From UHGV virus genome UHGV-0140522: a DNA stretch of 64,000 nucleotides; one strand, given 5' to 3'. Origin of the DNA: a virus. Shown here in pieces: positions 1 to 64,000 of this stretch. The position numbers were made by a program, and so were the translations under genes. The notes beneath the pieces are model-generated. The model did no database searches. It saw nothing but the letters and a program-made list of their open reading frames with translations, and was not told the origin of the DNA. Position 1 is the stretch's first letter. Each line of letters begins with the position of its first letter.

Positions 1-325
1 TATCCACTGTGGAGAGCAGAACCGGTTGGCTGGATTTACTATCCACTGTGGAGAGTAGATATCTGCTGAAAACAGTGAAGGTTTACTCTCCATAGTGGAT
101 ACCCGCTGGAGAGCGCATTCCATCACTCTCTATAGTGGTTGTTTGCTGCGAATGAACGCCTGTTTACTCCCTACAGTGGATAGCGACGTCGATAATCTCC
201 ACTTTACTCACTACAGTGGATACCGGATGTCACGGCAGGCGTTTTACTCACTACAGTGGTTATGGGCCGGATACGCACGCGGTGAGCTGGCTACTCACCG
301 CAGTGGTTAGGGTTATCAGTGGATT
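1..325. repeat. Array of >=9 direct repeats, consensus roughly TTTACTCACTACAGTGGATA, spaced about 40 bp apart (AGTGG cores near 7, 46, 93, 133, 174, 214, 254, 301, 317). Candidate iterons for replication origin or packaging. The array reaches the window edge, so it may continue upstream.
   Basis: Read directly: repeated CACTGTGGAGAG / CTACAGTGGATA units with regular ~39-47 bp spacing. No ORF spans the array. Confidence 0.6.
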
Positions 326-531
326 TTCTTCAGCAGACCCCAGAGTGTCCCGGCCTTCGTCGTGAGCTTACCTGTTTCCGGATCGTACATGCGCCATTCG
401 CGACGCTGGTGGACAATGACACCGTCCTCACGTTCCAGACGTTCCAGCACGCCAGGTTGCTTAAACCCTTTGGCACGCCAGTAGCCGCTTGTTTTTTCGA
501 TTTCCAGACCTGCCAGTGTAACCGCCATCAA
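316..531 (-). CDS. hypothetical protein (71 aa)
   Basis: ORF from the track; same strand as the following gene block; no recognisable motifs. Confidence 0.3.
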   Translation of the reverse strand: MMAVTLAGLEIEKTSGYWRAKGFKQPGVLERLEREDGVIVHQRREWRMYDPETGKLTTKAGTLWGLLKKIH

Positions 532-863
532 CCAACCTCCTTGCAGTCATCGAAAAGATAGCTGGCGTTCTTCGCGTGAACGCCGTAGACATCACCTGAT
601 TTGTTGTAAACGAACTTATCTTCACCCACGCCAGACAGTTTGCCGTTACGTTTGGTGAGATAGGGGGAAGACAGGACGCGATCATCGCGCACAACATAAA
701 ACTGTTCGCCGCTGTCCACAACCATCGCGCCGTAGCTGGCTTTGACGACATTGCGGATCACGTCGTTCTTCACTTCGGCCACTGACATCTCACACTCATA
801 GACGTGCGTGTCCGCGTAGACAGGGAGGGAGAGCAGCGCCAGAGCCAGGGCTATTTTCTTCAT
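528..863 (-). CDS. secreted/periplasmic protein with N-terminal signal peptide (MKKIALALALLSLPVYA)
   Basis: Clear signal peptide; 4-bp start/stop overlap with the upstream ORF. Confidence 0.5.
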   Translation of the reverse strand: MKKIALALALLSLPVYADTHVYECEMSVAEVKNDVIRNVVKASYGAMVVDSGEQFYVVRDDRVLSSPYLTKRNGKLSGVGEDKFVYNKSGDVYGVHAKNASYLFDDCKEVG

Positions 864-1039
864 GCCACGACTCCTTTGATAACGCCGAATGCTGAGTCGA
901 ATACCAGCACTACGGCCAGCGCATTAACCATCGCGCCATTAACAGGCGCCAGCGCTTTACGGATTGCTCCGGTGAAGATGCAATCGAGCACAAAAGCTAT
1001 CGAGACAATAAGTAATAAAGTGTCTAATACAGTTTTCAT
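860..1039 (-). CDS. small hydrophobic membrane protein (~59 aa, MKTVLDTLLLIVSIAFVLD...)
   Basis: Own translation of the minus strand; not in the track because it falls below the length cutoff; ATGA overlap with the next gene. Confidence 0.3.
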   Translation of the reverse strand: MKTVLDTLLLIVSIAFVLDCIFTGAIRKALAPVNGAMVNALAVVLVFDSAFGVIKGVVA

Positions 1040-1079
1040 GATAGGTAGATACTAACTTATATATTTTTTGCTGTAAATA

Positions 1080-1355
1080 TCACTCAAAAGTGCTGATGCC
1101 TAAGATACGCTCAAGATGAGCCGCGTCTTCATCGCTTACCGGCATCGTGTCGTCGACGTACCAGCAACTACCGTTGTGCCAACAAACACCGTCATCATCG
1201 ACATACACAGAATCCGCATCCATGCCTGTGTACTCAACGAGATTGCGCTCAATTGCCGCTTGAATTTCTTCATCGTTCAGCCCATCACACTTGACCATGA
1301 ACAACGGGTAAACGTCATAGTCGGTGCTGGCTGAAATGCGAACCAAAATCTTCAT
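1080..1355 (-). CDS. hypothetical protein (91 aa)
   Basis: ORF preceded by the conserved TAAGTACTTAT intergenic motif. Confidence 0.45.
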   Translation of the reverse strand: MKILVRISASTDYDVYPLFMVKCDGLNDEEIQAAIERNLVEYTGMDADSVYVDDDGVCWHNGSCWYVDDTMPVSDEDAAHLERILGISTFE

Positions 1356-1422
1356 GTGTTTCTCCTTGTTGGTAAGTACTTATTTATATTAATGTGCGCC
1401 ATGCGGCGCACAATCATTGTGT

Positions 1423-1833
1423 TCAGGCTGGAGGAAAGAACTTCTCCAGCGTGCGGTCTACAGCTTTATCAATGTGCATCAGATGCCAGACGACCATATC
1501 TTTGCTTCCCAGACCGCGGGTGTAGATCACGTCGAACTTACGCCAGGCGGCGTGAAACCAGTGCGGTGTATCATCAACCGGCAGATTCTCTCCAGCCTCC
1601 TTGAAGTACTTGAGCAGCATGGCCTGTTCAGCGGTGGGCGTCGGGCCAATCTCTTCCGCGTACATTCTGATGAAACGCTGCCAGTCGGCTTCATCTTCTG
1701 AAGGTTCCGGTGCGTTCATCTCTGCAATCGCCTCACGCAGCTGCGTCGCCCATTCTGGCTCCGGGAAGCCCTGGGCAATTTCGGTATCCACTACATCCAG
1801 CGCAGCGTTGGCCGCGTCATACAGTTTCTTCAT
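1423..1833 (-). CDS. hypothetical acidic protein (136 aa)
   Basis: ORF with coding-like composition; RBS present. Confidence 0.5.
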   Translation of the reverse strand: MKKLYDAANAALDVVDTEIAQGFPEPEWATQLREAIAEMNAPEPSEDEADWQRFIRMYAEEIGPTPTAEQAMLLKYFKEAGENLPVDDTPHWFHAAWRKFDVIYTRGLGSKDMVVWHLMHIDKAVDRTLEKFFPPA

Positions 1834-2188
1834 GCTTTTTCTCCTGCATTAAAAGGAACACGGTCATTGCCGCTCTGAAAGGGTTAGGGTTCTGGATCAG
1901 ATGTTGTGGCGTTGAGCTATCCACCTTTCTGTGGGCCGCTCTCCACTCACCGGGCTGTCTGGCAGGAATTACACCGATTCTGTGTCGGTAAATAATGTCC
2001 CACGCATCTTCCGGATCGTTACACCAGTCGAAGGTTCCGGCTCCGTTCGGGCCGATGGCGACCACTGCTGTGTAATCGCCTTCCTGTGAGCCTTTCCAGC
2101 CATATTGTGAAATGAGCGGTCGGTGGCCGGTGGCTTCCGCGACCAGGCAGTTAATCTCAAAGTCCGTCATCTCGCTGTAATTTTTCAT
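1817..2188 (-). CDS. hypothetical protein (start at MKNYSEM; GAAGGAG RBS)
   Basis: Internal ATG with a strong SD (GAAGGAGATCGGGAATG); the track's upstream M lacks an RBS. Confidence 0.5.
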   Translation of the reverse strand: MKNYSEMTDFEINCLVAEATGHRPLISQYGWKGSQEGDYTAVVAIGPNGAGTFDWCNDPEDAWDIIYRHRIGVIPARQPGEWRAAHRKVDSSTPQHLIQNPNPFRAAMTVFLLMQEKKHEETV

Positions 2189-2306
2189 TCCCGATCTCCT
2201 TCTCATCCGTTGCCGAACAACTATGTGGCGTTGTCACTTTGTACTTCTACGGATGGTAATTCCGTATTAGTAACCAATTTGTTTTCTTGTTGGTGATAAT
2301 ACGGAA

Positions 2307-2332
2307 ATAAAAAAGGCGTCCAAGTGGACGCC
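2307..2332 (-). terminator. intrinsic terminator (GGCGTCC-AAGT-GGACGCC hairpin plus T-tract on the minus strand)
   Basis: Hairpin followed by a U-tract immediately downstream of the SPFH gene. Confidence 0.6.
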
Positions 2333-2350
2333 GTATCTTTGAAAAGGCTG

Positions 2351-3181
2351 TTACTTCAACGCGATAAACGGAGTATTAGCCCCTTCAGTCATGTACTGAG
2401 GCAACTGGCCATTCCATTTGTTGATGGCTTCCAGCTCCATGACGTTCGGGTTCTGACGCAATGCTTCACCGCGCAACTTGATGGCATCAGCTTCTGCTTG
2501 AGCACGCTTGCGGATAGCGTCGGCTTCACCTTCGGCTTGTTCACGCAGCATGTTCGCTTCTGCCTTGCGCTGCTCAACTTCCTGCTGGCGCTGGAGCGTT
2601 TTCTGGTTCGCGGTCACTTTGGCATTGATAGATTCGATGACAGTGTCCGGGTAGTCTGGTTTGCCCACCCATGACAGGCTAATAACCTCAATACCTACCG
2701 GTGACATTTCTGCCTGAATGTCTTTCAGCGCATTGTCGAGCAGAGACGCCTTGCCGCCGTCGATGAACGTGTCGGTAGTCATGCGGCTGGCCAGACGGTT
2801 CAGTGAGTCCGCAATCTTCTGGCGCAGATCAGTGTCGGTAATGTCATCAACACCTTTGCGATAGGTCTGGAATACGGTAGTTACTTTGTCGCGATTAACC
2901 AGATATGCCACACCAATTTTGTGGCCGATAGCTGTACCGTCGCTCATCTGGAATGTGAACGGCTCATCGTAGGTTTTCATCTGTTTGAAAGTGGGGAAGG
3001 TGTACAGCTCGGTATTCAGACCAGTCCACTGACGGCCAACGCCGACAACTTCACCGATACCTTTGTCTTCACCCAATTTGTTTACCTTAATGCCAACGTA
3101 CCCCGGTTCCACGCGATCGCAGCCGGTCAGACCCATTGTGCAAATAGCAGCCAAAGCCACCGCCAGTAAACCTTTCTTCAT
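2351..3181 (-). CDS. SPFH/band-7 (HflK/C, stomatin-like) domain lipoprotein (lipobox LTGC; coiled-coil C-terminus)
   Basis: Signal peptide plus lipobox, a prohibitin-like core and a charged EA-rich coiled coil typical of the SPFH family. Confidence 0.65.
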   Translation of the reverse strand: MKKGLLAVALAAICTMGLTGCDRVEPGYVGIKVNKLGEDKGIGEVVGVGRQWTGLNTELYTFPTFKQMKTYDEPFTFQMSDGTAIGHKIGVAYLVNRDKVTTVFQTYRKGVDDITDTDLRQKIADSLNRLASRMTTDTFIDGGKASLLDNALKDIQAEMSPVGIEVISLSWVGKPDYPDTVIESINAKVTANQKTLQRQQEVEQRKAEANMLREQAEGEADAIRKRAQAEADAIKLRGEALRQNPNVMELEAINKWNGQLPQYMTEGANTPFIALK

Positions 3182-3184
3182 TAC

Positions 3185-3385
3185 TTACTTCTCCTTAGTT
3201 TTATTGAGTGAGTTGATATACCTTCGGCCAGCTTTTAACAAGGCAACCGGGAAGACTACAGCGATGGCAAGTCCGATAAATAAGGCCAGATCGCTTTTAG
3301 CTGAGATAAGCGATGGAACCAGTAAACCGTAGATAAAGCAGACTGATATCACCGCTGAAACAGCCATGAGATAACCCTTGATCAT
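3185..3385 (-). CDS. small two-TM membrane protein immediately upstream of the SPFH gene (possible NfeD-like partner)
   Basis: Hydrophobic 66-aa ORF; operon position matches nfeD-SPFH pairs in bacteria; it has no OB domain, so partner status is inference. Confidence 0.4.
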   Translation of the reverse strand: MIKGYLMAVSAVISVCFIYGLLVPSLISAKSDLALFIGLAIAVVFPVALLKAGRRYINSLNKTKEK

Positions 3386-3445
3386 GTGTTTCCTTTTGTC
3401 GTTTTGGTGTAGAAATGATAAGTAAGTACTTATATATTTTCAAGT

Positions 3446-3472
3446 ATAAAAAGGCGTCCATTGGACGCCTTG
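3446..3472 (-). terminator. intrinsic terminator downstream of recA-like gene
   Basis: AAGGCGTCC-ATTG-GACGCCTT hairpin plus T-tract on the minus strand. Confidence 0.6.
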
Positions 3473-3475
3473 TGA

Positions 3476-4552
3476 TTACGCTTCTTCTGTCTCTGCTGGG
3501 GACGACTCTTTCGCTCGCCGTTCGTCTATCGCCTGGAGTGCTGCGATGATTTCCGGGAGTGGCTTCTCGCGGTACATCTCGACGATCTGCGATTTGGTGT
3601 ATTTCTTATCGCTAATTTCCACACGCCCGCTGGCGTTCTTGGGCAGGTATCCTTCTTCCAGCATGTACTCAACCAGCGATTCGATGACGTCCAGCCCGCG
3701 AGTCGGGTCGAAGTAGAATTTCCATGAGCATTTGCCAAACGGAGGCGCGACTTTGTTTTTAATGCACTCGGCGCCAACGTCCTGTCCGATCTTCTCTTTG
3801 CCATCCTTCATGACGGATGCACCCAGACGGATGCGCACCGACGCGTAGAACTTCGGAGAGTCGCCACCCGGAGACGTAGTCGGATCGCCAAACATCACAC
3901 CAATTTTGGTACGCACCTGGTTCAAGAAGATGATGCACGCGTTGTACTTACGCGCCCAGAGCGCCAGAGTAGGGAAGTTCGCACTCGTCGCGCGCGCCAG
4001 CGCCGTGTTGTCGTTCATGTTCAGCTGATCTTTGTCCTTCGCAGTGCCTTCTGCCATCTTGTCGAACTTCTCAGCCTTCGAGTTCGGAACCATCGACGCC
4101 AGAGAGTCGGCAACGATGCAGATAGGGGCTGTTTCCGGGATAAGCACTTCGTCGCGCACCAGCTTGAGGATTGTGCCGATCAGCTCGACGGAGTCTTCGA
4201 AGGTATCCGGCTGTTTGTAAACCCACTGGCCGTCATCTTCGTCGGCGTTCAAGCCATTCGCCACCGCAAGACCAACGTCGAAACTGTTTTCGTGGTCAAG
4301 GAACACGGCCAGACCATCCTGTTTCTGTGCTGACACCATTGCAGCCGTCGCCAAAAAGGTTTTACCGGCGCTTGGTGGCCCGAAGACTTCAACGATACGC
4401 CCACACGGAAAACCGCCGTCGTAACGTCCGGAAATGGCTTTGTTCAGTGGAGGGAAACCGGAGTCAATCCAGTGGGAGACCTTCTGGATCTCGTCATTGC
4501 TGCCGATTTTCTTTTTCAGCGCCAGTGCCAGTGCGGATTTGCCTTTTGCCAT
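3476..4552 (-). CDS. recA: RecA-family recombinase
   Basis: Walker A GPPSAGKT; LNQVRTKIGVMFGDPTTSPGG and KFYASVRIRLG match RecA L2 and conserved blocks nearly residue for residue; AAGGAG RBS. Confidence 0.85.
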   Translation of the reverse strand: MAKGKSALALALKKKIGSNDEIQKVSHWIDSGFPPLNKAISGRYDGGFPCGRIVEVFGPPSAGKTFLATAAMVSAQKQDGLAVFLDHENSFDVGLAVANGLNADEDDGQWVYKQPDTFEDSVELIGTILKLVRDEVLIPETAPICIVADSLASMVPNSKAEKFDKMAEGTAKDKDQLNMNDNTALARATSANFPTLALWARKYNACIIFLNQVRTKIGVMFGDPTTSPGGDSPKFYASVRIRLGASVMKDGKEKIGQDVGAECIKNKVAPPFGKCSWKFYFDPTRGLDVIESLVEYMLEEGYLPKNASGRVEISDKKYTKSQIVEMYREKPLPEIIAALQAIDERRAKESSPAETEEA

Positions 4553-4554
4553 GA

Positions 4555-4821
4555 TTAGGCTCCTTTTGATTCGTTGATTCGCTTCGAAGCAGCGGCTTCG
4601 TCAAACTTGATTGCGTCGTGGTTCAGGTGTTTGGCGACGCGAGCGATGATCTTCACGACCTGCTCGCTGACCAGCGCGAACTCGCGCTCAGTTGCAGAAA
4701 TGCCAGCAGCGCCCAGAATGTTCGGCAGCGCCATCACAGCGTGCTCGCCGTGGCAGAAGACAATCTCTTTAGCCAGCATGGTTGGCGTAGTTGCCCCGCC
4801 ATTAATGATGGATTTCAGCAT
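4555..4821 (-). CDS. hypothetical protein (88 aa)
   Basis: ORF tightly packed between recA and the exonuclease gene. Confidence 0.4.
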   Translation of the reverse strand: MLKSIINGGATTPTMLAKEIVFCHGEHAVMALPNILGAAGISATEREFALVSEQVVKIIARVAKHLNHDAIKFDEAAASKRINESKGA

Positions 4822-5765
4822 CAGCAGTACCTCTCAAATGGCAGAACAAACACTTCCAGATCTTCCAGAAACGACCGGAAATTCAGCTCGTAACACATCT
4901 GTTCGAAGGCATTCATGTCGCGTGCGCCTTTAATCGACTCGATTTCGCTGGGTGGGAATTTTGTGTCGATAAGGTTCATCAGCATCATGTTGCGCTTAAA
5001 GGCTTCGAGCATCCGGCAGCCCGTCTTCTCGTTGAAGGCGTTCTTTGCCAGCTTGTTGAATGCCGTCTTATAGCGACCCTTATTGATGACAATGGAACCG
5101 TCGTTAATGCCGCGTACCATTGCGGCCACGCTTCCCCACTCATGAAGCAGCTCTTTCGCGCCACCATCACCAATGCCGCCGACGCCTTTGATGTTGTCCG
5201 AGTTATCGCCCTGCAACGCTTTCGCTTCCAGAAACGCGCGTGGTGTTGGCAGACCTGTCAGCTCTGCGAACTGTTCGAAGTTCACCTGCTTGTGCTTGGC
5301 ATCTTCACGCAGGCTTACCCAGCTCACATTCTCGCGAACCAACTGGAGCCAGTCGCCATCGCCCGTCAGCAGGTAGATGTGATCGACGGTCGGCTGCGGA
5401 GCCAGGCGAGAGACCAGCATTCCAGCCAGGTCGTCCGCTTCTGCGTCCTTTGCAATGAGTTGGTTAACGCCCAGCGCGGTCATCATTTTCAAGATGTACG
5501 GCTTCTGGATGGCAAAGCCTTCTTTCATCTTCTTCATATCCGGGTCGTCATCGCGATTCGCTTTGTACTCCGGGTAGAAGTCGCGACGTTTGTCGCTGAA
5601 TCCATCCCACAAGATCATTGGCCGGGCATGGAGAATTGAGGCGTAACGACGAACGTTCTTCACGAAGCCAAAAGCCGCCTGAACTTCCATCTCGCCGTTG
5701 TGTAATTTGTCGGATTGCTGGTGGTAATAGCCCAGGCTGTTACCGTCCACAAAGAGATAATTCAC
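4821..5765 (-). CDS. 5'-3' exonuclease / flap endonuclease (T5 D15 / PolI N-terminal domain family); probable GTG start at 5765
   Basis: Acidic clusters and an H3TH region (GDNSDNIKGVGGIG) typical of FEN; AAGGAG sits 7 nt upstream of the GTG; the track ORF extends to 5816. Confidence 0.75.
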   Translation of the reverse strand: MNYLFVDGNSLGYYHQQSDKLHNGEMEVQAAFGFVKNVRRYASILHARPMILWDGFSDKRRDFYPEYKANRDDDPDMKKMKEGFAIQKPYILKMMTALGVNQLIAKDAEADDLAGMLVSRLAPQPTVDHIYLLTGDGDWLQLVRENVSWVSLREDAKHKQVNFEQFAELTGLPTPRAFLEAKALQGDNSDNIKGVGGIGDGGAKELLHEWGSVAAMVRGINDGSIVINKGRYKTAFNKLAKNAFNEKTGCRMLEAFKRNMMLMNLIDTKFPPSEIESIKGARDMNAFEQMCYELNFRSFLEDLEVFVLPFERYC

Positions 5766-5785
5766 CGGTACACTCCTTCCAAAAA

Positions 5786-5809
5786 GTAAGGCGTCCGTAG
5801 ACGCCTTAC
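5786..5809 (-). terminator. intrinsic terminator
   Basis: GTAAGGCGTC-CGTA-GACGCCTTAC hairpin plus T-tract on the minus strand. Confidence 0.55.
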
Positions 5810-5825
5810 TGGTCACGTTATGGGA

Positions 5826-6854
5826 TTACAGAGCGTCCAGTTCAGCCAGCAGGTCGTCGAGACCTTCGTCAGCTGGTGCAGATGCAGCGGCAGAAGATGC
5901 TGAAGCACTTGCAGCTGCGGCGGCTTCCGGAGCTTTAACTTCTTCCGGTTTAGTTTCCGGTTTGAACTCAGCTTCAGCGGCACGCAGGATCTCTTCATCA
6001 ACCAGGCTGGTGGACTCTGGAGCCGGAGTGTGTGCTGTAGCGACAGCAGCTGCACCTTCCGTATGACCAGTGATAGAGCCAAAGCCTGGCAGTTCAGCAG
6101 CGGCTGATTTTGCAGCGGAAGAAATGGCCGGAGACGACATTGTTGCTGCCGGAGCCGCGATACCAATCAGACGACCCATAGTGCGAGCTGTAGACAGCAG
6201 ACGGGTTTCGTCAGCCTGGTTCGCGTATGCGATCAGATCGTGTTGAGTAGTCCATAGCTTCTCAGGAATGTCGCCTTTGTAGACTTTACGTTTCGGGGAT
6301 ACGTCGTACTTGGTGTCACGACCGGAACCGGTACGCTTAATCAGGAACGCATAGCCTTCTTCTTTGCTCAGTGGGTTGCCGATATCATCCGCAATATCTT
6401 CGGACATCACTTTGCAGATATCGTCGAAGACCGTAGACGGCAGCTCAATCAGCTGGCATTTCTCTGCATCCGCAAAGTCTTCACGCGCAGACAGAACACC
6501 GTTGACCAGATAACGCGGTGTGGCACGCATACTGTTAATGCGCTCTTCCATCGCTTTATTGCCCTTAAAGCGAGCACGACCTTCCATAACCATCTCACAC
6601 AGCTGGCAAGCGTGGCCGTGGGTGTGCTGTTCGCAGATGTAGGCGGTGGTTACATCTTTGCCTTCCTCATTCTGATGCTTAACGTAGTGCATACCGAAAG
6701 TCTGGAAGAACACGCCATTCGGGTCGTCCTTGTTCGGAAAAATGCGCAGATAGTTATTGCCGTCTTTCAGACGGGTCAAATCAACGTTATTGCCACGTTT
6801 AGAAGCAATATCGCCACGGGTCTTGTTAAGCAGATCAAGTAATGACTTAGACAT
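5826..6854 (-). CDS. putative ssDNA-binding protein (Zn-binding H/C cluster, Ala/Ser-rich linker, acidic C-terminal tail)
   Basis: CEQHTHGHACQLC motif plus C-terminal DEGLDDLLAELDAL resemble a gp32-like SSB architecture; position between exonuclease and recombination genes; AAGGAG RBS. Confidence 0.4.
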   Translation of the reverse strand: MSKSLLDLLNKTRGDIASKRGNNVDLTRLKDGNNYLRIFPNKDDPNGVFFQTFGMHYVKHQNEEGKDVTTAYICEQHTHGHACQLCEMVMEGRARFKGNKAMEERINSMRATPRYLVNGVLSAREDFADAEKCQLIELPSTVFDDICKVMSEDIADDIGNPLSKEEGYAFLIKRTGSGRDTKYDVSPKRKVYKGDIPEKLWTTQHDLIAYANQADETRLLSTARTMGRLIGIAAPAATMSSPAISSAAKSAAAELPGFGSITGHTEGAAAVATAHTPAPESTSLVDEEILRAAEAEFKPETKPEEVKAPEAAAAASASASSAAASAPADEGLDDLLAELDAL

Positions 6855-6973
6855 GTATTTCTCCTTGTTGTGATTGTGGCCATTGGCGCTATGCGCGTTG
6901 GGCGTTCGTTTATTCGTGGCTCTTTCGAGCGAGAAGAATGATAGATCAGTACTTACTTACGATCTAGCATAAA

Positions 6974-7405
6974 TTAACGGGGAGAGTGGAAACGTTCGGC
7001 GCCCAAACGTTCAATCTCCACGATAGCCATTTTGGACGCCTGGACAATCATGTCGCGGCGGTGAGAGAAGGCGGCTACAGCGTGCTTGTACAGATCTGCA
7101 ATGTGCCGGGCATCGTCGAGTTTCTGGCGCTTTGCGAGGTATTGCGGGTTGGTTCTAACCTTCGCCTCCAGTACGGACTCATTAAACTTAATGCCGTTCA
7201 TACTCAGGTTCTTACGCTCATTGTCGTAGATTTTCGCCTCAATCGCATCGAGAGAGAGTTTTGCATCTGCGACCTCGCGTTCTGCCCGCGCCAGCTTAGA
7301 GCCGTATTCCATCAACAGGCGCGGTTGCTGACGCCAGACTTCTTCAAGATTGTCGCGGTCGAACTCCAGATCGGACATGATTTTTTCGTAGATATCGGTG
7401 CTCAT
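6974..7405 (-). CDS. hypothetical coiled-coil protein (start at MSTDIYEK)
   Basis: ORF track; the upstream part of the track ORF looks non-coding. Confidence 0.45.
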   Translation of the reverse strand: MSTDIYEKIMSDLEFDRDNLEEVWRQQPRLLMEYGSKLARAEREVADAKLSLDAIEAKIYDNERKNLSMNGIKFNESVLEAKVRTNPQYLAKRQKLDDARHIADLYKHAVAAFSHRRDMIVQASKMAIVEIERLGAERFHSPR

Positions 7406-7563
7406 GGTATTAAGTTTCCACTTACATTGATGTGTTAATTTTATCATGAGTAATGCAGGGTGTTGCATGTTGGGGCAAAAAATGGAGGTTATACAGATCT
7501 CCTGTTTGGTACTATTGTCGCTATACAAAAATGGTGGATACCGTCCCCAAATAAGAGGCTCAA

Positions 7564-8238
7564 ATGGCAAAGGACACGAAACCCGGCCGCGCATTAATCA
7601 GCGCCATAAAATCCGAATCTGTAGTCGAGCTTGGAAAAGAGTATGTCGAACTAGGTCTTGATGCCTTGCTTGAATCTAAGGCTCTTGAATCCATCCCCTT
7701 CGTGAATACGCTGGTCGGTGTATATAAAACGGCAGGCCATATCCGCGACCAAATCTTCACGGATAAATTAGTTCACTTTCTGAACCCTTTGTCGGAGATG
7801 ACTGAATCTGAGCGTATTGAAATGACTGACCGTCTGAATGATGACGACAAGTTCGCCGGTAAAGCAGGTGCCAGTCTGATCGAAATAATTGACCGTATGG
7901 AAAGTGAGAAAAAACCAGAGTTGGTGGCATCTTTCCTCAAGGCTTTTGCCAGGGAAGATATTGATTTCAACACTTTGAGACGCTTGCTTTATGCTCTTGA
8001 AAGAGTACCTGCCTTCGATATTGAACAATTGGCTGAATTTTGCCTAAGAGGAGGGTTTAGCTCTAGATCTAATGATGACCCACTCTTGGTAGGTTATGTT
8101 AATGCTGGTTTGGCAATAAACAACGGCGCAACTGATGGTGGTTATATTATTCCGACCAAGTTATGCAAAACTTTCGTTCAGGCTGGGGCGTTAAAAGCGA
8201 AAAAACCAGAAAATGACCTTGAACAGTTTTTTCAATAA
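7564..8238 (+). CDS. hypothetical protein (224 aa) on the opposite strand; moron-like accessory gene
   Basis: Good RBS (AAGAGGCTCAAATG); convergent bidirectional terminator; different orientation from the flanking core genes. Confidence 0.55.
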   Translation: MAKDTKPGRALISAIKSESVVELGKEYVELGLDALLESKALESIPFVNTLVGVYKTAGHIRDQIFTDKLVHFLNPLSEMTESERIEMTDRLNDDDKFAGKAGASLIEIIDRMESEKKPELVASFLKAFAREDIDFNTLRRLLYALERVPAFDIEQLAEFCLRGGFSSRSNDDPLLVGYVNAGLAINNGATDGGYIIPTKLCKTFVQAGALKAKKPENDLEQFFQ

Positions 8239-8242
8239 ACAT

Positions 8243-8268
8243 TAACGGAGGCCGCAATGCCTCCGTTA
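8243..8268. terminator. bidirectional intrinsic terminator (TAACGGAGGC-loop-GCCTCCGTTA)
   Basis: Perfect 10-bp stem between convergent genes. Confidence 0.6.
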
Positions 8269-8279
8269 ACTGGTTATTG

Positions 8280-8579
8280 TTAGTTGTTGCCCAATGAACC
8301 GGCCATTGCTGCATATTTGATTTCATCAGCAGGGATCTCCGGGTGAAGTTTGATTTGCCTGATGACATAGGCTGGGACTTCATCTCCCCAAAGTTTGGCG
8401 GCGTCTTTGCAAACTTTATATGCGAAATCTCTGTGTTCAAATGCGTAGGATTTGCCGTAAGCATACTGCTGGCAGTTATAGACGTAAGCGCCGTAATCTC
8501 CATCCTTATCCGGGAAAGCACAACCTGACAGTGTGAGAATCGTAGCGGTCAGAGTCAGAGTTTTGATCATGCTTTTCAT
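8280..8579 (-). CDS. lipoprotein (lipobox LSGC)
   Basis: Signal peptide plus lipobox. Confidence 0.5.
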   Translation of the reverse strand: MKSMIKTLTLTATILTLSGCAFPDKDGDYGAYVYNCQQYAYGKSYAFEHRDFAYKVCKDAAKLWGDEVPAYVIRQIKLHPEIPADEIKYAAMAGSLGNN

Positions 8580-8589
8580 CGTTTTATCC

Positions 8590-9015
8590 TTAAAACTCAG
8601 GTTTCATTTGATCAGGGAATTTCTTGTATGCCGCGTAATAGCTTCCCAGCGTGTAGGCTTTCAACTGCTGCTCAGTATCAACACGACATGAGGCGTCGTA
8701 ACAAGCTCCACTGATTATTCCGTATCCCGCAGCCTTCTTGTTCAGATCGGACTTTGCTTCCTCAACACTATTTTTGCCCATCGTCACTACGCATCCGGAA
8801 ACAATGGCCTGGGCCTTGTGGTCGTCCATTGTTAGGATCACCGTGTTGGCCAGTTTGCTGTAACCATTGTTCTTGTACACATCGGCAGCGAACTCGCGGC
8901 ATTCTGAGTAGTACGGGCTTGTTTTTATCTCGGCATAATCAGGTACCTTCATGCCGGCACAACCAACCATTCCGAAGCACATCGCTGTTATCAGCGTGTT
9001 TTTTATTCTATCCAT
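8590..9015 (-). CDS. lipoprotein (lipobox MVGCAG), Cys-rich
   Basis: Signal peptide plus lipobox. Confidence 0.5.
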   Translation of the reverse strand: MDRIKNTLITAMCFGMVGCAGMKVPDYAEIKTSPYYSECREFAADVYKNNGYSKLANTVILTMDDHKAQAIVSGCVVTMGKNSVEEAKSDLNKKAAGYGIISGACYDASCRVDTEQQLKAYTLGSYYAAYKKFPDQMKPEF

Positions 9016-9180
9016 AACCCAGGGACTCCATTTTGAAAACCAAATGATTTAATTCAGTACCATCGTTGGTGGGTGGTATGTTCCCAAATTTTCCAAAATA
9101 AACAAGATCATCCCTACAAAAACTGTGGGTCTGGAAAGGTGTTCAGTTGGAGGGAGATTGTGAGAATGGAAAAATAAATA

Positions 9181-9209
9181 TTGCACAAAGTTTAAGGTCA
9201 TGACTTAAT
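9181..9209 (+). promoter_or_regulatory. cspA-type sigma70 promoter (TTGCAC-N17-CTTAAT) driving a ~175-nt 5'UTR
   Basis: The -35/-10 hexamers match the E. coli cspA promoter; the downstream UTR aligns with the cspA 5'UTR (GGTTTG..ACAGACC..AAAGCAG..GTAAAGCAGTCC). Confidence 0.55.
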
Positions 9210-9391
9210 AGTGGCGTCGGTTTGCAAGACAGACCTTATGAAAGCAGTTTTAGTAAAGCAGTCCGTAGTTCAGGTGTTATCCAACAGATTTCCCTTCTTC
9301 GTGAGTCTCCTCCTAAGTGCCCAAGTAAGTCCCACTCTATCAGACCAAATTCGCCGCGTTGTGTGGCTCTCGAATCAAGAAGGTAATATCT

Positions 9392-9607
9392 ATGTCTAAC
9401 AAAATGACTGGTTTAGTAAAATGGTTTAACGCTGATAAAGGCTTCGGCTTTATCACTCCTGCTGATGGTAGCAAAGATGTGTTCGTTCACTTCTCTGCAA
9501 TCCAGAGCAATGACTTCCGTACCCTGGATGAAGGCCAGAAAGTTGAGTTCTCTATCGAGAATGGCGCTAAAGGCCCGGCAGCAGCAAACGTTGTAGCCTT
9601 AAGCTAA
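9392..9607 (+). CDS. cold-shock protein, CspA family (RNP1 KGFGFI, RNP2 VFVHF)
   Basis: Near-identity to enterobacterial CspA/CspB/CspG over the whole length; the track ORF 9359..9607 includes this gene in frame. Confidence 0.9.
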
Positions 9608-9737
9608 TACACTCTGGTAATCCATTTGCTGCGATAACGAAGACGGCTTTAGCCTGAGTAGACAGAACGATGTGATTATCAGACGGTGAAAGGCTGATCT
9701 GGCGGCATTCGCCCGACCAACACGCCACCAATAAATG

Positions 9738-9766
9738 AAACCCGCCAATCGGCGGGTTTTTTGTTT
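9738..9766 (+). terminator. intrinsic terminator (AAACCCGCC-AATC-GGCGGGTTTTTTGTTT)
   Basis: GC hairpin plus T-tract. Confidence 0.7.
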
Positions 9767-10208
9767 ATGCGACTTTCGTACCAAAAATGTTGGATAGCGT
9801 GACTCTGGTCTGGCGTTTCAGCCTGTACTGTCTCACATCGCCAATCTTGTTCACTTCCATAAACTCTTTGGCCACCTTCAGCACCAGCCGATTGCGGAAC
9901 ACTTTGAACGCCTCCAGCTGTTCCTCTGGATTATCCGATTCGTAAATCTCCAGCAGATACTGGCACGCCTTCGGATCTTGCGTTTTAAGCGCCAGCGCTC
10001 TGGCACATTTACGCAGACGACTGACTTTATCGGCACCATCCAGCCAGGCGAACGCCAGCGCCAGATCTAACGTGACCGGGCAGTCGATGATCTCCCAGAA
10101 CTGCGACCGCATGGTGGCCGCAACTGCTTTATCCTGAAAATCCGCTGGGATAGCCGCCAGCGCTTGTGCAATCTTCTGTGCCTCGTTCATGGTGTTCTCT
10201 TTATTCAT
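9765..10208 (-). CDS. hypothetical protein (147 aa)
   Basis: ORF whose stop overlaps the dnaE-like gene start. Confidence 0.45.
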   Translation of the reverse strand: MNKENTMNEAQKIAQALAAIPADFQDKAVAATMRSQFWEIIDCPVTLDLALAFAWLDGADKVSRLRKCARALALKTQDPKACQYLLEIYESDNPEEQLEAFKVFRNRLVLKVAKEFMEVNKIGDVRQYRLKRQTRVTLSNIFGTKVA

Positions 10209-13200
10209 TTGCTAATAGTCTCCGCTACCTCTGCCAGAATTGCTTCCAGCTTTTCGCCTTCCTCTGGGCGAAAGTACAAAATGTTCGGGTTAAATCCGTA
10301 GAAAACGGTCACATCCAGCTCTGGCAGGTACTCTTTGCGTCCAACCAGGTCGGATGGTTTGCTCTTGTTGTTGAAGAGTGACGTCGCCCGGCTGCCACAC
10401 GTCAGCACATAGGTCGGACGCACCAGATTGATCTCTTCACGCATAAAGTCGGTGAACTGGCCGATCTCGTCTTTGGTGTAGTCCTTTTCTTTGTCTTTCA
10501 CCTTTTTGCACACGCCGGTGACGTAGAGATCGCCCATGCGCAGATCGCCTGCAGTAAGCAACTTCGCCTTAAAGTCGTCGTAGCCGTTCTCCATGAAGTA
10601 GCCGGTACGCCCATCATTGCCGTTCGCGTTGTCCAGAATGACCATGATTTTCGGCTTAATGCCAATGCTTGGGCGAATCAGGTCGTCTCCCAGACCCATT
10701 TCGGCCGCCATGCGAGTCATCAGTACATTCACTTCAGCAGAGCGCTTAGGGTTCATCTCGAACGGTCGAGAGGCTTTTACAGCGTCGATCACCAGATTGC
10801 CCATCAACTCTGCCTGGTCGCGCAGCCGTTCCGGATCTGTCGCTGGCAGACTGCCAGGCTCAATCGATGCGAACGCACCTACTTTTTGCAGTGACTCGCG
10901 TACCCGGCTGTTACACGCACGCTTCTCGACCGCCTCCTCAAATTGCTCAAGTGACTCGAATTTGCCGCCAACTTTCTCACGCGCTCTCATGATGGCTTGG
11001 CAACCATTCTCAGAACAGCCTTTCACAGCAGAGAATGGCGCATACAGAACCTGGCTGCCGTCTTCCAGCGTGCGGATCTCAATTCGGTTAGATGACACGT
11101 TAACGTCTGGTGGCAATACGCGAATGCCATAGGTCAGCGCATCCTTAACCAGCCCCTGGTGTTTATCCTCGCCCAGAATGGTGAGCGCAGCAGCGAAGAA
11201 CTCAGCAGGGTAATGTGTCTTTAACCACATAGACTGATAGCTGATCAGCGAGTAGGCAACGGAGTGTGATTTGTTGAACTGATACGCACCGTTCTTCTCG
11301 AAGGCATCCCAGATCTCCTTAGCTTTCGTCTCAGACAAGCCCGGTTGTGACCCTGTAACGCGTACAGCAGCCATAGGCAATTTCACACCTGCCTCCAGCG
11401 CTTCTTCGACCGTCCGCAGTGCGCCGTCCTCACATTTGAAGTGTTCCGCGCGGTGAATACGCTGCGTGGTGCCGTCTTCCATCTCAACATCGATCCAACC
11501 ACCTTGAGCCTGAACGACGAACTTCTCGCCCATGCTCTTCATCTTTTCCATATCCTTTTTACCGATCGCTTTACGCACACCATCTGCTTCGGCCATCGTG
11601 AAGCCGGCCAGCAATCGTGTCGCGTTCATCGTCTGTTCCTGATACAGAATCACGCCGTTGGTTTCCGCGGTAAGTTCGTCCAGTACCGGGTGCAGCGACT
11701 GTGGAGCCATGAAGCCTTTGGCCACGGAGACATAGTCGTCCAACATGCCGGATTGAATCGGGCCAGGTCGGAAGAGTGCGGTCGTGGCGACAACGGTTTT
11801 GAAGCTCATTGGTTCAATGCCGCCGCCAAGATCTTTAAGCAGCTTGCGCATGGGGCCGGACTCCAGCTGGAATACGCCCTGAGTGTACCCTGCAGCGAAC
11901 CCATCCAGAACCTTGCGATCGTCCAGTGGGATCGCATCGAGATTGATGTCATCCCCGGTGCTCTCTTTGATGTAGCGTTTCGCGCTATCCAGCAGATCGA
12001 GCGTTGCCAGACCGAGAACGTCCAACTTAATCAGCCCCATCGCCTCGCAGTAACGTTTATCGAATGCAATACAGCGAGCGTTGCCACGCAGCTCGACGGG
12101 CGTGCGCTCTACCAGTGGAACGCCAGCGACGATCATCCCCGCTGCGTGACGGCCAAAACCACGCATCAGGCTTTGCAGCTTACACGCCGCTTTGAACGCT
12201 TCCGGGTTTTTCGTGGCGTATTTGTCCAGGCTGGCCAGTTGCTCGCGCAGCTCTTCCAGTGACAGGCTATCGTCCTCCAGATTCTTGAACTCTTTGGATA
12301 CCGCCATATCAGCAGCGTCGACACCGTAAATACGCGCAGTGTCACGCAGCGCAGAAGCGGCGCCCAGATAGGTGAAGTTCGGAATACCGGCAACGTAATC
12401 TTCGCCATAGCGTTCATTCAGATACTCGATCACCTCATGACGACGTGCCTGGCTGAAGTCCAGATCCGCATCCGGCAAGTCTAGACGTTCAGGGTTGATG
12501 AAACGCTCAAACAGAAGACCGTGACGGATAGGATCTACGTTGGTTATGCCTATGCACCACGCCACCAGAGAACCGGCAGAGGAACCACGACCAGGCCCGA
12601 CAGGAATGCCAGTTTCACGGCTGTGATTCATCAGGTCGCGCACCATCAGGAAGTAGCCACAGAAGCCCAGGCGGGTCAGCGTGTCCATTTCGTACTTCAG
12701 GCGATCAACATACACACGGTGCTCAGAAGCCGGTGGGGTGTAGCCAAACTCTTTGGTAGTAAGACGCTTGCGCAGCCCCGCGACAGCCAGCTTCATCAGC
12801 GTTGCAGGTTCGTCGTCTGCCATCTTGGGCAGTGCTGGTGGCAATTCATGCCAGCGCCATGTGCAGGCTTCAATAATAGTGTCCTGCGTTGTTGAGGCCA
12901 TTGCAGCTATTACCGGCACATCCATTCGAACGGAGAAGGCTTTCAGTGCTTCAAGGAGATGGCGGCGACCATTAACGGCGTTATCTCGCTGGTGGGGAAT
13001 ACGCAGACGATGCGGCTGGTCGATTTTGATGTTGTTCGTAACCATGTGCGCAATGTCTTTAATGTCAGCGTCGTCGACCGCTTCGTAATAAGCGGGATAG
13101 AATGCCACTGGCTCTATTTTCAGTGCGCTCGCCACTTTCATCGCCCGGACGTTAATCTGGTCGTAGAATGGGGTAGGGTGCGGATAAACCACGCTGTAGA

Positions 13201-13723
13201 AGTTATCGCGTCCTCCAGCTGTCACCAGCGTCCCGATAATCTTTGCGAAGTCCCGGCGCTGGAATACACTGCCAATGTCAGACGTCAGCAGGATGATGTT
13301 GCCTTTGGCATATGCGGCCGCCAGCTGGTCAAGCGCCAGACGCGGGACAAAGTAGAATTGCTCGCGCTTGTTGGCTAAGGTCATCAGTTCGCACACGTCG
13401 CGATAACCTTGCTCATTCTTTATCAGTGCCGTGAAGCAGTAGCTGCGATCACGTACCAATGATCCCATACATCCCCCTGACTCTTTCGCAAGGCGGGCGC
13501 GGTGCTCGTATGTCGGATCGTCGACAACATTCAGCTTAACACCACAAATAACCGCCATGTCGTCGCCAGCGGCACGTTGCAGGGGGATCACACTGGCAAT
13601 GTTCATGCTGTCAGCGGAAATGACAGCGGTGTAGCCAGCGTCTCTCGCGATTTTCACCGCGTTTTCTGCTTTTAGAGCCGACTCTCCCAGGGAGAAGTCA
13701 GTTCTGACCATCAGAGCCTTCAT
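10205..13723 (-). CDS. dnaE: DNA polymerase III alpha subunit (DnaE-type replicative polymerase, PHP N-terminal domain)
   Basis: 1172 aa; GYFLMVRDL..GPGRGSSAGSLVAWCIGIT, PHP-domain His/Asp motifs; AAGGTA RBS. Confidence 0.9.
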   Translation of the reverse strand: MKALMVRTDFSLGESALKAENAVKIARDAGYTAVISADSMNIASVIPLQRAAGDDMAVICGVKLNVVDDPTYEHRARLAKESGGCMGSLVRDRSYCFTALIKNEQGYRDVCELMTLANKREQFYFVPRLALDQLAAAYAKGNIILLTSDIGSVFQRRDFAKIIGTLVTAGGRDNFYSVVYPHPTPFYDQINVRAMKVASALKIEPVAFYPAYYEAVDDADIKDIAHMVTNNIKIDQPHRLRIPHQRDNAVNGRRHLLEALKAFSVRMDVPVIAAMASTTQDTIIEACTWRWHELPPALPKMADDEPATLMKLAVAGLRKRLTTKEFGYTPPASEHRVYVDRLKYEMDTLTRLGFCGYFLMVRDLMNHSRETGIPVGPGRGSSAGSLVAWCIGITNVDPIRHGLLFERFINPERLDLPDADLDFSQARRHEVIEYLNERYGEDYVAGIPNFTYLGAASALRDTARIYGVDAADMAVSKEFKNLEDDSLSLEELREQLASLDKYATKNPEAFKAACKLQSLMRGFGRHAAGMIVAGVPLVERTPVELRGNARCIAFDKRYCEAMGLIKLDVLGLATLDLLDSAKRYIKESTGDDINLDAIPLDDRKVLDGFAAGYTQGVFQLESGPMRKLLKDLGGGIEPMSFKTVVATTALFRPGPIQSGMLDDYVSVAKGFMAPQSLHPVLDELTAETNGVILYQEQTMNATRLLAGFTMAEADGVRKAIGKKDMEKMKSMGEKFVVQAQGGWIDVEMEDGTTQRIHRAEHFKCEDGALRTVEEALEAGVKLPMAAVRVTGSQPGLSETKAKEIWDAFEKNGAYQFNKSHSVAYSLISYQSMWLKTHYPAEFFAAALTILGEDKHQGLVKDALTYGIRVLPPDVNVSSNRIEIRTLEDGSQVLYAPFSAVKGCSENGCQAIMRAREKVGGKFESLEQFEEAVEKRACNSRVRESLQKVGAFASIEPGSLPATDPERLRDQAELMGNLVIDAVKASRPFEMNPKRSAEVNVLMTRMAAEMGLGDDLIRPSIGIKPKIMVILDNANGNDGRTGYFMENGYDDFKAKLLTAGDLRMGDLYVTGVCKKVKDKEKDYTKDEIGQFTDFMREEINLVRPTYVLTCGSRATSLFNNKSKPSDLVGRKEYLPELDVTVFYGFNPNILYFRPEEGEKLEAILAEVAETISK

Positions 13724-13901
13724 GTGTTTTTACCTTTCTGGTTTTCTTGATTTTGTCATTGGGGAAGCCAACGAACTTCCCATACATCGAAATCGCAACC
13801 TCTTTGGCTGACTGGTGGCACTCGGACCTATCCGGACACGCCAGACAAGCCCGGCCAGTTTCAGACGCTGCGATAAGAGAGCCGAAACATCCTTTACGCA
13901 C
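13698..13901 (-). CDS. small Cys-rich (CxxC..C..H) protein overlapping the dnaE start
   Basis: ORF track only; weak RBS. Confidence 0.3.
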   Translation of the reverse strand: MRKGCFGSLIAASETGRACLACPDRSECHQSAKEVAISMYGKFVGFPNDKIKKTRKVKTHEGSDGQN

Positions 13902-13903
13902 GA

Positions 13904-15139
13904 TTAACCGAAGATCTTCTGAACCACTTCACGCGCTGCCTGTGCAGACGTGGATGGAAGTTTATTGATAAACGACTTTTCGATGCCGGCAGAGAAATCA
14001 CCGCGCATCATTCCGATTTTTGCGGACAGCAGCAGCTCGCGAGGGCCGATTGGCTGGCTGATCAGATGCTGTTCATAACCTTCACGGACAAGGTTCGCGA
14101 ATTTCACCATCTTCTCGGCGTATTCGCGGATGACGCCAGCCTCAGCCAGCATGTTGACTTCAGCCTTAGTGCTCATGTACTTCACGTTCGAAACAATGCC
14201 GAAGCGCGAGAAGTTCGCCGCGTTCTGGATGTTCGTTCCTTGATAGAGACCCGTTTCGTCGCCAGAGCCGTTAGTGTTGCCAGTGCCAATGAAGGCAAAG
14301 CGTTTATGCGGAGTGATACGGCGCCAGTCCGGAGTTGCCTCTTTGATGATCAGCGGCTCTCCTTCAAGAACTGGCTGGTACACACCCAGAATCTGCGGGA
14401 ACGCGAAGTCATATTCATCAGCGAGGTACACCCAGCCATTTTTCATCGCCAGCGCCAGCAAACCCGGCTCGAAGTAGGTGGAGCCATCGCGAGCGAGGAT
14501 CTGGCCTGTAACGTGTGCTTCTTCCATAGACGCCGTATGCTGGGCGCGGATCAGTGGTCGATTCAGCAGGGCGCATAGCTGCGTAGGAAGAGAAGATTTA
14601 CCGGTTCCTGCATGACCCCAGAGATAGCCTGGGATTCCGATTTCCAGCATCATGAAGATGTCTTTAATCAGGTCGAAGTCGCCATACACATAGTTCTTCT
14701 TCGCTTCCGGTACGAACTCCGGATATGGCGTGTTGACGTTGACTGTCACCTGTAGTGGTTTTCCGCGTGGCGTTCCCAGCTCTTTGATCGTTACGCCAAG
14801 CAGCTCGTGCGCGGCCACCAGTTCAGTCTTGTATTCGACCGTTCCTACGTAGCCCGGATGTGCGCTAATCTCCGCTACTTTTCCTTCGCCTGAATGCTTT
14901 TCGGCAAGCTTCTCATTGAGTTTGGCCAGTGCCGTGCGAGAGATCGTTGGTTCATCCGGAAACGCAGAGGTGTACATTTTCACCACTTCGTCCACGTCCA
15001 GACCCTTCGCGGACTCAGGAATGTTTTCGCAACGGCCCATAGAGATATGGGATTTCAGGTAATGAAAGGATTTGCCACACCACTTGCAGACGATGGCTTC
15101 CGGCAAATGTTCTTCTTGCTGTAGTGCAGTAGCGGTCAT
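13904..15139 (-). CDS. AAA+ ATPase, CobS/MoxR (AAA_5) family with N-terminal zinc ribbon
   Basis: Walker A GHAGTGKS; Walker B LADEYD; CKWCGKS..C zinc ribbon; AAGGAA RBS. Confidence 0.75.
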   Translation of the reverse strand: MTATALQQEEHLPEAIVCKWCGKSFHYLKSHISMGRCENIPESAKGLDVDEVVKMYTSAFPDEPTISRTALAKLNEKLAEKHSGEGKVAEISAHPGYVGTVEYKTELVAAHELLGVTIKELGTPRGKPLQVTVNVNTPYPEFVPEAKKNYVYGDFDLIKDIFMMLEIGIPGYLWGHAGTGKSSLPTQLCALLNRPLIRAQHTASMEEAHVTGQILARDGSTYFEPGLLALAMKNGWVYLADEYDFAFPQILGVYQPVLEGEPLIIKEATPDWRRITPHKRFAFIGTGNTNGSGDETGLYQGTNIQNAANFSRFGIVSNVKYMSTKAEVNMLAEAGVIREYAEKMVKFANLVREGYEQHLISQPIGPRELLLSAKIGMMRGDFSAGIEKSFINKLPSTSAQAAREVVQKIFG

Positions 15140-15235
15140 GTGTTTTTCCTTACTGTTTGTCGTTCGTGGGGTATATCTTATATAAATATATTAGTCTGTA
15201 TAGTAAGTGATTACTTATTTTTACGGGTAAAACAA

Positions 15236-17626
15236 TTACCCAAGAATGATACGAGATAGCTCAGTGACGACTGACGGCCCTAACTCTTCTACGCTGTTTA
15301 CCAGTGCGTAATTTTTGTAGTAACGCCGTGGTGCGTCGGTCAGAACGCCGATAGCCATCAAATCGATGTCACTCAACGTCTCAATTTCTTTGGTGACGGT
15401 TCGCAAATGCTGATGGAACCCATCGCCTGCAGCACATGGCGCCCCGTCGCTCATAACCAGCATGATCTTCTTGTCCTCCATTCGCCCTGCAAACAGAGTC
15501 GCCAGCTGCGCGACGCTCTCACCATCGACGTTATTGAGCAGGGGGAACGTCTCACACACGCAGCCCATGCGGGCGCGGATCTCTGGAGAGTTAGCTTTCT
15601 CATTCCAGTTTTTGATAATGGGCAGCATTAGCGCCTCGAAACGAGTAAACCCGCGCTTCGACATGGTTTCATAATCCGGACTACCAAACGTGGTAAAGCC
15701 GGTGATGATGTTAGGCACATTGATACGATCCAGAGCATCCGCAATGGTGTAGGCGCTGGCGAGTGCCAGTTGAATCTTCCTGCCGCCCATTGAGCCGGAC
15801 AAGTCGATCACCTGCTGGACGCACGCGTTCACGGCTCTGTGGTCTTCTTTCTTGCGGAATACGCGGTCGTCGTTCATTGCCAGACGATACAGGTTCGCGC
15901 CATGTATCCGCCCACGTCTCTGGCCTGGGATAAACTGAACTCGGTTGCGGCTGGCGATAGCTCGCTCTAGGTCTTTGGCCAGAGTCGAAGAAACGCCTGC
16001 TGACAGATGTTTTTCGATTTTCAGTTCAAAGAGTTTTCTACCTTCCGGAACCATGCGGTAGCGATCGACCGGTGAGTGCATTGGGATTGCGCCGAACGTC
16101 TTTCTGGTGCGCTTTACATGCTCTTCAGCCTCATCAATCAACCCGATAAAGTCGTATGAACGATCGTATGGGCGATACTCAGAAAGTGAGGTACTCATAA
16201 GCTCTTTGCTGATGGTGGCCGACAGCGCGTCTTCGGTCATTTCGCCTGTTCCGTCTTCCATCTCGTCGAGCGCCTTGAGTGCTTCCTCCAGAGTCATTTC
16301 ATCCGGAGCGGGAACAAAACCTGACTCACTGTCTTCAGGCGCTTCCGCGGCATCTTCATTTTCTTTGCCTTCGCCGTCTGTGTGATCGGCTGCGTCATCT
16401 TCCTCTTCTCCTTCTCCTTCTCCTTCTCCTTCTCCTTCTCCTTCGGACTCCCCGTGACCAGCATCAGAGTCTTCGCCGTCATCACTATCACCATCGCCAG
16501 CGGCGCCAGAGCCATAACCATCGGAGTCATCGGCGTCTTCGCGAATGCCATCACCAAGCGTTGGAGAGCCAGTGTCATCACTACTACCTTCGTCATCAGA
16601 ATCACCTGATTCCATGCCGGCATCATCGGATTCTGGGGTGTCTCCTGATTCCTCTTCGCCTGCTTCTGTATATTTACTTTCTGTATCACTAATTTCTTTA
16701 TCTTCTGTAGGTAAGTCCCTATCTACTGATTCAGGCAAATCAGAATCCCCAGACTCTTCCTCTTCTGAGGCATCATCTTCTTGTTCTTCCTTGTCGTCGT
16801 CTTCGCCTTTGGTACGCTTTGGTGCTGATTCACTATGAGTCGGTTCATCACCGGCTTCTGGGGTTTCCTCTGACTCGTCCTCACTCTTCGACGGCTTCCT
16901 AGCAGACGATTTCAGCTCTGGTAATTTGCCCTCTGGCTTGTCTTTCATATCCTGCATGATTTGGGCGATAGCAGCTGCGACCTTCACACAGTCTTCTGTG
17001 TTCGACATATTGCGAACGGCCACGTCGATCCCATGTTCTTTGAGCAAGGCTACAGGCTTATCGATGAGGTGCCAGTGTTCTTCCATAAAGTCGATGAAAG
17101 GGCTTTGGCCATCCCAGGCGCGGACGACCGGGCAAAGGAAGAATTTCAGGAACAATTCACGCTGGTTGCCGTGGCAGATTGAAACCGCCTCTGACACTTT
17201 GCCCTTGAAGTATTTGTCGATCACCAGGTTCTGTGTGGCCAGCAAATTGCGACGAGTTCCGTTGAATACCTGTCCCATTCTGCGTTCAATAAAAACGTCT
17301 TCCAGCGCGTTCCAAAGACCGGTAGACGGAGCCTTTCCTTTCTCGCGCATCTTCATTGCGACTTTCGGATCAGTAAAGAGGATATGGGCTACCTCATGGT
17401 CGAGAAAACCACGCACTGCGTTCATGAGGGTTGGCGATGCGTCGTCAGGTATAGATGGGATATTTACCAGCACTGGTTCGCCGCGCCGGTTGTAGCGGAC
17501 ATATGCTTCATTGCCTCGCTCTGCAACAGGTATCTGTTTACCTGAAAGCATCGCTACAACTCGTTTTACGCAGTCGCGGAAGTCCTGTACCTCTTTCAGC
17601 ACAGATCTGGTCATGGCTTTGGACAT
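15236..17626 (-). CDS. CobT-like von Willebrand factor A (VWA) domain protein with a very long acidic low-complexity insert (start at MSKAM)
   Basis: C-terminal VWA/MIDAS region (DLSGSMGG...); a >200-aa D/E/G/S-rich region including (GE)n; partner of the AAA+ gene. Confidence 0.7.
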   Translation of the reverse strand: MSKAMTRSVLKEVQDFRDCVKRVVAMLSGKQIPVAERGNEAYVRYNRRGEPVLVNIPSIPDDASPTLMNAVRGFLDHEVAHILFTDPKVAMKMREKGKAPSTGLWNALEDVFIERRMGQVFNGTRRNLLATQNLVIDKYFKGKVSEAVSICHGNQRELFLKFFLCPVVRAWDGQSPFIDFMEEHWHLIDKPVALLKEHGIDVAVRNMSNTEDCVKVAAAIAQIMQDMKDKPEGKLPELKSSARKPSKSEDESEETPEAGDEPTHSESAPKRTKGEDDDKEEQEDDASEEEESGDSDLPESVDRDLPTEDKEISDTESKYTEAGEEESGDTPESDDAGMESGDSDDEGSSDDTGSPTLGDGIREDADDSDGYGSGAAGDGDSDDGEDSDAGHGESEGEGEGEGEGEGEEEDDAADHTDGEGKENEDAAEAPEDSESGFVPAPDEMTLEEALKALDEMEDGTGEMTEDALSATISKELMSTSLSEYRPYDRSYDFIGLIDEAEEHVKRTRKTFGAIPMHSPVDRYRMVPEGRKLFELKIEKHLSAGVSSTLAKDLERAIASRNRVQFIPGQRRGRIHGANLYRLAMNDDRVFRKKEDHRAVNACVQQVIDLSGSMGGRKIQLALASAYTIADALDRINVPNIITGFTTFGSPDYETMSKRGFTRFEALMLPIIKNWNEKANSPEIRARMGCVCETFPLLNNVDGESVAQLATLFAGRMEDKKIMLVMSDGAPCAAGDGFHQHLRTVTKEIETLSDIDLMAIGVLTDAPRRYYKNYALVNSVEELGPSVVTELSRIILG
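16401..16443. repeat. (CTCCTT)n hexanucleotide microsatellite encoding (GE)n within the VWA gene
   Basis: About 6-7 tandem in-frame copies read directly. Confidence 0.7.
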
Positions 17627-17735
17627 GAGAATTTCCTTGTTATTAAAACAATTTGTTTTCTGATGTGCGTAATTTATCACTGTACGAACAGGCGACTAAG
17701 CTGTTCGTACAGGCTTCTATCGGCAGGAATGTGTT

Positions 17736-17948
17736 TTAAATGGTTCTAACGGCAAGAGAGCCGCAGCCAGTATTGATGAGAGTGAAATGTTTATTTTTTA
17801 GCTCAAAAGTGAAAACCGTCGTATCAACCATCTCCACGGGAAGCTCTTCGGATTCCAATTCCGTCAGGATCGTTGCCACGCCATCCAGTCCAATCGCATA
17901 CGCGTGTCCAACCTCAAGGGCGGTCAATTTAGAAGTTATATTTTTCAT
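17736..17948 (-). CDS. hypothetical protein (70 aa)
   Basis: ORF track. Confidence 0.35.
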   Translation of the reverse strand: MKNITSKLTALEVGHAYAIGLDGVATILTELESEELPVEMVDTTVFTFELKNKHFTLINTGCGSLAVRTI

Positions 17949-18060
17949 TTCATATCATCCAACTGAACACATTTGAAAGTTTGTCAATACTACTACCTAT
18001 TGTATCAATATGGAATGAGTCTATATCAGATACGTATTACTTTTGCCTGTAAGCTAATAG

Positions 18061-18090
18061 TGACAAATTGCCTAAAAAACATAGTATAAT
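18061..18090 (+). promoter_or_regulatory. sigma70-like promoter TGACAA-N18-TATAAT upstream of the HTH regulator gene
   Basis: Near-consensus hexamers about 120 nt upstream of the ATG at 18213, in an AT-rich divergent region. Confidence 0.5.
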
Positions 18091-18212
18091 AGCGGTGTCC
18101 CAGGGGATTAGTACCTATCGAAATTAAATAGATAAGTCTTTACAACCCTGGCCTTTGCTGTAATATCAGTAAGCACTTACCAGAGATAAACAAAACACGC
18201 AAGGTTTACTAC

Positions 18213-18599
18213 ATGGCTACCAACGAAACAGAGATCAAACAAGGTCGCTACGCAGCTTATATTGACTCGTTAATCACAATCTCGCCTAAAAGTCAGGCCA
18301 CCATTGCCAAAGAGGTTGGGTACAAGAACGCCAACAATCTCTCCCTCATTAAAAGCGGCAAAATCCCGCTGCCGGTAGATAAAGTTCGAGCTTTAGCTAA
18401 AGCGCTAGATGCAGACCCGGTTCGACTGATGCTGATGGTTCTGGAAGAACGCCACCCTGAGTTGCTCGAATTTTTTCGCGAAGAGGGAACTGCGCCTCTC
18501 TCCGCTGATGAAAAACTTGTTCTAGAAGCGTTCCGTAACCGTTTTAACGGTCAGCAGGGCGCATCAGAAAAGGTGGTCGAGGCCATCAAGTCACTGTGA
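18213..18599 (+). CDS. HTH DNA-binding regulator (Cro/CI/XRE-like helix-turn-helix)
   Basis: SQATIAKEVGYKNANNLSLIKSGK is a classic HTH; divergent from the recombinase gene. Confidence 0.55.
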   Translation: MATNETEIKQGRYAAYIDSLITISPKSQATIAKEVGYKNANNLSLIKSGKIPLPVDKVRALAKALDADPVRLMLMVLEERHPELLEFFREEGTAPLSADEKLVLEAFRNRFNGQQGASEKVVEAIKSL

Positions 18600-19481
18600 G
18601 AAATTTACACGAATAAGCTCGGTGGCTAGACGATCTCCCTTGAATTTGTGGTCTATCTCGTCTAAGTCTGTTTGATTAACGATAGATGCGATGTACGCTG
18701 AGAAGTTGTTCAAGGCGTCTCGCATCTCATCCATATAATCGTGGCGATCATAGACGCGATCTATCCCTTCAAGACTGTGGTTCATAATCTTACGAGCCAC
18801 CTCCTGGTTAATCCCTAGAGCAGGGAAATAACTACGCGCTGTACGTCTCAGATCGCGTGGGGTGAATGACTCAACCTCCATCAACTCAGGTCGTTCCAGT
18901 ATCCTTCTCAGTGCCTGGGCAATGGCCACCTTAGACATTGGCGTATCCACGCCCTTCTTCTTATTCGAAGGAACGAGCCACTGGCTGCCTTTCCCGTACT
19001 CAAACAACTCTTCCACGCATTTGCGCATTAATGGGCTTAACGGCAGCGCGTGCTGTCTGGCCGATTTGTTACGCGTACCTTGATTCCATACATCACGTTG
19101 AAGGTTGAACTCATCCTTTCTGGCTCGGAGCACTTCATCGGGGCGTCTGGCAGCGACAAGACAGAGCCTGGCCGCCCACTTTGTGCCTTCGCACACATTG
19201 AAGTAATCCCAGACGTTCCAGAATACCCAGACCTCGGCGTCGGTCAGCTTACGTTCGCGCGGTACTGGCTTTGCGCCACCGGCAACTCTGTTGAGCGACA
19301 TATCATTCAACGGTGATGTATCAATCAGCCCCTGAAAGGCGCACCAGCTCAGGAACTGTTTCATCAGGGAGAACACACGTCTGCCCTGGACGATCTTGCC
19401 TTCCAGTATCAGCGGGTTCACCAGCTGGTTAACCAAGACCCTACTTATATCACTTACCTTTACTTCAGAGATATGCGGCAT
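18591..19481 (-). CDS. tyrosine recombinase / integrase-family (XerCD-size core; alternative upstream start at 19697)
   Basis: C-terminal catalytic signature (LRRTA .. HSLEG..R..Y..RHDY: R, H-x-x-R, Y); the N-terminal 72 aa of the track ORF look non-coding. Confidence 0.7.
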   Translation of the reverse strand: MPHISEVKVSDISRVLVNQLVNPLILEGKIVQGRRVFSLMKQFLSWCAFQGLIDTSPLNDMSLNRVAGGAKPVPRERKLTDAEVWVFWNVWDYFNVCEGTKWAARLCLVAARRPDEVLRARKDEFNLQRDVWNQGTRNKSARQHALPLSPLMRKCVEELFEYGKGSQWLVPSNKKKGVDTPMSKVAIAQALRRILERPELMEVESFTPRDLRRTARSYFPALGINQEVARKIMNHSLEGIDRVYDRHDYMDEMRDALNNFSAYIASIVNQTDLDEIDHKFKGDRLATELIRVNFSQ

Positions 19482-19794
19482 TACATGTATCAAAACACAA
19501 TGAACAGCTATTTCAGGTCGACGCCTCGTTATCAGTAAAGATAAGCGAGTGAATAACATGAAGGCGGAAGAAAATGACATGTCTCCGTCGAATTTGGCGG
19601 TCGACATTGCCGACAAACCGGAAGCGCGTTCGAGGTACTCGATGGCTTCCCGAGAGGTGTTTTCTGCTGCGCGTGCTTTATCAAAGGTGTTTTTCATCGT
19701 CCACTCACTGAGTGAAGCCCTTTTACTGTATGTATAAACAGTATATTAGGCATAAGTTTCTGTATGATCAACCATAAAATAGCCTGTTTTGTAC

Positions 19795-19827
19795 AATGAT
19801 TCCATACTTACTAGGTATGGAATCATT
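19795..19827. promoter_or_regulatory. perfect 13-bp inverted repeat AATGATTCCATAC-N7-GTATGGAATCATT (operator-like)
   Basis: Read directly; the GTATGGAATCAT half-site recurs near 24962 and 25985. Confidence 0.5.
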
Positions 19828-19870
19828 AAAGGGCGGAAATTTAAATTCTGAGGTTTTATTAGCGTGATTG

Positions 19871-20281
19871 TCACGGATTAGTGAGCGCTTGAAATGCAGC
19901 GGCGTATGCAGCGATATCGGCCATAATTTTTGGATCTTTCGCATACTGATGTGCGTTGTTAGGGAAGATTGCCAATAGGCTATACACATCTTGGAAATGT
20001 GCATGTTGACTGTAAACGAGTGCGCGGTCGCTTGTGCAATTGAATCTGTTGCGGCTGCTGGTTCGTTCTTGCTTCGTGAACAAGAGATGAACGTGATAAA
20101 CGCGGGAGGACACGATAGCACCCGGAGCCGTATACGGGCCATCTTTGCCGAATACGGCTGGGCACATGCCTTGTTTAAGCGACGTGAAATCGTCGAGTAA
20201 CGTGATCTTTAAGTCAGGCTTTATATCGAAGGTCGGCTGTAAAAATTGGGCGTAACTATCACTGTTCCATGTGACCTTCAT
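19871..20281 (-). CDS. hypothetical protein (136 aa)
   Basis: ORF track; an alternative overlapping frame (19768..20142) is judged less likely. Confidence 0.4.
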   Translation of the reverse strand: MKVTWNSDSYAQFLQPTFDIKPDLKITLLDDFTSLKQGMCPAVFGKDGPYTAPGAIVSSRVYHVHLLFTKQERTSSRNRFNCTSDRALVYSQHAHFQDVYSLLAIFPNNAHQYAKDPKIMADIAAYAAAFQALTNP

Positions 20282-20290
20282 CGTTCAACC

Positions 20291-20899
20291 TCAATGGAAT
20301 GAGAAGTTGGCGAAGACGTCCTCATCAATGAGGCCAGTCTGCGATTCGATGACGTCTACGTCGTTAAAACACTGATTTAAAATCAATAGCAGATCAGAGA
20401 TAGCCAAACGATACTCAGTTACAGAATCGCTCAGGCGCTTCAAGTATGGATGAGGTTGCTCAGAGTCACGAATCAACTTGTTAACGAATCCCTCCAAACC
20501 ACGAATGGTCAGGTCAACGTTCTTCAGTTCTTCGTAACGGCTTTCACCGAAGCTGCTGCGAATCTTTTCCGCTTTCCATCCAGAGATGGCATTAGCCAGG
20601 CGAACGTGTTTCGCCGTCAATTCTGCGAGCTTGCTTTCGATCTCTGCCAGCTGTGCGGCATCGCCGTTCTCCTGAACAGGGATACCTGCGGTTCTCACAT
20701 AGGTTTGTTCTTTGAATCCTGCGAATTTTGCAGAGTGCTTCACCGTGCCACGGAAGCGTCGATATCCAAGCGGCTCAATAAAGACACGCCCAGATTTAGC
20801 TTTAGGCTTTGCATTTGAAAAGCGCGAAGCGTTAGAGGTCACAGTAGCAAGGGCATTGCTAATGACACTCATATCTTCCAGGCAATTTTCTAAACGCAT
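20291..20899 (-). CDS. hypothetical protein (202 aa)
   Basis: ORF with an AAGAGG RBS. Confidence 0.45.
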   Translation of the reverse strand: MRLENCLEDMSVISNALATVTSNASRFSNAKPKAKSGRVFIEPLGYRRFRGTVKHSAKFAGFKEQTYVRTAGIPVQENGDAAQLAEIESKLAELTAKHVRLANAISGWKAEKIRSSFGESRYEELKNVDLTIRGLEGFVNKLIRDSEQPHPYLKRLSDSVTEYRLAISDLLLILNQCFNDVDVIESQTGLIDEDVFANFSFH

Positions 20900-20969
20900 A
20901 AAACCTCTTAACTACTCAATGGCTCGTAACTAAGTGTACGCTGTGTTGATGAAAGCGACAAATAATAAA

Positions 20970-20987
20970 CGGCCCCAAAAGGAGCCG
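20970..20987 (-). terminator. probable intrinsic terminator after the glutaredoxin gene
   Basis: CGGCCCC-AAAA-GGAGCCG hairpin (one mismatch) followed by a T-rich run on the minus strand. Confidence 0.35.
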
Positions 20988-20994
20988 TATTGTA

Positions 20995-21243
20995 TTACAG
21001 AGTGCTCGCAAAAGCAGCAAATTCTGTATAGCCGCCGATAGGTTCACCATTTACGAACACCTGCGGTATGGTTTCCACCGGCTTGCCAACCAGGTCGCTT
21101 AACTTCTCTTTGTCGATCCCGGCAGACACAATATCGATGTATTCGTAATCACCAAAGTCGTGGCCGTGCAGCTGCTTCGCCAGCTCGACCGCACGTTTGC
21201 AGTATGAGCAATTATCCCGTCCGTAGATAACGACCTTCATCAC
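20995..21243 (-). CDS. glutaredoxin-like protein (CSYC active site)
   Basis: VVIYGRDNCSYCKRA and a thioredoxin-fold pattern; 82 aa. Confidence 0.7.
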   Translation of the reverse strand: MMKVVIYGRDNCSYCKRAVELAKQLHGHDFGDYEYIDIVSAGIDKEKLSDLVGKPVETIPQVFVNGEPIGGYTEFAAFASTL

Positions 21244-21599
21244 TTCACCTCGTGCAGCTGCTGCTTGAGAAGATAGCCTTCCAGGGGCCAGATTTTGGCA
21301 ATCGCGTTCTGGCGTGCAATTTTACGTCCGATCTCCGGATCAAAGTTCTCCGGGCTGGCGCACGCAGACTCGCCGGTTACGGTGTAGCCGTTCTCCAGCA
21401 CAAGAACGCAGAAGGTCAGCAGTTCGAGCGGGGCCGGTTCAGGCTCTTCCTGCTTCAGCCACAACGGTGAGCTGCGATATCCGTCCGCGCCGGTAAAGTA
21501 AAACTCGCCTGAGATAACAGCTTCAATGCGTTCCGGGGTAACACGCGCGGCCGTTTTGCCTTTGGCCACAATCTCTTTTTCGATATCCATATCGGTCAT
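21240..21599 (-). CDS. hypothetical protein (119 aa)
   Basis: ORF track; 4-bp overlap with the next gene. Confidence 0.45.
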   Translation of the reverse strand: MTDMDIEKEIVAKGKTAARVTPERIEAVISGEFYFTGADGYRSSPLWLKQEEPEPAPLELLTFCVLVLENGYTVTGESACASPENFDPEIGRKIARQNAIAKIWPLEGYLLKQQLHEVK

Positions 21600-21614
21600 T
21601 TTGGTTTCCTTACG

Positions 21615-21818
21615 TTAAAACTGAGCGATCCGGGCACGAAGAATCAGGTCATACGCCTTCATCGTGTCCAGCTGCTTAATGAGGATGATGCGGTCGACAT
21701 ACAGCAGGCGAGCAAACTCGTCGCCGGCAATGTATGCCTCCAGTTCTTTTATGCGGCTACACAGTTCTTCGTGTTCATCCATGACACGTTTCTGGTGTGG
21801 CAGGTACTCTTTGGTCAT
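21615..21818 (-). CDS. hypothetical protein (67 aa)
   Basis: ORF track. Confidence 0.4.
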   Translation of the reverse strand: MTKEYLPHQKRVMDEHEELCSRIKELEAYIAGDEFARLLYVDRIILIKQLDTMKAYDLILRARIAQF

Positions 21819-21827
21819 TGGCTTTCC

Positions 21828-22601
21828 TTACTGATAGGCTTCCAGTGCGACTTTGCATAGCTCAGAACGCACGCAGTCTTCGGTCGCAAACTCAATAAGG
21901 CCAACATGGGAGGAAGGTTTAAAACGCTCCAGTGCATCTTCCAGACCAGACTTAACATTGCCTGGCAGGTCGCATTGCGTCACATCTCCGTTCACAATGA
22001 CGGTTACGTTCTCGCCCATACGGGTCAGGAACATTTTCATTTGTGACGCTGTAACGTTTTGCGCCTCATCCAGAATGACTACAGCGTTCTCGAATGTGCG
22101 CCCACGCATGTAAGCGAAGGGGGCAATTTCTACTTTGGCCACCTCTGGCTTTAAGCAATATTCAAGGAACGAGCCACCCAAACGCTTCTGTAGCACGTCA
22201 TAGACGGGCCGGAAGAACGGAGCGAACTTCTCGCTCATGTCGCCCGGAAGGAAGCCCAGATCTTCTTCTGCTTGCAATACCGGACGCGTCACGATGATCT
22301 TCCCGACTTCCTTATCCAGCAGACGCTGCGCTGCGACGGCAGCTGCCAGGTACGTTTTGCCGCAGCCAGCTTCGCCTGTGGCGAACGTTAGCGTTTTGGT
22401 ATCGAGGGAGATGAGATAGTGGGCCTGGGCCTCGTTTCGCGCTTCGAGAGGAGAGTTGTCGCGCTTCGGTTTCGGAGGCAGAGCAGGGGCGGCAGCCAGT
22501 TCGTCAACAATGATTGTGTCAATTTCGTAGCCGTGGATGCGTGGTTTTGACTTCAGAGCCTGACGAGCTGCGCGACGCGTCTGTTTACGTTTGTTTCCCA
22601 T
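21828..22601 (-). CDS. phoH: PhoH-like ATPase (start at MGNKRKQ)
   Basis: Walker A GEAGCGKT; Walker B VILDEAQN; the typical PhoH C-terminal block; AAAGGAC RBS before the internal ATG. Confidence 0.8.
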   Translation of the reverse strand: MGNKRKQTRRAARQALKSKPRIHGYEIDTIIVDELAAAPALPPKPKRDNSPLEARNEAQAHYLISLDTKTLTFATGEAGCGKTYLAAAVAAQRLLDKEVGKIIVTRPVLQAEEDLGFLPGDMSEKFAPFFRPVYDVLQKRLGGSFLEYCLKPEVAKVEIAPFAYMRGRTFENAVVILDEAQNVTASQMKMFLTRMGENVTVIVNGDVTQCDLPGNVKSGLEDALERFKPSSHVGLIEFATEDCVRSELCKVALEAYQ

Positions 22602-22841
22602 ATTGAGTCCTTTCAAGTGAGTAACTGAAAGTACTATACATTAGAAACACAAAAAAGATAAGTGTGTACCTACCTATCAGAATGACTTCAACAAAGTTTT
22701 TTACGGTATTAAAGGGGGAAAATAAAGTTTTTTTAGTTATTATAGGATAGGCGCTTTGCTTCAATCATGACTACTATGAAGCGGTCATGTGATACAGTTT
22801 AAGCTTGCCAGTGCGTCTACTAAAGGAATACTGAAATTATT

Positions 22842-24431
22842 ATGACGATACCAGCCAAAATAGATACCACTAATTTACTCACTATACTTGGAGTGATCGC
22901 TGCCGTATGGGCAATAATTACTCCTACCAGCAGACTGCGATTTCGTTTTTGTATGACTCGGTGGGACCTACTAATCATTGGGCTGATTTTTATACTAGCT
23001 AATTATTTGGTTTTTGCACCTGCATTAAGACAAGTTGGACTGTATTACAGTTTCGGACCGTGGATATGGGGATTGGATAGTTCGAGTGCAGTATATCTAT
23101 TGTTTCTCTTGGCTGCCTCATATCTTTTCATTCGGCTAAAATCGCCAACATTAAATCGAGGTAAAATAACACTATTTCTTGAGCTAATTGAGAGTTTACA
23201 TCTTACCAAAAAATATGATGAGTTAGTATTGTTAGTTGAGCCTCAGTTAGACGAAATAATATCCCTTGCTAATGGAAAACCGAACCTTATTGTTCAATGG
23301 ATTGATAAGCTATATGGCGGCTCCGATCGAAATGCGTTATTGAATGGAGAAGAACCCAAAGAACGAAATGTCTTGGTGAAAGGTCTATATTCCCTACTAA
23401 GTCCTTTGCGTGAAAAGCTATCATCAAATTATGAAGCCAGTGATAAAGCCCGAGAGGTTTTGCTGAATATACTAACTTCTCCTGATCTTACAAGGCATCT
23501 TTCACTTGCATATCCTCATTTTTGTTTGAGGCTTATTGGTGCTGATGAGGTCGTTCGTTCTGATTTCATTGATAGATTTATTAATTCGCTGCTTGACTCA
23601 CCTGGTAGTCGTCTTTATGTAGAACTTAAAAATAACCAAAATACATGTACTGGAGGACGTCTTGCGATACCTGAAACCAACCGCTTGCTTCACTTTTTCT
23701 TTGCCGACTCAGTGTATGCAAGTAAAAGTGGCATATATAGAGCTATAGGTGAATCTGTTTGCTGGCGTTTAGATGAAGACAGTAAGTTATCAGAAATACT
23801 AAACAAGCCCCTTGGCTCTTACCGTGAGCAAAGTAGATTTAGTTGTCCTATTAATTCTGGAATAACAATGTTCGAAATTATGGTGCATCAAGGTATTCAT
23901 CAAAGATTGCAAGATCATCTTTGGCTGCATTATTTCAAACACTTTGCTGAAAAAATATTATATCAAATGAAAGTTCAGAGTATTGACTCAATCGCAGAAC
24001 ATCAAACACCATATCACTATCTTCTATGTCGCCTATTCGGTATTGCTATAGATTGGGCAGAACAAAGTTCATATATAAAAACAGTTAATAATTCTAAGGA
24101 GGATAGTAGGTATATCCCTAAGGAAGCGACGAAAGTATTAGGCTCTATGTTAGAGCATGTTATTCCTAGCCTGAAATTGAAGGGGTACTCAAAAGTATCC
24201 ATATTACAGATGGTTGTCACCTGTTACACCAGGCTCGAAGAAAGGCAGATTAATGATATAGGTGAGGCATTATTGATACACACAACAACGGGGGAATTTA
24301 ACTCTACAAGTTTAACATATCGTAGGAAGCTTCTATCGATATTCAAACGAATGGACCCTTACTTACAGGGAAATGCAAAAAAATTCAGAGAAAAGATAGA
24401 ATTGGCTATTCAAATTAAACTTAACAGGTAA
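22842..24431 (+). CDS. AT-rich accessory membrane protein (529 aa; 3 N-terminal TM helices plus a large soluble domain), unknown function
   Basis: Opposite strand to the core genes; lower GC than neighbours; own terminator; no recognisable catalytic motif. Confidence 0.6.
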   Translation: MTIPAKIDTTNLLTILGVIAAVWAIITPTSRLRFRFCMTRWDLLIIGLIFILANYLVFAPALRQVGLYYSFGPWIWGLDSSSAVYLLFLLAASYLFIRLKSPTLNRGKITLFLELIESLHLTKKYDELVLLVEPQLDEIISLANGKPNLIVQWIDKLYGGSDRNALLNGEEPKERNVLVKGLYSLLSPLREKLSSNYEASDKAREVLLNILTSPDLTRHLSLAYPHFCLRLIGADEVVRSDFIDRFINSLLDSPGSRLYVELKNNQNTCTGGRLAIPETNRLLHFFFADSVYASKSGIYRAIGESVCWRLDEDSKLSEILNKPLGSYREQSRFSCPINSGITMFEIMVHQGIHQRLQDHLWLHYFKHFAEKILYQMKVQSIDSIAEHQTPYHYLLCRLFGIAIDWAEQSSYIKTVNNSKEDSRYIPKEATKVLGSMLEHVIPSLKLKGYSKVSILQMVVTCYTRLEERQINDIGEALLIHTTTGEFNSTSLTYRRKLLSIFKRMDPYLQGNAKKFREKIELAIQIKLNR

Positions 24432-24547
24432 TGGTTTAATTAAGCAGAGGAGCAAGGTCCTCGATTATGACATTGGTGTTATTAAATGAAATTGACTAAC
24501 TTTGTCTTTTTTTTCAAGTAATATTGTTCTTTTTTGCTAATCTTACA

Positions 24548-24567
24548 AAAGGGGCCGAAGCCCCTTT
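24548..24567. terminator. bidirectional terminator (AAAGGGGC-CGAA-GCCCCTTT)
   Basis: Perfect stem flanked by A/T runs, between the plus-strand gene and the tRNA. Confidence 0.6.
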
Positions 24568-24641
24568 AATTATTTGCGCTGAAAAAAGTGTTGCTACGAT
24601 GCTAAGAAGCAATGGTTAAGAACGTCTGCCGTGTCTATCAC

Positions 24642-24719
24642 AGCGCTGAACGGTCTGGCGACATTTTGCGGAGTCTTTCCGTTCGGACGGTGGTGGCGAA
24701 CTCCAAACCGTTCAGCGCT
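24642..24719 (-). other. 13-bp perfect inverted repeat (AGCGCTGAACGGT ... ACCGTTCAGCGCT) with a structured 52-nt interior, immediately 3' of the tRNA
   Basis: Read directly; nested GGAGT/ACTCC and CCGT/ACGG pairings; not a tRNA. Confidence 0.4.
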
Positions 24720-24723
24720 ATGT

Positions 24724-24798
24724 TGGCGATGGTGGGTGGACTCGAACCACCGACCAGTTGATTAACAGTCAACCGCTCTACCACTGAGCTACACCATC
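24724..24798 (-). tRNA. tRNA-Asn (anticodon GTT), CCA encoded
   Basis: Cloverleaf: acceptor GATGGTG/CACCATC, D-arm GCTCAGTGGTAGAGC, anticodon loop CTGTTAA, T-arm GGTGGTTCGAGTCCACC, discriminator G, CCA. Confidence 0.9.
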
Positions 24799-25046
24799 AT
24801 TTTCGCGGCGGTACTTGTTCATGGACAACCAGGCAACCAAGAACTTTCCCGCAACTTGCACTTTACGTTAGTGCCAGACGAGGCTTATGGCTCGCTCACA
24901 TAGAGCGAAGATCTGGAATCCTTCTCGGCGGTTGACGGCCGCCAGACTCTTCGATCTTATTGGATGTATGGAATCATCCATGTTGTGGAACCAGGGGCTA
25001 CATAGGCAACAATGATTTCACCAGAGGGTTAAAGAATCCTGCTTTC

Positions 25047-25160
25047 ACAACGTTGAGGCCACTGAACCGATTTATGTTCGACCCAACATATTGATCAGTC
25101 ACTACAGCTCTGTGGAATCACCTGTATGATTAAAAGAAAAACAGTGACCTCAACGTTGTG
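25047..25160. repeat. long imperfect inverted repeat (CACAACGTTGAGGCCACTG ... CAGTGACCTCAACGTTGTG) in an ORF-free region; further hairpins at ~25238-25314 and ~25322-25352
   Basis: Read directly; 18 of 19 bp complementary across ~115 nt. Confidence 0.4.
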
Positions 25161-25545
25161 CGCTGGCTAACCAAGCCAGCCGGGTTACGTCGCCGCTTTT
25201 AACCCAAGATTAAACGACATAAGTAATGGAAATGACGTAACAGGATGGACGGTCAGCTGGCTGAAACCGGGATGATGGAATGGAATGAGGAAACCAACCG
25301 CCCATCCTGTTACTTCATCGAATAGGGCATGGGTGGTGCAACATGCCCTATCCTGCGTTCTACAATCACACTCGCTCAGTGTGTCCCATTTCGGTGACGA
25401 GGCTGGAAACTGACCTCGCTGGTGTTTGGCTTCTTAGGCTACTGCCAGGTACGTATCTTCGTTTGCAGTTATATTTAACGTTCAAACAGTCGCGTCTCAA
25501 CGAAAACAAATGAATCTTATACATAACAGATAAGTAAGTAAATAC

Positions 25546-25851
25546 TTATTTTTCTGTGACTCGTTCAGTTGCTATCTTTTTGACCAAGCTCACCTTCTGT
25601 TCCGGCGTTCTAGTGATGATGGCCGTAAAACGCTTCGCTTGAATAGTGATAGTTTCGTTCTCCTTCAGTTCGCCGTAGTGAGTCTCCAGCAGAGAACCCA
25701 GGCGCCACAGACCGTCATCTATGCGTTTATGGCTGGCAAATCTGATCAGCAGTAGCTTTACGATTAACTGACCAGTGTAAAAGGCATATCCGAAGCCGGC
25801 CGCCACAAGGTAGGTTGCCAGCCACCAGTCGAAAGAGGTCAAATTGCTCAT
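25546..25851 (-). CDS. small membrane protein (101 aa, N-terminal TM)
   Basis: ORF track; hydrophobic N-terminus. Confidence 0.45.
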   Translation of the reverse strand: MSNLTSFDWWLATYLVAAGFGYAFYTGQLIVKLLLIRFASHKRIDDGLWRLGSLLETHYGELKENETITIQAKRFTAIITRTPEQKVSLVKKIATERVTEK

Positions 25852-26000
25852 TTCCGCACTCCCGTCTCGTGAACAACCCGATACAGACGCTTACCGATGC
25901 GAAGCGTTTTGGTTTTCAGTTCCTGCCTGACCAGGTCGCGACAGATACTGAAGCCGAGGGCCACGCCCCCAGCAAAAGATAATAGGATGTATGGAATCAT
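25848..26000 (-). CDS. small membrane protein (~50 aa, MIPYILLSFAGGVALGF...)
   Basis: Own translation; the ATG lies inside the repeated GTATGGAATCAT motif; stop/start overlaps with the neighbours. Confidence 0.3.
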   Translation of the reverse strand: MIPYILLSFAGGVALGFSICRDLVRQELKTKTLRIGKRLYRVVHETGVRK

Positions 26001-26212
26001 TAGAACGCCCCCGCCTCAGTCAATTGCTGCAACAGTGAGTGTCCTTTTTCAGTGAGTTGATAGTTCTCCACACATCCCTTTGGCGAAACGTTAGCGACAA
26101 GATTCATGCGTTCCAGTTTGGCGCGGGTCTTTGGCTTCCAGTTAGCGTAGAACTCCTTCCACTGGCTGATTTCACGCAGAGTTTCTTTCTCCCGTTTACT
26201 TAGCATGATCAT
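26000..26212 (-). CDS. hypothetical protein (70 aa)
   Basis: ORF track. Confidence 0.4.
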   Translation of the reverse strand: MIMLSKREKETLREISQWKEFYANWKPKTRAKLERMNLVANVSPKGCVENYQLTEKGHSLLQQLTEAGAF

Positions 26213-26371
26213 CCTTAATATCCTTCAGTGTGTACGTGATATCTACAATGCGGTAAATGCGGCCACGTCTCTGCATGACACCGGCTTTTACGTAATCGTT
26301 GATGCAGCTGGACGTAACCAGACTGCCGATAACAATGCCGACGACCAAAATTACAATCATCCAGCCGAGCA

Positions 26372-27694
26372 TCAGTCTTTATCTCCAATACGGTCTTCGG
26401 TATCTCGCAGACATTTCGGCCACTTCAGACGTGGGTGGCGTAAGCTACCGTCTGGCGTTTTCTCATGGCAGTGAACCTCAACGATGCGTCCACGATACTT
26501 CTCCTGATTGTTCCAGATCTCGTCCAGGTACTTATGCTTGATACCGCTGGCACGAACGATGACGCCGTTCTCCAGACGAATCACTATCTTGCCCAGCGTA
26601 TGCGCAAAGCCAGAGTCCGGGTCGCCTGGCTCGAAGTCGATGATTTCACCGTCTTCGGAATCCTCGTCTTTCAGCTTCCACCAGCTGCGGGTGCGTTTGA
26701 ACTCGTAAACAGAATCCGGATCTTTGCCCATCTCCCCCTCTTCGTTCTCGTCCAGGCGCTTCATAAAGCGTTCGATAAAGTCTTCATGGCTATGGATGAT
26801 GTAGAACGGATGCAGGTGGATATCTTGCGCGTAATCTTCCCCGCAAGTGTTGCGGAATAACGCCACCAGCATAGCCAGGCGCTCTTTCAGCTTCATGCCG
26901 GTCTTCAGGTACTCTTTGCTTTTTGCCTGAGCACGCCACTCCGGTAAGAAGAAATCGAAGATGTGGTAAACGGCACCAATGGCTGTCACGTTCTTCTTGC
27001 GAAGCGCCGACACGGACTGGTTGAACGTACCTGCAGTACCCTCACCATCGAAAAAGATGTGCTTGAAACCGGAGAGTCTGCCTCGCTCCAGCATGGCCGG
27101 TTTAAGGTGATCGAGTGACGTAATCGGATTGCCGGTACGCGTCAGGAAGTTCACCTCTTCCTCGTCAACGATGACTTCGCAGATAACCCGGAGACCATCG
27201 AGTTTGAGGCTGCCGATCATTGGCCACTTGGCCTTTGGATTTGGTTTAAATGGGTATTTGTCGCCTTTCTCCTTGTACGGAGACGCCAGCTGTACCTCAA
27301 ACTTCGGAATTGGGTTTTCGAACACCTTGTTGCACAGACTGATACCGACACCGGCTTTCGGATCTTTCAGCAGGAAGCGACGAAACACGTCCTGCCCGTC
27401 AGCGCACATTGAGGCAACGAGTGATTCGACAGCAGTAACGGCCGCGTTCCCGGTCAGTTCGCGCGCCGCCAGCTTCTCCAGCAGCTCTACTACCTTCTGG
27501 TCGCTGGGTACGGACGTATCGAGTGGCTCGGCCACTTTGTACTTCTTCACACCGAATCGAATGAATGGGTTGAGCATTAGCGAGACCATGCTCTGCTCAA
27601 ATCCATCAAGATTGGCCAGCGCCTCTTTCTTGGCGTTTGTTCCCATCGTTTTTATGGCATCCAGCTTGTGCTTTAGGGCGATCAGTTTTTCCAT
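26372..27694 (-). CDS. ATP-dependent DNA ligase
   Basis: Adenylation motif I KLDGLR (SLKLDGLRVI); size 440 aa; GGAGG RBS. Confidence 0.8.
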   Translation of the reverse strand: MEKLIALKHKLDAIKTMGTNAKKEALANLDGFEQSMVSLMLNPFIRFGVKKYKVAEPLDTSVPSDQKVVELLEKLAARELTGNAAVTAVESLVASMCADGQDVFRRFLLKDPKAGVGISLCNKVFENPIPKFEVQLASPYKEKGDKYPFKPNPKAKWPMIGSLKLDGLRVICEVIVDEEEVNFLTRTGNPITSLDHLKPAMLERGRLSGFKHIFFDGEGTAGTFNQSVSALRKKNVTAIGAVYHIFDFFLPEWRAQAKSKEYLKTGMKLKERLAMLVALFRNTCGEDYAQDIHLHPFYIIHSHEDFIERFMKRLDENEEGEMGKDPDSVYEFKRTRSWWKLKDEDSEDGEIIDFEPGDPDSGFAHTLGKIVIRLENGVIVRASGIKHKYLDEIWNNQEKYRGRIVEVHCHEKTPDGSLRHPRLKWPKCLRDTEDRIGDKD

Positions 27695-27728
27695 TAGTGT
27701 TTAACCTCCATCGGTCGCTCGGGAGTTT

Positions 27729-28205
27729 TCATGTGTTTTCTTTGGTTGCTTCTTCAATGAGTGCCGCGTACACGTCAGTGACGGGCGCCAGTGAATCGGT
27801 GGACGTGGTTTTGGGTTTGGCTGGTTCTGTTTTCTTCGTGCGTTTAACCAGACTGTTAATCGTCATGGTGTTGCGCTTCCGGGTGAGCGTTCTGGCATGG
27901 TCGTTTTGCTCTTCCACTTCTTTGATAAGCGCAGTCATATCGATGAAGTAGAGCTGTTCGCCTTTGCGGATCTCTTCGACCATCATCTTCAGCGCCTGGC
28001 ATTTGCCGGCAGCAATGGCCGCAGCGCAGGACTGGAACGATGTAGCCGGGAGACGCTTCTCTTTGTAGGCGAGGATGGTGTGCTGGCAGACTGTATAGCT
28101 GCAATGAGCCTCATGGCCGTTGATCTTCACTTCCGGACAGCGCAGCGAATAACCGTTGTTTCCGGAGATAGACGGGATTTTCGACAAATCTGTTCTTGTG
28201 GACAT
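27729..28205 (-). CDS. Cys-rich hypothetical protein (start at MSTRTD; the track ORF upstream of this start runs through a terminator)
   Basis: A terminator hairpin and the conserved TAAGTAAGTAC motif lie between the track's first M and this ATG. Confidence 0.45.
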   Translation of the reverse strand: MSTRTDLSKIPSISGNNGYSLRCPEVKINGHEAHCSYTVCQHTILAYKEKRLPATSFQSCAAAIAAGKCQALKMMVEEIRKGEQLYFIDMTALIKEVEEQNDHARTLTRKRNTMTINSLVKRTKKTEPAKPKTTSTDSLAPVTDVYAALIEEATKENT

Positions 28206-28244
28206 GCTTATAACCGTAGTCGTGTACTTACTTATTGAGCGCAG

Positions 28245-28269
28245 TTTAAAAAAGCCCCACCAGGGGGCT
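28245..28269 (-). terminator. intrinsic terminator (AGCCCC-ACCAG-GGGGCT plus T-tract)
   Basis: Read directly. Confidence 0.55.
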
Positions 28270-28286
28270 AAATGGTTTATCAAGGC

Positions 28287-29081
28287 TTACCAGGTCGCCC
28301 AGCCAGTCATTTTGTCCTGAGCGGCTTCGAACCGGTATGGCTCCAGTAAATCGTTGGCATGGTGGACGGCGTATGATTTTGCCTCCTGTTTAATCATCGG
28401 CAGCTCGTTGGCCAGGCGTGCCACCTGCCCTGCAAAACTGGCGAGTACACCGTCACATGCCTGACCCGCGTCGACAATGATACGCACCAGGTCTAAGTCG
28501 CTACGGCACATATCGCAGATGATGCCGTATTCCACCTCACGAATGCGCTCAACGGCCTTTTTGGTATCGCCACTGACCACCAATTCCAGCAAACCAGGTG
28601 GGGTTGTCAGATCTGTTACGCGTTCGGTAACTTCAGGCAGTTCGACAATGCTCAGGAACGCCGCGATAGACGGATCATCCTCTACACCAGCCCTGCCTTT
28701 GATCGCGCGAAGAGTTGCGTCGACAATTTCCTCAAATCGTTCACCTTCATCACACACCGCCTGATTGGTGTAGACAACGCGGCCGTCGTACCATGCACCG
28801 GCACGTACTTCGACCGTTGCGTCCTTCATTTTGCGAGTGAACGCCACGAGTGCCGCGCGTTTCTGTTTAACACCAGGCAGCTCCGGGGACTCTCCAAAAC
28901 GAACCCATACCCGCATGTATTTCGAGCCTTCCCCAAGAGGTGCGGTGCCCACAGACGTGGCGATGTGCTCCAGCGCAGTTTGGATCGCCTCATCGATAAT
29001 CTTCTGGCGCTCTTCTGTATCAATTTCTACGCCTGATTTGTCGATAATTACGGTAACGGACTTCTGAATATCTGCTTTCAT
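28287..29081 (-). CDS. hypothetical protein (264 aa)
   Basis: ORF with a GAGGAA RBS. Confidence 0.5.
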   Translation of the reverse strand: MKADIQKSVTVIIDKSGVEIDTEERQKIIDEAIQTALEHIATSVGTAPLGEGSKYMRVWVRFGESPELPGVKQKRAALVAFTRKMKDATVEVRAGAWYDGRVVYTNQAVCDEGERFEEIVDATLRAIKGRAGVEDDPSIAAFLSIVELPEVTERVTDLTTPPGLLELVVSGDTKKAVERIREVEYGIICDMCRSDLDLVRIIVDAGQACDGVLASFAGQVARLANELPMIKQEAKSYAVHHANDLLEPYRFEAAQDKMTGWATW

Positions 29082-29264
29082 AAAGGTTCCTCAATTCCTT
29101 CGTCGCGCATATTCTTACAAAAAAATAAGTATGTATCTACTTAACAATATAGGCATTTTGTTTCGTTTATAAAAGATGCTCTTAATCCTGCCCAGTTGTA
29201 GCAGTCACGTCACTTCTATATGATTTCACTTAACTAATACGTTAAACACACAAGGCTTAGGTCT

Positions 29265-30335
29265 ATGACAACGTTGTCCAAAAACGTGATGCAACACAGG
29301 AAGGTATTGAAAGAAACCGGTTTGGCATTTGCCAAATCTATACCGCTTGTTGGGCCTCATATTGAGGCAGCGGAAAAAATGTTCACGTTGTTCTCAGAGA
29401 TAAATGCTACGACTTGTCGTGATCGATTCAACCGTTACATTATGGGCATTGGTGAAATTTGCGACGATGAGGTCGATATCTCAAGAGAACACTTTTCGGC
29501 GTTAGTCAAAAAGCTCGTGCTTGATGATGAAGACAAGAAAACAGAATACTACATCCGCTTGACGGTAAGCCTAGCCCGCAGCAGCCTTAACGACGATGAA
29601 CGACTACTTTTTATTCATATATTAAGTGAATTAACCTGCTCTGATATCGATTATGCCCGCAAGCTCTACATTGCAACGAATGCTTCCATCAAAGGTTTTA
29701 AAACATCAGCATCAGCTCAAGCCAGCATCACATCACAAAAAAAAGCACTGTCTCTGCGCTCACTCAATAAGCTCATTTCTTCAGGACTTGTTTACGAGGA
29801 TAGAACAGGTGAGATCAAGGCCAATCCGGGCTACAAACTAACAAGCGATTTAGAGCGTCTTTTGGGATTCATTTTCCATAGTGACGATCTACAACCTACG
29901 GCATTGTCCATTGAATCGAAAGAAGAATATGACGTCATTATTATTGACAGCGACAAGATTTACCGAGGCTCATATCCAAACATTATCTATCGTCAGCTTC
30001 GGGCTGCTGGAGTTAAAGTTTGCATAGAGAAAAGTGAAGACTGTATTGCCTACAAGCTAGCAACGCTCTTCATTTCCGTCAAAACAGGTAGCGGGTTGAA
30101 CGGTCTTGGCGAGTGGATAAATTATGGCGATATTAGCGTCCTCACACATTTAGATAACAGCACTAATCGCTTTTATGAAAGTGCATTCAGGGAGACAGTC
30201 GACCGCGAGCATTTTTCACCTGGAGACGACGATTCGTCATTCGATGCAAGTAAGCTAAATAACGCACTAAATAAGGTAGCTGCGTTTGTTTTAGACCGAC
30301 TATCTCCATCTATAGGAACTAAATTAAAGCCTTAA
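29265..30335 (+). CDS. AT-rich accessory protein (356 aa), unknown function, convergent with and overlapping the 3' end of the primase gene
   Basis: Opposite strand; lower GC; a sigma70-like promoter candidate upstream (TTGTAG..N17..TATGAT). Confidence 0.55.
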   Translation: MTTLSKNVMQHRKVLKETGLAFAKSIPLVGPHIEAAEKMFTLFSEINATTCRDRFNRYIMGIGEICDDEVDISREHFSALVKKLVLDDEDKKTEYYIRLTVSLARSSLNDDERLLFIHILSELTCSDIDYARKLYIATNASIKGFKTSASAQASITSQKKALSLRSLNKLISSGLVYEDRTGEIKANPGYKLTSDLERLLGFIFHSDDLQPTALSIESKEEYDVIIIDSDKIYRGSYPNIIYRQLRAAGVKVCIEKSEDCIAYKLATLFISVKTGSGLNGLGEWINYGDISVLTHLDNSTNRFYESAFRETVDREHFSPGDDDSSFDASKLNNALNKVAAFVLDRLSPSIGTKLKP

Positions 30336-31503
30336 TTCCCCGTACCTTGCTTTGTAGCTCCAACTGTCTGGAGTACGGCTTGGCACGATAATAGGCTTTT
30401 AGTATCTGCTCTGGCGTCGCGTCGCCGGGGTCGAGACCTTCTTCGCCCAGACAGGCCACTTTGACATTCAGTCCGATGCTGGTGAGACGTTTGGCCGCTG
30501 ACATGGTGTTGCGGATCGCTTGCTTTTCGCTGTCCCACATCATGATGACGTTGCGTAATCCACGCGCCTTGAGCGTCAGGAATGCGCCTAACTGATCTTC
30601 AGCGTCCTCATTCATATTTCCGGACAAGTGCATCCCGAACGTGCCAATTGGCTCTACATAATCCCGCAGCGTCTCTTCGTCGAAGATGGCTCGCTTCACG
30701 CCCATTACGTCAAATGCCCCTTCACACACAACGACCGTTTGTTTTCCGACTGCATTGTGGCCGTTGTAGAGAAACTTACCCGACGCCGGCAGCTGCATCG
30801 GAAAGAGGTAACGGCGTTCTGCTGCACCGGTAATGTCACGCCCTTGGAAGGTCTTCATCACGCCATCCAGATCGTAAACCGGTATCAGGATGCGCATATC
30901 AAACACCTGCCCTTTGACCTGGTCTGTGTACGGATCGACGTATGCGTGCTTGCCTTCGACGCAGTAACGCAGATCAAAGTATTTGGCCAGATCCGGGGAG
31001 ATATGGCGCTCCACCAGATAATCAGGAAGACGACCGTCAATGGGGAGTTCGTAATGTCGCGGGAGAGCTACTGGCCCTTCGAGTTCAACCTTGCTGGCCA
31101 GCACGACCTCTTCCTTCTTCGGCGCCCATCCTTGTGAGATCAGCGCGTTCTGGACGTACTCTTCAAAATCGCGACGGGATTTGCCGCTGTAGTGCTTGAG
31201 GAAGACCAGCTTGTTGAACTGAATCTCTTCGGGATGATCACCAGCAAAGCATTTGCCGACGCCATTGGTCAGGTTGAAATAAACCTTCCAGTTTGAGCTG
31301 CCGCATACCGGACACTCCTTGATATTCACCTCACGTCCACGAGTACTGACGCCACCACGACGGTAGATGATTCCTTCCATATCGAGCCATTGTTCAAAAT
31401 CCAGCTCGGTCAGTAATTCTTTCAAGTCGCTCACGTTCTTAACCCTACTTTTTGCAGGTAATATCTCGATAAGCCTCGGTATTTGAATACCATAAAGGCT
31501 CAT
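30319..31503 (-). CDS. DNA primase (DnaG-like: zinc ribbon CPVCGS..C..H plus TOPRIM)
   Basis: Zn-binding motif and the acidic TOPRIM residues (EGAFD, DSE.. region); start set at the ATG for MSLYGIQ (the track begins at an upstream TTG). Confidence 0.75.
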   Translation of the reverse strand: MSLYGIQIPRLIEILPAKSRVKNVSDLKELLTELDFEQWLDMEGIIYRRGGVSTRGREVNIKECPVCGSSNWKVYFNLTNGVGKCFAGDHPEEIQFNKLVFLKHYSGKSRRDFEEYVQNALISQGWAPKKEEVVLASKVELEGPVALPRHYELPIDGRLPDYLVERHISPDLAKYFDLRYCVEGKHAYVDPYTDQVKGQVFDMRILIPVYDLDGVMKTFQGRDITGAAERRYLFPMQLPASGKFLYNGHNAVGKQTVVVCEGAFDVMGVKRAIFDEETLRDYVEPIGTFGMHLSGNMNEDAEDQLGAFLTLKARGLRNVIMMWDSEKQAIRNTMSAAKRLTSIGLNVKVACLGEEGLDPGDATPEQILKAYYRAKPYSRQLELQSKVRGIKALI

Positions 31504-31559
31504 GTGTTTTTTCTTTTGTGGCTTTGGCAAAAGAGAAAATTTGTTCTCTTATGGAGACC

Positions 31560-31596
31560 GGCGTGGAGAGCGTTTCTCCACGCCTTCTTTTTTTTT
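31560..31596 (+). terminator. orphan plus-strand terminator-like hairpin (GGCGTGGAGA-loop-TCTCCACGCC plus T9) between the helicase and primase genes
   Basis: The T-tract follows the hairpin only on the plus strand, while the flanking genes are on the minus strand. Confidence 0.35.
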
Positions 31597-32935
31597 AGAG
31601 GACGTCCATAATGCGTTCGATGAATCGCATTTGTTCGAGGTTCTGCTTAACGCGGATGCTTACGCCGCCTTTCTGGTTACGTGAACCAGCGAAGTACAGA
31701 CGCGCTTCGCCTTTCGCTTCTTCCTCTTCCGTTTTGTTGATCGTGATAACGAGGTCAGCGATACGCACCTTCTCGATGTTGTCCGCTGCGTGCATCATTG
31801 TGGCCACCTCTGAAGCACCACCTTCCCTGTTAGTCTGCGATGCAGTGATGCCGGCAACGTTGTGTTTGTCGTACAGCGCACGCAGGTCAGTGTAGATGCT
31901 GCGAATGTTGGCGCGGTCGTCGCGGAGGTCGTAGCTGGCACGCATCAGGTCGGCGTAGTCGACCACGACCATGTCGGGGATCATGCCATTGGCTTTCATG
32001 CTGCCCAACATACGATCCAGATCTGCAGGCGACATGCTTCCGGACGGTCGTTCAACAATCCACAAGCTCCCCACGCCTTTCGTCGCGCCCAGCTCTGCCA
32101 GTTTGCGATGGACGTCGTCGCGGCGCTCCACCAGCTTGGACATTTCGGTCTCAGACAGACGGGCGTCAAAGCGATCTGACAGAATGGAGGTGTGAACTTC
32201 CAGCGACAGATACAGGACGTTGTAACCGGCAAGCGTGGCGTTGATGGAGAACTCACCCATCGCTGTCGATTTACCAGACTTCGCGAAGCCCATGAACAGC
32301 ACCATTTCACGCTTTGCCCAGCCTTTCTGGTAAAGCAGCTTGTCGAGCAGCGGTAGACCCGTCGTGATGCTGTTTGGCACGTAATCGTCGGATGCTTCAT
32401 ACTCACGCGCCTTGTAACGCTCTGCTGATTCAGAGAAGTAATCGTAAATGCCGGTCGCTTCGTTAGAGCCGATTTGCTGGACTTTGGCCATGATTGCCAT
32501 TGCGCCCTGGAAATCGCCCTTCTCTTTCATCTCAGCCGCTTTAATCAGCGCGTCGTCGAACGCTACGCTTTTGGCAAACGTCGCGACCTGGTCGACCATG
32601 TACGCCGTATCTGACAGCTTCTCCGCGAGAATCCGCTTAAACGCCTCAACGACGTCGGGGAACAGCTCTTCGCGGATCGTCTTATCGCGTTTGGCGCGTT
32701 TGAGCATGTCGAGGATGGCCGACGATGATGGTGCGCTCTTATACATTCTGTAGTAGCCCGACACCATGTTCACCAGAATGGCGTTGGCCGCATTGGAGAA
32801 CTGGTTTGGCGCAACCAGATCACCGGCGCGAGTGAGAAATTCATGGTCGCGACAGAAGTAGGCTGCGAGTCGATTCTGGAAATCGTCGTCGAACTCTTCA
32901 GACAACCCTCGTCCTGTGTGGCAAAGTTCGGTCAT
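31595..32935 (-). CDS. dnaB: replicative DNA helicase, DnaB family
   Basis: Walker A GFAKSGKST and the RecA-like C-terminal domain; AAAGGAAAG RBS. Confidence 0.85.
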   Translation of the reverse strand: MTELCHTGRGLSEEFDDDFQNRLAAYFCRDHEFLTRAGDLVAPNQFSNAANAILVNMVSGYYRMYKSAPSSSAILDMLKRAKRDKTIREELFPDVVEAFKRILAEKLSDTAYMVDQVATFAKSVAFDDALIKAAEMKEKGDFQGAMAIMAKVQQIGSNEATGIYDYFSESAERYKAREYEASDDYVPNSITTGLPLLDKLLYQKGWAKREMVLFMGFAKSGKSTAMGEFSINATLAGYNVLYLSLEVHTSILSDRFDARLSETEMSKLVERRDDVHRKLAELGATKGVGSLWIVERPSGSMSPADLDRMLGSMKANGMIPDMVVVDYADLMRASYDLRDDRANIRSIYTDLRALYDKHNVAGITASQTNREGGASEVATMMHAADNIEKVRIADLVITINKTEEEEAKGEARLYFAGSRNQKGGVSIRVKQNLEQMRFIERIMDVL

Positions 32936-32995
32936 GTGCTTTCCTTTGGTGCTTAAACAATTTGTTTTCTAATACTAAAAAAGCCAAATAGGGGA

Positions 32996-33721
32996 TCAAC
33001 AGAATCGCCGTGCTTCTTCCAGTTCTTCCGGGAAGTGCGCGTAAATCACACGCTCAGGCACGATTTCCATCAACCAGACAGCGGAGAAGATGATGCGGAC
33101 GCGTTTGTCTCGGGTAATGCCACGCAGACGCTCCAGAACCCACTCAAAATAGCGTTCTTGAATCGGGTCGTCCTGCATGTCTCCCAGATGCTTAAAACTC
33201 ACCAGAGAGTCATCCAGACGGGTTACAGCGCGTTTGGCTAACTTCTCTTCGAAAATCTCGATCAGCTCGGGCTGCCAGAGATGCTGGGGGCGAGGTAATT
33301 TGTCCCACAGACGGCGTGCAGCTGCGGAAAGAACGGTAGAAATAAAGTAGTCATAAGAGCAGCAGTACTGGTCGGCAAACTGGCGTGCTTTCCAGAGAGA
33401 CGTTTTGTTGGCCGTCGACAGCTCCTGATACGGCACACGTTTCAAACCGGTAGTGAATTGGGCCGTCTCATAGTGCTCGCGGCCATGCGACAGCATGATG
33501 TATGAGTACTGGCGCTTGTATGCCTCAGTGAAGAGGCATGTGGCCATAAGCGGGTGCATGTCGCGGTAATCGAACCACTTTGTCTCGAACAGCTCTGCCT
33601 CATCCTTACAGCGTGACAGCCCAATATTCTCGGCCACCCACTTGTCCATGACTGTGGTGTCCCACTCGGTCATGAAGTCGTACTGGTCGTTGTTAATAGT
33701 GTTAAAGAAGATCTGGCTCAT
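32996..33721 (-). CDS. hypothetical protein (241 aa) downstream of the helicase (possible replication accessory protein)
   Basis: ORF track; no motifs recognised. Confidence 0.45.
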   Translation of the reverse strand: MSQIFFNTINNDQYDFMTEWDTTVMDKWVAENIGLSRCKDEAELFETKWFDYRDMHPLMATCLFTEAYKRQYSYIMLSHGREHYETAQFTTGLKRVPYQELSTANKTSLWKARQFADQYCCSYDYFISTVLSAAARRLWDKLPRPQHLWQPELIEIFEEKLAKRAVTRLDDSLVSFKHLGDMQDDPIQERYFEWVLERLRGITRDKRVRIIFSAVWLMEIVPERVIYAHFPEELEEARRFC

Positions 33722-33912
33722 GTGCTTTGCTCGATAGGTAGTTACTTACTTATCATAATGAGCGAATCATAGCGACTGGAGACTGTTTTTGGAAGTGGAA
33801 ACGGAAGGGAATGTGTCTGGGAAGTTGGCATAGAAAAAGACCTGCTCCCGTATAAATAATAATAAGTAACTTAGTATTTATATACGAAAACAGGTTCACA
33901 GAAGTATAATTT

Positions 33913-35616
33913 TTAAATTGTTTTAATAATATACCTTACCCTAAATTCATTTAAAGAAGACAATTTAGAAATCCTTACAAGTGCATCTTTGGCCTTTCTG
34001 GTTATCTGCTCTTGCTCACTGGTGGGATTAGTTAAGTTGTCAAATTTTAACAGACCATTTTTGACTAGATTCATCACATCTCGTTCACATGTTGTCATCC
34101 AATTGAAATAGTCATCCTCACTAAAATTATTCAAAGCATCAACATCTCTTGGGTTATAAGAATTGCCTGCACTTAGCTTAATTAGTATATCTTCTAAAGA
34201 AATCCCTTCATATTTAAGTGCAACGATTCGATTTTTAATGACACTTGACAATTTTTCAAAATTTATATGTGCATCTATTAAATCTGAATACGCTAAATTT
34301 ATATCACATCTTTCGAAAAATGCATCAGTATATTTCGTAATGTAGTCGTCACAATCTTCCCCTAGAGATTCCAACATTTCCATTAAACTGGATACCCTAC
34401 CCAATGGAAGATCACAAAGATTTTCTTCAAATAGCTTTTTAATTTCAGAAATAAAAACAAAATCATTCTTTGCAAAGGACCCAGTATAAATAGCCCAAAC
34501 ATCATTAACTTTATTATTCAATGTGATATTAGTATAATCTTTATTCTTCTTTTGGATTACTTCACCAAGATTACTTGCAGCGATTTTATAACCATGTTTT
34601 AGATGAAAGTCAATATCATCATCAAACACACCATCGCATCTATTAAAAACATCTTCGACATTACCTACAAATAGATGCACAGGTGTTTTGTTATCTACTT
34701 CATCGTCTGGAATGTAGTATGCATTTGTATTAATGAGAGTTTTGAACTCTTCGTAATCGACGTCATGAACCCCAGAATAGTAGACAAATGAAAATAAAGC
34801 TACTCTATTGACAAAGTCAGCTCTAACCTGTTCATGTGCTTCGCAAAGGTCTTTTTCATATTCTGCAAGCATATTTTTAATTTTAATTAATATCCGAATG
34901 TTTTTAATATCCAAATGCAATACAATTTCTTTTAAATATTTATAGTTTTTATCATTTTTAAAAAAAACTTTATCCAGGTTATCAATGGCCATTGGGGAAA
35001 ACATAATATCTAGATCTACAATTTTCTCTCTGTACTCTGAGAATTGTTTTTCCTCTTTTGTCCCCTTGAGATTGTTTTCATTATAAACCAGTATTATTTT
35101 ACAGTTTTTCTTTCGGGCTAACTCATCAATCAACCCCATGATATCCTTTATCTCTAAAGAGTTACCTTTTCTTTCTAAATCGTCAAAACAAATTACATAA
35201 TCCTTTACAAACGAATATTCAACAGCCGAAACAAAATTTCCCGCTCTAAAACCTATAGACGTATTGTCGAAATATTTTATAATGAACTTAGATAATCTAT
35301 TATATTTTAAACAATAACAAATTTTGGAAAGGAATTTCCCATTCACTATTTTATCTTGTTCGACAAGTGTCTGCCTATACTTTTTTTCATTTATTGGAGT
35401 CGCCAAATGAAATATTTCTTTCTTAATTTCATTTATTGAGTTTTTTCCAAAAAGAGAAATATATGAGTAAGCACTTTTATTTAGCGAATTAACATTTTTG
35501 TGATAGTACCCATTCCAAAAATGTGTTTTCCCTATCCCCCAATCACCTTTTATTACAGCAACCTTATTGTCTGAATTGAAAAAAGTGTTTAAGACTTCAT
35601 CCAAATTTATCATCAT
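33913..35616 (-). CDS. KAP-family P-loop NTPase (very AT-rich, Lys/Asn/Ile-rich)
   Basis: N-terminal GDWGIGKT Walker A and ICFDDLER Walker B are hallmark KAP NTPase motifs; composition is sharply lower in GC than the flanks. Confidence 0.7.
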   Translation of the reverse strand: MMINLDEVLNTFFNSDNKVAVIKGDWGIGKTHFWNGYYHKNVNSLNKSAYSYISLFGKNSINEIKKEIFHLATPINEKKYRQTLVEQDKIVNGKFLSKICYCLKYNRLSKFIIKYFDNTSIGFRAGNFVSAVEYSFVKDYVICFDDLERKGNSLEIKDIMGLIDELARKKNCKIILVYNENNLKGTKEEKQFSEYREKIVDLDIMFSPMAIDNLDKVFFKNDKNYKYLKEIVLHLDIKNIRILIKIKNMLAEYEKDLCEAHEQVRADFVNRVALFSFVYYSGVHDVDYEEFKTLINTNAYYIPDDEVDNKTPVHLFVGNVEDVFNRCDGVFDDDIDFHLKHGYKIAASNLGEVIQKKNKDYTNITLNNKVNDVWAIYTGSFAKNDFVFISEIKKLFEENLCDLPLGRVSSLMEMLESLGEDCDDYITKYTDAFFERCDINLAYSDLIDAHINFEKLSSVIKNRIVALKYEGISLEDILIKLSAGNSYNPRDVDALNNFSEDDYFNWMTTCERDVMNLVKNGLLKFDNLTNPTSEQEQITRKAKDALVRISKLSSLNEFRVRYIIKTI

Positions 35617-35638
35617 TTATGCTCTATTTGACAAATGT

Positions 35639-35662
35639 AAAAGGCGCCTCTCAGCGCCTTTT
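35639..35662. terminator. bidirectional terminator (AAGGCGC-CTCTCA-GCGCCTT) between the par partner gene and the KAP gene
   Basis: Read directly. Confidence 0.55.
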
Positions 35663-35664
35663 AC

Positions 35665-36024
35665 TTAACCTTTCTTCATCAGCTCACGCTTGATTTCATC
35701 GGTGCGCATCGTGACGTCGGCAGCGGTGATCGCCTCGTTCAGTTTCACGATGTCTTCGATTTCCTGCGGCGACTTCTCTGCCAGATGGAAAATGGCTGCG
35801 CGAATCACGTCAGAACGGGTGAACTTCTCGAAACGAGGGATGAACTTCATCATCTCCAGCAGATCGAAGTACTCGTCTTCCAGCGACATTGTGCGGCTCT
35901 TAATCTTCTCTTTCCCACGAGTCGGACGCCCCTGCGGTCTGACTGGCTGGCGCATTGGGGTGCTGCTTTTTACCGGTTCTTCCGGATCTTTGCGCTTTGC
36001 AAGGTCTCCCATTCTCATGGACAT
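35665..36024 (-). CDS. small partition protein, ParB/ParG-like partner of ParA (119 aa)
   Basis: Translationally coupled (ATGA) downstream of parA; basic N-terminus plus a helical C-terminus, typical of type Ib centromere-binding proteins. Confidence 0.5.
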   Translation of the reverse strand: MSMRMGDLAKRKDPEEPVKSSTPMRQPVRPQGRPTRGKEKIKSRTMSLEDEYFDLLEMMKFIPRFEKFTRSDVIRAAIFHLAEKSPQEIEDIVKLNEAITAADVTMRTDEIKRELMKKG

Positions 36025-36689
36025 TATTCTTCCTCCAGACTCATGATGTAATCTACAAACTCTTCAAACTCGGCTTCTGCCTTCTTATCGCGTTCGGCGC
36101 CAGTCATTTCAAAGATAGAACGACCTGCCTCTTCCGCATCGTCATAAACGTTACGGTTGTACAGGTTAACCGGCGCAGCCTCGATGCCGAATGTCTCGAC
36201 AATTTCTTTCGCCGCCAGAATACGTGACGCCTGGGAAGGCAGTGACGGACACTGGTTCACTACCGCGCGGATCTTCACAGTCTCGTTCACGTTGCGAACG
36301 TTGTCGATAATCGGGTCGATATCACGCAGGGATTTCAAATCACGACGCTTAGGGCGAAGCGGGATAATGATGAAGTCTGCCAGCAGCATCGCTTGTCGCT
36401 GAATTTCGGAGTCAAAACCACCCGCATCAATGACGACGTAATCGTAGCGTCCCTTCAGCGATTTGATGTGTTTGACGATGTCGTCCTGAACGTATGCGAA
36501 CGGGATTAGCTCAAGATCTTCGTTCTGGCGACGGTCTTCGCACCAGCTCGTTGTGGTGCGCTGAATATCAATGTCGGTGACGTGAGTCTTCTTTTTCTTT
36601 TTAACTTTGAGGCATACCGCAATTTGCTGGGCAACGGTAGATTTGCCTGGGCCGCCTTTTGTGCCGCCAACCACAATGATCCTGGTCAT
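36024..36689 (-). CDS. parA: ParA/Soj-family partition ATPase (short type Ib form)
   Basis: Deviant Walker A GGTKGGPGKST at the N-terminus; 221 aa; AAGGGAA RBS. Confidence 0.85.
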   Translation of the reverse strand: MTRIIVVGGTKGGPGKSTVAQQIAVCLKVKKKKKTHVTDIDIQRTTTSWCEDRRQNEDLELIPFAYVQDDIVKHIKSLKGRYDYVVIDAGGFDSEIQRQAMLLADFIIIPLRPKRRDLKSLRDIDPIIDNVRNVNETVKIRAVVNQCPSLPSQASRILAAKEIVETFGIEAAPVNLYNRNVYDDAEEAGRSIFEMTGAERDKKAEAEFEEFVDYIMSLEEE

Positions 36690-36934
36690 TGGTGAGTTCC
36701 CTTTGCGTGAATTATTGTCGTATGAAACAACTTGTTTTCTTATATGCGATATAGCCTAAATGCCTACGGCTACGGTGTAAAGGTGAAATGATAGGCAATG
36801 CAGGGTGTTAGCTCACAGAGCAAACTAACAGTTGAATGTTTGGCCAATCAGCCTTATAGTGAATGTACGGAAAGACGCCGTACATATGACGGGTTTGACC
36901 GATAATATTATTGATGCTTGAAATGACTATATAA

Positions 36935-37040
36935 ATACTGATCTTACTGAATAAATACCGTTTAAATTACTGTTACTAATCGCTTATATACTGACATTAA
37001 ATTATTGAGTTGATACTGAAATAGCTTATATATCTGACAC
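36935..37040. repeat. cluster of (T)ATACTGA(C) direct repeats upstream of parA; candidate centromere (parS-like) iterons
   Basis: At least 4 copies plus variants in an AT-rich 420-bp divergent intergenic region. Confidence 0.4.
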
Positions 37041-37109
37041 TTATATCATTTAATTATATCTAGACAAAGAAGTGCCTCACAGCTTGGGAAGTGAGGCCAG
37101 GAGTAAAGC

Positions 37110-37379
37110 ATGTCAGCACTGAAAAAACAGCGCATCGATCTAAGATTAACTGACGACGACAAGAGCATGATCGAAGAAGCTGCGGCAATGACCAACCAGA
37201 CTATTACTCAGTTTATGGTTGCCAGCGCCTCTGAACGTGCTGCGGAAGTGATAGAGCAACATCGCCGCTTGATTCTCAGTGAAGAGTCCTGGAATCTGGT
37301 AATGGATGCCATCAGTAACCCGCCTGCACCGAACGATAGGCTGAAACGAGCTGCCAAACGTCTACAAAGCATGGAGTAA
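37110..37379 (+). CDS. DUF1778-type RHH antitoxin (TacA/KacA/AtaR-like)
   Basis: 89 aa; N-terminal ribbon-helix-helix; GGAG RBS; it sits 3 nt upstream of the GNAT gene. Confidence 0.7.
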   Translation: MSALKKQRIDLRLTDDDKSMIEEAAAMTNQTITQFMVASASERAAEVIEQHRRLILSEESWNLVMDAISNPPAPNDRLKRAAKRLQSME

Positions 37380-37382
37380 GAC

Positions 37383-37907
37383 GTGGCCGACCTGACCATA
37401 GAGATGTTTTCAGCACAAGCCGTATACGATTTTTCTGGCTTCGACTGCGGCGAACCATCTCTGAATGATTTCCTGCAAAACCGCCTAGTACAGCAACACA
37501 ACGGGCGTATATTACGCGGCTACCTGCTTCTTACCAAAGATCCGGTGCCGAAAGTTAAGGGTTTTTACACGCTATCCGGGAGCTGTTTTGCAAGACAGAC
37601 GCTACCATCGAACACCCAGAAGCGGAAAATCCCCTACGCAGATGCACCCAGCGTTACGCTTGGCCGCCTGGCAATAGATATCAGCCTACAGAAACAAGGC
37701 TACGGTGAGGTTCTCGTAACGCACGCGTTGAAGGTTGTTTATCAGGCTTCTCGCGCAGTAGGCATATACGCTTTGTTTGTGGATGCACTAAACCAAAGCG
37801 CAATGCAGTTCTATCAGAAGTTTGGATTCATCCCTTTGACGGGGGCGAATGCGAACTCGCTTTTCTACCCCACGAAAAGCATTGAAGAGCTGTTTGAAAC
37901 AGAGTAA
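37383..37907 (+). CDS. GNAT acetyltransferase toxin (TacT/KacT/AtaT-like), GTG start
   Basis: 174 aa GNAT fold (acetyl-CoA motif QKQGYGEVLV; FGF..L); the classic two-gene arrangement with the DUF1778 gene. Confidence 0.7.
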   Translation: MADLTIEMFSAQAVYDFSGFDCGEPSLNDFLQNRLVQQHNGRILRGYLLLTKDPVPKVKGFYTLSGSCFARQTLPSNTQKRKIPYADAPSVTLGRLAIDISLQKQGYGEVLVTHALKVVYQASRAVGIYALFVDALNQSAMQFYQKFGFIPLTGANANSLFYPTKSIEELFETE

Positions 37908-37910
37908 ACG

Positions 37911-37936
37911 AAGCCCCTCAATCGAGGGGCTTTTTT
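37911..37936. terminator. bidirectional terminator (AAGCCCCTC-AATC-GAGGGGCTTTTTT)
   Basis: Read directly. Confidence 0.65.
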
Positions 37937-38171
37937 AATTCAAGGCTTGTCTGTCCTGCCAGTTACACAATCGCTCTCCCATCGTGTTATGGAAGAGGAT
38001 CTCACGTTCCGTCTCTTCGGTCATAAAGTCGTCGTTACTGACATAAATAGGGTTTGCTGCATCGCAGAACAGCACGCCGGAAGTCTGTGTCTTAATCACG
38101 CAGCCACTTATCATGCAGCTCGCGATGAACAGCAGAAGCATCTTTCCGCCGCACTTCATTAAGTGTCTCAT
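37935..38171 (-). CDS. o-spanin (Rz1-like outer-membrane lipoprotein; lipobox ISGC), overlapping the 3' half of the i-spanin gene in another frame
   Basis: Signal peptide plus lipobox within an ORF overlapping the Rz-like gene; start could be 38171 or 38159. Confidence 0.5.
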   Translation of the reverse strand: MRHLMKCGGKMLLLFIASCMISGCVIKTQTSGVLFCDAANPIYVSNDDFMTEETEREILFHNTMGERLCNWQDRQALN

Positions 38172-38343
38172 TTTTGACGTCCACTGTGCTTTGAAGCCTT
38201 TTCCTGTCCTCCTGTCTGGCCTTCTCTTCGATTGCTTGCCGGGCCGCACGACCTCCCATCGTATAAGCACCGACAAGCACGAAAAGAACGGCAGCCAGAG
38301 TCATCAGAGCAAACTTCAGCTTTGAAAATAGGCTGCCGGTCAT
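38092..38343 (-). CDS. i-spanin (Rz-like: N-terminal TM plus charged coiled coil), start at MTGSLFS
   Basis: TM helix followed by an EEKARQEDRKRLQ coiled coil; ATGA overlap with the upstream gene. Confidence 0.5.
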   Translation of the reverse strand: MTGSLFSKLKFALMTLAAVLFVLVGAYTMGGRAARQAIEEKARQEDRKRLQSTVDVKNETLNEVRRKDASAVHRELHDKWLRD

Positions 38344-38344
38344 A

Positions 38345-39037
38345 TCAGACCATCCCGTTCTGGTGTTTTCGCACCTGTGACCAGGCGATAAAGCCAGCCA
38401 CCACAATGGTCGCGATACCGAAGATGATCCGAACCGTATCACCACTGGTGATGTGTCCCTGCGCCTTGTCCATTGCCGCAGAGACCTGTGGCATGACGTC
38501 GGCCAGCTGTGCCAGACCAATTCCCGCCGTAACGGTCGCACCGGCAGTTTCTTTGGTTACAGGAACAGCCTTCACGGTTTTCACCGGCTTAACGACACCA
38601 GCGCGACGTAGACCTTCCTCAATAACTTCTGCCGCATACCAGGTGTTCGGCGTTTTGAGCGGGCCACGGCCATTTTCATGACGGATAATCGCCTCCACCA
38701 GCGGACGCAGAGTGTCGTAGTCGTGCAGATCGATAATCATGTCCGGGGTCACGCCAACGGCTTTAGATACCTCGTTCACGTAAGCTACGGTGTTGTTTTC
38801 ATGCGGAGGCGCCCAGCGTTCGATGACTTCGCGGATCGTATCGATGCTGGAGCCATCCTTCGCGCGGCGCTTGTCGTGGTAGGTAATGAGCGTTACTGCC
38901 AGCGCTCGAATGCCCCATACGGGATCTTTGAACGTGCAGAAACGCGGTTCGGCAGGGTTGTCAATTAACCCCTGCCACGGCGAACCTTTGTCGAGGTTGC
39001 CAGGGTTGTTATTACGAATGCCTCTCGGAGTTTTCAT
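38345..39037 (-). CDS. putative endolysin / cell-wall hydrolase of unrecognised family with a C-terminal TM segment (start at MKTPRGIRNNNPGN)
   Basis: Position between the holin-like and spanin genes; AGGAG RBS; no catalytic motif recognised with certainty. Confidence 0.4.
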   Translation of the reverse strand: MKTPRGIRNNNPGNLDKGSPWQGLIDNPAEPRFCTFKDPVWGIRALAVTLITYHDKRRAKDGSSIDTIREVIERWAPPHENNTVAYVNEVSKAVGVTPDMIIDLHDYDTLRPLVEAIIRHENGRGPLKTPNTWYAAEVIEEGLRRAGVVKPVKTVKAVPVTKETAGATVTAGIGLAQLADVMPQVSAAMDKAQGHITSGDTVRIIFGIATIVVAGFIAWSQVRKHQNGMV

Positions 39038-39050
39038 CCTTGATCTCCTG

Positions 39051-39374
39051 TTATTGCAGTCCATTCTTCACGCCATAAGCGGCCAGACCCAGCAGCAGCG
39101 CGGTAATCAGGAACGACGTTATCTTTGAGATAATGCCGCCAAAGAACCCGCTGGAGATGGCGTCTAGTCGATTAAGTAGTTTGTCCAGGTTGGAGTGCTG
39201 AATGCTGTGTTGCGAAGGCGTCATATCGCCAAAGTAGGTTTTGAGCTGGTCGTTGACCTCCTGGCCAATTTCCTCACGTAACTCCTTACCTAATTTGCCG
39301 ACAACTTCACGCGCAACGATAGCGGCAATGCGCTCTACCTGCTCTGGCGTTACGCCTGCCATCTCGTTCGACAT
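39051..39374 (-). CDS. putative holin/antiholin-like membrane protein (single C-terminal TM), start at MSNEMAG
   Basis: GGAGG RBS; context at the start of the lysis cassette; assignment by position only. Confidence 0.35.
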   Translation of the reverse strand: MSNEMAGVTPEQVERIAAIVAREVVGKLGKELREEIGQEVNDQLKTYFGDMTPSQHSIQHSNLDKLLNRLDAISSGFFGGIISKITSFLITALLLGLAAYGVKNGLQ

Positions 39375-39448
39375 TATTTCCTCCATGAATCGTCAAATCG
39401 GGATGGCTGTTTTATACCACAAATCACCCTTACATGGTAGGTAAGTAC

Positions 39449-40237
39449 TTACACACGAGCACCATAAATTGCACCGACTTTAGTCCATGTAGGCACGTTC
39501 CCCGTGACAGCCTTACCCGCCGCGCCACCTCCGTACATTGTCCCCAATCGTCCAGTGGCAGCGGCACCAGCAGCCCCCACATTACCTCCACTACCGCATG
39601 TGTATTGGACAGCAGTAGAGCCGATCAAATATTGAGCGCCAATCCCGGCAGCGGTTAGAGTGCCAGAAGTTGCCGCACGCGAATTTGAAGCTGGTGGCCT
39701 TGTAGTGTTTGCAACACCAAACGGGCGACCGCCCCCACCCATACCACCATCGGCTGAGTTACCGCCACCGCCACCGCCACCACCGGCAATAGCGCCGTTA
39801 TTGGTTATTCTTAAACGGGTCCCAATTCCGTTGTTAATAGCAGTGCCACCGGCAGCACCGCCACCTTTAACGCCACCATTACCGCCACGGCCATAGACAG
39901 TTACACCTGCGTTGATTACCAGGCTGATATAAGAGTTGGTAAGCGAACTTGGGAAATCTAAACATGGCACGCCGCTACTGTACGACACCAGATCCCCTGT
40001 AATGGTAACAACGACTGGTGTCGACCCCTGTGATTTTAAATAGTTGATCAGTGTGTCTTTGTTGTAGTTATGATTCGCACCGATGCTGTAATGAATTTCC
40101 GTAGAACGACCTGCTAACTGAGACATATTCCCAGCAGCAGACAATTGCACCGCAGTTCGAGCCGCGCTCATCCATCTCTGGCCGGTAACACTAACAGCCG
40201 AAGATCCAATCCAACCGGGAACACCGACAATTGGCAC
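39449..40237 (-). CDS. glycine-rich tail fibre protein (GTG start)
   Basis: Poly-Gly tracts (GGGGGGGNSADGGMGGGG) typical of phage fibre proteins; AAGGAG RBS. Confidence 0.55.
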   Translation of the reverse strand: MPIVGVPGWIGSSAVSVTGQRWMSAARTAVQLSAAGNMSQLAGRSTEIHYSIGANHNYNKDTLINYLKSQGSTPVVVTITGDLVSYSSGVPCLDFPSSLTNSYISLVINAGVTVYGRGGNGGVKGGGAAGGTAINNGIGTRLRITNNGAIAGGGGGGGGNSADGGMGGGGRPFGVANTTRPPASNSRAATSGTLTAAGIGAQYLIGSTAVQYTCGSGGNVGAAGAAATGRLGTMYGGGAAGKAVTGNVPTWTKVGAIYGARV

Positions 40238-40301
40238 ACCTAATCTCCTTATTCGATGTGAAAATAGATGATTGGTGGGGAAGCCCCACCAATCGCCTTG
40301 A

Positions 40302-43300
40302 TTACATTCTCGCCTTCAGTTCACGCACTTCCTTGCGCAGCTCCTTGACGGCCTCAACCAGCATACCGATAACGCCGTTATAGTTCAGACGCAGACGAGG
40401 CTCTCCGGACTGATCGTTATGATCAACCGTTACCAGTTCAGGCTGAACATTCTGGACGTCCTGAGCGATGAGGCCGCCAGACTGCTCATACCGGTCACAG
40501 ACCTGAATCTCGTACAGAACACCTTCGATCCGATCCAGCTTGTCGAGCGCTCGTTCAATCTTGCGAATATTGCGTTTGCTACGACGGTCAGAGCGGATAT
40601 AAACGTCATTAAAGCTGCCATTACCGCCACAAACCCAAGTACCATCATTCTGGAGGTATGCGTTCGCATCCGTGCCGTTTGCGGTACGTGAGTTGTTGAT
40701 CATGTAAAAACCAAACTGACTGTTTCCCAAGCCACCCAAGAAGAATTTGCGATCCGCGTGGTCTTGTCTCAACAACGCTTGTGCAGAGCTTGTACTTACA
40801 GCGTTCCTCCCGAAGATGACGTTCTGGTTACGCATATCTATCCACGCGCCAGAACTGCTGTTGATGGAAAAACGGTTGGCGTAAACCCACGCACTTGACG
40901 TGATGTCACCCGTTACACTCAACGGCTTAAGGCTTTGCAGCGTGCTATTAACGAACCTAAAAACATGGGCGCTATTGGCGTAAACATCCAGAATGCCATC
41001 TCCGTTCTGTTTAAAGCCGGTATCATTATCGCCAAGAACGATTGAATTACCGCCTAACCCGTTTGCAACCCCCAACCCCACACTTCCGTTGATGGTTGCC
41101 CCACCACCGATATCAATTCCGTTTGATATTGAAGCACGGCCAGTGGCATTGTTGATGGTTAAAGGACGTAAGCCATTCCAACCGCCATATGCACTGCCAG
41201 AATTGGTAAGAAGAAAATAGGTATTTGCACCGTCGTTACGGATAAAGAAACCGTAGTTTCCACTTACAGCCCTGAATTGGCCTCCATCTGTTTTTGCCGA
41301 AGTGACCTGGAGTTCCCCGGATGCAGTGATTCCGCCAGAGAGTGAACCGCCAGAAATCGGCAATGCACCGACATCAGCCGCAGTAGGTTTGAGAGCAGTG
41401 TTGTAATCTCTGCGCCAGGCAGGGGCATACGCGCTACCGTGATTAATATAGGTGAACTGAGCACAGGCAATCCCACCACCGGTCGTCGTTGTAGGCGTAG
41501 TTACTCGGATGGTCATTGCGCCTTCGGTACCTAAAACCTCGATAACTGCACCAGCAAGACAGATATTGCCGACACCTGTATCAGTGATAATTTTATTGTC
41601 GGCATATGACCAGGAACCCTTCATCATCCAGTACGGCACTTCGAAAGCACCACGCTCCTTCAGCCATGCGATAAATTCAGCGGTAGTCCAATTACCAGCC
41701 CCTGTGCTGTACGACGCGCTAAATGCTTGCGCGGCCCCAACGTCTTTCGCTGTGGGTTTGTGTGCTGTGGTGTAAACCTGTGCCCAATCAGACCAGTTTG
41801 CGTCACCGGCATCACGTCGAGATCGCACATATACCGGGGCATGAGCGCCGCTTGTTCCACTCCAACCAACTAAAAGTTCGCCCTCACCAGACGCATAAGC
41901 ACCTTTCAAGTGAATAACGTTGCCGTAAGCCGTTGGATAGCTATTGTTATAGGCTTCATACATCTGAATGCCAGGCATGGCACCTTGAGTGTTCGAAGCC
42001 AGCGCATTAACTCGCCCGCGGGAAACCAACGTCGGGATAGTAATGTTGGCAGAGCCATCGAACATTACGCTGTTGATTGTCCGCGGTGTTTGCAGTTTGG
42101 TTGCAGTAGCGGCATTACCAGTGGTGTTCTGATCACCCTGAATATTCACACCAGGTAGGTTGATATCAGCCGAACCGTCAAATCTCACTCCACCGATCTG
42201 GCGTGCAGTCTGAAGTACAGTCGCAGTGCTGGCATTACCCACCAGCGAACCGGTAATAGAGCCATCCTGATCAGAAATGACGCGATGGTAGACAGTCCCT
42301 TCTACAGCGTCTTCAGGCAGCGTATCCACAACCTCAAGTACTTCCAGAGTTTCGACCACAGCACCGGCAGATTGCAGGTTGACGACCAGCTTCTGAGAGC
42401 CAGCACCGGCTTTGAGGTAAATGTCGTAATTATCGTCAGTCGTGTTAACGGTAGCTACAGTCAACACAGCCGAATCCATAGTGCGATAAGCGACCGCATT
42501 CAACGATTTCGGATCGCCTGCAGCAGTTCGCAGCACAATATCGGCCATTGCAGCAAGCCCTGGCTGCCCGGCTTCGTACCCTGCCCCGCCGATCACTTCG
42601 ATGTATACGGTGCTGGTCGACTGTGGCATACGTGCCGTGGACACTTTCACCCACTTCGGCGCATCGGTAGCCATGTCCATTTCAGCCGAAGTCCCTTTCC
42701 ATTTCACACTGGCAACACTGGCCTGGGCGTTCTGGGCGTACTCATAAGCCTTCGTTTCTGATTCTTTGGCATTCAGTTCAGAAGTTTTCGCCCCGGCAGC
42801 CGCATCGGTCGCCTCAGTTGCTTTCGTGGATGCCAGAGCAGCAGAGTCAGAGGCTTCTTTGGCTTTAGCTTCAGCCACTGCCATCGCTTCGGTCGCAGTC
42901 GTTGCGGAAGCAGCAGCCTCACCTGCGGATTTGGCAGCAGCTGTTGCAGATCCTTCAGCGGCGGTCTCAGCAGACTTCGCGTTGGTTTCAGAGGTTTTGG
43001 CGGCTGCGGCAGATGCCTCAGAAGCTGTCGCCTGTTCACTGGCAACGTTGGCCTTCTCTGTTGCAGTTGTGGCCGAATCGGCAGCCGCGGTAGCGGATTT
43101 GCTCGCAGCATCAGCACTGCCAGCTGCGGCAGCGGCACTTTCCACTGCGTGGGCTTCTGAGTTCTGGGCAGCCGCTTTTGATGCTTCGGCAGCCGTTGCG
43201 CTCTCCGATGCAGCTGTCTCGGACGCCTTTGCATTGGTCTCCGAAGTTTTTGCCTTCTGTTCGCTGGACGCAGCAGCATTTTTACTCGCTAAAGCGGCGT

Positions 43301-44378
43301 CAGCAGACTCACCTGCAGCGGTGGCGCTTTCGGAAGCGGCGTTCGCGCTGGATGCGGCAGCTGACTCGCTGGCAGCAGCAGCCTTCTGTGATGCGTCGGC
43401 GTTGGTTTCTGACGTTTTGGCAGCCGCAGCACTTGCCACCGACTCACCGGCGCTCGAAGCAGCATGGGTTTCTGATTCCTTAGCCGCATTTTTTGAGGCC
43501 AGCGCATCAGCTGCACTGCCAGCGGCGGCCTGCTCTGAGGCAGAGGCATTGGTTTCAGAGGTTTTGGCAGCAGCAGCAGAGTCAGACGCAGCAGACGCTG
43601 AAGCAGAGGCTTCGGACGCGCTGGTCGCAGCCTGAGTTTCAGATGCTTTCGCCGCATCTTTGGATGCCGCGGCACTCGTGGCTGATTCTCCCGCTTCAGT
43701 CGCTTTGGTAGACGCTGTCGCGGCAGACGCAGCAGCTTCTACCTTGAAGCTCTCAGCATTGGTTTCAGACGTTTTGGCAGCGGAAGCGCTTGCACCGGCA
43801 GCGTTTTCTGATGCAGCAGCTGCGGCAGCACTCTGGCTTGCTTCGGTGGCTTTGGTAGACGCTGTATTGGCGCTTTCCGCAGCGGCCGCGGCACTGGCAG
43901 CAGCTTCCCTGGCCTTGTCGCCAGCGGCATTGATAACGTCGGCGTTATCCGTATACCATTTCTGGTTTGCGTTATGCTCATCGACGATCTGCGTCAGCGA
44001 CTTCACGGTCACTTCCGTACCGTCTTCACGCTCAAGCGTTACCTCATCAACTGCCGTCAACCAGGTGCGCATCGTCTTCGAGTCGGCTGACATTCGGGTC
44101 ATGAGCGCGGTAAAGCGTGCGCTGAACTGCGTTAAGTCGCCTTCATAGGTTGTGATGATGCGGCACGGAACGTCCGTCTGGGTCTCGCCCGTGTACGGCT
44201 CCGCGAGAATCAGGCTTGTGTCGCTGATTACACGCTTAATTTCGTACAATTTGTTGTCAGGGCCGATGACGATCATGCCCGGCAGAACGCCGTTGGCGGT
44301 CACATTCCAGTACGTGCCAGTGCCAGAAAGTGCGTCACTTCCCTGTGTAAATGTGATAGTACCTTCCCTGTACCACAT
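40302..44378 (-). CDS. long tail fibre protein (1358 aa) with ~280-aa Ala/Ser/Glu-rich repeat region and a C-terminal intramolecular chaperone (peptidase S74-like) domain
   Basis: Repeats of the AAKTSETNA type; the C-terminal ...SDRRSKRNIRKIE..LYEIQ.. block resembles the autoproteolytic chaperone of fibre and spike proteins. Confidence 0.65.
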   Translation of the reverse strand: MWYREGTITFTQGSDALSGTGTYWNVTANGVLPGMIVIGPDNKLYEIKRVISDTSLILAEPYTGETQTDVPCRIITTYEGDLTQFSARFTALMTRMSADSKTMRTWLTAVDEVTLEREDGTEVTVKSLTQIVDEHNANQKWYTDNADVINAAGDKAREAAASAAAAAESANTASTKATEASQSAAAAAASENAAGASASAAKTSETNAESFKVEAAASAATASTKATEAGESATSAAASKDAAKASETQAATSASEASASASAASDSAAAAKTSETNASASEQAAAGSAADALASKNAAKESETHAASSAGESVASAAAAKTSETNADASQKAAAASESAAASSANAASESATAAGESADAALASKNAAASSEQKAKTSETNAKASETAASESATAAEASKAAAQNSEAHAVESAAAAAGSADAASKSATAAADSATTATEKANVASEQATASEASAAAAKTSETNAKSAETAAEGSATAAAKSAGEAAASATTATEAMAVAEAKAKEASDSAALASTKATEATDAAAGAKTSELNAKESETKAYEYAQNAQASVASVKWKGTSAEMDMATDAPKWVKVSTARMPQSTSTVYIEVIGGAGYEAGQPGLAAMADIVLRTAAGDPKSLNAVAYRTMDSAVLTVATVNTTDDNYDIYLKAGAGSQKLVVNLQSAGAVVETLEVLEVVDTLPEDAVEGTVYHRVISDQDGSITGSLVGNASTATVLQTARQIGGVRFDGSADINLPGVNIQGDQNTTGNAATATKLQTPRTINSVMFDGSANITIPTLVSRGRVNALASNTQGAMPGIQMYEAYNNSYPTAYGNVIHLKGAYASGEGELLVGWSGTSGAHAPVYVRSRRDAGDANWSDWAQVYTTAHKPTAKDVGAAQAFSASYSTGAGNWTTAEFIAWLKERGAFEVPYWMMKGSWSYADNKIITDTGVGNICLAGAVIEVLGTEGAMTIRVTTPTTTTGGGIACAQFTYINHGSAYAPAWRRDYNTALKPTAADVGALPISGGSLSGGITASGELQVTSAKTDGGQFRAVSGNYGFFIRNDGANTYFLLTNSGSAYGGWNGLRPLTINNATGRASISNGIDIGGGATINGSVGLGVANGLGGNSIVLGDNDTGFKQNGDGILDVYANSAHVFRFVNSTLQSLKPLSVTGDITSSAWVYANRFSINSSSGAWIDMRNQNVIFGRNAVSTSSAQALLRQDHADRKFFLGGLGNSQFGFYMINNSRTANGTDANAYLQNDGTWVCGGNGSFNDVYIRSDRRSKRNIRKIERALDKLDRIEGVLYEIQVCDRYEQSGGLIAQDVQNVQPELVTVDHNDQSGEPRLRLNYNGVIGMLVEAVKELRKEVRELKARM
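42780..43950. repeat. degenerate tandem DNA repeats encoding the Ala-rich fibre shaft; they generate spurious antisense ORFs (e.g. 42766..43635 +)
   Basis: Read directly: periodic GCAGCxGC/TCAGA units. Confidence 0.55.
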
Positions 44379-44492
44379 ATTCTCTCCTTGAAAGGACGGG
44401 CATCCATGCCCGCCATAAGTAAGTACATACCTATATTACTTGTTATAAAAACGCTTTTCTACACTGCATAAAATAACAATTAACGCATTGAG

Positions 44493-47400
44493 TTAGCTAA
44501 TAACAATACCTGAAGTACTCTTTTTAACGACTATCACTAATAGGTCGCTGACACGAGATCGAGGCCAACCTCCACTGTTTCCTCTTGTACTTGCAGTAAA
44601 TGTCAGTGTTTTGGCACCACGACCTGCAGGCATGTCAAAAATCGCATTATAACATTCCTGCTTCCCTGAACTTGTTGCCTGATAAATCAGTGACCCGTTA
44701 TGAGTAACTTTAAAAGTACATTCATCCCAGACATCGTTACTCGTATTACTTTCATATGAGCTTCCCGAAAATAAAATGGGTGGAATAATTATCTGTCGGT
44801 CAAAAGATTGATCGTCATGAACAGTGACGGTCAGACTTCCGTTAGCATATAAATACTCCCCTGTTGTCGGGTTTTTAAAGTGAGGAAACTCCCTACCCGC
44901 TGCTTTAACAACATCGCCTATGATCTTTTCAGCTCTTAGCGTGCCATTAATGATACATGTGTCAGCGATAGTGACGTGGTTCAGCGTGCCAGAATTAGCA
45001 TCTACATTTCCCCTGAATGTTCCGTTGCAAAACTCGGCTGTTCCATCTTTACGAATACTCCATCCGGATCTTCCTGAAACATAGTCATTTGACTGAATCA
45101 CGTTGCCAATCTTGGCATTACTGATCGTCCCGTCTTTAATCCATGCTCCATTCATATAAGCAACACCGTTCTCTATGACAAACGGCGTGGTGATCTTCCC
45201 GTTTACGGAGTTTACCAGGCCAAAACGGTCTGCCTGAACCAAAAACTGCGATAGACCGGTGCTGTCGATACCCAGCGCGATACCTGCAACGTACTTCTGG
45301 CCGCCACTGGTAGACGTTTCCATCTTCAGCGTCCAGGCAGCAGAAACCTTCTTATCGGTATCAGCAATGGCCTTCGCCTGCTCCTGGATGAGAGCCGAGT
45401 TACCATCAACTTCAGCCTTAACCGTATCAATTCTCTTACCGAGAGCACCGTCAGCGTTTGCACGCGCGGTGGCTTCGGATGTGATAGCAGCGTTGATATC
45501 TTTGCCGGTCTGAGCCTGAAGATTGGTGATCTGCCCGGCCAGAGCAGAGTCGGCATCGGTACGCGCTTTCGTCTCCGTGGCAACGGCAGCCTTGATGTCC
45601 TCTGCCGTCTGAGCCTTCAGCGAACTGATCTGCGAAGCCAGAGCACCATCTGCATCGGTTCGAGCCTGGGTCTCTGCCGCAACGGCTGCTTTGATATCCT
45701 CACCAGTCTGGGCCTTCAGTTGGGTGATTTGCTTCGATAGCGCCTCATCCGCTGTGGCTCGGGCAATCTGCTCTTCAGTGAGTGCCGCGCTGATATCCCC
45801 TTCAACTTTCGCCTGCAACGTGGTGATCTGACGAGAAAGCGCTTCGTCCGCAGTCGCACGCGCCTCTTGTTCAGCAACAATGGCCGCTGAGATATCGTCG
45901 TTGAGCTGGGCTTCCAGCTTGGAGATATGCGTCGCAATAGCCTTATCAGCCTCTACGCGAGCCGTTGTCTCTTCCAGAATCGATGCCCGGATGTCCTCAC
46001 CAATTTCTGCGCGGATCTCTTCCACTTTTGAGGCCATTGCAGACATATCGTCGGCAAACGTCTTCTGAGTGGTGGCGATCTTCGCGTTATTGACCATTTG
46101 CTTGTGCTGGTCTTCATCCTGACGCAGAGCGAGGTCAATATTGGTTTTGGCCAGAGCCTCGATATTGGTCGATACTTCCGCGCTGGCGCGTTCGACTTCG
46201 GCAACGGTCTTTTTCATCTCTTCGACGGCGGCAACGCTGTCATCGACGGAGGATTTCATTGCCTCAATCTGTTTGGCATTTGCCTTATCGCCTTCGACAC
46301 GGGCTTCACGCTCTTCAGCAATCAGCGCGGAGGCATTGTCGAGCGCAGCGTGTGCCGCTTCCACAGCACCTGCAACGGCTTTGCCCTGCTCGGAAACGGT
46401 CTCCTGCAACTCAACCAGAGCCGCATTAGAGTCCTCAACCTGTTGCAGCGCGTCGTTGACCTTGTCCAGCGTGCCAGAGACTTCATTTTTGAGGTCGTTC
46501 TGGGCCTGTTCAAGCCGACCGCTGGTGTCTTCCAGTTTGCTGTCCAGATCGGCAACGGACTGATCAAGCTCTTTCAGGCTTTCTTCCATCTGTTTGTTGA
46601 TGGCGTCGACCGCATCCTGAGAGGCTTTAGAGTCGATTTCCTCCAGCAGCTCCTGTCCCAGCTCGGAAGAGGTGATCTTCCCGGTAAGGAATGAGAGGAC
46701 GTCTCGCGTCATCGCTTCCGTACCCAGATTGGAGTTCGGCGGGCTTAACATGCCACGCTTGTTCACCGCGCGAACCCAATAGTACCAGGTCTCGCTATCC
46801 CCAAGACCGGCATGGGTGAACGTGGTGCTGGCAGCCTCTGCAATCAACTTTGCCGTTTCCAGATCGTTGGTCTGGGAGGCGTACACGTTGATGTGATCGA
46901 GGTCGATTGAGTCCGGGTTGACCCAATTCAGAATCACGTTGCGGTAGTCACCAACGGCCGTCAGAGAGGTAGGAGAGCCTGGCGGCGTCATCGTACCTTT
47001 CACCTGGTAAACGGTACTGATGATGTCCGTCTTCTTGCCGCTGAACGAAACCGCATAGAGCTGAATGTCGTATTGGCCATTCTCGGCAATATTGAGGATC
47101 TCGAACTGCTCTTCGGTAACGCGTGCGGACTGCCAGTTAGAGACGTTGTTCTCATCGGAACGACGCCAGCTGATCCAATATTCCGCAGACTTACCTTCCC
47201 AGGTGGCAACGAGCTTGATTGAGAGGTTGCCCGGACTGGAGATATACGTCCCTTCCGTCACCTGCAGGTTGGTCGGCTTCGAATAAGTCGGGTCGAGAAC
47301 GGTGTTGTTCTCGGGGATCAGCGTCGCGCCGTTGTCGATGGCTTCGTACTTCGATGCGTTATTCTGGACAACGGTAACGTCAAACGTCCCCTGAGCCTCG

Positions 47401-49214
47401 CCCTGGGCAACGTTGATAACACGCACGCGCATTGGTTCCAGATCTGGCTCGGTAATCGTCCAGACGCCATTCATAACCGGCATATCACCAGAATTGAGCG
47501 CTTTGGAGAAGGTTACTTTGGTAATGTCTTCCCCGGTCTCAAGAATATCGCGCTCAACGATTTCTCCTTCCTGATTCAAGATCCGGATGTAGCTACCAGC
47601 CTTATTCAGCGTAACCGGTGCGTCGAGAGTGATGCTGTTCTTTGTGAACGCCACAATGCGGCCAGAGTTGCGTTTACCAGCACGGTATTTGTTCTGAATC
47701 AGCACCGTTTCGCCCGGCATCAGGAAGGAAGCATCCAGCCCTGCCGTAAAGCTGATAACGTCGGACTCCATGCGTGCGGTATACAGCAGCCACAGACCGA
47801 CACGATGCGCCTGGCCACGGCTTGTACAGCCGAACGCAACCACTTCGGTTTTGCGCTCGCCATAACGACGCATCGCCTCCTGGTCTTCGACGTACTCGAT
47901 GTTCTGCTTGTAGCCGTCTTCCTTGTTGTTGTAGGTCACAAGAGCCACTGACGGACGGTCTTTACGCGCAGATCCCTTGTAACTGAACATGCCATCTTTG
48001 ACGTTCGCGTTGGTGAACATCATGACCGGATCTGACGGACTATCCTGCATGACGTTAACCATGCCGCCAGCCCAGAAGACCATTCCGCGGAAGGCGCCAG
48101 CGATATCCTGAATCAGTCGGTACGCATCCTGACGGCTGGTGATCTGGGTGTTGATAGCGAAGCGCTTCTCTTTGCCACCGAAACCATCGTCAATCTCTTC
48201 GTCGCAGTAGCGCCCAATCTGGTAGATCTGCCCGAGGTCAATCATGGACTCAGAAACGTACTGCCCCAGGCCATAACGGGCGTTGGTAAGCAGGTCGAAG
48301 AGAATCCAGGCAGGGTTGGAAGATGACAACAGCTTGAATGTGCCATCCCATACGCCGATATAGGTGTTTGTGTGCTCGTCGTAGTTGGACGGGACTCGGA
48401 TCTTAAGGCCACGCACCAGATACGAACGAGACGGCATCGAGCTGCCGAACTGCTCTGAGTTGACCTTGAGACCAACCAGCGCGGAGTTCGGGTAGTTCAT
48501 CGGCGTATCAACAATCTCACCGATAGAGTCCACCCACGTATCGTTAAAGATGTACTGAGTGTTGCTGTCATCGGTCAGACGAAGCACGCGAACCTTGTAG
48601 GCACGACCTGGCTTGGGCAGTTTTAGCTCATAGCTGCGGTAGTAGACGCCCGTCTTTTTTGCCGTCAGCGTAATTTCGGAAGTGCTCTCCCCTTCTGCGA
48701 TGGCGTCCTTGAAGGCATTATCGCCATTGGCAATCTGGAATTTGTAATTCACGGTCGTACCGTTGGTATCACCGGTCTTTTTGTCGATGCTACGCAGAGA
48801 CGGGAACTTAAGAATGACGCGGACACGGTCTGCCTCATCGTTATCGATGGCAATCGTAACGTCGTGCATTCTTTTCAACTGGATGTTGACTGACTTCGGC
48901 GTTTCAACGAAATCGAACCCGGACATCGGCGTCTGGTCTTGTGAACCATCGCGGAAGTCCCACGTGATACCGCTAAAGTTTGGAGACCCGTCTTCGTTAA
49001 GGATTGGCAGATCATCAACGAAGATCGACTTTGCGCCATCCACCAGCCCGCCAATGACACCCTCCCCGAGCAGGTCGAGGATGGACGCCATAGCACGCGA
49101 GTTTACGGTATCGTCGGCTTCAACCGGCGTGCGGCTGGAGCCACTGCTTTTCTTACCGCCAGCACCTGCAATCAGGAGAGGCAGTCTCTTCTTCTTGAAC
49201 TGTTCCATGTTCAA
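44493..49214 (-). CDS. central tail fibre / host specificity protein, lambda gpJ-like (1573 aa)
   Basis: N-terminal tail-tip domain (GLKVNSEQFGS..RSYLVRGLKIRVP), FN3-like regions, a coiled coil with 29-aa tandem repeats and a C-terminal receptor-binding region. Confidence 0.8.
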   Translation of the reverse strand: MNMEQFKKKRLPLLIAGAGGKKSSGSSRTPVEADDTVNSRAMASILDLLGEGVIGGLVDGAKSIFVDDLPILNEDGSPNFSGITWDFRDGSQDQTPMSGFDFVETPKSVNIQLKRMHDVTIAIDNDEADRVRVILKFPSLRSIDKKTGDTNGTTVNYKFQIANGDNAFKDAIAEGESTSEITLTAKKTGVYYRSYELKLPKPGRAYKVRVLRLTDDSNTQYIFNDTWVDSIGEIVDTPMNYPNSALVGLKVNSEQFGSSMPSRSYLVRGLKIRVPSNYDEHTNTYIGVWDGTFKLLSSSNPAWILFDLLTNARYGLGQYVSESMIDLGQIYQIGRYCDEEIDDGFGGKEKRFAINTQITSRQDAYRLIQDIAGAFRGMVFWAGGMVNVMQDSPSDPVMMFTNANVKDGMFSYKGSARKDRPSVALVTYNNKEDGYKQNIEYVEDQEAMRRYGERKTEVVAFGCTSRGQAHRVGLWLLYTARMESDVISFTAGLDASFLMPGETVLIQNKYRAGKRNSGRIVAFTKNSITLDAPVTLNKAGSYIRILNQEGEIVERDILETGEDITKVTFSKALNSGDMPVMNGVWTITEPDLEPMRVRVINVAQGEAQGTFDVTVVQNNASKYEAIDNGATLIPENNTVLDPTYSKPTNLQVTEGTYISSPGNLSIKLVATWEGKSAEYWISWRRSDENNVSNWQSARVTEEQFEILNIAENGQYDIQLYAVSFSGKKTDIISTVYQVKGTMTPPGSPTSLTAVGDYRNVILNWVNPDSIDLDHINVYASQTNDLETAKLIAEAASTTFTHAGLGDSETWYYWVRAVNKRGMLSPPNSNLGTEAMTRDVLSFLTGKITSSELGQELLEEIDSKASQDAVDAINKQMEESLKELDQSVADLDSKLEDTSGRLEQAQNDLKNEVSGTLDKVNDALQQVEDSNAALVELQETVSEQGKAVAGAVEAAHAALDNASALIAEEREARVEGDKANAKQIEAMKSSVDDSVAAVEEMKKTVAEVERASAEVSTNIEALAKTNIDLALRQDEDQHKQMVNNAKIATTQKTFADDMSAMASKVEEIRAEIGEDIRASILEETTARVEADKAIATHISKLEAQLNDDISAAIVAEQEARATADEALSRQITTLQAKVEGDISAALTEEQIARATADEALSKQITQLKAQTGEDIKAAVAAETQARTDADGALASQISSLKAQTAEDIKAAVATETKARTDADSALAGQITNLQAQTGKDINAAITSEATARANADGALGKRIDTVKAEVDGNSALIQEQAKAIADTDKKVSAAWTLKMETSTSGGQKYVAGIALGIDSTGLSQFLVQADRFGLVNSVNGKITTPFVIENGVAYMNGAWIKDGTISNAKIGNVIQSNDYVSGRSGWSIRKDGTAEFCNGTFRGNVDANSGTLNHVTIADTCIINGTLRAEKIIGDVVKAAGREFPHFKNPTTGEYLYANGSLTVTVHDDQSFDRQIIIPPILFSGSSYESNTSNDVWDECTFKVTHNGSLIYQATSSGKQECYNAIFDMPAGRGAKTLTFTASTRGNSGGWPRSRVSDLLVIVVKKSTSGIVIS
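45400..45900. repeat. ~87-bp tandem repeats (x5-6) encoding 29-aa coiled-coil repeats (..ARTDADGALASQISSLKAQTAEDIKAAVA..) in the J-like gene
   Basis: Read directly from the DNA and the translated ORF. Confidence 0.6.
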
Positions 49215-49229
49215 AAATTTCCCTTCTTA

Positions 49230-49817
49230 CTAAAGCTGGTCGATGGTGATCGAAGAACTCACAACCTGTGAGCCGACCAGAATTTCCTCGCCATAAATGA
49301 GCTGAACCGGGTTGCCCTGGTTAGTGGTGTTTTGTGGCCCGTCGAAATAAAACGAGTTCGAGTTATCTGCCTGCCTTACGCTGTCATTGGTCGCCTGGGG
49401 CGAAATTAACTGCGAAATACCTCCCATCATTAGCGACAAGCCGAGCGGGGCCAGCGCTGGGAACCAGAATGAGGCAACCATGACGAGTGCCCCTACGACT
49501 GTCTGGAACCAACCAAAAGCCTTACCGCCACTACCGCGAGGAACCGGCGTGATGCGGATCTTCGCGATGTTGTCGGACTGCCCCATCATTTGAAACTCGC
49601 TCTCATCAACCGACCACTTATGCCCCTGCTTATTGGTGATCTGGATGTGGTAACTGTCGTAGGTCTTCATGTTGCGTTTCATCCAGGCTTTTAAGCCCGG
49701 ACGGTTGGCTTCGACCAAATCCAACGCCTGTTTGGTGTTGCGCACTTTTAAATGCCAGTGGCGGCCGAAATGTCTGGCCATCGGGCCACCAAGTTGCACA
49801 TGAACTAACTCAGACAC
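49230..49817 (-). CDS. tail assembly protein I-like
   Basis: Lambda gpI-like: N-terminal ubiquitin-like region plus C-terminal hydrophobic segment; position between the K and J homologues. Confidence 0.65.
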   Translation of the reverse strand: MSELVHVQLGGPMARHFGRHWHLKVRNTKQALDLVEANRPGLKAWMKRNMKTYDSYHIQITNKQGHKWSVDESEFQMMGQSDNIAKIRITPVPRGSGGKAFGWFQTVVGALVMVASFWFPALAPLGLSLMMGGISQLISPQATNDSVRQADNSNSFYFDGPQNTTNQGNPVQLIYGEEILVGSQVVSSSITIDQL

Positions 49818-50602
49818 GTTTCATCTCCCTTGAGTAAGTCTCTGTGACGCAGGTGGTGCGTCGTGTGTTTCTGGTACATGCCACCGTAATAAGCGCGACA
49901 GCTCAGACGGTCGATCTGGTGGTGCAGGATCATTCCGTCTCCGATGTACACCGCGCAGTGGTCAGGCATCTTTCCGTACTGAATGAAGAAGACGTCACCA
50001 CGCTGGGGTTCCGTCCCCGGCGCCAGACGAACAAGCCCTTCATTGCGGTAGTTCTGATCGAGAATGTCGGTATCGCCCGTGTACCACGATGGAATATGCA
50101 GGTGCGGGTTTGGATTCAACTCGACGTTGAACTCACGCTTCAGGTAGTCGCGGCACAGCATCCAGCAGTCGAAGACACCAAACACATAGGGCCGCCCCAG
50201 ATAAGGCATCTCAAAGCCGTCTGGGGTGATCACATTCATCTCACTGAAGTGAAATGGCGCATCGCCCTCGACGTTCTTCCGAACAGCCAGAATCAGCCAC
50301 GGAACTTCCGTTGCCTCGCATCCGGCGCGGTCGGCGTCTGACGCTTCAGCTGATTCGTCAGTGTGGGAGTGCCAGATGGCAACCACGTCTCCCGCATCTT
50401 CCGCTGCGATAATGTCGTCAGCGTGCATAACAAACGTGTTTTCCGGGTTTTCCGACACGTTCCGGGCTTCCATGAAGCGATATTTCTCGCCAGTGGTACG
50501 TACCAGAAAGCCACACGCTTCGTTCGGGTAGCGTTTGATGGCTGTCAGATAGATTTCCTGCATAACGTCCGAACCAAGCTCAGGGAAAGCTCTATTACCC
50601 AT
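49805..50602 (-). CDS. tail assembly protein K-like (MPN/JAB plus NlpC/P60 domains)
   Basis: HSHTDES..SDADR JAB motif and a Cys/His NlpC/P60 core (CWMLCRDY.. DHCAVYIGDG). Confidence 0.75.
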   Translation of the reverse strand: MGNRAFPELGSDVMQEIYLTAIKRYPNEACGFLVRTTGEKYRFMEARNVSENPENTFVMHADDIIAAEDAGDVVAIWHSHTDESAEASDADRAGCEATEVPWLILAVRKNVEGDAPFHFSEMNVITPDGFEMPYLGRPYVFGVFDCWMLCRDYLKREFNVELNPNPHLHIPSWYTGDTDILDQNYRNEGLVRLAPGTEPQRGDVFFIQYGKMPDHCAVYIGDGMILHHQIDRLSCRAYYGGMYQKHTTHHLRHRDLLKGDETCLS

Positions 50603-51293
50603 AACGCGTTGCTCCAATGAACCCGCCAAAGTGGATTACGCCATTGGCAAAGTAGTTACGGCGTGCGTTGCATGAGTCGTAGCGTTTCGTGCAGTAATCC
50701 GCGCCTGACATGGTGGTTTGCTGGTTGTTTTTGTCGAAATAGGGGCCGGTGTAGCCGCACTCTGGACCGCGGTATTTCCACGGGCAGGTGTTTTTGATGA
50801 TCTGGCGGTACGGCAGCTGCACGCCCATCAGATCGAACACACTCGACAGCTCAAACTCGACAACCTCATGGGTTTCGAGAGTCTTCTGTTCGATGAACCA
50901 CATCTCATCCGGGAAGTGCTGATTTGGATCTGCGGTTGGATTCCCGTCTTTGAAGTTGGCCGCGTCGAGAAAACGCGCCAGCGTCATCTTGCGGATGATG
51001 CGACAGCCAACCAGATCGTCGTTTGCCTGAACTTCAGCGGAGACAGTTCCGGCAAAGTTGGAGACCTGGATTTTTGGACGCGGCAAAGTACCCTGACCAG
51101 TCTTATCAAAGCCTGACGCCTTGATTGGCCACGGTTCGTAGGACACGCCTTGCCAAACGACTGGCTCCATCAGTTCGTTTGTACCAGCGTGGAAAAACAG
51201 CTTGCCCCCAGAGGTGGTGTTCGACATATCAAGTTCGAACAGCTCAATGAGCGCGGAGGGCGACAAGCTCTGAATATCAGCTTTAATACCCAT
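50595..51293 (-). CDS. minor tail protein L-like (start at MGIKADI), C-terminal 4-Cys cluster
   Basis: gpL-like N-terminal domain; CPWKYRGPECGY..C..C iron-sulfur-type cluster; AAGGAAG RBS. Confidence 0.75.
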   Translation of the reverse strand: MGIKADIQSLSPSALIELFELDMSNTTSGGKLFFHAGTNELMEPVVWQGVSYEPWPIKASGFDKTGQGTLPRPKIQVSNFAGTVSAEVQANDDLVGCRIIRKMTLARFLDAANFKDGNPTADPNQHFPDEMWFIEQKTLETHEVVEFELSSVFDLMGVQLPYRQIIKNTCPWKYRGPECGYTGPYFDKNNQQTTMSGADYCTKRYDSCNARRNYFANGVIHFGGFIGATRYG

Positions 51294-51382
51294 CGTTTCT
51301 TCCTTGAAATAAAGAGGCGCCAACATCCTGTCAGCGCCTATAGATAATAGTAAATAAGTGCTTACTTATCTAGTGGGTTGAA

Positions 51383-51718
51383 TTATCCTTCATAAATTTG
51401 TCGGAAGGTCGCAGTGAGAACGAGATAGCCCTGGTAACGCTTCACAGTATGGCTGTCGCACACCACAACCATCTTTTTGCCACGAGGGTTCGTCCAGTAG
51501 AACGACTCAACGGCCGCGCGTGCCGTCAAAAAGTCATCGACGGCATTAATAACGTCGTAAGAGCGCGTAAATGTCAGGCTCCACTCTTCTTTAATGCGAT
51601 TGAGACCTTTGGCCTGGCGCTGTTCGTAATCGTCACCGAAATTCAGCACCGTCACGTTAGGCTTCACGGTCTTTTCCGACTCGTAGTCGGGATACCAGTT
51701 AAAAGTCAGTCTTTCCAT
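51383..51718 (-). CDS. minor tail protein M-like
   Basis: Size and position between the tape measure and the L homologue; gpM-like sequence features. Confidence 0.65.
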   Translation of the reverse strand: MERLTFNWYPDYESEKTVKPNVTVLNFGDDYEQRQAKGLNRIKEEWSLTFTRSYDVINAVDDFLTARAAVESFYWTNPRGKKMVVVCDSHTVKRYQGYLVLTATFRQIYEG

Positions 51719-51759
51719 CTCACATCCTTGTGAGGCTGCCCCTTCCGGGGCAGCCGTGG

Positions 51760-54700
51760 TTAGTTACGTTGAGAGTTAGGGTTGAGCGAACCGCCTGGCC
51801 GCTTCTCCTGAGCGATGGTTTCAAGCGCGATCGCCTTCATGCGCTGCGCTGCCTGACTCCATGCGCCTTCGGAATTGCTGTTCTCCGAAACACTGCCGTC
51901 GCTGTTGACGTTGATCTCAATGCTGACAGGTGAGAAAACGCCGCCACCGCCGCCTTTAACACCCTCTGCGTTGAGCGTAACCGGGATGGAACGCCCATCC
52001 GGAAGCGGAACGTAGGCTTCGTTCATATCCCCTTCACCAAACAGCGCCAGCTGTGGAGAGTCAGCGATGCCACCTTTCTGGTACGCACGCAGCGGAACCA
52101 CGCCGTCTTTCCCGAAAATGCCGCCTTTGGCGAACTTCGGAATTGCCGGGATGCCGCCAGTACCATCAGATGCCGATCCGGTGAGATTGTTGAACCCGGA
52201 GTTAGAGCCGGAGGAACCCGATCCGATGTTGTCGAAGCCACCACCAGCCCAGGCAGACACCAGCCCAGAGGCAATGGTAGCGCCGAAGCTCAACCACTTA
52301 TTGCCAGAGCCGGACATGTTTGCTCCCAGCATGGCAAACGCGGCAGAAAGCGCCCCCGTGACAGAGCTAAGGTTCTGCATGGAGAAGATGGATGTCTTCA
52401 CCGCTTTGGTTTCCGCGTCTTTGGCTTCAGTACTGGTGAACAGTCCATTCACCCAGCTGCCGATCGCGTTGGTTGCAGAGCCAATCGCGCTGGTCGTCTG
52501 CTGAGTGGTCTGCCCCAGACCGGAGACCGAGCTGGAGGTCTCTTTCGTCGCCTCACCCACGCTCTTATCGCCGTTGACCGCATTCATCCGGACGCCCTGG
52601 TTGGCAACCGCTGATGCGACACCAGAAAGCAGATTGCCGCTCTGAGAGCTGCCCGCTGCCGTCGTTCCCATCCCCAGCATGTTCATGAGAGGCAGGGTGA
52701 TCTGCGTCTTCACAACCATGTTGGTGATGTCGCGGAGGATGGATTCTGCCAGGCTGGAGAAGTCCATTTTCCCCTTCATGACGAAGTCGGTCAGCGTATC
52801 CGTCATGTTGCTGAACAGGTTGCTCCAGCTGTTTTCCAGCTGATCGGCCAGATTCTCGTACTCAAGCGCCAGCTTCTGTGTCGCCGTACCCGTCTCTTTG
52901 ATGAGAGCGGTGTTGCCTGCCGCCACCAGCTGGTTAATCTGCTTGGTGTAAAGCGCCACGATTTTCGGATCAGAAGCCTGGTCACGCAGATCCATCAACG
53001 CTTTCAGGTTACGGTTGTAGGTGTCGTTGAAATCGGCCACCTTCTCTTCACGAGACGGCTTGTAACCCGCGCTGATGATGGAATCGGATTCCGGCGCCCA
53101 GGTGGAGATCATCTGCTCGACGTTGCGGCGGTTGAACATCTCGCGATAGTCGTCGCTCGCGTTAGCCAGGTCAGCCAGGCGTGACTTGGCTTTGTCGATC
53201 ATCTCCTGAGTGATGAACTCATTCGGTACGGCGTTGGCCAGTTCGGTCAGCGATTTGGTGGTATCGCGTAGAGACTGGTCAAACGACACGGTCGCTTTAG
53301 AGCTTTCACCCATCTGCCCCATAAGCTGATCGGCTTTATCCAGCGCTTTCTGGTAGCCGGCCGCCAGCTTACGCTGCGCATTTTCTTCCTTCCGTGCGGC
53401 ACGCTGAGAAGCATTGGCAGTACGCTGCCCGGCTTTTTCCGCAGCTGCGGCGTCCTGCTCACGCGCTTTGGTTAGTGCGGCGATCGCTGCTGCACGTTCC
53501 TCGTCGCTCATTTTCTCCAGAGAGCTGGCGCTGGAGGCTTTCTGCAGGTTCAGTTGGGTTTTGAGCTGCTTCGGCCCAATGATCGGCTTACCTTCGAAGT
53601 CCAGCATCGCCGTACCGTCTGGCAACGTGCGCTGATAGGTTGCGGAGTCCATCTGGTTGCGCATGTACTGCGCCAGAGCTTTCTGGGCCGCCTTGTCGCT
53701 CGTACCAAGCCCCAAAACGGTTCCCTGGTTGGACATGACACCCTTACCAGTTTTGGCAGCGTTATCACGCTCAAACTCGGCCTGAGTCAACTCCTGAGCG
53801 ACAGCTTCCAGATGCTCCTGATAGCCTCGAATACTGCCTTGTAGCTTCTGAATCTGCTCGGTATTGCCCTCTTTCTTCGCTTTTTCGAGCAGATCGTTGT
53901 AGTGGGCAATCTGCTTCTCGGTCGCGTTTTTACGGGAGGACAGTGAATCGACCAGTTTTTGCGCCGGTTCCAGGTATGACTTGTTCACCGTTTCACGGAG
54001 CGGTGCGAGAAGTTTGTTCTTCTCATCGTCAGACAGTGATTTGTCGTCATTGATTTTCTGGATCTTGTCCAGAGCCTCCTGACGTGCTTTCACAAATGTC
54101 GCAGAGAAGACCTGATTGTCGGCCCGGATTTTCTCAATCTGGGATTCTGCTGCCTCTTTAGCCAGACGTTTGGCTACAGCCCCGTCACCCAGCGCAATGG
54201 TGCCGGTAATCTTCTGGTACTCTTCCTGATTCTTCTTCAGGCGAGCCTCGATATCGGCTTTTGACTCTTTGTGAGTGACAGCGCCAACAGAGTTGGACAC
54301 ATAGCTCACGCTTTCGCCTGTTTTGAGCGCTCGCTGGTCTGCGATGATCTCTTTTTCGAGCTTTTCCGCACGCTCTGCCATCTGCGCACGTTTGGCCGCC
54401 GTCATCGCTTCCGGGATTTTGCGGATCTCGTCAACGACTTTTGACGTTTCGCTGCGGAGCATGGTCATATACGTGATAAGACCGGCTACAGCCACGGTAG
54501 CGACGGTGAACGCTGCACCAATGGGGTTTGCTGCGATGAACGCAGTTAGCCCAGCGAATGCCCCCTGTAACCCCGTGATCGCGCCACGGATAGCGAAGAT
54601 CAGCGATGGGATTGGAGCCAGACCCATACGAGCCGCACGATTAAAGCGGGTGACAGCTGTCGCGCCCAGATTGAACGGCGCCTGGATGACAGTCGACATC

Positions 54701-56364
54701 GTCGCAAACGTGTTAACCATCTGCCCGGCAGTGCCAATCACGCCCATGATGCCCGCGCGCATCAGTTTGAACGCCACCATAGCGGCCACTACTTTGCCCA
54801 GGTTGACAATCAACTCCTGGTTTTTCGCCAGCCACTGCGCCAGCTCACGTAAGCTGTCGATTGCGGTGGTAAGTCCGGAACCCAGCGAGTTAGCGAACGA
54901 AATGCCCTCTGCGCTATTCATGATGGAGGCCAGCTCTTTCATCCCCTTTGAGAGAGAATCCAGATAGCCCGCCTGACCGACACGATCGGCAAACAGCGTA
55001 AAGGAGGTTTGCAATTGCGCCAGCGCACCAGTGTAGGTTTGCATCATGTCTTTGGCGGCGTTTTCGTTCTCCGCACGCAGACCAACGAACATCAGCGATA
55101 GCGCCTGTTTCGCTTCCACAGTACCGGTGGAGACTGCTTTGGTCAGTTCCCCCATAGTGATACCGGCAGCGTCTGCCATCGCCTTCATCGCGTTAGGAAC
55201 GGCTTCACCTAATTGCTGACGCAGTTCTTCCATCGACACGACGCCCTTACCGGACATCTGCTGGACAGCCACGGCAGCACGTTTAAGCAGCTCGCTATCG
55301 CCGCCGAAGCGTGCAACGGAGTCCACCAGTGCTTTCAGCGATCCGTCAGTAGGATCGAGACCTGCCGAGCGGAATTTAACGAAGGAATCGGTCAGCGCCT
55401 GCATCGCAAACGGGGCGTTTTGCGCCATATCCACGATGTACTGCATATCCTCTGCGGCTGCTTTACCAGGGTTGGCCTTGTCCTTGTTCAGCCCGCGCAA
55501 CATGACGCGCATACGCTCCATTTCGGAGGCGGCTTCGACGATTGGCTTCTGCCAGCCAAACAGGATGTCAGTTACCGTTCTTGCCGCATCACCAATCTCG
55601 CCCAGCAGGAAAATATTGCCGCGCAGACCAGAGAACATGCCATTTTCAGCACCGCGCCCGCCGTGGCCATTTGTACCGCCACGTCGACCACCGCCACCAT
55701 TACCACCGCCCTCACCGTAGCCGCTGGTGCGCACACGTACCGGCTTGCTGATCAGTTGCTGGCGGCCAATCACGGCATCCATCTGATCGCGGACTTTCTT
55801 CAGCCCCTCGGCAGCCTGGCTCGTTGTGACGCCCCAATTACTGAGACGCTTCGTCGTGGTGTTAAGGCGCGTATTCATGCCACTCACGGATGAAGAGGCT
55901 TCTTTTACTTCCGTACCGAAGCGGCTGGCGCTCTTGCCAGCGAACGTTGCCCAATCGGAAAACTCGTTGAGTTCAGACTGAACCTTGCGCAGCGATGTGG
56001 TGAGTTTATTAACGGATGAGGTGGTTGTGTCGACGCGCTCAATCAGGGTTTTGAGACCTGAGTTGAGGCTGGTAATGTTGCCTCGCGTCTTGCGCGAAAC
56101 ATCAGACACAAGCTCGAAGCCGGCAGCTACATCCTGTAGTTTGTCTGCCGTGGCATCGAGCTTGGACTCCAGAACGCCGATGATGCGGGAGACCGAACCC
56201 AACGAGCGTTCCAGATTGTTAATTTTCTGAGCGGGCTTTGTGGCCTGCTCCCCGAATCTGGTAAGTAGCTTACCCGCCCGGTCGATTGACGCTGTAAACT
56301 GCTTGTCTTCCAGCGACAGGATAAACTCTACGTTTTGTGACATTCCCTTGTCATCCTCTGCCAA
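51760..56364 (-). CDS. tail tape measure protein (1534 aa)
   Basis: Large alpha-helical protein with a Gly-rich segment and a hydrophobic central region; position downstream of the G/GT pair. Confidence 0.85.
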   Translation of the reverse strand: MAEDDKGMSQNVEFILSLEDKQFTASIDRAGKLLTRFGEQATKPAQKINNLERSLGSVSRIIGVLESKLDATADKLQDVAAGFELVSDVSRKTRGNITSLNSGLKTLIERVDTTTSSVNKLTTSLRKVQSELNEFSDWATFAGKSASRFGTEVKEASSSVSGMNTRLNTTTKRLSNWGVTTSQAAEGLKKVRDQMDAVIGRQQLISKPVRVRTSGYGEGGGNGGGGRRGGTNGHGGRGAENGMFSGLRGNIFLLGEIGDAARTVTDILFGWQKPIVEAASEMERMRVMLRGLNKDKANPGKAAAEDMQYIVDMAQNAPFAMQALTDSFVKFRSAGLDPTDGSLKALVDSVARFGGDSELLKRAAVAVQQMSGKGVVSMEELRQQLGEAVPNAMKAMADAAGITMGELTKAVSTGTVEAKQALSLMFVGLRAENENAAKDMMQTYTGALAQLQTSFTLFADRVGQAGYLDSLSKGMKELASIMNSAEGISFANSLGSGLTTAIDSLRELAQWLAKNQELIVNLGKVVAAMVAFKLMRAGIMGVIGTAGQMVNTFATMSTVIQAPFNLGATAVTRFNRAARMGLAPIPSLIFAIRGAITGLQGAFAGLTAFIAANPIGAAFTVATVAVAGLITYMTMLRSETSKVVDEIRKIPEAMTAAKRAQMAERAEKLEKEIIADQRALKTGESVSYVSNSVGAVTHKESKADIEARLKKNQEEYQKITGTIALGDGAVAKRLAKEAAESQIEKIRADNQVFSATFVKARQEALDKIQKINDDKSLSDDEKNKLLAPLRETVNKSYLEPAQKLVDSLSSRKNATEKQIAHYNDLLEKAKKEGNTEQIQKLQGSIRGYQEHLEAVAQELTQAEFERDNAAKTGKGVMSNQGTVLGLGTSDKAAQKALAQYMRNQMDSATYQRTLPDGTAMLDFEGKPIIGPKQLKTQLNLQKASSASSLEKMSDEERAAAIAALTKAREQDAAAAEKAGQRTANASQRAARKEENAQRKLAAGYQKALDKADQLMGQMGESSKATVSFDQSLRDTTKSLTELANAVPNEFITQEMIDKAKSRLADLANASDDYREMFNRRNVEQMISTWAPESDSIISAGYKPSREEKVADFNDTYNRNLKALMDLRDQASDPKIVALYTKQINQLVAAGNTALIKETGTATQKLALEYENLADQLENSWSNLFSNMTDTLTDFVMKGKMDFSSLAESILRDITNMVVKTQITLPLMNMLGMGTTAAGSSQSGNLLSGVASAVANQGVRMNAVNGDKSVGEATKETSSSVSGLGQTTQQTTSAIGSATNAIGSWVNGLFTSTEAKDAETKAVKTSIFSMQNLSSVTGALSAAFAMLGANMSGSGNKWLSFGATIASGLVSAWAGGGFDNIGSGSSGSNSGFNNLTGSASDGTGGIPAIPKFAKGGIFGKDGVVPLRAYQKGGIADSPQLALFGEGDMNEAYVPLPDGRSIPVTLNAEGVKGGGGGVFSPVSIEINVNSDGSVSENSNSEGAWSQAAQRMKAIALETIAQEKRPGGSLNPNSQRN

Positions 56365-56713
56365 AAATTTGCATCAGTTGCTCTTTGGCGTCAGGGTCTG
56401 CCTTATCCTTGCGTGGATCGTAGACTTTATCGGTTACGACTGGTCTTCCAATCCTGAGTTGCAAACCCTCCATGAACGCCTTCACGCCCTCGCCATCTGC
56501 CTGGGCAGCGCGAGCGACTTGCAGGTTGCGGACATCCTCTTCCGCGCGCAGACGGTCGATGTTGCGACTGAGCATCCAGAACATCGTTAGAGGGACGCCC
56601 AGCAGCTCTAATGGCGACACGGCGTAGTGAGCAACTACACGACTGAAATAGAATCCGAGATCTATCGATACGGTCTTTACCCCGGATTCATCGCGGGAAA
56701 TTACTTTGCCCCT
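56351..56713 (-). CDS. T-extension of the tail assembly chaperone (expressed only by -1 frameshift from the G ORF as a G-T fusion)
   Basis: Open frame, -1 relative to G, overlapping G's last 4 codons and ending by overlap with the tape measure start; see the finding for the candidate slippery site. Confidence 0.45.
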   Translation of the reverse strand, partial: RGKVISRDESGVKTVSIDLGFYFSRVVAHYAVSPLELLGVPLTMFWMLSRNIDRLRAEEDVRNLQVARAAQADGEGVKAFMEGLQLRIGRPVVTDKVYDPRKDKADPDAKEQLMQIFGRG

Positions 56714-57018
56714 TCACCAGCCGCTTTTTCGTTCTCTTCATCAATCACTTCCATAGCGAAGGTGAAGATCTGCTGGAGCTGCGGAACAGTCAGTTTTTCC
56801 AGTACAGCGTCCGGCACGGATGGGATGACCTTGCGAACCAGGTCGGCGTAAGCAGTTACCTGCTCAACAGGCGACATGTTCTGAAGGTCTTTGCCTTCCA
56901 TCTGCTTGATGGAGACGAACAGGCCAACAGTCATTTCAACGATGGGGTATTCCTGACCGCCGAACTTGATGCTTTTCTTCGGAGGCAGAATGGAGTCGAG
57001 ATCGAGTAATTTGGTCAT
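56701..57018 (-). CDS. tail assembly chaperone G-like (105 aa)
   Basis: Small acidic protein immediately upstream of the T frame and the tape measure, in conserved synteny. Confidence 0.6.
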   Translation of the reverse strand: MTKLLDLDSILPPKKSIKFGGQEYPIVEMTVGLFVSIKQMEGKDLQNMSPVEQVTAYADLVRKVIPSVPDAVLEKLTVPQLQQIFTFAMEVIDEENEKAAGEGAK

Positions 57019-57077
57019 TGGTTAAAGTCCTTTTAAAAGAGAGGCTCTTCCTGAGCCTCTGCTTAGTTACGTCGCGA

Positions 57078-57824
57078 TTATTCGGCAGAATTAACCGTTA
57101 CTGCTTTGGTCGCTTTCTTGCCGCCGCTATTGCTGGTAAAGGAGATATTTGCCGAACCTTCAGCTACTCCGCGAACCAGACCAGTCTGGTCAACGGTTGC
57201 TTTCTCCTGATTGTCGGATTCCCACACACCGGTTTTATCGCCGGCATCTGCAGGGGTGATCTGGGCAGTCAGCTGCACGGTCTCACCGGCTTTAACTTCC
57301 GGAGATTCCGGAGAGATAGAGACGGTTTTAACCGGCTTTGGGCCGCTCATTTTCCCCAGCACGCCGTCGTCATCCGGGTAAGCGGTGAACTGAACGGAGA
57401 ACACGCGAACATCATCAGACTGGTAGGTCATGGTGAAGTTACCTGCGGTCGCAGCTTTCGGGATGGTCAGAACGTAGTCGGTGGTATCCTGCGGGGTCAG
57501 AACCAGCTCTTTGGCTACGTCGATCAGGTTGATGCCCTGTGCGGAAGTGATGGTCACAGCGTTATCTTCTTCGCTCAGGGTAGATCCCGGCATCAGATCG
57601 ACCATATTCTGCAACACAGACTCGGCCAGCGGCGCAGTGATAGTGATGTTACGACCCTGCACCAGCTCGGAGATGGTGGTCTGCCCCAGCTGGTCTACGG
57701 TGACTTTCAGAGTTTCGGTCGCAACCTCAACCTGAACACCGCCTTTGGTGTAACCCAGATCAACGCCACCAAACGACACTTTGCAGGCGCCAAGTTTGAT
57801 GTTTTTTACATGGGTATTGGACAT
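57078..57824 (-). CDS. major tail tube protein with C-terminal Ig-like (Big_2) domain
   Basis: gpV-like arrangement: tube domain plus C-terminal Big_2 (..VKAGETVQLTAQITPADAGDKTGVWESDN..). Confidence 0.7.
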   Translation of the reverse strand: MSNTHVKNIKLGACKVSFGGVDLGYTKGGVQVEVATETLKVTVDQLGQTTISELVQGRNITITAPLAESVLQNMVDLMPGSTLSEEDNAVTITSAQGINLIDVAKELVLTPQDTTDYVLTIPKAATAGNFTMTYQSDDVRVFSVQFTAYPDDDGVLGKMSGPKPVKTVSISPESPEVKAGETVQLTAQITPADAGDKTGVWESDNQEKATVDQTGLVRGVAEGSANISFTSNSGGKKATKAVTVNSAE

Positions 57825-57898
57825 TGTTGGAAAACTCCTTTTTCCGTTAAATCAGCACCTTCATGGCGCTAATGGTAAGTATATACTTACTTATTTTA

Positions 57899-58282
57899 TT
57901 AATTCAACAAATAGCCCGCAAATTCAATCGGGATACCCGCTTCAATTAATGAGCCTTCGTTTTTGGGATAAGTGATCGGCATAGACATTGGCCGAACCAA
58001 CCGGAAGTAAACGCCCTCTGACACGGTTTCTTCGACCGGGAACATATCCATGATCTTATTGGCTTTCGCCACCGCCTTTGTGATCGTCGCATTACGCACG
58101 ATGACGGTGAAAGAGTCGTGATAAAAGCCTTTCAACTCATGGTCAATAGCGATCCCCGTATTGGGATTAACCAACAGAACACCGGACTTCACATTGGCTG
58201 GCATGTAGTGACAGAAAATGTCAGCGCCGACTGTACCGATCTTCGCCTTCTGCATCAGGCTCGCAAATGCTTCAATAAACAC
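57899..58282 (-). CDS. tail terminator protein (gpU-like)
   Basis: Size and position between the head-tail connector genes and the major tail gene. Confidence 0.45.
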   Translation of the reverse strand: MFIEAFASLMQKAKIGTVGADIFCHYMPANVKSGVLLVNPNTGIAIDHELKGFYHDSFTVIVRNATITKAVAKANKIMDMFPVEETVSEGVYFRLVRPMSMPITYPKNEGSLIEAGIPIEFAGYLLN

Positions 58283-58283
58283 A

Positions 58284-58757
58284 TCAACCTCTCGTAAAAC
58301 CTGCTTTCCTTGCCGCTTCTGCTATCGTCTGAGTGAACTGTTTTTCACTGATCTGTACGGCTCTCTCAAGGAACAAAGGCCCAACTCGTGGCTTCACACC
58401 AGCGACTGGCGGGTTGGTGACGCTCTTCATGCGAGAGAGATAGCCGAGACGATACTTGCCCAACTCCATGTACTCCGCATAATCGCCAACCTCAACGCCC
58501 GGATGCCCTTCGCGTGGTTTGGCTCCAAATACCGATAACTCAATACGAAGCCCGGTATAACCTTCTTTGACCACTCTCGCGAAGATCGCGCTTTCGAGTG
58601 AGCCAGTCTCCAGCGGGGCCATTGCCCGCGCAAGACGCTCAACCAGACGCGCCAGCTTCTCCATGTCACGGATGAGATAACGCTTAAAGGCTTTCTGGCT
58701 GTTATTGAGCCTGTCGCCAGCACGCTTAAACTGATGCGCGTCGTACTTCAGACCCAT
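58284..58757 (-). CDS. tail completion / head-tail joining protein (gpZ- or gp10-like), start at MGLKYD
   Basis: Position; an AGGGG SD before the internal ATG. Confidence 0.4.
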   Translation of the reverse strand: MGLKYDAHQFKRAGDRLNNSQKAFKRYLIRDMEKLARLVERLARAMAPLETGSLESAIFARVVKEGYTGLRIELSVFGAKPREGHPGVEVGDYAEYMELGKYRLGYLSRMKSVTNPPVAGVKPRVGPLFLERAVQISEKQFTQTIAEAARKAGFTRG

Positions 58758-59092
58758 ATGTTTGCCCCTACTTCCAGATGCCCTGGGCACCCACGCAGTC
58801 CCCAGCGACGATGCACGCTGGATACCTTCAGCTTTTGCCCCTCCAGAATGAGAACGTCATCAAGCTGTACTGCGGCCTCAAGTGGGATCACCAGAACAGC
58901 ATCGAACAATTCCAGATCCGCTTTACCGCGACTGCCGGAGCTGTCCGCACGTACCGATGATTTCTCGTTACTTTGCTCAAACTTAACGACGCCGACGTTC
59001 GTCTTCCTGACGAACTGCAATTGCGCTTCACCGTAGACGTTCTTCGAACCCAGACGGTAAATCGCTATCTCTGCTTGCCATGAAATGTTCAT
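58748..59092 (-). CDS. head-tail connector protein (start at MNISWQ)
   Basis: An AGGGAGAG SD before the internal ATG; position. Confidence 0.4.
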   Translation of the reverse strand: MNISWQAEIAIYRLGSKNVYGEAQLQFVRKTNVGVVKFEQSNEKSSVRADSSGSRGKADLELFDAVLVIPLEAAVQLDDVLILEGQKLKVSSVHRRWGLRGCPGHLEVGANIWV

Positions 59093-59189
59093 GCACTCTC
59101 CCTGTGGTTGGCAGCCGCACTCATTACCAGGCGAAGGCGCGATTGCTCGTCTTGAGCCTTTCGACCAGAAGTAAATAATGCGACTGGCG

Positions 59190-60023
59190 TTACGCACGGC
59201 GAACAATCATGCGGTTATTGATGTAACTGACCAGCAGTCGCCAGGTACTGCGAGCCACATGCACATTTGCCGCTTTGCCGGTGCGGTACATATTGGTCGT
59301 TTCACCAATGGACTCAGACAGAATGCCGTCCTCGCGGGCTGCCGCTACGTCATTACCGTTAGCGATTTCGCAGGCTTCATTAACCACGGCCAGCATTAAT
59401 GCCTGTTTGAAGTAGTCCGGGAACTCGTCGAATTTCTCAGGCGTCATCTGCTCCCAATCGATCAGATCGTGACGATATGCCCCGTCAGCGCCCCACGGAA
59501 TGTCATAGACGTTCAGCATGTTTTGCGGGCGATCGTACCGGTCGAAGTCGATACGCAGGACTTTGCGGATTGAGAACGGCAGCGTTTTGACGCGTCTGGT
59601 GGCCTCAATGAGACGTTTGCGCATCAGCCCTTCGCCATCAGCTAACAGAGTGTCGCCGTTCAGCATATCGATAGCTTGCATCTGGGCGTCTGCGACCGTT
59701 GCGAATGACTGGCCTGGAATTGACAGCTCGAAGCTATTCAGCAGAACGTACATCTTGCGCTCTTCATGCGTCAGCCCGGATGCCACCGCTTTGACAATGA
59801 CGTGTCGCAGATCGCGCTCTTTATCTGAAAGAAGGTTGTGTTCGGCCGACACGACAACCGGAATGGACATCTGCCCCTCAGTAATATCGAGAGGTTCGTT
59901 ATCGACGATGATCGCACCTGCGCCATCTCTGACGGTATACGTGGCCGACTCAATATCCAGAACGTTAAATGCAAACGACAGGGAAACTGCTTCCCCGCTA
60001 CGGTACGTGTCGATCTGCGCCAT
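59190..60023 (-). CDS. hypothetical head-completion/structural protein (277 aa)
   Basis: ORF track; lies in the structural module. Confidence 0.45.
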   Translation of the reverse strand: MAQIDTYRSGEAVSLSFAFNVLDIESATYTVRDGAGAIIVDNEPLDITEGQMSIPVVVSAEHNLLSDKERDLRHVIVKAVASGLTHEERKMYVLLNSFELSIPGQSFATVADAQMQAIDMLNGDTLLADGEGLMRKRLIEATRRVKTLPFSIRKVLRIDFDRYDRPQNMLNVYDIPWGADGAYRHDLIDWEQMTPEKFDEFPDYFKQALMLAVVNEACEIANGNDVAAAREDGILSESIGETTNMYRTGKAANVHVARSTWRLLVSYINNRMIVRRA

Positions 60024-60469
60024 TACTCACCGCCCTGTGCTTTCAGGATGCCTTCGATCATTTCAACGATACCTTTGGCTTTCACGCCAATCTGGTTGCC
60101 GATCTGACGCAGACCAGCAATACCTTCACAGTCCGCAATCGACTCCAGCTCTTCACGAGTAAAGCGCTGTACCGGTTTGGCTTCCACTTCAGCCGTACCA
60201 CGTTTCATTGGCACAATATCCGGGGCCGCCGTCTCGACAATGTCGTCCGCAGTTAAATCATTGCGGCTGCTGTACGCGGCAGAAGGAGATACATTTTTGC
60301 CTTCAACGGTAGTGGCACGCATGGAGGCACAAATCCGCTGCTGATCGATGAATGGCAGTTCGGCAACCGAGATGCCGTCGACAAACTGGATACCGCAGAG
60401 AATGCCCGTGTACCCCAAAAATTGAGGCTCCAATAAACGAATTTTTGCTGGTTTCATTCTTCTTCTCAC
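60023..60469 (-). CDS. hypothetical structural-module protein (148 aa)
   Basis: ORF track. Confidence 0.4.
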   Translation of the reverse strand: MRRRMKPAKIRLLEPQFLGYTGILCGIQFVDGISVAELPFIDQQRICASMRATTVEGKNVSPSAAYSSRNDLTADDIVETAAPDIVPMKRGTAEVEAKPVQRFTREELESIADCEGIAGLRQIGNQIGVKAKGIVEMIEGILKAQGGE

Positions 60470-60500
60470 TTAATGGGCGGCATCGCCGCCCATGTGTTGG

Positions 60501-61424
60501 TTACGCAGCCGGTGCTGCGGTCACTTCAACGGTCGCAGTGGCTTTGTGGCTACCGTCTTCCGTGGTGACTTCGATAGTGGCAGTACCTGCAGCCACACCG
60601 GTCACAAGTCCAGTTGCGCTATCAACCGTCGCGAACTCGGCATTTTTTGACGCCCAGGTTACGCGCTTATTGGTTGCGCCAGCCGGTTCGATGTTCGCGG
60701 TCAGCTGTACCGTTTTGTTGGCTTCAACGCTGGTGGTGCTCGGATCGACAGAGACGCCAGTAACAGCAACGACAGGCTCAGTGACTTCAACCGTAGCAGT
60801 AGCTTTATGGCTGCCATCCTGCGAAACCACTTCAATGGTTGCCGTACCAACGGCTACGCCAGCTACGTTACCGTTCTGGTCAACGGTCGCTTTGTCGCTA
60901 TTTTTGGAAGTCCAGGTGACTCTTTTATTGGTTGCGTTTGACGGTTGTACATCAACGCGCAACTTGACCGATTTCCCCTTCTCAACAGAGGTAGAGTCTG
61001 GCGTTACCGTAACGGACTCCACGCTGACAGGCTTAACGGTCACTTCGACTGACGCAGAAAGCTGAGTCTGCTTATCGGTGGCGGTGATCTTCACTTTTCC
61101 CGGAGTCACGCCAGTAACCAGACCCGTACCGCTGACTGTGGCGACCTGGTCATTGGCCGACGTCCAGGTGAATGAATCTGCGCTTTTGCTCATGGTGATA
61201 CCTGCACTAAGTTGAACGGTTTTACCCACCAATACGGACGGCGCAGCCGGTGTAATGGTGACAGACTGAGTGAACGGAATTGCCCGGAAGCAAGCCGCAA
61301 GATGATTCTGCTGGCGCTCGCTCAGAGGCTCGTTGGAGATGGAATTGGTGAATTCGGCCCGGCACATATGCCCCGTGAAATCCGCAAACGCCTCTTCCGT
61401 GATCTTCATCTTTTGTTCTGGCAT
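60501..61424 (-). CDS. Ig-like (3x Big_2) domain protein, probable capsid decoration/accessory protein
   Basis: Three tandem Big_2-type repeats (..TATIEV..DGSHKATATVEVT..). Confidence 0.65.
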   Translation of the reverse strand: MPEQKMKITEEAFADFTGHMCRAEFTNSISNEPLSERQQNHLAACFRAIPFTQSVTITPAAPSVLVGKTVQLSAGITMSKSADSFTWTSANDQVATVSGTGLVTGVTPGKVKITATDKQTQLSASVEVTVKPVSVESVTVTPDSTSVEKGKSVKLRVDVQPSNATNKRVTWTSKNSDKATVDQNGNVAGVAVGTATIEVVSQDGSHKATATVEVTEPVVAVTGVSVDPSTTSVEANKTVQLTANIEPAGATNKRVTWASKNAEFATVDSATGLVTGVAAGTATIEVTTEDGSHKATATVEVTAAPAA

Positions 61425-61498
61425 TTCTCGCTCCTACAAAAAGGGTGGGCGTATAGCCCACCCCTAAACAGTAGATAATTACTTACCTACTATACTGA

Positions 61499-62374
61499 TC
61501 AAATTTTTACGTTGGTCAGCGCGGCGATAGCCTTGTCGTGCTTGTTCGCCAGAGAGCAGTACCACTTAACGCGGGTACGGGTTGCGTCTTTGTTCTGAAC
61601 AGTACCGATGTTCTCAACAACGATACCGGCGTTTTCACCGCCATACAGACCAGTCACACCGTTCTCTTCGGACAGGTGCAGGCAGTAGATGCTTGCTTTG
61701 CCAGAATCAGTCGGGATGAAGTCGTTCACGATGAACGGTACACCGTTGTGGCACAGCATCGGACGACCGAAGTTTTCCATCATGATTTCGGACGGGCCGA
61801 GGCTAACGGTACGCAGCAGAGCGCGATAAGCACGCAGGTGCTCGGAACGCATCATGATGCAGTCTGCGCCCAGATCTTTCACCGCGTCGACCAGCTCGTC
61901 GAACATGGAGAAGGTCATGGAAGCGCCTTCGATGTCGATCTTCTGATCGTCGTGCATCAGCTTCGGAATACCGTCGAACGCTTTGTTGTTGGTGCTGGAG
62001 TCGCCCAGAATCAGGTTGCGGCGGAATGCGCGAGCCAGACCTTTCACCTTCTGACGAACCTGGATTGCCAGCTGGTTGTTGGTGTCGGACATAGTGGTCG
62101 CCAGGAATTTGTCGACGTCTACGTCGCCTGCCAGGATACGCAGCTTCGCAACGTGTTCGGTGAAGGTTGCAGCGCCTTCGGTGATGGTGTCGTTCACATC
62201 AATGAAGGTTGCTTCGCTCAGGGTAGCTTCGCGGTTGTAGAGGTATGCCTTAGAATTAATCTTCATGAAAGGCAGAACAGCGAACAGGTCATCGCGATCG
62301 ATGATGGTCTCGATCACACCCTGCTCAAGTTCGTTGTTAGACAGCTTTTCAGCTTCATCACGCAGTAATGGCAT
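61499..62374 (-). CDS. major capsid protein (HK97 fold, inferred)
   Basis: Size, position after the scaffold gene; a strong terminator-less short spacer. Confidence 0.6.
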   Translation of the reverse strand: MPLLRDEAEKLSNNELEQGVIETIIDRDDLFAVLPFMKINSKAYLYNREATLSEATFIDVNDTITEGAATFTEHVAKLRILAGDVDVDKFLATTMSDTNNQLAIQVRQKVKGLARAFRRNLILGDSSTNNKAFDGIPKLMHDDQKIDIEGASMTFSMFDELVDAVKDLGADCIMMRSEHLRAYRALLRTVSLGPSEIMMENFGRPMLCHNGVPFIVNDFIPTDSGKASIYCLHLSEENGVTGLYGGENAGIVVENIGTVQNKDATRTRVKWYCSLANKHDKAIAALTNVKI

Positions 62375-62400
62375 CTTTCATTTCCCTATGATTTAAGATG

Positions 62401-63297
62401 TTACTTGAGTCCGATTTTCCCCAGACCGGAGGTCAACTTATCCATAGTCGACTTGCTCTTCGGCTGGTTTACTTTGTGGGTCGGTTTGCTATTGGAACCA
62501 GCACCCTGCTTGGCTTCGCTGCGCAACAGTGCGTCAGCTTCCGGATCTGCACGCAGAATGCGCTCAATCGCGGATTCGAACGGTAACGGTTTGCCTTCAC
62601 CGTCAACCAGAACTGCACGTTCTTTCTGACCGGCTGGCTTATCAAAGCCCACAACACTACCGTCTTCACCCACTTCGAAATGAGAGCCGTAGATAACGCG
62701 AGCCTTAGCCGGAGTCATCAGAACTTTGTCACGCAGGAAGGCAGAGCCGCTGAAGGAAGCGCCAACAGTCATTTCGACCAGTTGGGCCTTCAGTGCGGCG
62801 TTCTCGCTCTCCAGAGCGGAGTAGCGTTCGTCGCGCTGTGCCAGTTCAGCCTGGTGCGCTTCGATCATCTGCTTTTTCACAGCATCGAACTCACCACGGC
62901 GTTCCAGTTCAGCCTGCTCCGCCTCCCGACGTGCGGTTTCTGCGGCTTGTTCAGCTTCGAGAAGCTGGCGAGCACGCGCCGGGTCAATATCACCGTACTG
63001 AGCCAGCTGATCGGCCAATGTGCGCTCTTTCTCCTTGCGCTTCATGTTCTCTTTCAGCAGGTCAGCACCGGCTTTCTTGGACTTACGCAGTTCTGCCAGC
63101 AACTCTTCCTGAGTCATACCGGCATACTCGTCGTCGTCACCCTTCGGTTGCTCTTTTTGCTCGCCCTGTTTGCCTGGGTCTTGATTGCCCTGCTCATTGT
63201 CTCCAGCAGGAGCACCGCCACCAGCGCCTCCGCGCTCATGCGCTTCAGCTACATCCATCAGGCCACGACGGGCCATAAGCATTTGCCACAGATTCAT
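62401..63297 (-). CDS. scaffolding protein (highly charged, coiled-coil)
   Basis: E/A/R-rich coiled-coil composition; position upstream of the capsid gene. Confidence 0.55.
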   Translation of the reverse strand: MNLWQMLMARRGLMDVAEAHERGGAGGGAPAGDNEQGNQDPGKQGEQKEQPKGDDDEYAGMTQEELLAELRKSKKAGADLLKENMKRKEKERTLADQLAQYGDIDPARARQLLEAEQAAETARREAEQAELERRGEFDAVKKQMIEAHQAELAQRDERYSALESENAALKAQLVEMTVGASFSGSAFLRDKVLMTPAKARVIYGSHFEVGEDGSVVGFDKPAGQKERAVLVDGEGKPLPFESAIERILRADPEADALLRSEAKQGAGSNSKPTHKVNQPKSKSTMDKLTSGLGKIGLK

Positions 63298-63319
63298 AGA
63301 AATTCCTTTTCGTTACTTA

Positions 63320-64000
63320 TCACTCGGTCTCTTGAGTAGATGAGTCCCCATTCCCTCGGGGTTGATCATGCCCGCTTTCTTGGGCTGTATCTTGATCATA
63401 AGTAAGTACTGACTTATTTTCAAGGGTGTTAAGATCATTTTTTGGAGGAAATTTCAAGAGATCTTTTTGAAATTCCTTCTGCATCGCATCGGAAATGTTC
63501 GGGAAGACCTTCTCGATGAGCATTTCCATCTGATGACGACGAACAGAATCAGGCGCCTGAAGCAGCGACAGTTTCTCGGCAACGGCAAACTCGTCAGTCA
63601 GACCGCGAATGTCGAAACTTTCCGGGTATGCGATCAGAGAGTGGTCTTCATCCAGTTCGACACCCATCCATTTCGCTGCCAGTTGCATCATCTGGCGCTC
63701 TGCCCTTTCGAGACGTTCTGCTTTCGTCACCAGCAGACTGTTAACGCGCTGGAAGTCGTACATCTTCGCTGCGCCCGAAGAGTTATCGATGCCCTGTGCG
63801 TTATCCTGCTTGGTTCGCTCACCTGCCACGCCAACGGAATGGTAGATCTCGTTAATCACCGTCTTAATCGTGGTGATAATCATCTGGGCCTGTTTCGGGT
63901 CCGGAGACAGGTAGAATGGCTGATTACCGCTCTCAGAGTCGAAGGTGAAGACGCGTTTTGTCCCCATTTCGAGCACTTTGGTGTGGTTTTCATCGCCCGG
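63320..64000 (-). CDS. partial structural/morphogenesis protein (5' end outside window; portal C-terminus or head morphogenesis)
   Basis: The open frame continues to the window edge with no in-frame stop. Confidence 0.4.
   Translation of the reverse strand, partial: PGDENHTKVLEMGTKRVFTFDSESGNQPFYLSPDPKQAQMIITTIKTVINEIYHSVGVAGERTKQDNAQGIDNSSGAAKMYDFQRVNSLLVTKAERLERAERQMMQLAAKWMGVELDEDHSLIAYPESFDIRGLTDEFAVAEKLSLLQAPDSVRRHQMEMLIEKVFPNISDAMQKEFQKDLLKFPPKNDLNTLENKSVLTYDQDTAQESGHDQPRGNGDSSTQETE

What the first reader, a model, noticed from the sequence alone, without database searches (positions are those of the whole stretch)
1..325. Regular ~40-bp-spaced direct-repeat array at the window start: candidate iteron origin or packaging site
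At least nine copies of a ~20-bp unit (TTTACTCACTACAGTGGATA and variants CACTGTGGAGAG) recur with 39-47 bp spacing, roughly 4 helical turns. That phasing is expected for cooperative binding of an initiator such as RepA to iterons, or a terminase small subunit to pac repeats. The array runs to the window edge, so the associated gene (repA or terS) may lie just upstream.
Basis: seen in the sequence. Interest (0 to 1): 0.6.

Follow-up and report, generated by a model that had tools for sequence, protein, structure and literature searches.

The report
Plasmid copy-control iteron array beside repA
The repeats are real binding-site repeats (iterons) for the plasmid replication initiator RepA of an SSU5/pHCM2/pMT1-type phage-plasmid. 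They form the far end of the copy-number-control array just downstream of repA, as incA does in phage P1, so this is an ordinary, well-understood kind of element.

Summary
Window 1-312 carries eight clear copies of a 20-bp motif (TTACTCNCTACAGTGGATAG) plus one or two degenerate copies. Two clear copies are in one orientation (1-19, cut by the window edge; 39-58). Six are in the other (83-310), spaced 40, 41, 40, 40 and 47 bp apart. Nothing else in the 64 kb comes close to the motif.

The window is a 97-99.9% match to Salmonella phage-plasmid SSU5 and to IncFIB-typed plasmids of the pHCM2/pMT1 family. In those relatives a repA gene (Rep_3 family, 46.5% identical to P1 RepA) ends about 250-290 bp before window position 1. 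The same motif occurs 11 times upstream of repA at 21-22 bp spacing, beside DnaA boxes and GATC clusters. That upstream region is the origin. The window array has no DnaA box and no GATC. It is the distal part of a 12-15-iteron block that starts at the repA stop codon, and its layout mirrors P1 incA and the downstream iterons of RepFIB.

Most likely function: negative control of copy number by RepA titration and origin pairing (handcuffing), and incompatibility.

The array is probably not the origin itself, and it is not a pac site: the terminase genes are at least 44 kb away.

Novelty and interest are low.

The parts
1..312 (.). Distal part of the RepA iteron array downstream of repA (incA-like copy-control locus). 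It is non-coding and cut by the window start.
   Evidence: Homologous arrays in nine relatives lie between the repA stop codon and the first minus-strand gene.
1..19 (-). Iteron in the same orientation as the origin-side iterons; its last base lies off the window edge.
   Evidence: TATCCACTGTGGAGAGCAG; 95% identical to copy 40-59 (D5). The whole copy scores 24.1 bits in the relative at L003 1309-1328 and 1348-1367.
39..58 (-). Iteron in the same orientation as the origin-side iterons.
   Evidence: 25.6 bits with both matrices.
59..78 (-). Degenerate iteron-like site.
   Evidence: 10.7 bits here. The equivalent site scores at least 14 bits in pMT1, the pHCM2-like plasmid and SSU5.
83..102 (+). 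Iteron, first of the six inverted distal copies. With 39-58 it forms an 18-nt inverted repeat, 94% complementary.
   Evidence: 24.8-25.3 bits; inverted repeat I1.
123..142 (+). Iteron, inverted distal block.
   Evidence: 21.5-24.0 bits.
164..183 (+). Iteron, inverted distal block.
   Evidence: 24.1-26.4 bits.
204..223 (+). Iteron, inverted distal block.
   Evidence: 24.1-26.4 bits.
244..263 (+). Iteron, inverted distal block. Relatives gain or lose one whole 40-41-bp unit at this point.
   Evidence: 25.5-26.1 bits; unit-sized indels in the alignment.
291..310 (+). Last iteron of the array. It overlaps an 8-bp stem, GCGGTGAG...CTCACCGC (272-279 and 295-302).
   Evidence: 20.7-23.1 bits; sequence read.
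316..531 (-). Boundary of the array: 71-aa ORF whose SSU5 and Cyrano homologues are annotated 'Cre-associated' / 'P1 Cra' protein. It is the last gene of a minus-strand operon that converges on the array.
   Evidence: ORF list; annotations in SSU5 and Cyrano; no Pfam hit.

Best explanation
Window 1-312 is the distal end of the control iteron array of a P1/RepFIB-type plasmid replicon carried by an SSU5/pHCM2/pMT1-type phage-plasmid. Each roughly 20-bp repeat is a binding site for the plasmid initiator RepA, whose gene ends about 250-290 bp before the window start. The origin lies on the other side of repA. It has DnaA boxes, a GATC cluster and the same iterons packed at 21-22 bp. The downstream array of 12-15 sites includes the 8 seen here. 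It most likely holds down copy number in two ways: it soaks up RepA (titration), and RepA-mediated pairing with the origin iterons, in cis or between sister plasmids (handcuffing), blocks initiation. The same property would make it an incompatibility determinant. What is shown here: the repeats, their specificity, their match to the origin-side motif, their conservation relative to the spacers, the layout, and the homology of RepA to P1 RepA. What is inferred by homology: RepA binding, the effect on copy number, and pairing.
For: (1) The window is 97.2% identical to SSU5 and 99.9-100% identical to the IncFIB-typed plasmid NZ_CP056422. There repA is at 1-1056 and window position 1 corresponds to 1310 or 1349. 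(2) That RepA matches Pfam Rep3_N and Rep3_C. It matches P1 RepA at 46.5% identity, E 2e-71. (3) A matrix built only from the 11 iterons upstream of repA recovers exactly the window copies at 20.7-25.6 bits, with a best of 12.5 bits elsewhere. In the other 49.6 kb of the relative, the only hits are those 11 origin-side sites. (4) The layout matches annotated P1: DnaA box, GATC sites, 5 iterons at 21-22 bp, repA, then incA starting at the stop codon. In P1 the proximal incA iterons are oriented like the origin ones and the last six are inverted. Here the first downstream iteron starts 2 nt after the stop codon, the proximal copies are oriented like the origin ones, and the last 5-7 are inverted. 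(5) Iteron columns are more conserved than spacer columns across nine relatives: 126/149 against 71/132 invariant, p = 2.5e-8. In the divergent E. coli relatives the figures are 89-94% against 71-77% identity. (6) Relatives differ by whole 39-41-bp units. These lengths are not multiples of 3, so the region is not coding. (7) PhiR41_1, whose RepA is only 49% identical, keeps the same layout at the same genomic place with a different iteron, GTATGCTGTCAGCGGT. The motif therefore follows the initiator. (8) For FIB replicons the downstream iteron block is the control element and is sufficient on its own to displace a resident plasmid (PMC11983097). A review describes iterons downstream of rep as acting by titration and handcuffing (PMC12361487).
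Against: repA and the origin are not in the window, so linkage rests on relatives that are 97-100% identical across the region. No binding, copy-number or incompatibility data exist for this replicon in anything I could read. The distal block is spaced at 40-41 bp, against 31 bp in P1. The array is longer (12-15 sites against 9) and has an extra orientation switch, so the details may differ. The iteron sequence has no decisive similarity to the P1 iteron in either orientation. No solved structure matches this RepA by sequence.
Confidence: 0.85

Rival explanations
1. The array is itself a replication origin (the main oriV or a second, alternative one). RepA would oligomerise on the phased iterons there and open the DNA.
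For: These are bona fide copies of the iteron motif in a regular phase. Some iteron plasmids have more than one origin (from my own knowledge, for example R6K).
Against: There is no DnaA box (TTATNCACA, up to 1 mismatch), no GATC and no AT-rich stretch above 67% AT in window 1-330, nor in the whole 607-bp downstream spacer of the relative. The upstream region has two perfect DnaA boxes and 11 GATC in two clusters. Origin iterons in this replicon and in P1 are packed at 21-22 bp, not 40 bp. In P1 and FIB the downstream block is inhibitory (annotation; PMC11983097).
Confidence: 0.07
2. The array is a partition centromere: phased repeats bound by a ParB-like adaptor, as in sopC of F or parC of R1.
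For: A regular array with about 40-bp periodicity recalls the 43-bp sopC repeats (from my own knowledge). The element does encode a ParA-type ATPase (window 36024-36689).
Against: The motif is the same as the sites next to the DnaA boxes and the repA start. parA is about 36 kb away, and a ParB/Srx-domain gene in the relative is about 45 kb away. Centromeres normally adjoin their par operon. When RepA changes in PhiR41_1, the motif changes with it.
Confidence: 0.03
3. The array is a pac site: phased binding sites for the small terminase subunit that start headful packaging.
For: Only the general resemblance of phased repeats to some pac sites.
Against: The large terminase gene and the adjacent DNA-binding gene are at SSU5 134-2034 and at 65686-67586 in NZ_CP056422, at least 44 kb from the array. 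They lie outside the window beyond position 64000, which corresponds to SSU5 2961. The motif is shared with the repA-flanking origin iterons.
Confidence: 0.01
4. The repeats are a chance pattern, part of a protein-coding repeat (the 71-aa ORF at 95-310), or a structured RNA.
For: An ORF of 71 aa spans 95-310. Some records annotate tiny hypothetical proteins inside their arrays.
Against: The scores are far above background. Indels of 39-41 bp among close relatives break any reading frame. Most records annotate no gene here. Rfam gives only two sub-threshold microRNA hits, caused by the inverted iterons.
Confidence: 0.01

Closest known systems
incA copy-number-control / incompatibility locus of the phage P1 plasmid replicon (oriR-repA-incA)
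   Same: The initiator is homologous (46.5% identity). The array begins at the repA stop codon. The same motif also forms the origin iterons at 21-22 bp spacing, next to a DnaA box and a GATC cluster. Proximal copies are oriented like the origin copies and the terminal six are inverted. Spacing is a near-integral number of helical turns. Both elements are phage-plasmids.
   Different: There are 12-15 sites instead of 9. The distal block is spaced at 40-41 bp instead of 31 bp. There is an extra single inverted copy and a 109-bp iteron-free gap. The iteron sequence is different. The array is followed by a convergent operon, not by parAB; parA lies about 36 kb away. The relatives carry two tandem origin-like modules upstream of repA instead of one.
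RepFIB replicon of F, P307 and pO157 (upstream iterons BCDD', downstream iterons E-K)
   Same: PLSDB/MOB-suite types these plasmids as IncFIB. rep is flanked by an origin-side block and a downstream control block of iterons. The downstream block was shown to be the inhibitory, incompatibility-exerting element (PMC11983097).
   Different: I did not compare sequences with F or P307 FIB directly. This is the separate pHCM2/pMT1 branch, carried on a phage-plasmid rather than a conjugative F-like plasmid.
incC of the mini-F RepFIA replicon (ori2-repE-incC)
   Same: It has the same logic: iterons downstream of the initiator gene pair with the origin iterons through the initiator to inhibit replication (as summarised in PMC11983097).
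   Different: The initiator lineage and iteron sequence differ. Not compared here.

Membership tests
P1/RepFIB-type iteron replicon, downstream control array (incA-like) | A Rep_3-family (winged-helix) initiator gene lies immediately upstream of the array. | tested here: met
   Met in relatives that are 97-100% identical to the window across the array. repA ends 253 bp before window position 1 in SSU5 and at position 1056 in NZ_CP056422, where window position 1 is 1310 or 1349. It matches Pfam Rep3_N at 7.4e-11 and Rep3_C at 4e-4, and P1 RepA at E 2e-71. The window itself starts after repA, so its own upstream DNA could not be read.
P1/RepFIB-type iteron replicon, downstream control array (incA-like) | The same repeat motif also forms the origin iterons on the other side of repA, next to DnaA boxes and Dam (GATC) sites. 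| tested here: met
   There are 11 origin-side copies at 21-23 bp spacing in two modules, each preceded by a perfect DnaA box and a GATC cluster. A matrix built from them recovers the window copies.
P1/RepFIB-type iteron replicon, downstream control array (incA-like) | The array is non-coding, starts at the repA stop codon, and has wider spacing than the origin iterons with mixed orientation. | tested here: met
   The first downstream iteron starts 2 nt after the stop codon. Spacing is 29-47 bp against 21-22 bp at the origin. The orientation pattern <<<<><<<>>>>>> is conserved in nine relatives. P1 shows >>> <<<<<< by the same test.
P1/RepFIB-type iteron replicon, downstream control array (incA-like) | The sites are under selection as binding sites: cores are conserved, spacers are free, and the motif co-varies with the initiator. 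| tested here: met
   Invariant columns are 126/149 in iterons against 71/132 in spacers, p = 2.5e-8. PhiR41_1, with a 49%-identical RepA, has a different iteron in the same layout.
P1/RepFIB-type iteron replicon, downstream control array (incA-like) | RepA binds the repeats; deleting the array raises copy number; the array exerts incompatibility in trans. | not testable with these tools
   This needs EMSA or footprinting, mini-replicon copy-number assays and displacement assays. It has been shown for FIB (PMC11983097) and is annotated for P1.
Replication origin (oriV) of an iteron plasmid | DnaA box(es), an AT-rich unwinding element and closely packed iterons. | tested here: not met
   Window 1-330 has 0 DnaA boxes, 0 GATC and a maximum of 67% AT in any 30 bp, with iterons 40 bp apart. 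All these features are present upstream of repA in the relative.
Phage pac site | It lies within or next to the small terminase gene and is bound by the small terminase subunit. | tested here: not met
   The terminase genes are at least 44 kb away in SSU5 and NZ_CP056422 and are not within the window. Binding is not testable.
CRISPR array | Identical direct repeats of about 28-37 bp, all in one orientation, separated by unique spacers of similar length. | tested here: not met
   The repeats are 20 bp, about 77% alike, in two orientations, with 20-27 bp between them.

The most novel reading that the evidence does not exclude
The distal inverted block gains and loses whole 39-41-bp iteron units among near-identical plasmids: 5, 6 or 7 inverted copies, 12-15 iterons in total, and one exact 39-bp tandem duplication in the closest relative. 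This array could therefore act as a fast-evolving dial that sets phage-plasmid copy number, and so the dosage of cargo genes, through recombination between iterons. A related open point is that this family carries two tandem origin-like modules upstream of repA, which the 14-site array may regulate differentially. Neither has been tested.
Probability: 0.25. Interest if true: 0.35.

Novelty: new member of a known kind. Interest (0 to 1): 0.12.

Why it matters
The result mainly closes the question: the array is the expected control locus of a known replicon type, not a new origin or packaging signal. It has some practical value. SSU5/pHCM2/pMT1-type phage-plasmids are widespread in Salmonella, Yersinia pestis, E. 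coli, Enterobacter and Citrobacter; 335 public plasmids carry this array. By analogy with FIB replicons, the downstream iteron block is the piece to clone in order to cure or displace such plasmids (PMC11983097). Variation in iteron number among relatives may also explain differences in copy number.

Tried and rejected
Tandem Repeats Finder did not report the array, because only about 20 of each 40 bp repeat and the orientation switches.

Rfam with permissive thresholds gave only two sub-threshold microRNA hairpin hits, caused by the inverted iterons.

The promoter and terminator scan of 1-700 found nothing above shuffle expectation in the array.

A sequence search of RepA against PDB found no match, so no structural argument was made.

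I compared P1 and SSU5-type iteron profiles to see whether the motifs are alignable. The best same-strand score (6.64 expected matches of 19) barely exceeds the reverse-strand score (6.29). I therefore make no claim of iteron sequence homology, only that the relative orientation pattern is the same.

I could not read the 1998 pMT1 sequence papers; my guessed PMC ids are not held. I also could not read the 2026 bioRxiv preprint on phage-plasmid heteroresistance. That preprint mentions repA 41 times, copy number 20 times, and pHCM2 and pMT1 4 times each. Whether these iterons have been described in print remains unverified.

The pac-site, centromere, coding and CRISPR readings were considered and rejected, as set out under the rival explanations and membership tests.

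Full report
**What is in the sequence**

Window 1-312 contains a cluster of a roughly 20-bp motif with consensus TTACTCNCTACAGTGGATAG.
- A matrix built from the window copies scores whole copies at 39-58 (minus orientation) and at 83-102, 123-142, 164-183, 204-223, 244-263 and 291-310 (plus orientation) at 21.5-26.4 bits. The next best site in the remaining 63.7 kb, on either strand, scores 13.1 bits.
- One more minus-orientation copy occupies 1-19 and loses its last base to the window edge.
- Two degenerate sites, 59-78 and 99-118, score about 10-11 bits.
- Spacing is 39 bp, then 44 bp across the orientation switch, then 40, 41, 40, 40 and 47 bp.
- A 12-mer core search with up to 2 mismatches finds 8 sites in the window against 2.85 expected, and 6 of them lie within 1-262.

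It needs three corrections:
- There are eight clear copies rather than at least nine.
- The copies have two orientations, so this is not a purely direct array.
- The period is about 3.8-3.9 helical turns.

**What the window is**

The first 3 kb are 97.2% identical to Salmonella phage SSU5, a phage-plasmid. They are 99.9% identical to Citrobacter plasmid pRHBSTW-00524_2 (NZ_CP056422), which is typed IncFIB. The array alone is 100% identical to that plasmid. It is found in 335 plasmid records from Escherichia, Enterobacter, Yersinia (pFra/pMT1, 93.9%), Salmonella (pHCM2-like, 86%) and Citrobacter. The far end of the window maps to SSU5 position 2961. The window therefore covers the SSU5-like genome from just downstream of repA to just short of the terminase genes.

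**What lies just outside the window**

In SSU5, phage Cyrano and seven plasmids, a repA gene lies immediately upstream of the window start and is transcribed towards the array.
- In NZ_CP056422, repA is at 1-1056 and window position 1 corresponds to 1310 or 1349. The ambiguity arises because that plasmid carries an exact extra 39-bp unit.
- The protein matches Pfam Rep3_N and Rep3_C.
- By tblastn it is 46.5% identical to P1 RepA, E 2e-71.

**The full replicon in the relative**

- Upstream of repA are two similar modules. Each has a perfect DnaA box (TTATTCACA or TTATACACA), a cluster of GATC sites (11 in the 745-bp spacer), and then 5 or 6 iterons at 21-23 bp spacing.
- All these upstream iterons share one orientation. 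The last one ends 38 bp before the repA start.
- Downstream, the first iteron begins 2 nt after the stop codon. The array reads <<<< (109-bp gap) > <<< >>>>>>. The window holds the last two '<' copies and all six '>' copies.
- A matrix built only from the 11 upstream iterons, none of them in the window, recovers the window copies at 20.7-25.6 bits, with a best of 12.5 bits elsewhere.
- In the other 49.6 kb of the plasmid, the window-derived matrix finds only those 11 sites.
- The motif is therefore confined to the two flanks of repA.

**Comparison with P1**

The annotated P1 record gives a DnaA box, five Dam sites, five incC iterons at 21-22 bp, PrepA, repA, and then nine incA iterons starting at the last base of repA. 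Reading the sequences shows that incA copies 9-7 are oriented like the origin iterons and copies 6-1 are inverted, with spacings of 31 or 40-41 bp. The element here has the same plan, including a terminal block of inverted copies. It differs in three ways: more sites (12-15 against 9), a distal period of 40-41 bp instead of 31 bp, and an extra single inverted copy. The iteron sequences themselves are not convincingly alignable.

**Evidence that the repeats are functional sites**

- In an alignment of the window with eight relatives, 126 of 149 iteron columns are invariant against 71 of 132 spacer columns (p = 2.5e-8). In the divergent E. coli relatives, iteron positions are 89-94% identical to the window and spacers 71-77%.
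- Within the window, the six plus-orientation cores are 77% alike pairwise and the spacers 32% alike.
- Relatives differ by whole units of 39-41 bp, giving 5, 6 or 7 distal copies and 12-15 in total. This rules out a conserved reading frame and fits recombination between repeats.
- In PhiR41_1, an SSU5-supergroup phage-plasmid whose RepA is only 49% identical, the same genomic position has the same layout: a GATC-rich region and iterons at 21 bp upstream, and at least 8 iterons between repA and the same downstream gene. The iteron there is different, GTATGCTGTCAGCGGT. The motif changes with the initiator, as expected for initiator-binding sites.

**Why this is the control locus and not the origin**

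The window array and the entire 607-bp spacer downstream of repA have no GATC and no DnaA box. Their richest 30-bp stretch is 67% AT. The origin hallmarks are all upstream of repA. In FIB replicons the upstream iterons are associated with the origin and the downstream block with control, and the downstream block alone is enough to displace a resident plasmid (PMC11983097). A recent review describes iterons downstream of rep as acting by titration and handcuffing (PMC12361487). The P1 record annotates incA as an incompatibility determinant made of RepA-binding iterons. From my own knowledge of the P1 literature (Chattoraj and colleagues), deleting incA raises P1 copy number several-fold. I could not read those papers here.

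**Mechanism proposed**

RepA monomers bind each 20-bp core. The 12-15 downstream sites compete with the origin sites for RepA. RepA-RepA contacts pair the array with origin iterons on the same or a sister molecule, which blocks opening of the origin until growth dilutes the complexes. The near-integral helical phasing would place bound RepA on roughly one face of the DNA, which favours pairing. Site identity, layout and homology are shown here. Binding, titration, pairing and the role of phasing are inferred.

**Rivals**

- A pac site is excluded for practical purposes. terL and the adjacent DNA-binding gene are at SSU5 134-2034 and at NZ_CP056422 65686-67586, at least 44 kb from the array either way round the circle.
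- A partition centromere is unlikely. The motif is the repA-flanking iteron, and parA is at window 36024-36689.
- Coding, RNA and chance explanations fail.
- A second origin cannot be excluded without an experiment, but it lacks every origin hallmark.

**Verdict**

This is a correct observation of a known kind of element. The array is a new, or at least here newly mapped, member of the P1 incA / RepFIB downstream-iteron class. Interest is low. The only mildly open points are the unit-number polymorphism and the duplicated origin module in this plasmid family.

Noticed in passing
L004 2400-3084 (NZ_CP056422 111899-112583); SSU5 L001 6000-6650: Upstream of repA there are two tandem origin-like modules rather than the single one in P1. 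Each has a perfect DnaA box, a GATC cluster and 5-6 iterons at 21-22 bp. Which one fires, or whether both do, is unknown.
   Followed up: partly
L003 1309-1386 (NZ_CP056422) versus window 1-39: The closest relative carries an exact tandem duplication of the 39-bp iteron-plus-spacer unit that begins the window. The window is cut exactly at a unit boundary, so its own copy number cannot be read. Relatives have 5, 6 or 7 distal inverted iterons.
   Followed up: partly
L003 1179-1267 (just upstream of the window in the relative): A 109-bp iteron-free gap inside the downstream array contains two GTTAGTGGTYAC half-site-like motifs. It is conserved at 109 bp in all nine relatives. Purpose unknown.
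   Followed up: no
window 39-58 and other iterons: The iteron core CTATCCACT matches the DnaA-box consensus TTATCCACA at 7 of 9 positions. Whether DnaA binds the iterons weakly is untested.
   Followed up: no
window 33913-35616 (-): A 567-aa ORF lies in a low-GC island (34% GC over 34-36 kb). It has a KAP-family P-loop NTPase domain and matches the PADLOC candidate defence family PDC-S49 at E 3e-22.
   Followed up: partly
window 36024-36689 (-): A ParA/MipZ-type ATPase gene lies about 36 kb from the replicon, unlike P1 where parAB directly follows incA. ARAGORN also calls an 81-nt tRNA-Lys at 36621-36701 (+) overlapping the start of this gene, which may be spurious.
   Followed up: no
window 24724-24798 (-): A tRNA-Asn (GTT) is predicted, apparently matching the tRNA-Asn annotated in SSU5.
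   Followed up: no
window 45527-45719: A 99-bp tandem repeat is present in 1.9 copies at 76% match. By collinearity with SSU5 it probably lies inside the tape-measure gene; this was not checked. There is also a perfect CTTCTC x6.7 run at 16405-16444.
   Followed up: no
L003 1-1056 (RepA of the relative): This RepA is 351-354 aa. The match to P1 RepA covers only residues 40-307. The extra N- and C-terminal segments include an acidic C-terminal tail visible in the SSU5 sequence.
   Followed up: no
window 272-302: An 8-bp perfect stem, GCGGTGAG(7 nt)CTCACCGC, overlaps the last iteron where the two convergent transcription units meet. No T-run follows, and the terminator scan did not call it.
   Followed up: no

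Follow-up and report, generated by a model that had tools for sequence, protein, structure and literature searches.

A dispersed palindromic box in an SSU5-like phage-plasmid, a candidate operator of its Xre/cI-type repressor

The 64,000-nt stretch of viral DNA analysed here (UHGV-0140522, hereafter the window) is an SSU5-like phage-plasmid and carries a repeated palindrome, hereafter the box, which is real and occurs far above chance. Judging from sequence comparison, we consider it likely that the boxes are operators of the element's own 128-aa Xre/cI-type HTH lysogeny repressor. No earlier description of the motif was found in the searchable literature.

The box and its distribution

The box is a palindrome of 20–26 bp with the consensus a-w-r-ATAAGTAAGT in one arm and ACTTACTTAT-y-w-t in the other, that is (AAGT)2(ACTT)2 with TA steps at 4-bp intervals, and its near-invariant positions are T/A bases spaced by 4 bp. 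A PWM scan retrieved 18 strong boxes in the window, 17 of them intergenic in a window that is 90% coding. Simpler searches give the same picture: the 16-mer proposed in an earlier note on this DNA has 24 matches with up to 3 mismatches against 0.27 expected, and the 20-mer ATAAGTAAGTACTTACTTAT finds about 20 loci with up to 6 mismatches against about 0.9 expected. The earlier note was therefore right that a palindromic motif recurs across the window, and 17 of its 18 coordinates are correct within about 10 nt; no box exists at 22627, the true copy being 31 nt off (22658–22677). Its exact core, AAGTACTT, occurs merely 5 times, with two of the five inside genes, and the actual unit is the longer palindrome. 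The 20-bp cores, to which no strand is assigned, are as follows.

1041–1060, box 1: 1 nt from the ATG of a small membrane-protein gene (860–1039, minus); overlaps a sigma-70-like promoter, TTTACA-17-TAGTAT (1077 to 1049); Cyrano orthologue at 59396
1368–1387, box 2: right behind a terminator-like hairpin; abuts the RBS of gene 1080–1355 (minus)
3418–3437, box 3: top match of the window, upstream of gene 3185–3385 (minus); occupies the spacer of TTGAAA-17-TATCAT (3443 to 3415) and overlaps its −10; the Cyrano orthologue precedes CYRAN_56, a gene silent in the lysogen
6941–6960, box 4: 84 nt upstream of the gp32-like SSB gene (5826–6854, minus); syntenic box in the Acinetobacter relative
15199–15218, box 5: between the CobT-like and AAA ATPase (13904–15139, minus) genes; syntenic in the Acinetobacter relative
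18165–18184, box 6: extends from the −10 across the +1 of the repressor promoter; candidate auto-operator
22658–22677, box 7: divergent gap; the PhoH-like gene (22601, minus) starts 54 nt away
25530–25549, box 8: overlaps the stop codon of gene 25546–25851 (minus); upstream of the tRNA-Asn region
28216–28235, box 9: weaker copy, preceded by a terminator-like hairpin; the ATG of 27729–28205 (minus) lies 8 nt away
29125–29144, box 10: divergent gap, 41 nt from 28287–29081 (minus) and 118 nt from 29265–30335 (plus)
33734–33753, box 11: 10 nt upstream of 32996–33721 (minus), at the head of the helicase/primase module; syntenic in the Acinetobacter relative
33862–33881, box-like sequence: degenerate, at the apex of a separate hairpin element of about 60 nt; doubtful as a true member of the family
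39437–39456, box 12: overlaps the stop codon of the receptor-recognition gene (39449–40237), 60 nt upstream of the holin-like gene 39051–39374 (minus)
44415–44434, box 13: 34 nt upstream of the tail-fibre gene (40302–44378, minus), followed by a conserved hairpin
51350–51369, box 14: upstream of the minor tail protein L gene (50595–51293, minus)
57875–57894, box 15: upstream of the Ig-domain tail protein gene (57078–57824, minus); overlaps TTGAAT-18-TATACT; at the Cyrano orthologue, expression rises from CYRAN_11 to CYRAN_12
61471–61490, box 16: flanked by the major capsid stop codon on one side and a strong terminator-like hairpin on the other
63398–63417, box 17: within the 3' end of the portal gene, 98 nt upstream of 62401–63297 (minus); fills the spacer of TTGAAA-17-TATGAT

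Box-to-start-codon distances have a median of about 45 nt and a range of −1 to 138 nt, not the 15 to 40 nt that had been proposed. The T/A-rich run reported to follow the motif does exist, as an A-rich stretch on the gene-distal side (T-rich on the plus strand), but the preference is weak. It had also been said that cargo genes lack the motif. This largely holds, since the upstream regions of the KAP-NTPase, csp, toxin-antitoxin and parA genes are without a box, while two plus-strand genes (22842 and 29265) share divergent gaps with boxes; these boxes sit nearer the minus-strand lytic genes.

Aligned by the direction of their genes, the copies yield a near-perfect palindrome whose arms are independent of each other, with no covariation beyond column composition (paired fraction of 77.1% observed and 77.2% shuffled; covariation score of 0.148 observed and 0.153 shuffled). 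The palindrome lies in transcribed gaps near ribosome-binding sites and can be drawn as a stem-loop, as expected of an RNA hairpin that serves in processing, transcript stability, control of translation or antitermination. Against this stand the absence of compensatory variation between the arms and the folding of four boxes, three of which give −2 to −4 kcal/mol, within the shuffled range, the fragment at 63398 being the exception at −9.4 kcal/mol (z −3.6). An Rfam search with the palindrome returned no family match. Disfavoured by the lack of covariation, the mostly weak hairpins and the lack of an Rfam family, a role in RNA appears extremely improbable. Taken together, the symmetry of the box, the independence of its arms and the weakness of its RNA hairpins point to a DNA site for a symmetric protein.

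The candidate repressor and the boxes of related elements

The protein proposed to act at the boxes is encoded beside the integrase gene.

18213–18599, plus strand: Xre/cI-type HTH gene of 128 aa, proposed lysogeny repressor
18139–18166, plus strand: sigma-70-like promoter of the repressor gene, TTTACA-16-TAATAT

The 128-aa protein matches Pfam HTH_31 (weakly) and PHROG 8, transcriptional regulator. Its single-sequence AF2 model, of moderate confidence in the HTH domain only, adopts an Xre/cI/C-protein HTH fold, with C.AhdI, C.BclI and the N-terminal domain of lambda cI as best fold matches, at weak E-values, and its predicted recognition helix spans residues 41–47 (NNLSLIK). A box lies over the −10/+1 region of the repressor promoter in the window, in Cyrano, in Klebsiella and in Y. 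pestis pFra, and the Acinetobacter switch region holds two boxes and a possible half-site.

Neither of the two checks set by the earlier note, enrichment upstream of genes over the whole replicon and conservation in related elements, counted against the motif. A complete replicon that is 99.4% identical carries about 30 boxes, of which 29 are intergenic and 12 lie beyond the window region, and relatives retain the motif. The repressor of the E. coli phage Cyrano is 66% identical to that of the window, the stretch GYKNANNLSLIKSGK, which includes the predicted recognition helix, being identical, and its box is the same. The repressor of Acinetobacter pLUH6011-1, at about 38–41% identity, carries GFKRPNVLSMIKSGE, and the box of this plasmid is (CAGT)2(ACTG)2, found at 11 sites over 33.7 kb, several in syntenic positions. 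Essentially no SSU5-type box occurs at the Acinetobacter locus, and in the window the Acinetobacter-type pattern is matched no more often than expected by chance. One Klebsiella plasmid combines a near-identical repressor helix and a short, different C-terminus with the box GATAAG-N6-CTTATC, and a Moellerella plasmid has a box variant with a different centre, while the common Klebsiella type and Y. pestis pFra retain the SSU5-type box. The sequence of the box thus appears to change with the predicted recognition helix of the repressor, a correlation over five lineages in which all other element-encoded proteins have diverged too. Box specificity is probably set by the element rather than by the host, and would follow the HTH protein.

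The single virulent-type element compared, the distant and virulent-looking Stenotrophomonas phage BUCTxx99, is syntenic and retains the ParB-like genes. Neither a repressor or integrase homologue nor a recurrent palindrome was found in it (its last 9 kb lying outside the comparison), and its junctions measure 6–21 bp at the places of the box-bearing gaps of the phage-plasmids.

A regulator-binding site was among the readings offered by the earlier note, and its repressor option agrees with a symmetric site that lies on the repressor promoter and co-varies with the HTH repressor. We infer that the 128-aa protein binds the box and represses by doing so. A repressor dimer, or a pair of dimers, would occupy the 20–26-bp palindrome T(AAGT)2(ACTT)2A at some 30 copies in the short gaps that head replication, recombination, nucleotide-metabolism, structural and lysis blocks, so that repressor made in the plasmid state would directly silence the lytic genome. 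Where the box lies within a sigma-70 promoter, as it does at some sites, bound repressor would occlude RNA polymerase, and at the repressor's own promoter it would bring about negative autoregulation. Where no promoter is recognisable, the box may serve as a roadblock or insulator against read-through from cargo genes expressed in the lysogen. The earlier note's view of the motif as a coordinator of the minus-strand operons is fair, with the qualification that the sign is probably negative, that is, silencing during plasmid carriage.

Promoters, expression in a lysogen and other readings of the box

About one-third of the boxes overlap a recognisable sigma-70 promoter, and 6 of 50 fill the spacer of promoters that match the consensus at 9 or more of 12 positions in the direction of the gene. 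The remaining two-thirds or so are without a match of at least 9/12, so a plain operator-in-promoter picture misses most copies. Expression was examined in the published RNA-seq of LF82, which carries Cyrano, a relative about 80% identical (PMC9928086, S1 table). In LB, expression of the genes behind the best-matching box-filled promoters scarcely exceeds the detection floor, if at all, with a log2 value of 2.32 for CYRAN_56 and CYRAN_60, while the repressor orthologue CYRAN_45 is expressed in the same samples (PMC9928086), about 10-fold above background. After 6 h in macrophages, those silent genes show a 6- to 15-fold step-up over the preceding gene (PMC9928086), which is suggestive only because many plasmid genes rise there.

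Silence of box-preceded genes in the lysogen is also compatible with an absent activator. A phage-encoded dimeric activator could bind the palindrome in place of −35 recognition and turn on weak lytic promoters that lack a −35, in the manner of P1 Lpa-type late promoters or of MerR-like spacer binders. Most boxes indeed lack a good −35, and the palindrome, which is preceded by an A-rich run, has an end, TAT(C)AT, that looks like a −10 hexamer. However, the −10-like end is equal on both strands and shows no gene-oriented bias (−10 matches near boxes average 3.66 in gene orientation and 3.80 in the opposite one), boxes stand before early, middle and late functions alike, and box-to-gene distances vary too much and in some cases leave no room for a downstream transcription start site. 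Furthermore, the box of the repressor gene covers the +1 of a good sigma-70 promoter, and the silence of near-consensus, box-containing promoters in the lysogen argues that repression is required. No candidate activator was identified among the proteins scanned, and a P1 Lpa-type late promoter was set aside because neither a −10 at a fixed offset nor a restriction to late genes was found. An activator is, in our estimation, improbable. Promoters of a phage-specific sigma factor, which the earlier note had listed as one option, or of a phage RNA polymerase would also explain why the motif is element-specific and stands in gaps ahead of many operons, and a few copies contain the T4-late-like TATAAATA. 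Such promoters are, however, asymmetric and oriented with transcription, while the box is symmetric, bears no relation to gene direction and is degenerate, with about 1 bit per position. Over all sites, neither a directional consensus nor an orientation-specific −35/−10 at a fixed box offset was found. Neither a sigma factor nor an RNA polymerase was found among the roughly 35 of about 130 element proteins scanned or in the annotation of three relatives. With its symmetry, variable distance and lack of a fixed −35/−10, the box does not behave as a promoter of this kind, and the reading is very improbable.

Another element-encoded DNA-binding protein, such as a ParB-like protein acting as KorB does, or an FljA-like or Cro-like one, could bind the boxes to regulate genes globally, to partition the element or to organise its genome. 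The gene complement includes those for two ParB-like proteins, an FljA-like regulator and several small proteins of unknown function, and a Cro-like protein could share operators with the repressor. KorB, of the ParB family, binds the palindrome OB, present about 12 times on IncP plasmids at variable distances from promoters, and exerts global repression. The ParB-like genes of the element, however, are silent in the carriage state, being at background in the LF82 lysogen (PMC9928086), and they persist in BUCTxx99, which has no boxes. Tracking of box changes by the recognition helix was seen for the HTH repressor, the sole protein compared in this way. We give such a protein about as little probability as an activator, and retain the HTH repressor as the likely ligand of the boxes.

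Comparison with known systems and implications

By analogy, the closest counterparts of the boxes appear to be the C1 operators of P1 and the "stoperators" of mycobacteriophage L5. P1 is an enterobacterial plasmid prophage whose C1 protein acts at many operators over a genome of about 100 kb and not at one switch. Its operators are an asymmetric 17-mer, and its late genes are controlled indirectly via Lpa; the site described here, in contrast, is palindromic, is also found directly ahead of structural and lysis genes, and would be bound by an Xre-type HTH repressor. The gp71 repressor of L5 and other Cluster A phages has 20–30 sites genome-wide in short gaps. A few, those of the early lytic and repressor loci among them, are true promoter operators, and the majority have no promoter association (PMC6550527). 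Within Cluster A, the motif co-varies with the repressor in heteroimmune relatives, and some prophages are extrachromosomal (PMC6550527). Tens of dispersed intergenic sites are likewise present here (18 in the window, about 30 in the replicon). However, L5 sites measure 13–14 bp, lack dyad symmetry, are bound non-cooperatively and are oriented with transcription (PMC6550527), while those described here are 20–26-bp palindromes with no orientation, in an element of a Gram-negative host.

As in lambda, 434 and P22 cI/Cro and the C-protein boxes of R-M systems, a dyad-symmetric site is paired with a predicted dimeric protein of Xre/cI fold, and an operator overlaps the repressor's own promoter. 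Those systems have 2–6 operators clustered at one or two switch regions, while about 30 are dispersed here, and the half-site, an unusual tandem of two 4-bp units, (AAGT)2, also sets the box apart from their operators.

A tentative extension, which we hold with much less confidence than the operator function itself, is a stoperator-like silencing in which a single Xre repressor acts at about 30 sites, both operators and bidirectional roadblocks, and in which switches of the 4-bp unit define immunity groups. If this is true, AAGT to CAGT switches and spacing variants would decide which phage-plasmids superinfect or coexist, and the boxes would insulate cargo expressed in the lysogen from the lytic genes. 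The network would then cover common clinical SSU5-like plasmids of Klebsiella, E. coli, Salmonella and Enterobacter, as well as Y. pestis pFra/pMT1 and the Acinetobacter relatives.

Distribution of the box in the window and in related replicons

The palindrome upstream of genes is strongly over-represented in the window, where the 16-mer proposed in the earlier note has 24 matches with at most 3 mismatches for 0.27 expected. Expectation-maximisation on the sites yields a longer unit, ATAAGTAAGTACTTACTTAT, that is T(AAGT)2(ACTT)2A, which often extends to 26 bp (ATGATA...TATCAT) and whose near-invariant positions are T and A bases at a 4-bp spacing. With at most 6 mismatches, this 20-mer occurs at about 20 loci for about 0.9 expected. 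A PWM scan of the window retains 18 strong boxes (named here by the start of their 20-bp core), 17 of which lie in the approximately 10% of the sequence that is non-coding, and 16 of the 41 intergenic gaps of at least 25 bp contain a box. Of the 18 positions first listed, 17 are right, the remaining one (22627) holding no box and the true one lying at 22658. Two details of the site were corrected: exact copies of the claimed core, AAGTACTT, are much rarer (n = 5, two of them intragenic), and the distance from box to start codon, previously put at 15-40 nt, spans -1 to 138 nt. A tandem-repeat scan returned nothing related to the box.

The first 20 kb of the window share 99.4% identity with the Citrobacter plasmid pRHBSTW-00524_2 (112.6 kb, IncFIB), 96.7% with Salmonella phage SSU5 and about 80% with the Escherichia coli phage-plasmid Cyrano and with Klebsiella phage-plasmids, and match 876 records among the plasmid records searched. 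The gene content, carried nearly entirely by the minus strand, fits an SSU5-like element, with a T4-like replication and recombination module, DnaE, siphovirus structural genes, an integrase, ParA, toxin-antitoxins and cargo, together with NrdAB located outside the window. When the whole near-identical replicon is scanned, about 30 boxes are found, 29 of which are intergenic though 86% of the sequence is coding, so that the enrichment upstream of genes announced by the earlier note holds at this scale; 12 of these boxes lie outside the window region and are therefore independent of the training set. The expected conservation in related elements is also observed. Cyrano carries 25 boxes of the same consensus in its first 100 kb, mostly in orthologous gaps, the common Klebsiella type 12 boxes in 32 kb, and the Yersinia pestis plasmid pFra/pMT1 seven strong boxes in its SSU5-derived part. 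The Stenotrophomonas phage BUCTxx99 is syntenic with SSU5 (MCP 53% identical) and has many tRNAs and homing endonucleases. Neither the repressor nor the integrase has a homologue in its first 100 kb (tblastn E > 0.7), the palindrome scan that picks out the boxes of the SSU5-like replicon yields no recurrent palindrome, and its junctions are 6-21 bp at the places of box-bearing gaps in the phage-plasmids.

Several other features were encountered. A repeated hairpin of about 60 nt at 33830-33895 (approximate, minus strand), AT-rich with a conserved GC-rich foot (CCTGCTTCCGTATATA...TATATACGGAAGCAGG), has copies near 34617, 67719 and 95616 of the relative replicon and near 31172 and 78096 of Cyrano; with a folding energy of -20 kcal/mol (z -3.3), a following U-run and a degenerate box-like sequence at its apex, it resembles a terminator or insulator module that recurs and differs from ordinary boxes. 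A perfect 12-nt inverted repeat, CTGTACGAACAG-N9-CTGTTCGTACAG, lies at 17680-17712 just upstream of a CobT-like gene, where the longest ORF of that gene starts. A tRNA-Asn gene (24724-24798, minus strand) is located about 730 nt downstream of box 25530, Cyrano having tRNAs Asn, Thr and Ser at the same place; a second ARAGORN call, a tRNA-Lys at 36621-36701 (plus strand) overlapping the parA start, lacks Rfam confirmation and is probably false. A full-length cspA thermoregulator (Rfam RF01766, 225 bits; 9216-9650, plus strand) covers the 5' UTR of a cold-shock protein gene together with its coding region, this being an opposite-strand cargo gene without a box. The upstream gap of the AT-rich cargo gene 33913-35616 (minus strand, GC 34%), encoding a KAP-family P-loop NTPase matched by PADLOC to the candidate defence family PDC-S49, has no box either. 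Outside the window, an FljA-like protein is encoded in full length at 23593-24120 of the relative replicon L002 (Pfam Flag1_repress, E 1e-96); since FljA binds RNA and represses flagellin translation, this would be a possible host-modulating function of the phage-plasmid.

Symmetry of the site and its relation to promoters

Once the sites are oriented by their downstream gene, the profile is a near-perfect palindrome, with no conserved element at a fixed distance on either side. The arms vary independently, a tally over the sites revealing no excess of complementary double changes, and a pair-counting tool gives 77.1% paired positions versus 77.2% in shuffles, with a covariation score of 0.148 versus 0.153. 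Folded as RNA, three of four boxes reach only -2 to -4 kcal/mol, within the shuffle range, the exception being the 63398 fragment (-9.4 kcal/mol, z -3.6), and the boxes have no match in Rfam. An RNA hairpin was rejected on the absence of covariation, the weakness of these hairpins and the lack of an Rfam match. The palindromic profile, the independence of the arms and the weak RNA folding therefore identify the box as a DNA target of a symmetric protein, presumably a dimer, and not as an RNA structure or a directional promoter read by a sigma factor or a single-subunit polymerase. The earlier note had left open a promoter or a regulator-binding site, and it is the latter part, in a symmetric form, that is supported.

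Only about a third of the boxes overlap a sigma-70 match of at least 9/12, in varying registers. At the commonest register, the -10 match scores 3.66 on the gene strand versus 3.80 on the opposite one and the -35 match 2.76 versus 2.70, and a 9/12 match occurs at 6 sites in the gene direction versus 1 in the opposite direction (6 of 50 being strong and gene-oriented). A fixed -35/17 bp/-10 architecture around the box was consequently discarded, as it does not differ from its mirror orientation. Individual promoters are nevertheless closely interlocked with boxes: the whole spacer and part of the -10 are taken up by the box in TTGAAA-17-TATCAT (3443 to 3415) and in TTGAAA-17-TATGAT (box 63398), and TTTACA-17-TAGTAT overlaps box 1041, whose last bases adjoin a start codon. 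The box does not fit the consensus sequences of Fur, TyrR, TrpR or LexA.

The candidate repressor and its co-variation with the box

Among the ORFs of the window that were screened, a single one encodes a recognisable transcription factor, a 128-aa Xre/cI-type HTH protein (18213-18599, plus strand), whose gene is convergent with the integrase gene and whose Cyrano orthologue, CYRAN_45, was annotated as a putative repressor by the authors of the LF82 study (PMC9928086). A 'regulator' annotation at 5826-6854 was rejected, the product being a gp32-like SSB, and the ORFs 17736-17948, 26000-26212 and 316-531 gave no Pfam match. A PDB sequence search with the repressor gave no match; in its AF2 model only the HTH domain, whose helix 3 spans residues 41-47, is predicted with moderate confidence, and the best fold matches, at weak E-values, are restriction-modification controller proteins, the lambda cI N-terminal domain and the Stl N-terminus. 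Homologues of the repressor are encoded by about 1000 plasmids. The repressor gene has a promoter, TTTACA-16-TAATAT, directly followed by a box covering +1, an arrangement also present in Cyrano, Klebsiella and Y. pestis. In pFra/pMT1 (L015, 17951-25894) the repressor is 92% identical, its predicted recognition helix is unchanged and boxes occupy syntenic places, with the caf1R-caf1M-caf1A-caf1 capsule island as an insertion that separates the integrase gene from the box which, in the window, precedes the tRNA region.

Repressor, recognition region and box in the window and related elements
Window / SSU5: reference repressor; recognition region GYKNANNLSLIKSGK; box T(AAGT)2(ACTT)2A
E. coli Cyrano: repressor 66% identical; recognition region identical to window; same box as window
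Common Klebsiella type: repressor 66% identical; GYKNPNILSLIKKGR; very similar box (GTAAGTAAGTA...TTACCTAT)
Klebsiella NZ_CP097685.1: repressor of 101 aa with a different C-terminus; GFENANNISLIKSGR; GATAAG-N6-CTTATC, the same half-site word at a different spacing
Moellerella plasmid: repressor 44% identical; GYTAHNNISMIKSGK; outer arms of box kept, centre changed
Acinetobacter pLUH6011-1: repressor about 38-41% identical; GFKRPNVLSMIKSGE; box (CAGT)2(ACTG)2

The Acinetobacter box displays an A-to-C switch in all four 4-bp units. pLUH6011-1 has 11 sites in 33.7 kb; several occupy syntenic positions, in front of the AAA ATPase, gp32-like SSB and SbcD orthologues and where the helicase module begins. 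The Acinetobacter-type pattern has only chance-level matches in the window, and in the Acinetobacter locus the SSU5-type pattern matches just once, overlapping a native box with 3 mismatches. Box and repressor thus appear to co-vary, a relation that is correlative and drawn from the sequences of five lineages. Since phage-plasmids of one host family use different boxes, a host-factor site was rejected and the binder is therefore element-encoded.

The surroundings of the repressor gene offer further observations. A possible extended -10 (TGaTACAAT), which would be the promoter of the divergent 70-aa gene 17736-17948, is closely followed by a degenerate half-box at 17988-18008 (minus strand ATAGGTAGTAGTA). 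No lytic-side gene is induced more strongly in macrophages than the Cyrano orthologue of this gene, CYRAN_46 (log2 4.3 to 10.8), and the 70-aa gene could encode an early product of the Cro or antirepressor kind. About 27 nt upstream of the start codon of the integrase gene (18591-19697) lies a LexA/SOS box close to consensus, TACTGTTTATACATACAGTA (19724-19743, minus strand). The integrase gene overlaps the 3' end of the repressor gene by 9 nt, and in the Cyrano RNA-seq its level goes from log2 5.6 to 10.3 in macrophages. An S24 cleavage domain is missing from the repressor, and convergent transcription driven by SOS could contribute to induction. Between the YafO-toxin and integrase genes, a 12-7-12 inverted repeat (ATGATTCCATAC-CTAGTAA-GTATGGAATCAT, 19796-19826) is laid out like the core site of a tyrosine recombinase (lox/dif-like) and may serve plasmid multimer resolution.

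Expression in the lysogen and competing readings

Expression data are those of Cyrano, a relative approximately 80% identical to the first 20 kb of the window. In the LF82 lysogen grown in LB, the genes that follow the boxes best matched to sigma-70 have expression at the floor or close to it (CYRAN_56 and CYRAN_60 at log2 2.32, CYRAN_4 at about 3.4), and CYRAN_45 is expressed in the same samples at log2 6.4-6.8 (PMC9928086, supplementary table S1). Silence of good promoters in the lysogen calls for a repressor that is present there. After 6 h in macrophages, expression steps up across these boxes (CYRAN_55 to 56, +3.5 log2; 59 to 60, +3.9; 11 to 12, +2.5), CYRAN_45 also goes up, and ciprofloxacin induces Cyrano 39-fold (PMC9928086). 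Over all boxes the steps are mixed and clear only where a sigma-70 promoter overlaps the box, and they were therefore not used as a general test.

The best-supported reading is that the boxes are probably a dispersed operator set for the Xre-type lysogeny repressor of the element. Boxes embedded in promoters would allow repression by promoter occlusion, the box at the repressor's own gene would mediate negative autoregulation, and boxes without a promoter might act as roadblocks or insulators. A dimeric activator resembling P1 Lpa is an unlikely alternative, against which stand the symmetry of the box, its presence on the repressor promoter and the silence of strong promoters. Another element-encoded binder, Cro-like or ParB/KorB-like, is about as unlikely; for the ParB/KorB-like version, the ParB-like genes are at background in the LF82 lysogen (PMC9928086) and are kept in a relative without boxes. 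That the boxes are promoters for a phage sigma factor or RNA polymerase is very improbable given a symmetric, non-directional site and the failure to find either protein among the ORFs screened, which cover part of the element, and least probable of all is an RNA element, which the missing covariation and weak hairpins contradict.

Among known systems, mycobacteriophage L5 and Cluster A, with their operators and stoperators, come closest to such a repressor-operator set; P1, whose C1 operators are scattered, is also close. In L5 and Cluster A phages, 20-30 sites are found, most are not associated with promoters and the motif co-varies with the repressor (PMC6550527). In contrast to L5/Cluster A and P1, the box is palindromic and orientation-free, with a half-site made of two tandem 4-bp units; the L5 site is asymmetric and oriented and, as the box is neither, it was not filed in the L5 family, although the network would work like L5 stoperators. 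The dispersal of about 30 sites also sets the system apart from lambdoid switches. Literature searches by motif sequence and by topic (SSU5, pHCM2, operators) retrieved no description of the motif or of SSU5-like operators, nor was one of SSU5-like lysis-lysogeny control present in the literature that could be searched.

SSU5-like phage-plasmids are widespread in clinical Enterobacteriaceae and carry resistance and defence cargo. A defined operator with a candidate repressor would explain how about 100 lytic genes stay silent on a 110-kb plasmid while interspersed cargo is expressed, and would make immunity and incompatibility groups predictable from sequence, as for Cluster A mycobacteriophages. 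Operator decoys and repressor mutants would be direct handles to induce or cure these plasmids. The repressor and boxes persist in Y. pestis pFra/pMT1, where they flank the caf1 capsule island.

What the first reader, a model, noticed from the sequence alone, without database searches (positions are those of the whole stretch)
33913..35662. Insulated, strongly AT-rich KAP-family P-loop NTPase gene wedged between the replication and partition modules: candidate defence or exclusion cargo
The protein carries the KAP hallmarks (GDWGIGKT Walker A at the extreme N-terminus, DDLER-type Walker B) and has Lys/Asn/Ile-rich composition far below the GC of its neighbours. A bidirectional terminator sits directly upstream. 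KAP NTPases are recurrent, functionally uncharacterised components of defence islands; a single-gene copy on a phage-plasmid suggests a superinfection-exclusion or abortive-infection role.
Basis: partly seen in the sequence, partly recalled or inferred. Interest (0 to 1): 0.7.

Follow-up and report, generated by a model that had tools for sequence, protein, structure and literature searches.

The report
Candidate antiphage ATPase in phage-plasmid hotspot
This is an intact, foreign-looking (30% GC) gene for a soluble KAP-type ATPase, sitting in a swap-in/swap-out slot of an SSU5-like phage-plasmid where relatives carry known or candidate anti-phage genes, so it is very probably a single-gene defence protein of a recently validated class, though this subfamily is untested.

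Summary
A 567-aa ORF (33913-35616, minus strand) has 30% GC against about 52% in its flanks. It carries Walker A GDWGIGKT and Walker B CFDDLER, passes Pfam KAP_NTPase, and lies between two stable hairpins between the partition and replication modules. The window is Citrobacter plasmid pRHBSTW-00524_2, an SSU5-like phage-plasmid.

The slot is a defence hotspot. In 74 related loci it is empty (5) or holds KAP (7), DUF2971/PDC-S31 (about 44), PD-T7-5, PD-T4-3, or unknown genes. KAP alleles share only 39-71% identity while their flanks are 84-100% identical. All are intact and under purifying selection.

The protein pairs an AAA+/STAND-like ATPase with a family-specific alpha-solenoid. It has no membrane helices and no recognisable effector domain. 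Homologues are always solitary genes on mobile elements (ICE transfer operons, a prophage immunity region).

The best reading is a sensor-switch ATPase for anti-phage or anti-mobile-element defence. It resembles the KAP proteins validated in 2026 but forms a distinct subfamily; it is not PifA, QatA or PDC-S49 proper. Function and mechanism are inferred, not shown. I rate it a new member of a known kind, of moderate interest.

The parts
33913..35616 (-). KAP-family P-loop NTPase gene: 567 aa, WP_131405960.1, 30% GC
   Evidence: ORF. RefSeq annotation 'P-loop NTPase fold protein'. Pfam KAP_NTPase 32.3 bits against a cut-off of 20. phrog_4740 full length, 6e-99. GC 0.300.
34846..35616 (-). N-terminal AAA+/STAND-like NTPase domain plus lid (residues 1-257)
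35524..35547 (-). Walker A motif GDWGIGKT (residues 24-31)
   Evidence: G24, W26, G27, G29, K30 and T31 are invariant in 67 sequences.
35170..35190 (-). Walker B motif CFDDLER (residues 143-149)
   Evidence: C143, D145, D146, E148 and R149 are invariant. The motif aligns with the PifA Walker B region.
35242..35334 (-). Variable basic amphipathic insert (residues 95-125) at the position where canonical KAP proteins carry membrane helices
   Evidence: pLDDT below 50. 17% mean identity and 19-62 aa long across the family. Net charge +6 and hydrophobic moment 0.53, in the top 1% of the protein's own 18-mers. No TM segment: maximum KD19 is 0.93, and the family maximum is 1.58.
33916..34845 (-). Family-specific all-helical (alpha-solenoid-like) C-terminal domain (residues 258-567), the putative sensor
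35637..35664 (-). GC-rich hairpin between the par operon and the cargo. It is bidirectional-terminator-like, probably leaky, and travels with the cargo.
   Evidence: -19.7 kcal/mol, z -4.8. Absent from empty slots, and present in different sequence versions with most cargos. Only about 21 nt separate it from the ATG.
33840..33895 (-). Conserved AT-rich hairpin plus U-run: the native terminator of the par operon and the downstream edge of the slot
   Evidence: -20.1 kcal/mol, z -4.3. Conserved in all relatives, including empty slots, with wobble or compensated stem changes.
33898..35664 (.). Exchangeable cassette (maximal extent). The minimal extent is 33898-35637.
   Evidence: Homology to DUF2971-carrying relatives ends at about 35638 and resumes at about 33897. 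Homology to SSU5 ends at the stop of the 119-aa gene. Empty-slot sequences.
35665..36689 (-). Partition operon on the upstream flank: ParA (36024-36689) and the 119-aa partner (35665-36024)
   Evidence: Pfam AAA_31/MipZ/CbiA and phrog_164 ParA-like; phrog_5111. 84-99% identical in relatives.
32996..33721 (-). Conserved 241-aa gene (phrog_2500), first gene of the replication block on the downstream flank. It was used as the anchor for the survey.

Best explanation
The gene is accessory cargo in a defence hotspot of an SSU5-type phage-plasmid. It most likely encodes a single-polypeptide anti-phage (or anti-mobile-element) immunity protein of the 'KAP NTPase plus C-terminal region' class.

Proposed mechanism:
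1. The gene has no room for its own promoter, because about 21 nt separate the hairpin from the ATG. It is therefore transcribed at a low level in the plasmid-prophage state, by read-through from the parA/119-aa operon across a leaky hairpin, and ends at the operon's native terminator. This step is inferred.
2. The protein is cytosolic, or peripherally attached through its basic amphipathic insert. Its fast-diverging alpha-solenoid C-terminal domain recognises an invader-derived protein or nucleic-acid cue. This step is inferred from the architecture and the divergence pattern.
3. Recognition switches the AAA+/STAND-like ATPase, through its invariant Walker A, Walker B, N179 and R241 residues, into an ATP-dependent oligomeric state. 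This step is inferred from the fold.
4. No nuclease, protease, pore or other effector fold is present. The block to the invader is therefore probably non-enzymatic: sequestration or remodelling of a phage factor, or assembly on DNA as in the structurally closest Orc/Cdc6, TnsC and MuB ATPases. This would give a non-abortive phenotype, as reported for EF_KAP. This step is speculative.

What is shown: the family assignment, the hotspot, mobile-element-only solitary contexts, intactness and purifying selection, and the two-domain fold. What is not shown: any phenotype, the trigger, or the effector step.

The confidence of 0.65 applies to the claim that this is a defence or exclusion gene of the KAP class. 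The specific non-enzymatic mechanism deserves about 0.3.
For: Family: Pfam KAP_NTPase is above its cut-off, and the Walker motifs are invariant.

Hotspot: 1 of 762 relatives matches across the 10-kb region. In 74 loci the slot is empty in 5, holds KAP in 7, and otherwise holds DUF2971/PDC-S31, PD-T7-5 (6e-138), PD-T4-3 (1.9e-23), a 351-aa gene, a membrane-protein pair or a lipoprotein. The 2025 SSU5 survey also lists PD-T4-3 and PD-T7-5 in such phage-plasmids. A DUF2971 protein ('Aristaios') is validated as antiphage.

Validated class: single-gene KAP NTPases with uncharacterised C-terminal regions protect against phages. Protection needs both the Walker B motif and the C-terminal region, and is not abortive.

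Allele pattern: KAP identity is 39-71% against 84-100% for the flanks. Between L007 and L008, DnaB is 99.6% identical and KAP 52%. All 12 alleles are intact, with dN/dS of 0.08-0.22.

Contexts: homologues are solitary genes inside ICE type IV secretion operons at two different positions, next to a prophage S24 repressor, or beside IS66. They are AT-rich everywhere.

Expression layout.
Against: - There are no experimental data for this protein or its subfamily.
- Matches to PADLOC PDC-S49 cover only the N-terminal ~300 residues, and PDC-S49 is itself only a candidate.
- NCBIfam has no model for it.
- The validated EF_KAP has two transmembrane helices, while this family has none. The mechanism may therefore differ.
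- The lack of any effector fold leaves the killing or blocking step unexplained.
- No promoter was identified, and a 30% GC gene in an enterobacterial host may be silenced (established knowledge of H-NS; not tested here).
- Guilt by association in a hotspot is not proof, because hotspots also carry non-defence cargo.
Confidence: 0.65

Rival explanations
1. PifA-like abortive infection. The protein senses a phage protein and, through its basic amphipathic insert, acts at the inner membrane to cause leakage or depolarisation, killing the infected cell. This is still defence, but by a different mechanism.
For: PifA is the classical KAP protein, lacks transmembrane helices, and excludes T7 through membrane depolarisation and nucleotide leakage. 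PifA also shows no TM segment by hydropathy. In the window protein, the insert at the canonical TM position is basic and strongly amphipathic.
Against: The relation to PifA is remote: 21% identity over the NTPase only, pairwise E 0.001, hhalign probability 45%. The PADLOC PifA model does not hit the window protein. The only KAP-plus-unknown-region protein tested at different multiplicities of infection was not abortive. The amphipathic insert is poorly conserved (17% identity) and has low model confidence.
Confidence: 0.2
2. Anti-defence or establishment factor. The ATPase helps the mobile element (phage-plasmid, ICE or prophage) overcome host immunity or settle in a new host, rather than protecting the host.
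For: Homologues sit inside ICE conjugation operons that are expressed during transfer. Phage-plasmids do carry anti-defence genes.
Against: The identifiable alternative cargos of the same slot are defence systems or defence candidates, not anti-defence genes. The size and sensor-plus-ATPase architecture are typical of immune sensors. The validated KAP proteins are defences. The Pseudomonas homologue lies beside the prophage repressor, a typical place for lysogen-expressed defence genes.
Confidence: 0.08
3. Plasmid-maintenance or replication accessory, acting as a third gene of the par operon or as a helicase loader.
For: It lies between the par and replication genes, runs in the same direction as both, and is probably co-transcribed with parA. 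The ATPase fold resembles the Orc/Cdc6 initiators.
Against: It is absent from about 87-90% of relatives. Five relatives have an empty slot. It is replaced by unrelated genes in either orientation. It is 30% GC and highly divergent while the flanks are nearly identical. The same family occurs in ICEs and prophages that have unrelated replication systems.
Confidence: 0.03
4. A silent or neutral passenger: a horizontally acquired AT-rich gene kept off by xenogeneic silencing, with no current function in this element.
For: The gene has 30% GC in a roughly 51% GC element. No promoter was identified, and a hairpin lies directly upstream.
Against: All 12 alleles examined are intact, with dN/dS of 0.08-0.22. 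The catalytic residues are invariant across 67 diverse members. Full-length architecture is kept in 314 clusters. The identical leader layout precedes PD-T7-5 in the same slot.
Confidence: 0.05

Closest known systems
KAP P-loop NTPase antiphage proteins with C-terminal regions of unknown function (EF_KAP and three metagenomic proteins; PLoS Biol 2026, PMC13552941)
   Same: Both are single genes on mobile DNA. Both have an N-terminal KAP NTPase followed by about 300 aa with no recognisable domain. In that class both the Walker B motif and the C-terminal region are needed, and the C-terminal regions differ between members.
   Different: EF_KAP has two transmembrane helices, while this family has none. 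The C-terminal domain here is a distinct family-specific solenoid. The host is a Gammaproteobacterium rather than a Firmicute. This protein has not been tested.
PADLOC candidate PDC-S49 (predicted single-gene defence candidate)
   Same: It is the best PADLOC hit, at 3.3e-22. It has the same KAP NTPase type, is soluble, and has a similar length of about 620 aa. A full-length member lies on an Enterococcus plasmid near a small serine recombinase.
   Different: Only the first ~300 residues align. The Enterococcus protein matches end to end but shares only 27% identity over residues 1-207 with the window protein. The window protein therefore belongs to a sister subfamily. No paper was found on PDC-S49.
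PifA of the F plasmid (T7 exclusion)
   Same: It has the KAP fold without transmembrane helices, is plasmid-borne, and lies near replication and partition genes.
   Different: It is 741 aa and shares 21% identity over the NTPase only, with hhalign probability 45%. The PADLOC PifA and QatA models do not match the window protein. pifA is not AT-rich (0.48 GC) and has a dedicated repressor, PifC.
Bacterial STAND/NLR-like antiviral ATPases (Avs type) and Tmn
   Same: These combine an ATP-switch domain with a helical-repeat sensor that recognises phage proteins. The window protein's ATPase fold resembles NLR, CED-4 and RdrA. Tmn senses through a solenoid arm.
   Different: There is no separate effector domain here. 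KAP-type Walker B motif (DDLER). The protein is much smaller than the Avs proteins. Tmn is a membrane decamer of the YobI family.
Defence hotspots inside mobile elements (P2/P4 hotspots and SXT ICE hotspot 5; recalled from my own knowledge, not tested here)
   Same: A fixed site between conserved core genes carries mutually exclusive defence cargos, and the flanking homology allows exchange.
   Different: Here the site lies between the partition and replication modules of an SSU5-type phage-plasmid. The cassettes are almost bare ORFs bounded by two hairpins and apparently lack their own promoters. I found no paper describing this particular slot.

Membership tests
KAP family P-loop NTPases (Pfam PF07693) | Profile match above the curated threshold | tested here: met
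   32.3 bits against a gathering score of 20, E 8.4e-8, residues 14-226. PF07693 is precomputed for nearly all homologues.
KAP family P-loop NTPases (Pfam PF07693) | Walker A GxxGxGK[ST] near the N-terminus and an acidic Walker B of the hhhhDD-x-[DE]-R type | tested here: met
   GDWGIGKT (24-31) and CFDDLER (143-149) are invariant in 67 sequences.
KAP family P-loop NTPases (Pfam PF07693) | Two or four transmembrane helices associated with the NTPase domain. This is typical but not universal, since PifA lacks them. | tested here: not met
   Maximum KD19 is 0.93 in this protein and at most 1.58 in all 67 members. PifA also lacks them, so this does not exclude membership.
Validated 'KAP NTPase plus region of unknown function' antiphage class (PMC13552941) | A single polypeptide with an N-terminal KAP NTPase and a C-terminal region of about 300 aa without known domains, carried on mobile DNA | tested here: met
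   Domain layout. No PDB or fold match for the C-terminal region. Mobile-element contexts.
Validated 'KAP NTPase plus region of unknown function' antiphage class (PMC13552941) | Protection against phage that depends on the Walker B motif and on the C-terminal region | not testable with these tools
   This needs plaque and infection assays with K30A, D145A/D146A and deletion-of-258-567 mutants.
PADLOC PDC-S49 | Full-length match to the PDC-S49 models (about 620 positions) | tested here: not met
   The matches cover protein residues 20-218, 137-297 and 6-255 only. A true member matches positions 13-616 of 624.
PifA / QatA | Match to the PADLOC PifA or QatA models | tested here: not met
   There is no hit at E up to 1, although these models do detect F PifA at 2.9e-290 and 1.3e-14.
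STAND / NLR-like immune ATPases | A three-part layout: effector domain, STAND NTPase, and repeat sensor | tested here: inconclusive
Defence hotspot of a mobile element | The same site between conserved genes holds alternative, unrelated cargos, including known defence systems, and can be empty | tested here: met
   74 loci were surveyed. Cargos include PD-T7-5, PD-T4-3 and PDC-S31. Empty slots exist.

The most novel reading that the evidence does not exclude
This soluble 'KAP ATPase plus private solenoid' subfamily may be an effector-less immune protein. On this reading it stops invading DNA directly, by ATP-dependent assembly on a phage (or plasmid) replication factor or on DNA, like its closest structural relatives Orc/Cdc6, TnsC and MuB. 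That would be a non-abortive mechanism not yet described for bacterial defence ATPases.

In addition, the SSU5 slot may define a class of promoterless, hairpin-bounded defence cassettes. Their expression would be tied to the plasmid partition operon through a leaky terminator, and they would be exchanged as bare ORFs among phage-plasmids, ICEs and prophages.
Probability: 0.15. Interest if true: 0.7.

Novelty: new member of a known kind. Interest (0 to 1): 0.45.

Why it matters
SSU5-like phage-plasmids are common in clinical Klebsiella, E. coli, Shigella, Salmonella and Enterobacter; 762 PLSDB records match this backbone. Standard defence finders do not call this gene, so these elements may be scored as having no defence.

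If the gene protects against phages, about one in eight of these elements would change the phage susceptibility of its host. That matters for phage therapy and for competition between mobile elements.

The slot is also a ready discovery site. Its remaining unknown cargos (a 351-aa protein, a membrane-protein pair and a lipoprotein) are defence candidates by the same logic.

The subfamily offers a compact, soluble, single-chain model for how a KAP ATPase and its C-terminal region work together. The 2026 validation study left that question open.

Tried and rejected
- NCBIfam scan: no family.
- PDB sequence search with the family profile: only chance-level hits, E about 0.4.
- Foldseek against viral structures: generic AAA+ matches with TM at most 0.29.
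- afdb50 library: not available; the call was not counted.
- Simple terminator scan: missed the upstream hairpin because of its short U-run. Folding showed the hairpin is real.
- Promoter scan: nothing convincing upstream of the ATG. The only candidate has its -10 element overlapping the start codon.
- Literature: no paper mentions PDC-S49, and no paper describes this SSU5 slot as a hotspot. One search failed on a term that was too short.
- Helicase-loader or partition role: considered and rejected because of patchy presence and empty slots.
- In-situ hypermutation as the source of allele diversity: considered and rejected. dS is saturated between lineages, dN/dS is low, and near-identical backbones carry alleles that are 52% identical. 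This fits replacement by recombination from an old pool.
- Klebsiella SSU5-like plasmid 'p2' (PMC8969562): I did not check which cargo it carries. A whole-plasmid deletion phenotype could not be assigned to this gene anyway.
Full report
WHAT IS THERE

The window matches Citrobacter sp. RHBSTW-00524 plasmid pRHBSTW-00524_2 (NZ_CP056422.1, 112.6 kb, IncFIB) at 100% identity. This is an SSU5-like phage-plasmid, 94% identical to Salmonella phage SSU5 over the shared parts.

The flagged ORF is real. It runs 33913..35616 on the minus strand and encodes 567 aa. RefSeq annotates it as 'P-loop NTPase fold protein'.

Its GC content is 0.300. Neighbouring genes have 0.51-0.55 and the whole window 0.507. 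The protein is rich in Lys, Asn and Ile.

Pfam KAP_NTPase is matched above its curated threshold: 32.3 against 20 bits, E 8.4e-8. Walker A GDWGIGKT (24-31) and Walker B CFDDLER (143-149) are invariant in a 67-member alignment.

The gene order, all on the minus strand, is ParA, a 119-aa partner, KAP, a conserved 241-aa gene, a DnaB-like helicase, then primase.

THE TWO HAIRPINS AND THE CASSETTE

A perfect GC-rich hairpin with an A-run and a U-run lies at 35637-35664, between the stop of the 119-aa gene and the KAP start. It folds at -19.7 kcal/mol, z -4.8.

A second hairpin at 33840-33895 (-20.1 kcal/mol, z -4.3), followed by a U-run, lies just after the KAP stop.

Homology to relatives with other cargo ends about 21 nt before the ATG and resumes about 15 nt after the stop. 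The exchanged unit is therefore almost a bare ORF.

In relatives whose slot is empty, the stop of the 119-aa gene is followed directly by the AT-rich hairpin. That hairpin is therefore the native terminator of the par operon. The GC-rich hairpin appears only in filled slots, with a different sequence for each cargo type.

There is no room for a promoter between the hairpin and the ATG, and the scan found none that is usable. I therefore infer that the gene is transcribed by read-through from the par operon.

THE SLOT IS A DEFENCE HOTSPOT

Only 1 of 762 related plasmids matches the window across the whole 10-kb region.

I fetched 80 related loci anchored on the 241-aa gene. In 74 of them the slot was complete:
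- 5 loci: empty (about 205 bp).
- 7 loci: KAP.
- 16 loci: forward-oriented DUF2971 (9 alone, 7 combined with other genes).
- About 28 loci: a 1105-bp insert that proved to be a reverse-oriented DUF2971 gene.
- 11 loci: a reverse-oriented 351/357-aa gene alone.
- 6 loci: a pair of membrane proteins.
- The remainder: PD-T7-5, a GIY-YIG protein, or a lipoprotein.

PADLOC assigns:
- the DUF2971 genes to candidate PDC-S31 (down to 1e-41);
- the 395-aa gene to PD-T7-5 (6e-138);
- the GIY-YIG gene to PD-T4-3 (1.9e-23).

A 2025 survey of SSU5 phage-plasmids also lists PD-T4-3 and PD-T7-5 among the systems it detected. A DUF2971 protein, 'Aristaios', is an experimentally validated antiphage system. That PD-T7-5 and PD-T4-3 came from a functional selection in E. 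coli is my own recollection (Vassallo et al. 2022), not something tested here.

In PLSDB, about 100 SSU5-like plasmids carry a full-length KAP homologue (Klebsiella 75, Escherichia 21, Salmonella 2). About 240 carry a DUF2971 homologue. In four plasmids checked by annotation, the KAP homologue sits in exactly this slot.

ALLELE PATTERN

The KAP alleles in the slot share 39-71% amino-acid identity. Their flanking genes are 84-100% identical. Two Klebsiella plasmids with 99.6% identical DnaB carry KAP alleles that are only 52% identical.

All alleles have about 30% GC. All 12 examined are intact. dN/dS is 0.08-0.22 where it can be measured, and dS is saturated between lineages.

This fits old, functional allele lineages exchanged by homologous recombination at the conserved flanks. 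It does not fit decay or local hypermutation. The DUF2971 cargo shows the same deep divergence.

THE PROTEIN

AlphaFold2 with the family alignment gives a confident model, with mean pLDDT 87. The C-terminal domain modelled alone reaches 91.7.

The only low-confidence stretch is residues 95-125, between Walker A and Walker B, where canonical KAP proteins carry membrane helices. Here it is a variable segment (19-62 aa, 17% identity). It is basic (+6) and strongly amphipathic.

Neither this protein nor any of the 67 family members has a transmembrane segment. PifA is also reported to lack them and shows none by hydropathy.

The domain is private to this family. It matches 314 representative clusters, always at the C-terminus of proteins of about 530-600 aa. 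It diverges faster than the ATPase core, at 23% against 41-44% mean identity.

WHERE ELSE THE FAMILY LIVES

264 homologues were found, and most cover the full length. In every context sampled the gene is solitary and on a mobile element:
- inside the type IV secretion operons of integrative conjugative elements in Klebsiella and Salmonella, at two different positions;
- beside the S24 repressor of a Pseudomonas prophage;
- next to IS66 in Oleispira.

It is AT-rich relative to its surroundings in all of them.

COMPARISON WITH KNOWN SYSTEMS

A 2026 study showed that single-gene KAP NTPases fused to uncharacterised C-terminal regions protect Enterococcus against phages. Protection needed the Walker B motif and the C-terminal region. 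EF_KAP did not act by abortive infection, and it has two membrane helices.

The window protein has the same layout but is soluble and has its own C-terminal domain.

Its best PADLOC match, PDC-S49, covers only the first ~300 residues. A true PDC-S49 member from an Enterococcus plasmid matches end to end and shares only 27% identity over residues 1-207 with the window protein.

PifA is a remote relative: 21% identity over the NTPase and hhalign probability 45%. The PADLOC PifA and QatA models do not match the window protein.

The protein is therefore a KAP-family member in a distinct subfamily. It is not PifA, QatA or PDC-S49 proper.

INTERPRETATION

The most likely reading is a single-gene defence or exclusion protein. 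It would be expressed at a low level from the par operon in the plasmid-prophage state. The solenoid would sense an invader cue, and the ATPase would switch or oligomerise.

The absence of any effector fold suggests a direct, non-enzymatic block. A PifA-like membrane route through the amphipathic insert is the main mechanistic rival.

Roles in maintenance or replication are nearly excluded by the patchy presence of the gene and by the empty slots. An anti-defence role and a silent-passenger status remain possible but less likely.

None of this has been tested experimentally.

VERDICT

The kind of system is already known: KAP single-gene defence, and defence hotspots in mobile elements. This is a new, untested member with variant features.

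Its practical value is twofold. It adds a well-defined defence slot in a clinically common group of phage-plasmids, and it points to several further unknown cargos in that slot.

Noticed in passing
Same slot in relatives: L003:3676-4731 (+), the slots of L022 and L034, and others: A 351/357-aa protein with no Pfam or PADLOC match occupies the slot in reverse orientation. It is alone in 11 of 74 loci and combined with DUF2971 in 4 more. By the same hotspot logic it is a candidate new defence gene.
   Followed up: partly
L002:4945-5989 (SSU5_035/036), and the slots of L040 and L047: A pair of small membrane proteins fills the slot in SSU5 and several relatives. It is translationally abutted to the stop of the 119-aa gene (TGACATG) and has no upstream hairpin. 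There is no defence-library match. Alleles are only 36-77% identical.
   Followed up: partly
L021 slot (5784-6867): A 225-aa predicted lipoprotein (signal peptide with an LLAGC lipobox) occupies the slot in one relative. It has no Pfam or PADLOC match and may be a surface-exclusion-type cargo.
   Followed up: partly
window 37110-37907 (+): A TacA-like antitoxin (PF08681, 2e-26) and a GNAT acetyltransferase toxin pair lie just upstream of parA. Relatives carry different genes between parA and the lysis cassette, so this looks like a second variable slot.
   Followed up: partly
window 36907-37032: Short iterated repeats around an ATACTGA core lie upstream of parA in a 38-40% GC stretch. They may be par operator or centromere repeats.
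   Followed up: no
window 29265-30335 (+): A 356-aa ORF sits in another AT-rich dip (GC 0.39-0.44) just beyond the primase gene. It has no Pfam match and only a chance-level PADLOC hit.
   Followed up: partly
window 39763-39802: A 40-nt stretch is 100% identical to the long tail fibre adhesin gene of T4-like phage vB_EcoM_VR20. It lies inside the phage-plasmid's 'receptor-recognizing protein' gene, which hints at tail-fibre mosaicism.
   Followed up: no
L010:10001-11779 and L011:10001-11731 (Salmonella ICEs); L009:10001-11758 (Klebsiella ICE): KAP homologues of about 31% GC are wedged inside type IV secretion operons of about 60% GC. Two Salmonella ICEs hold different KAP cluster representatives (576 and 592 aa) in the same position. 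The Klebsiella ICE holds one at a different position in the operon. This suggests analogous cargo slots inside conjugation modules.
   Followed up: partly
L016:12446-15761 (F plasmid): In RefSeq, F PifA is annotated only as 'P-loop NTPase fold protein', the same label as the window gene. That label therefore hides both a classical exclusion protein and this family.
   Followed up: yes
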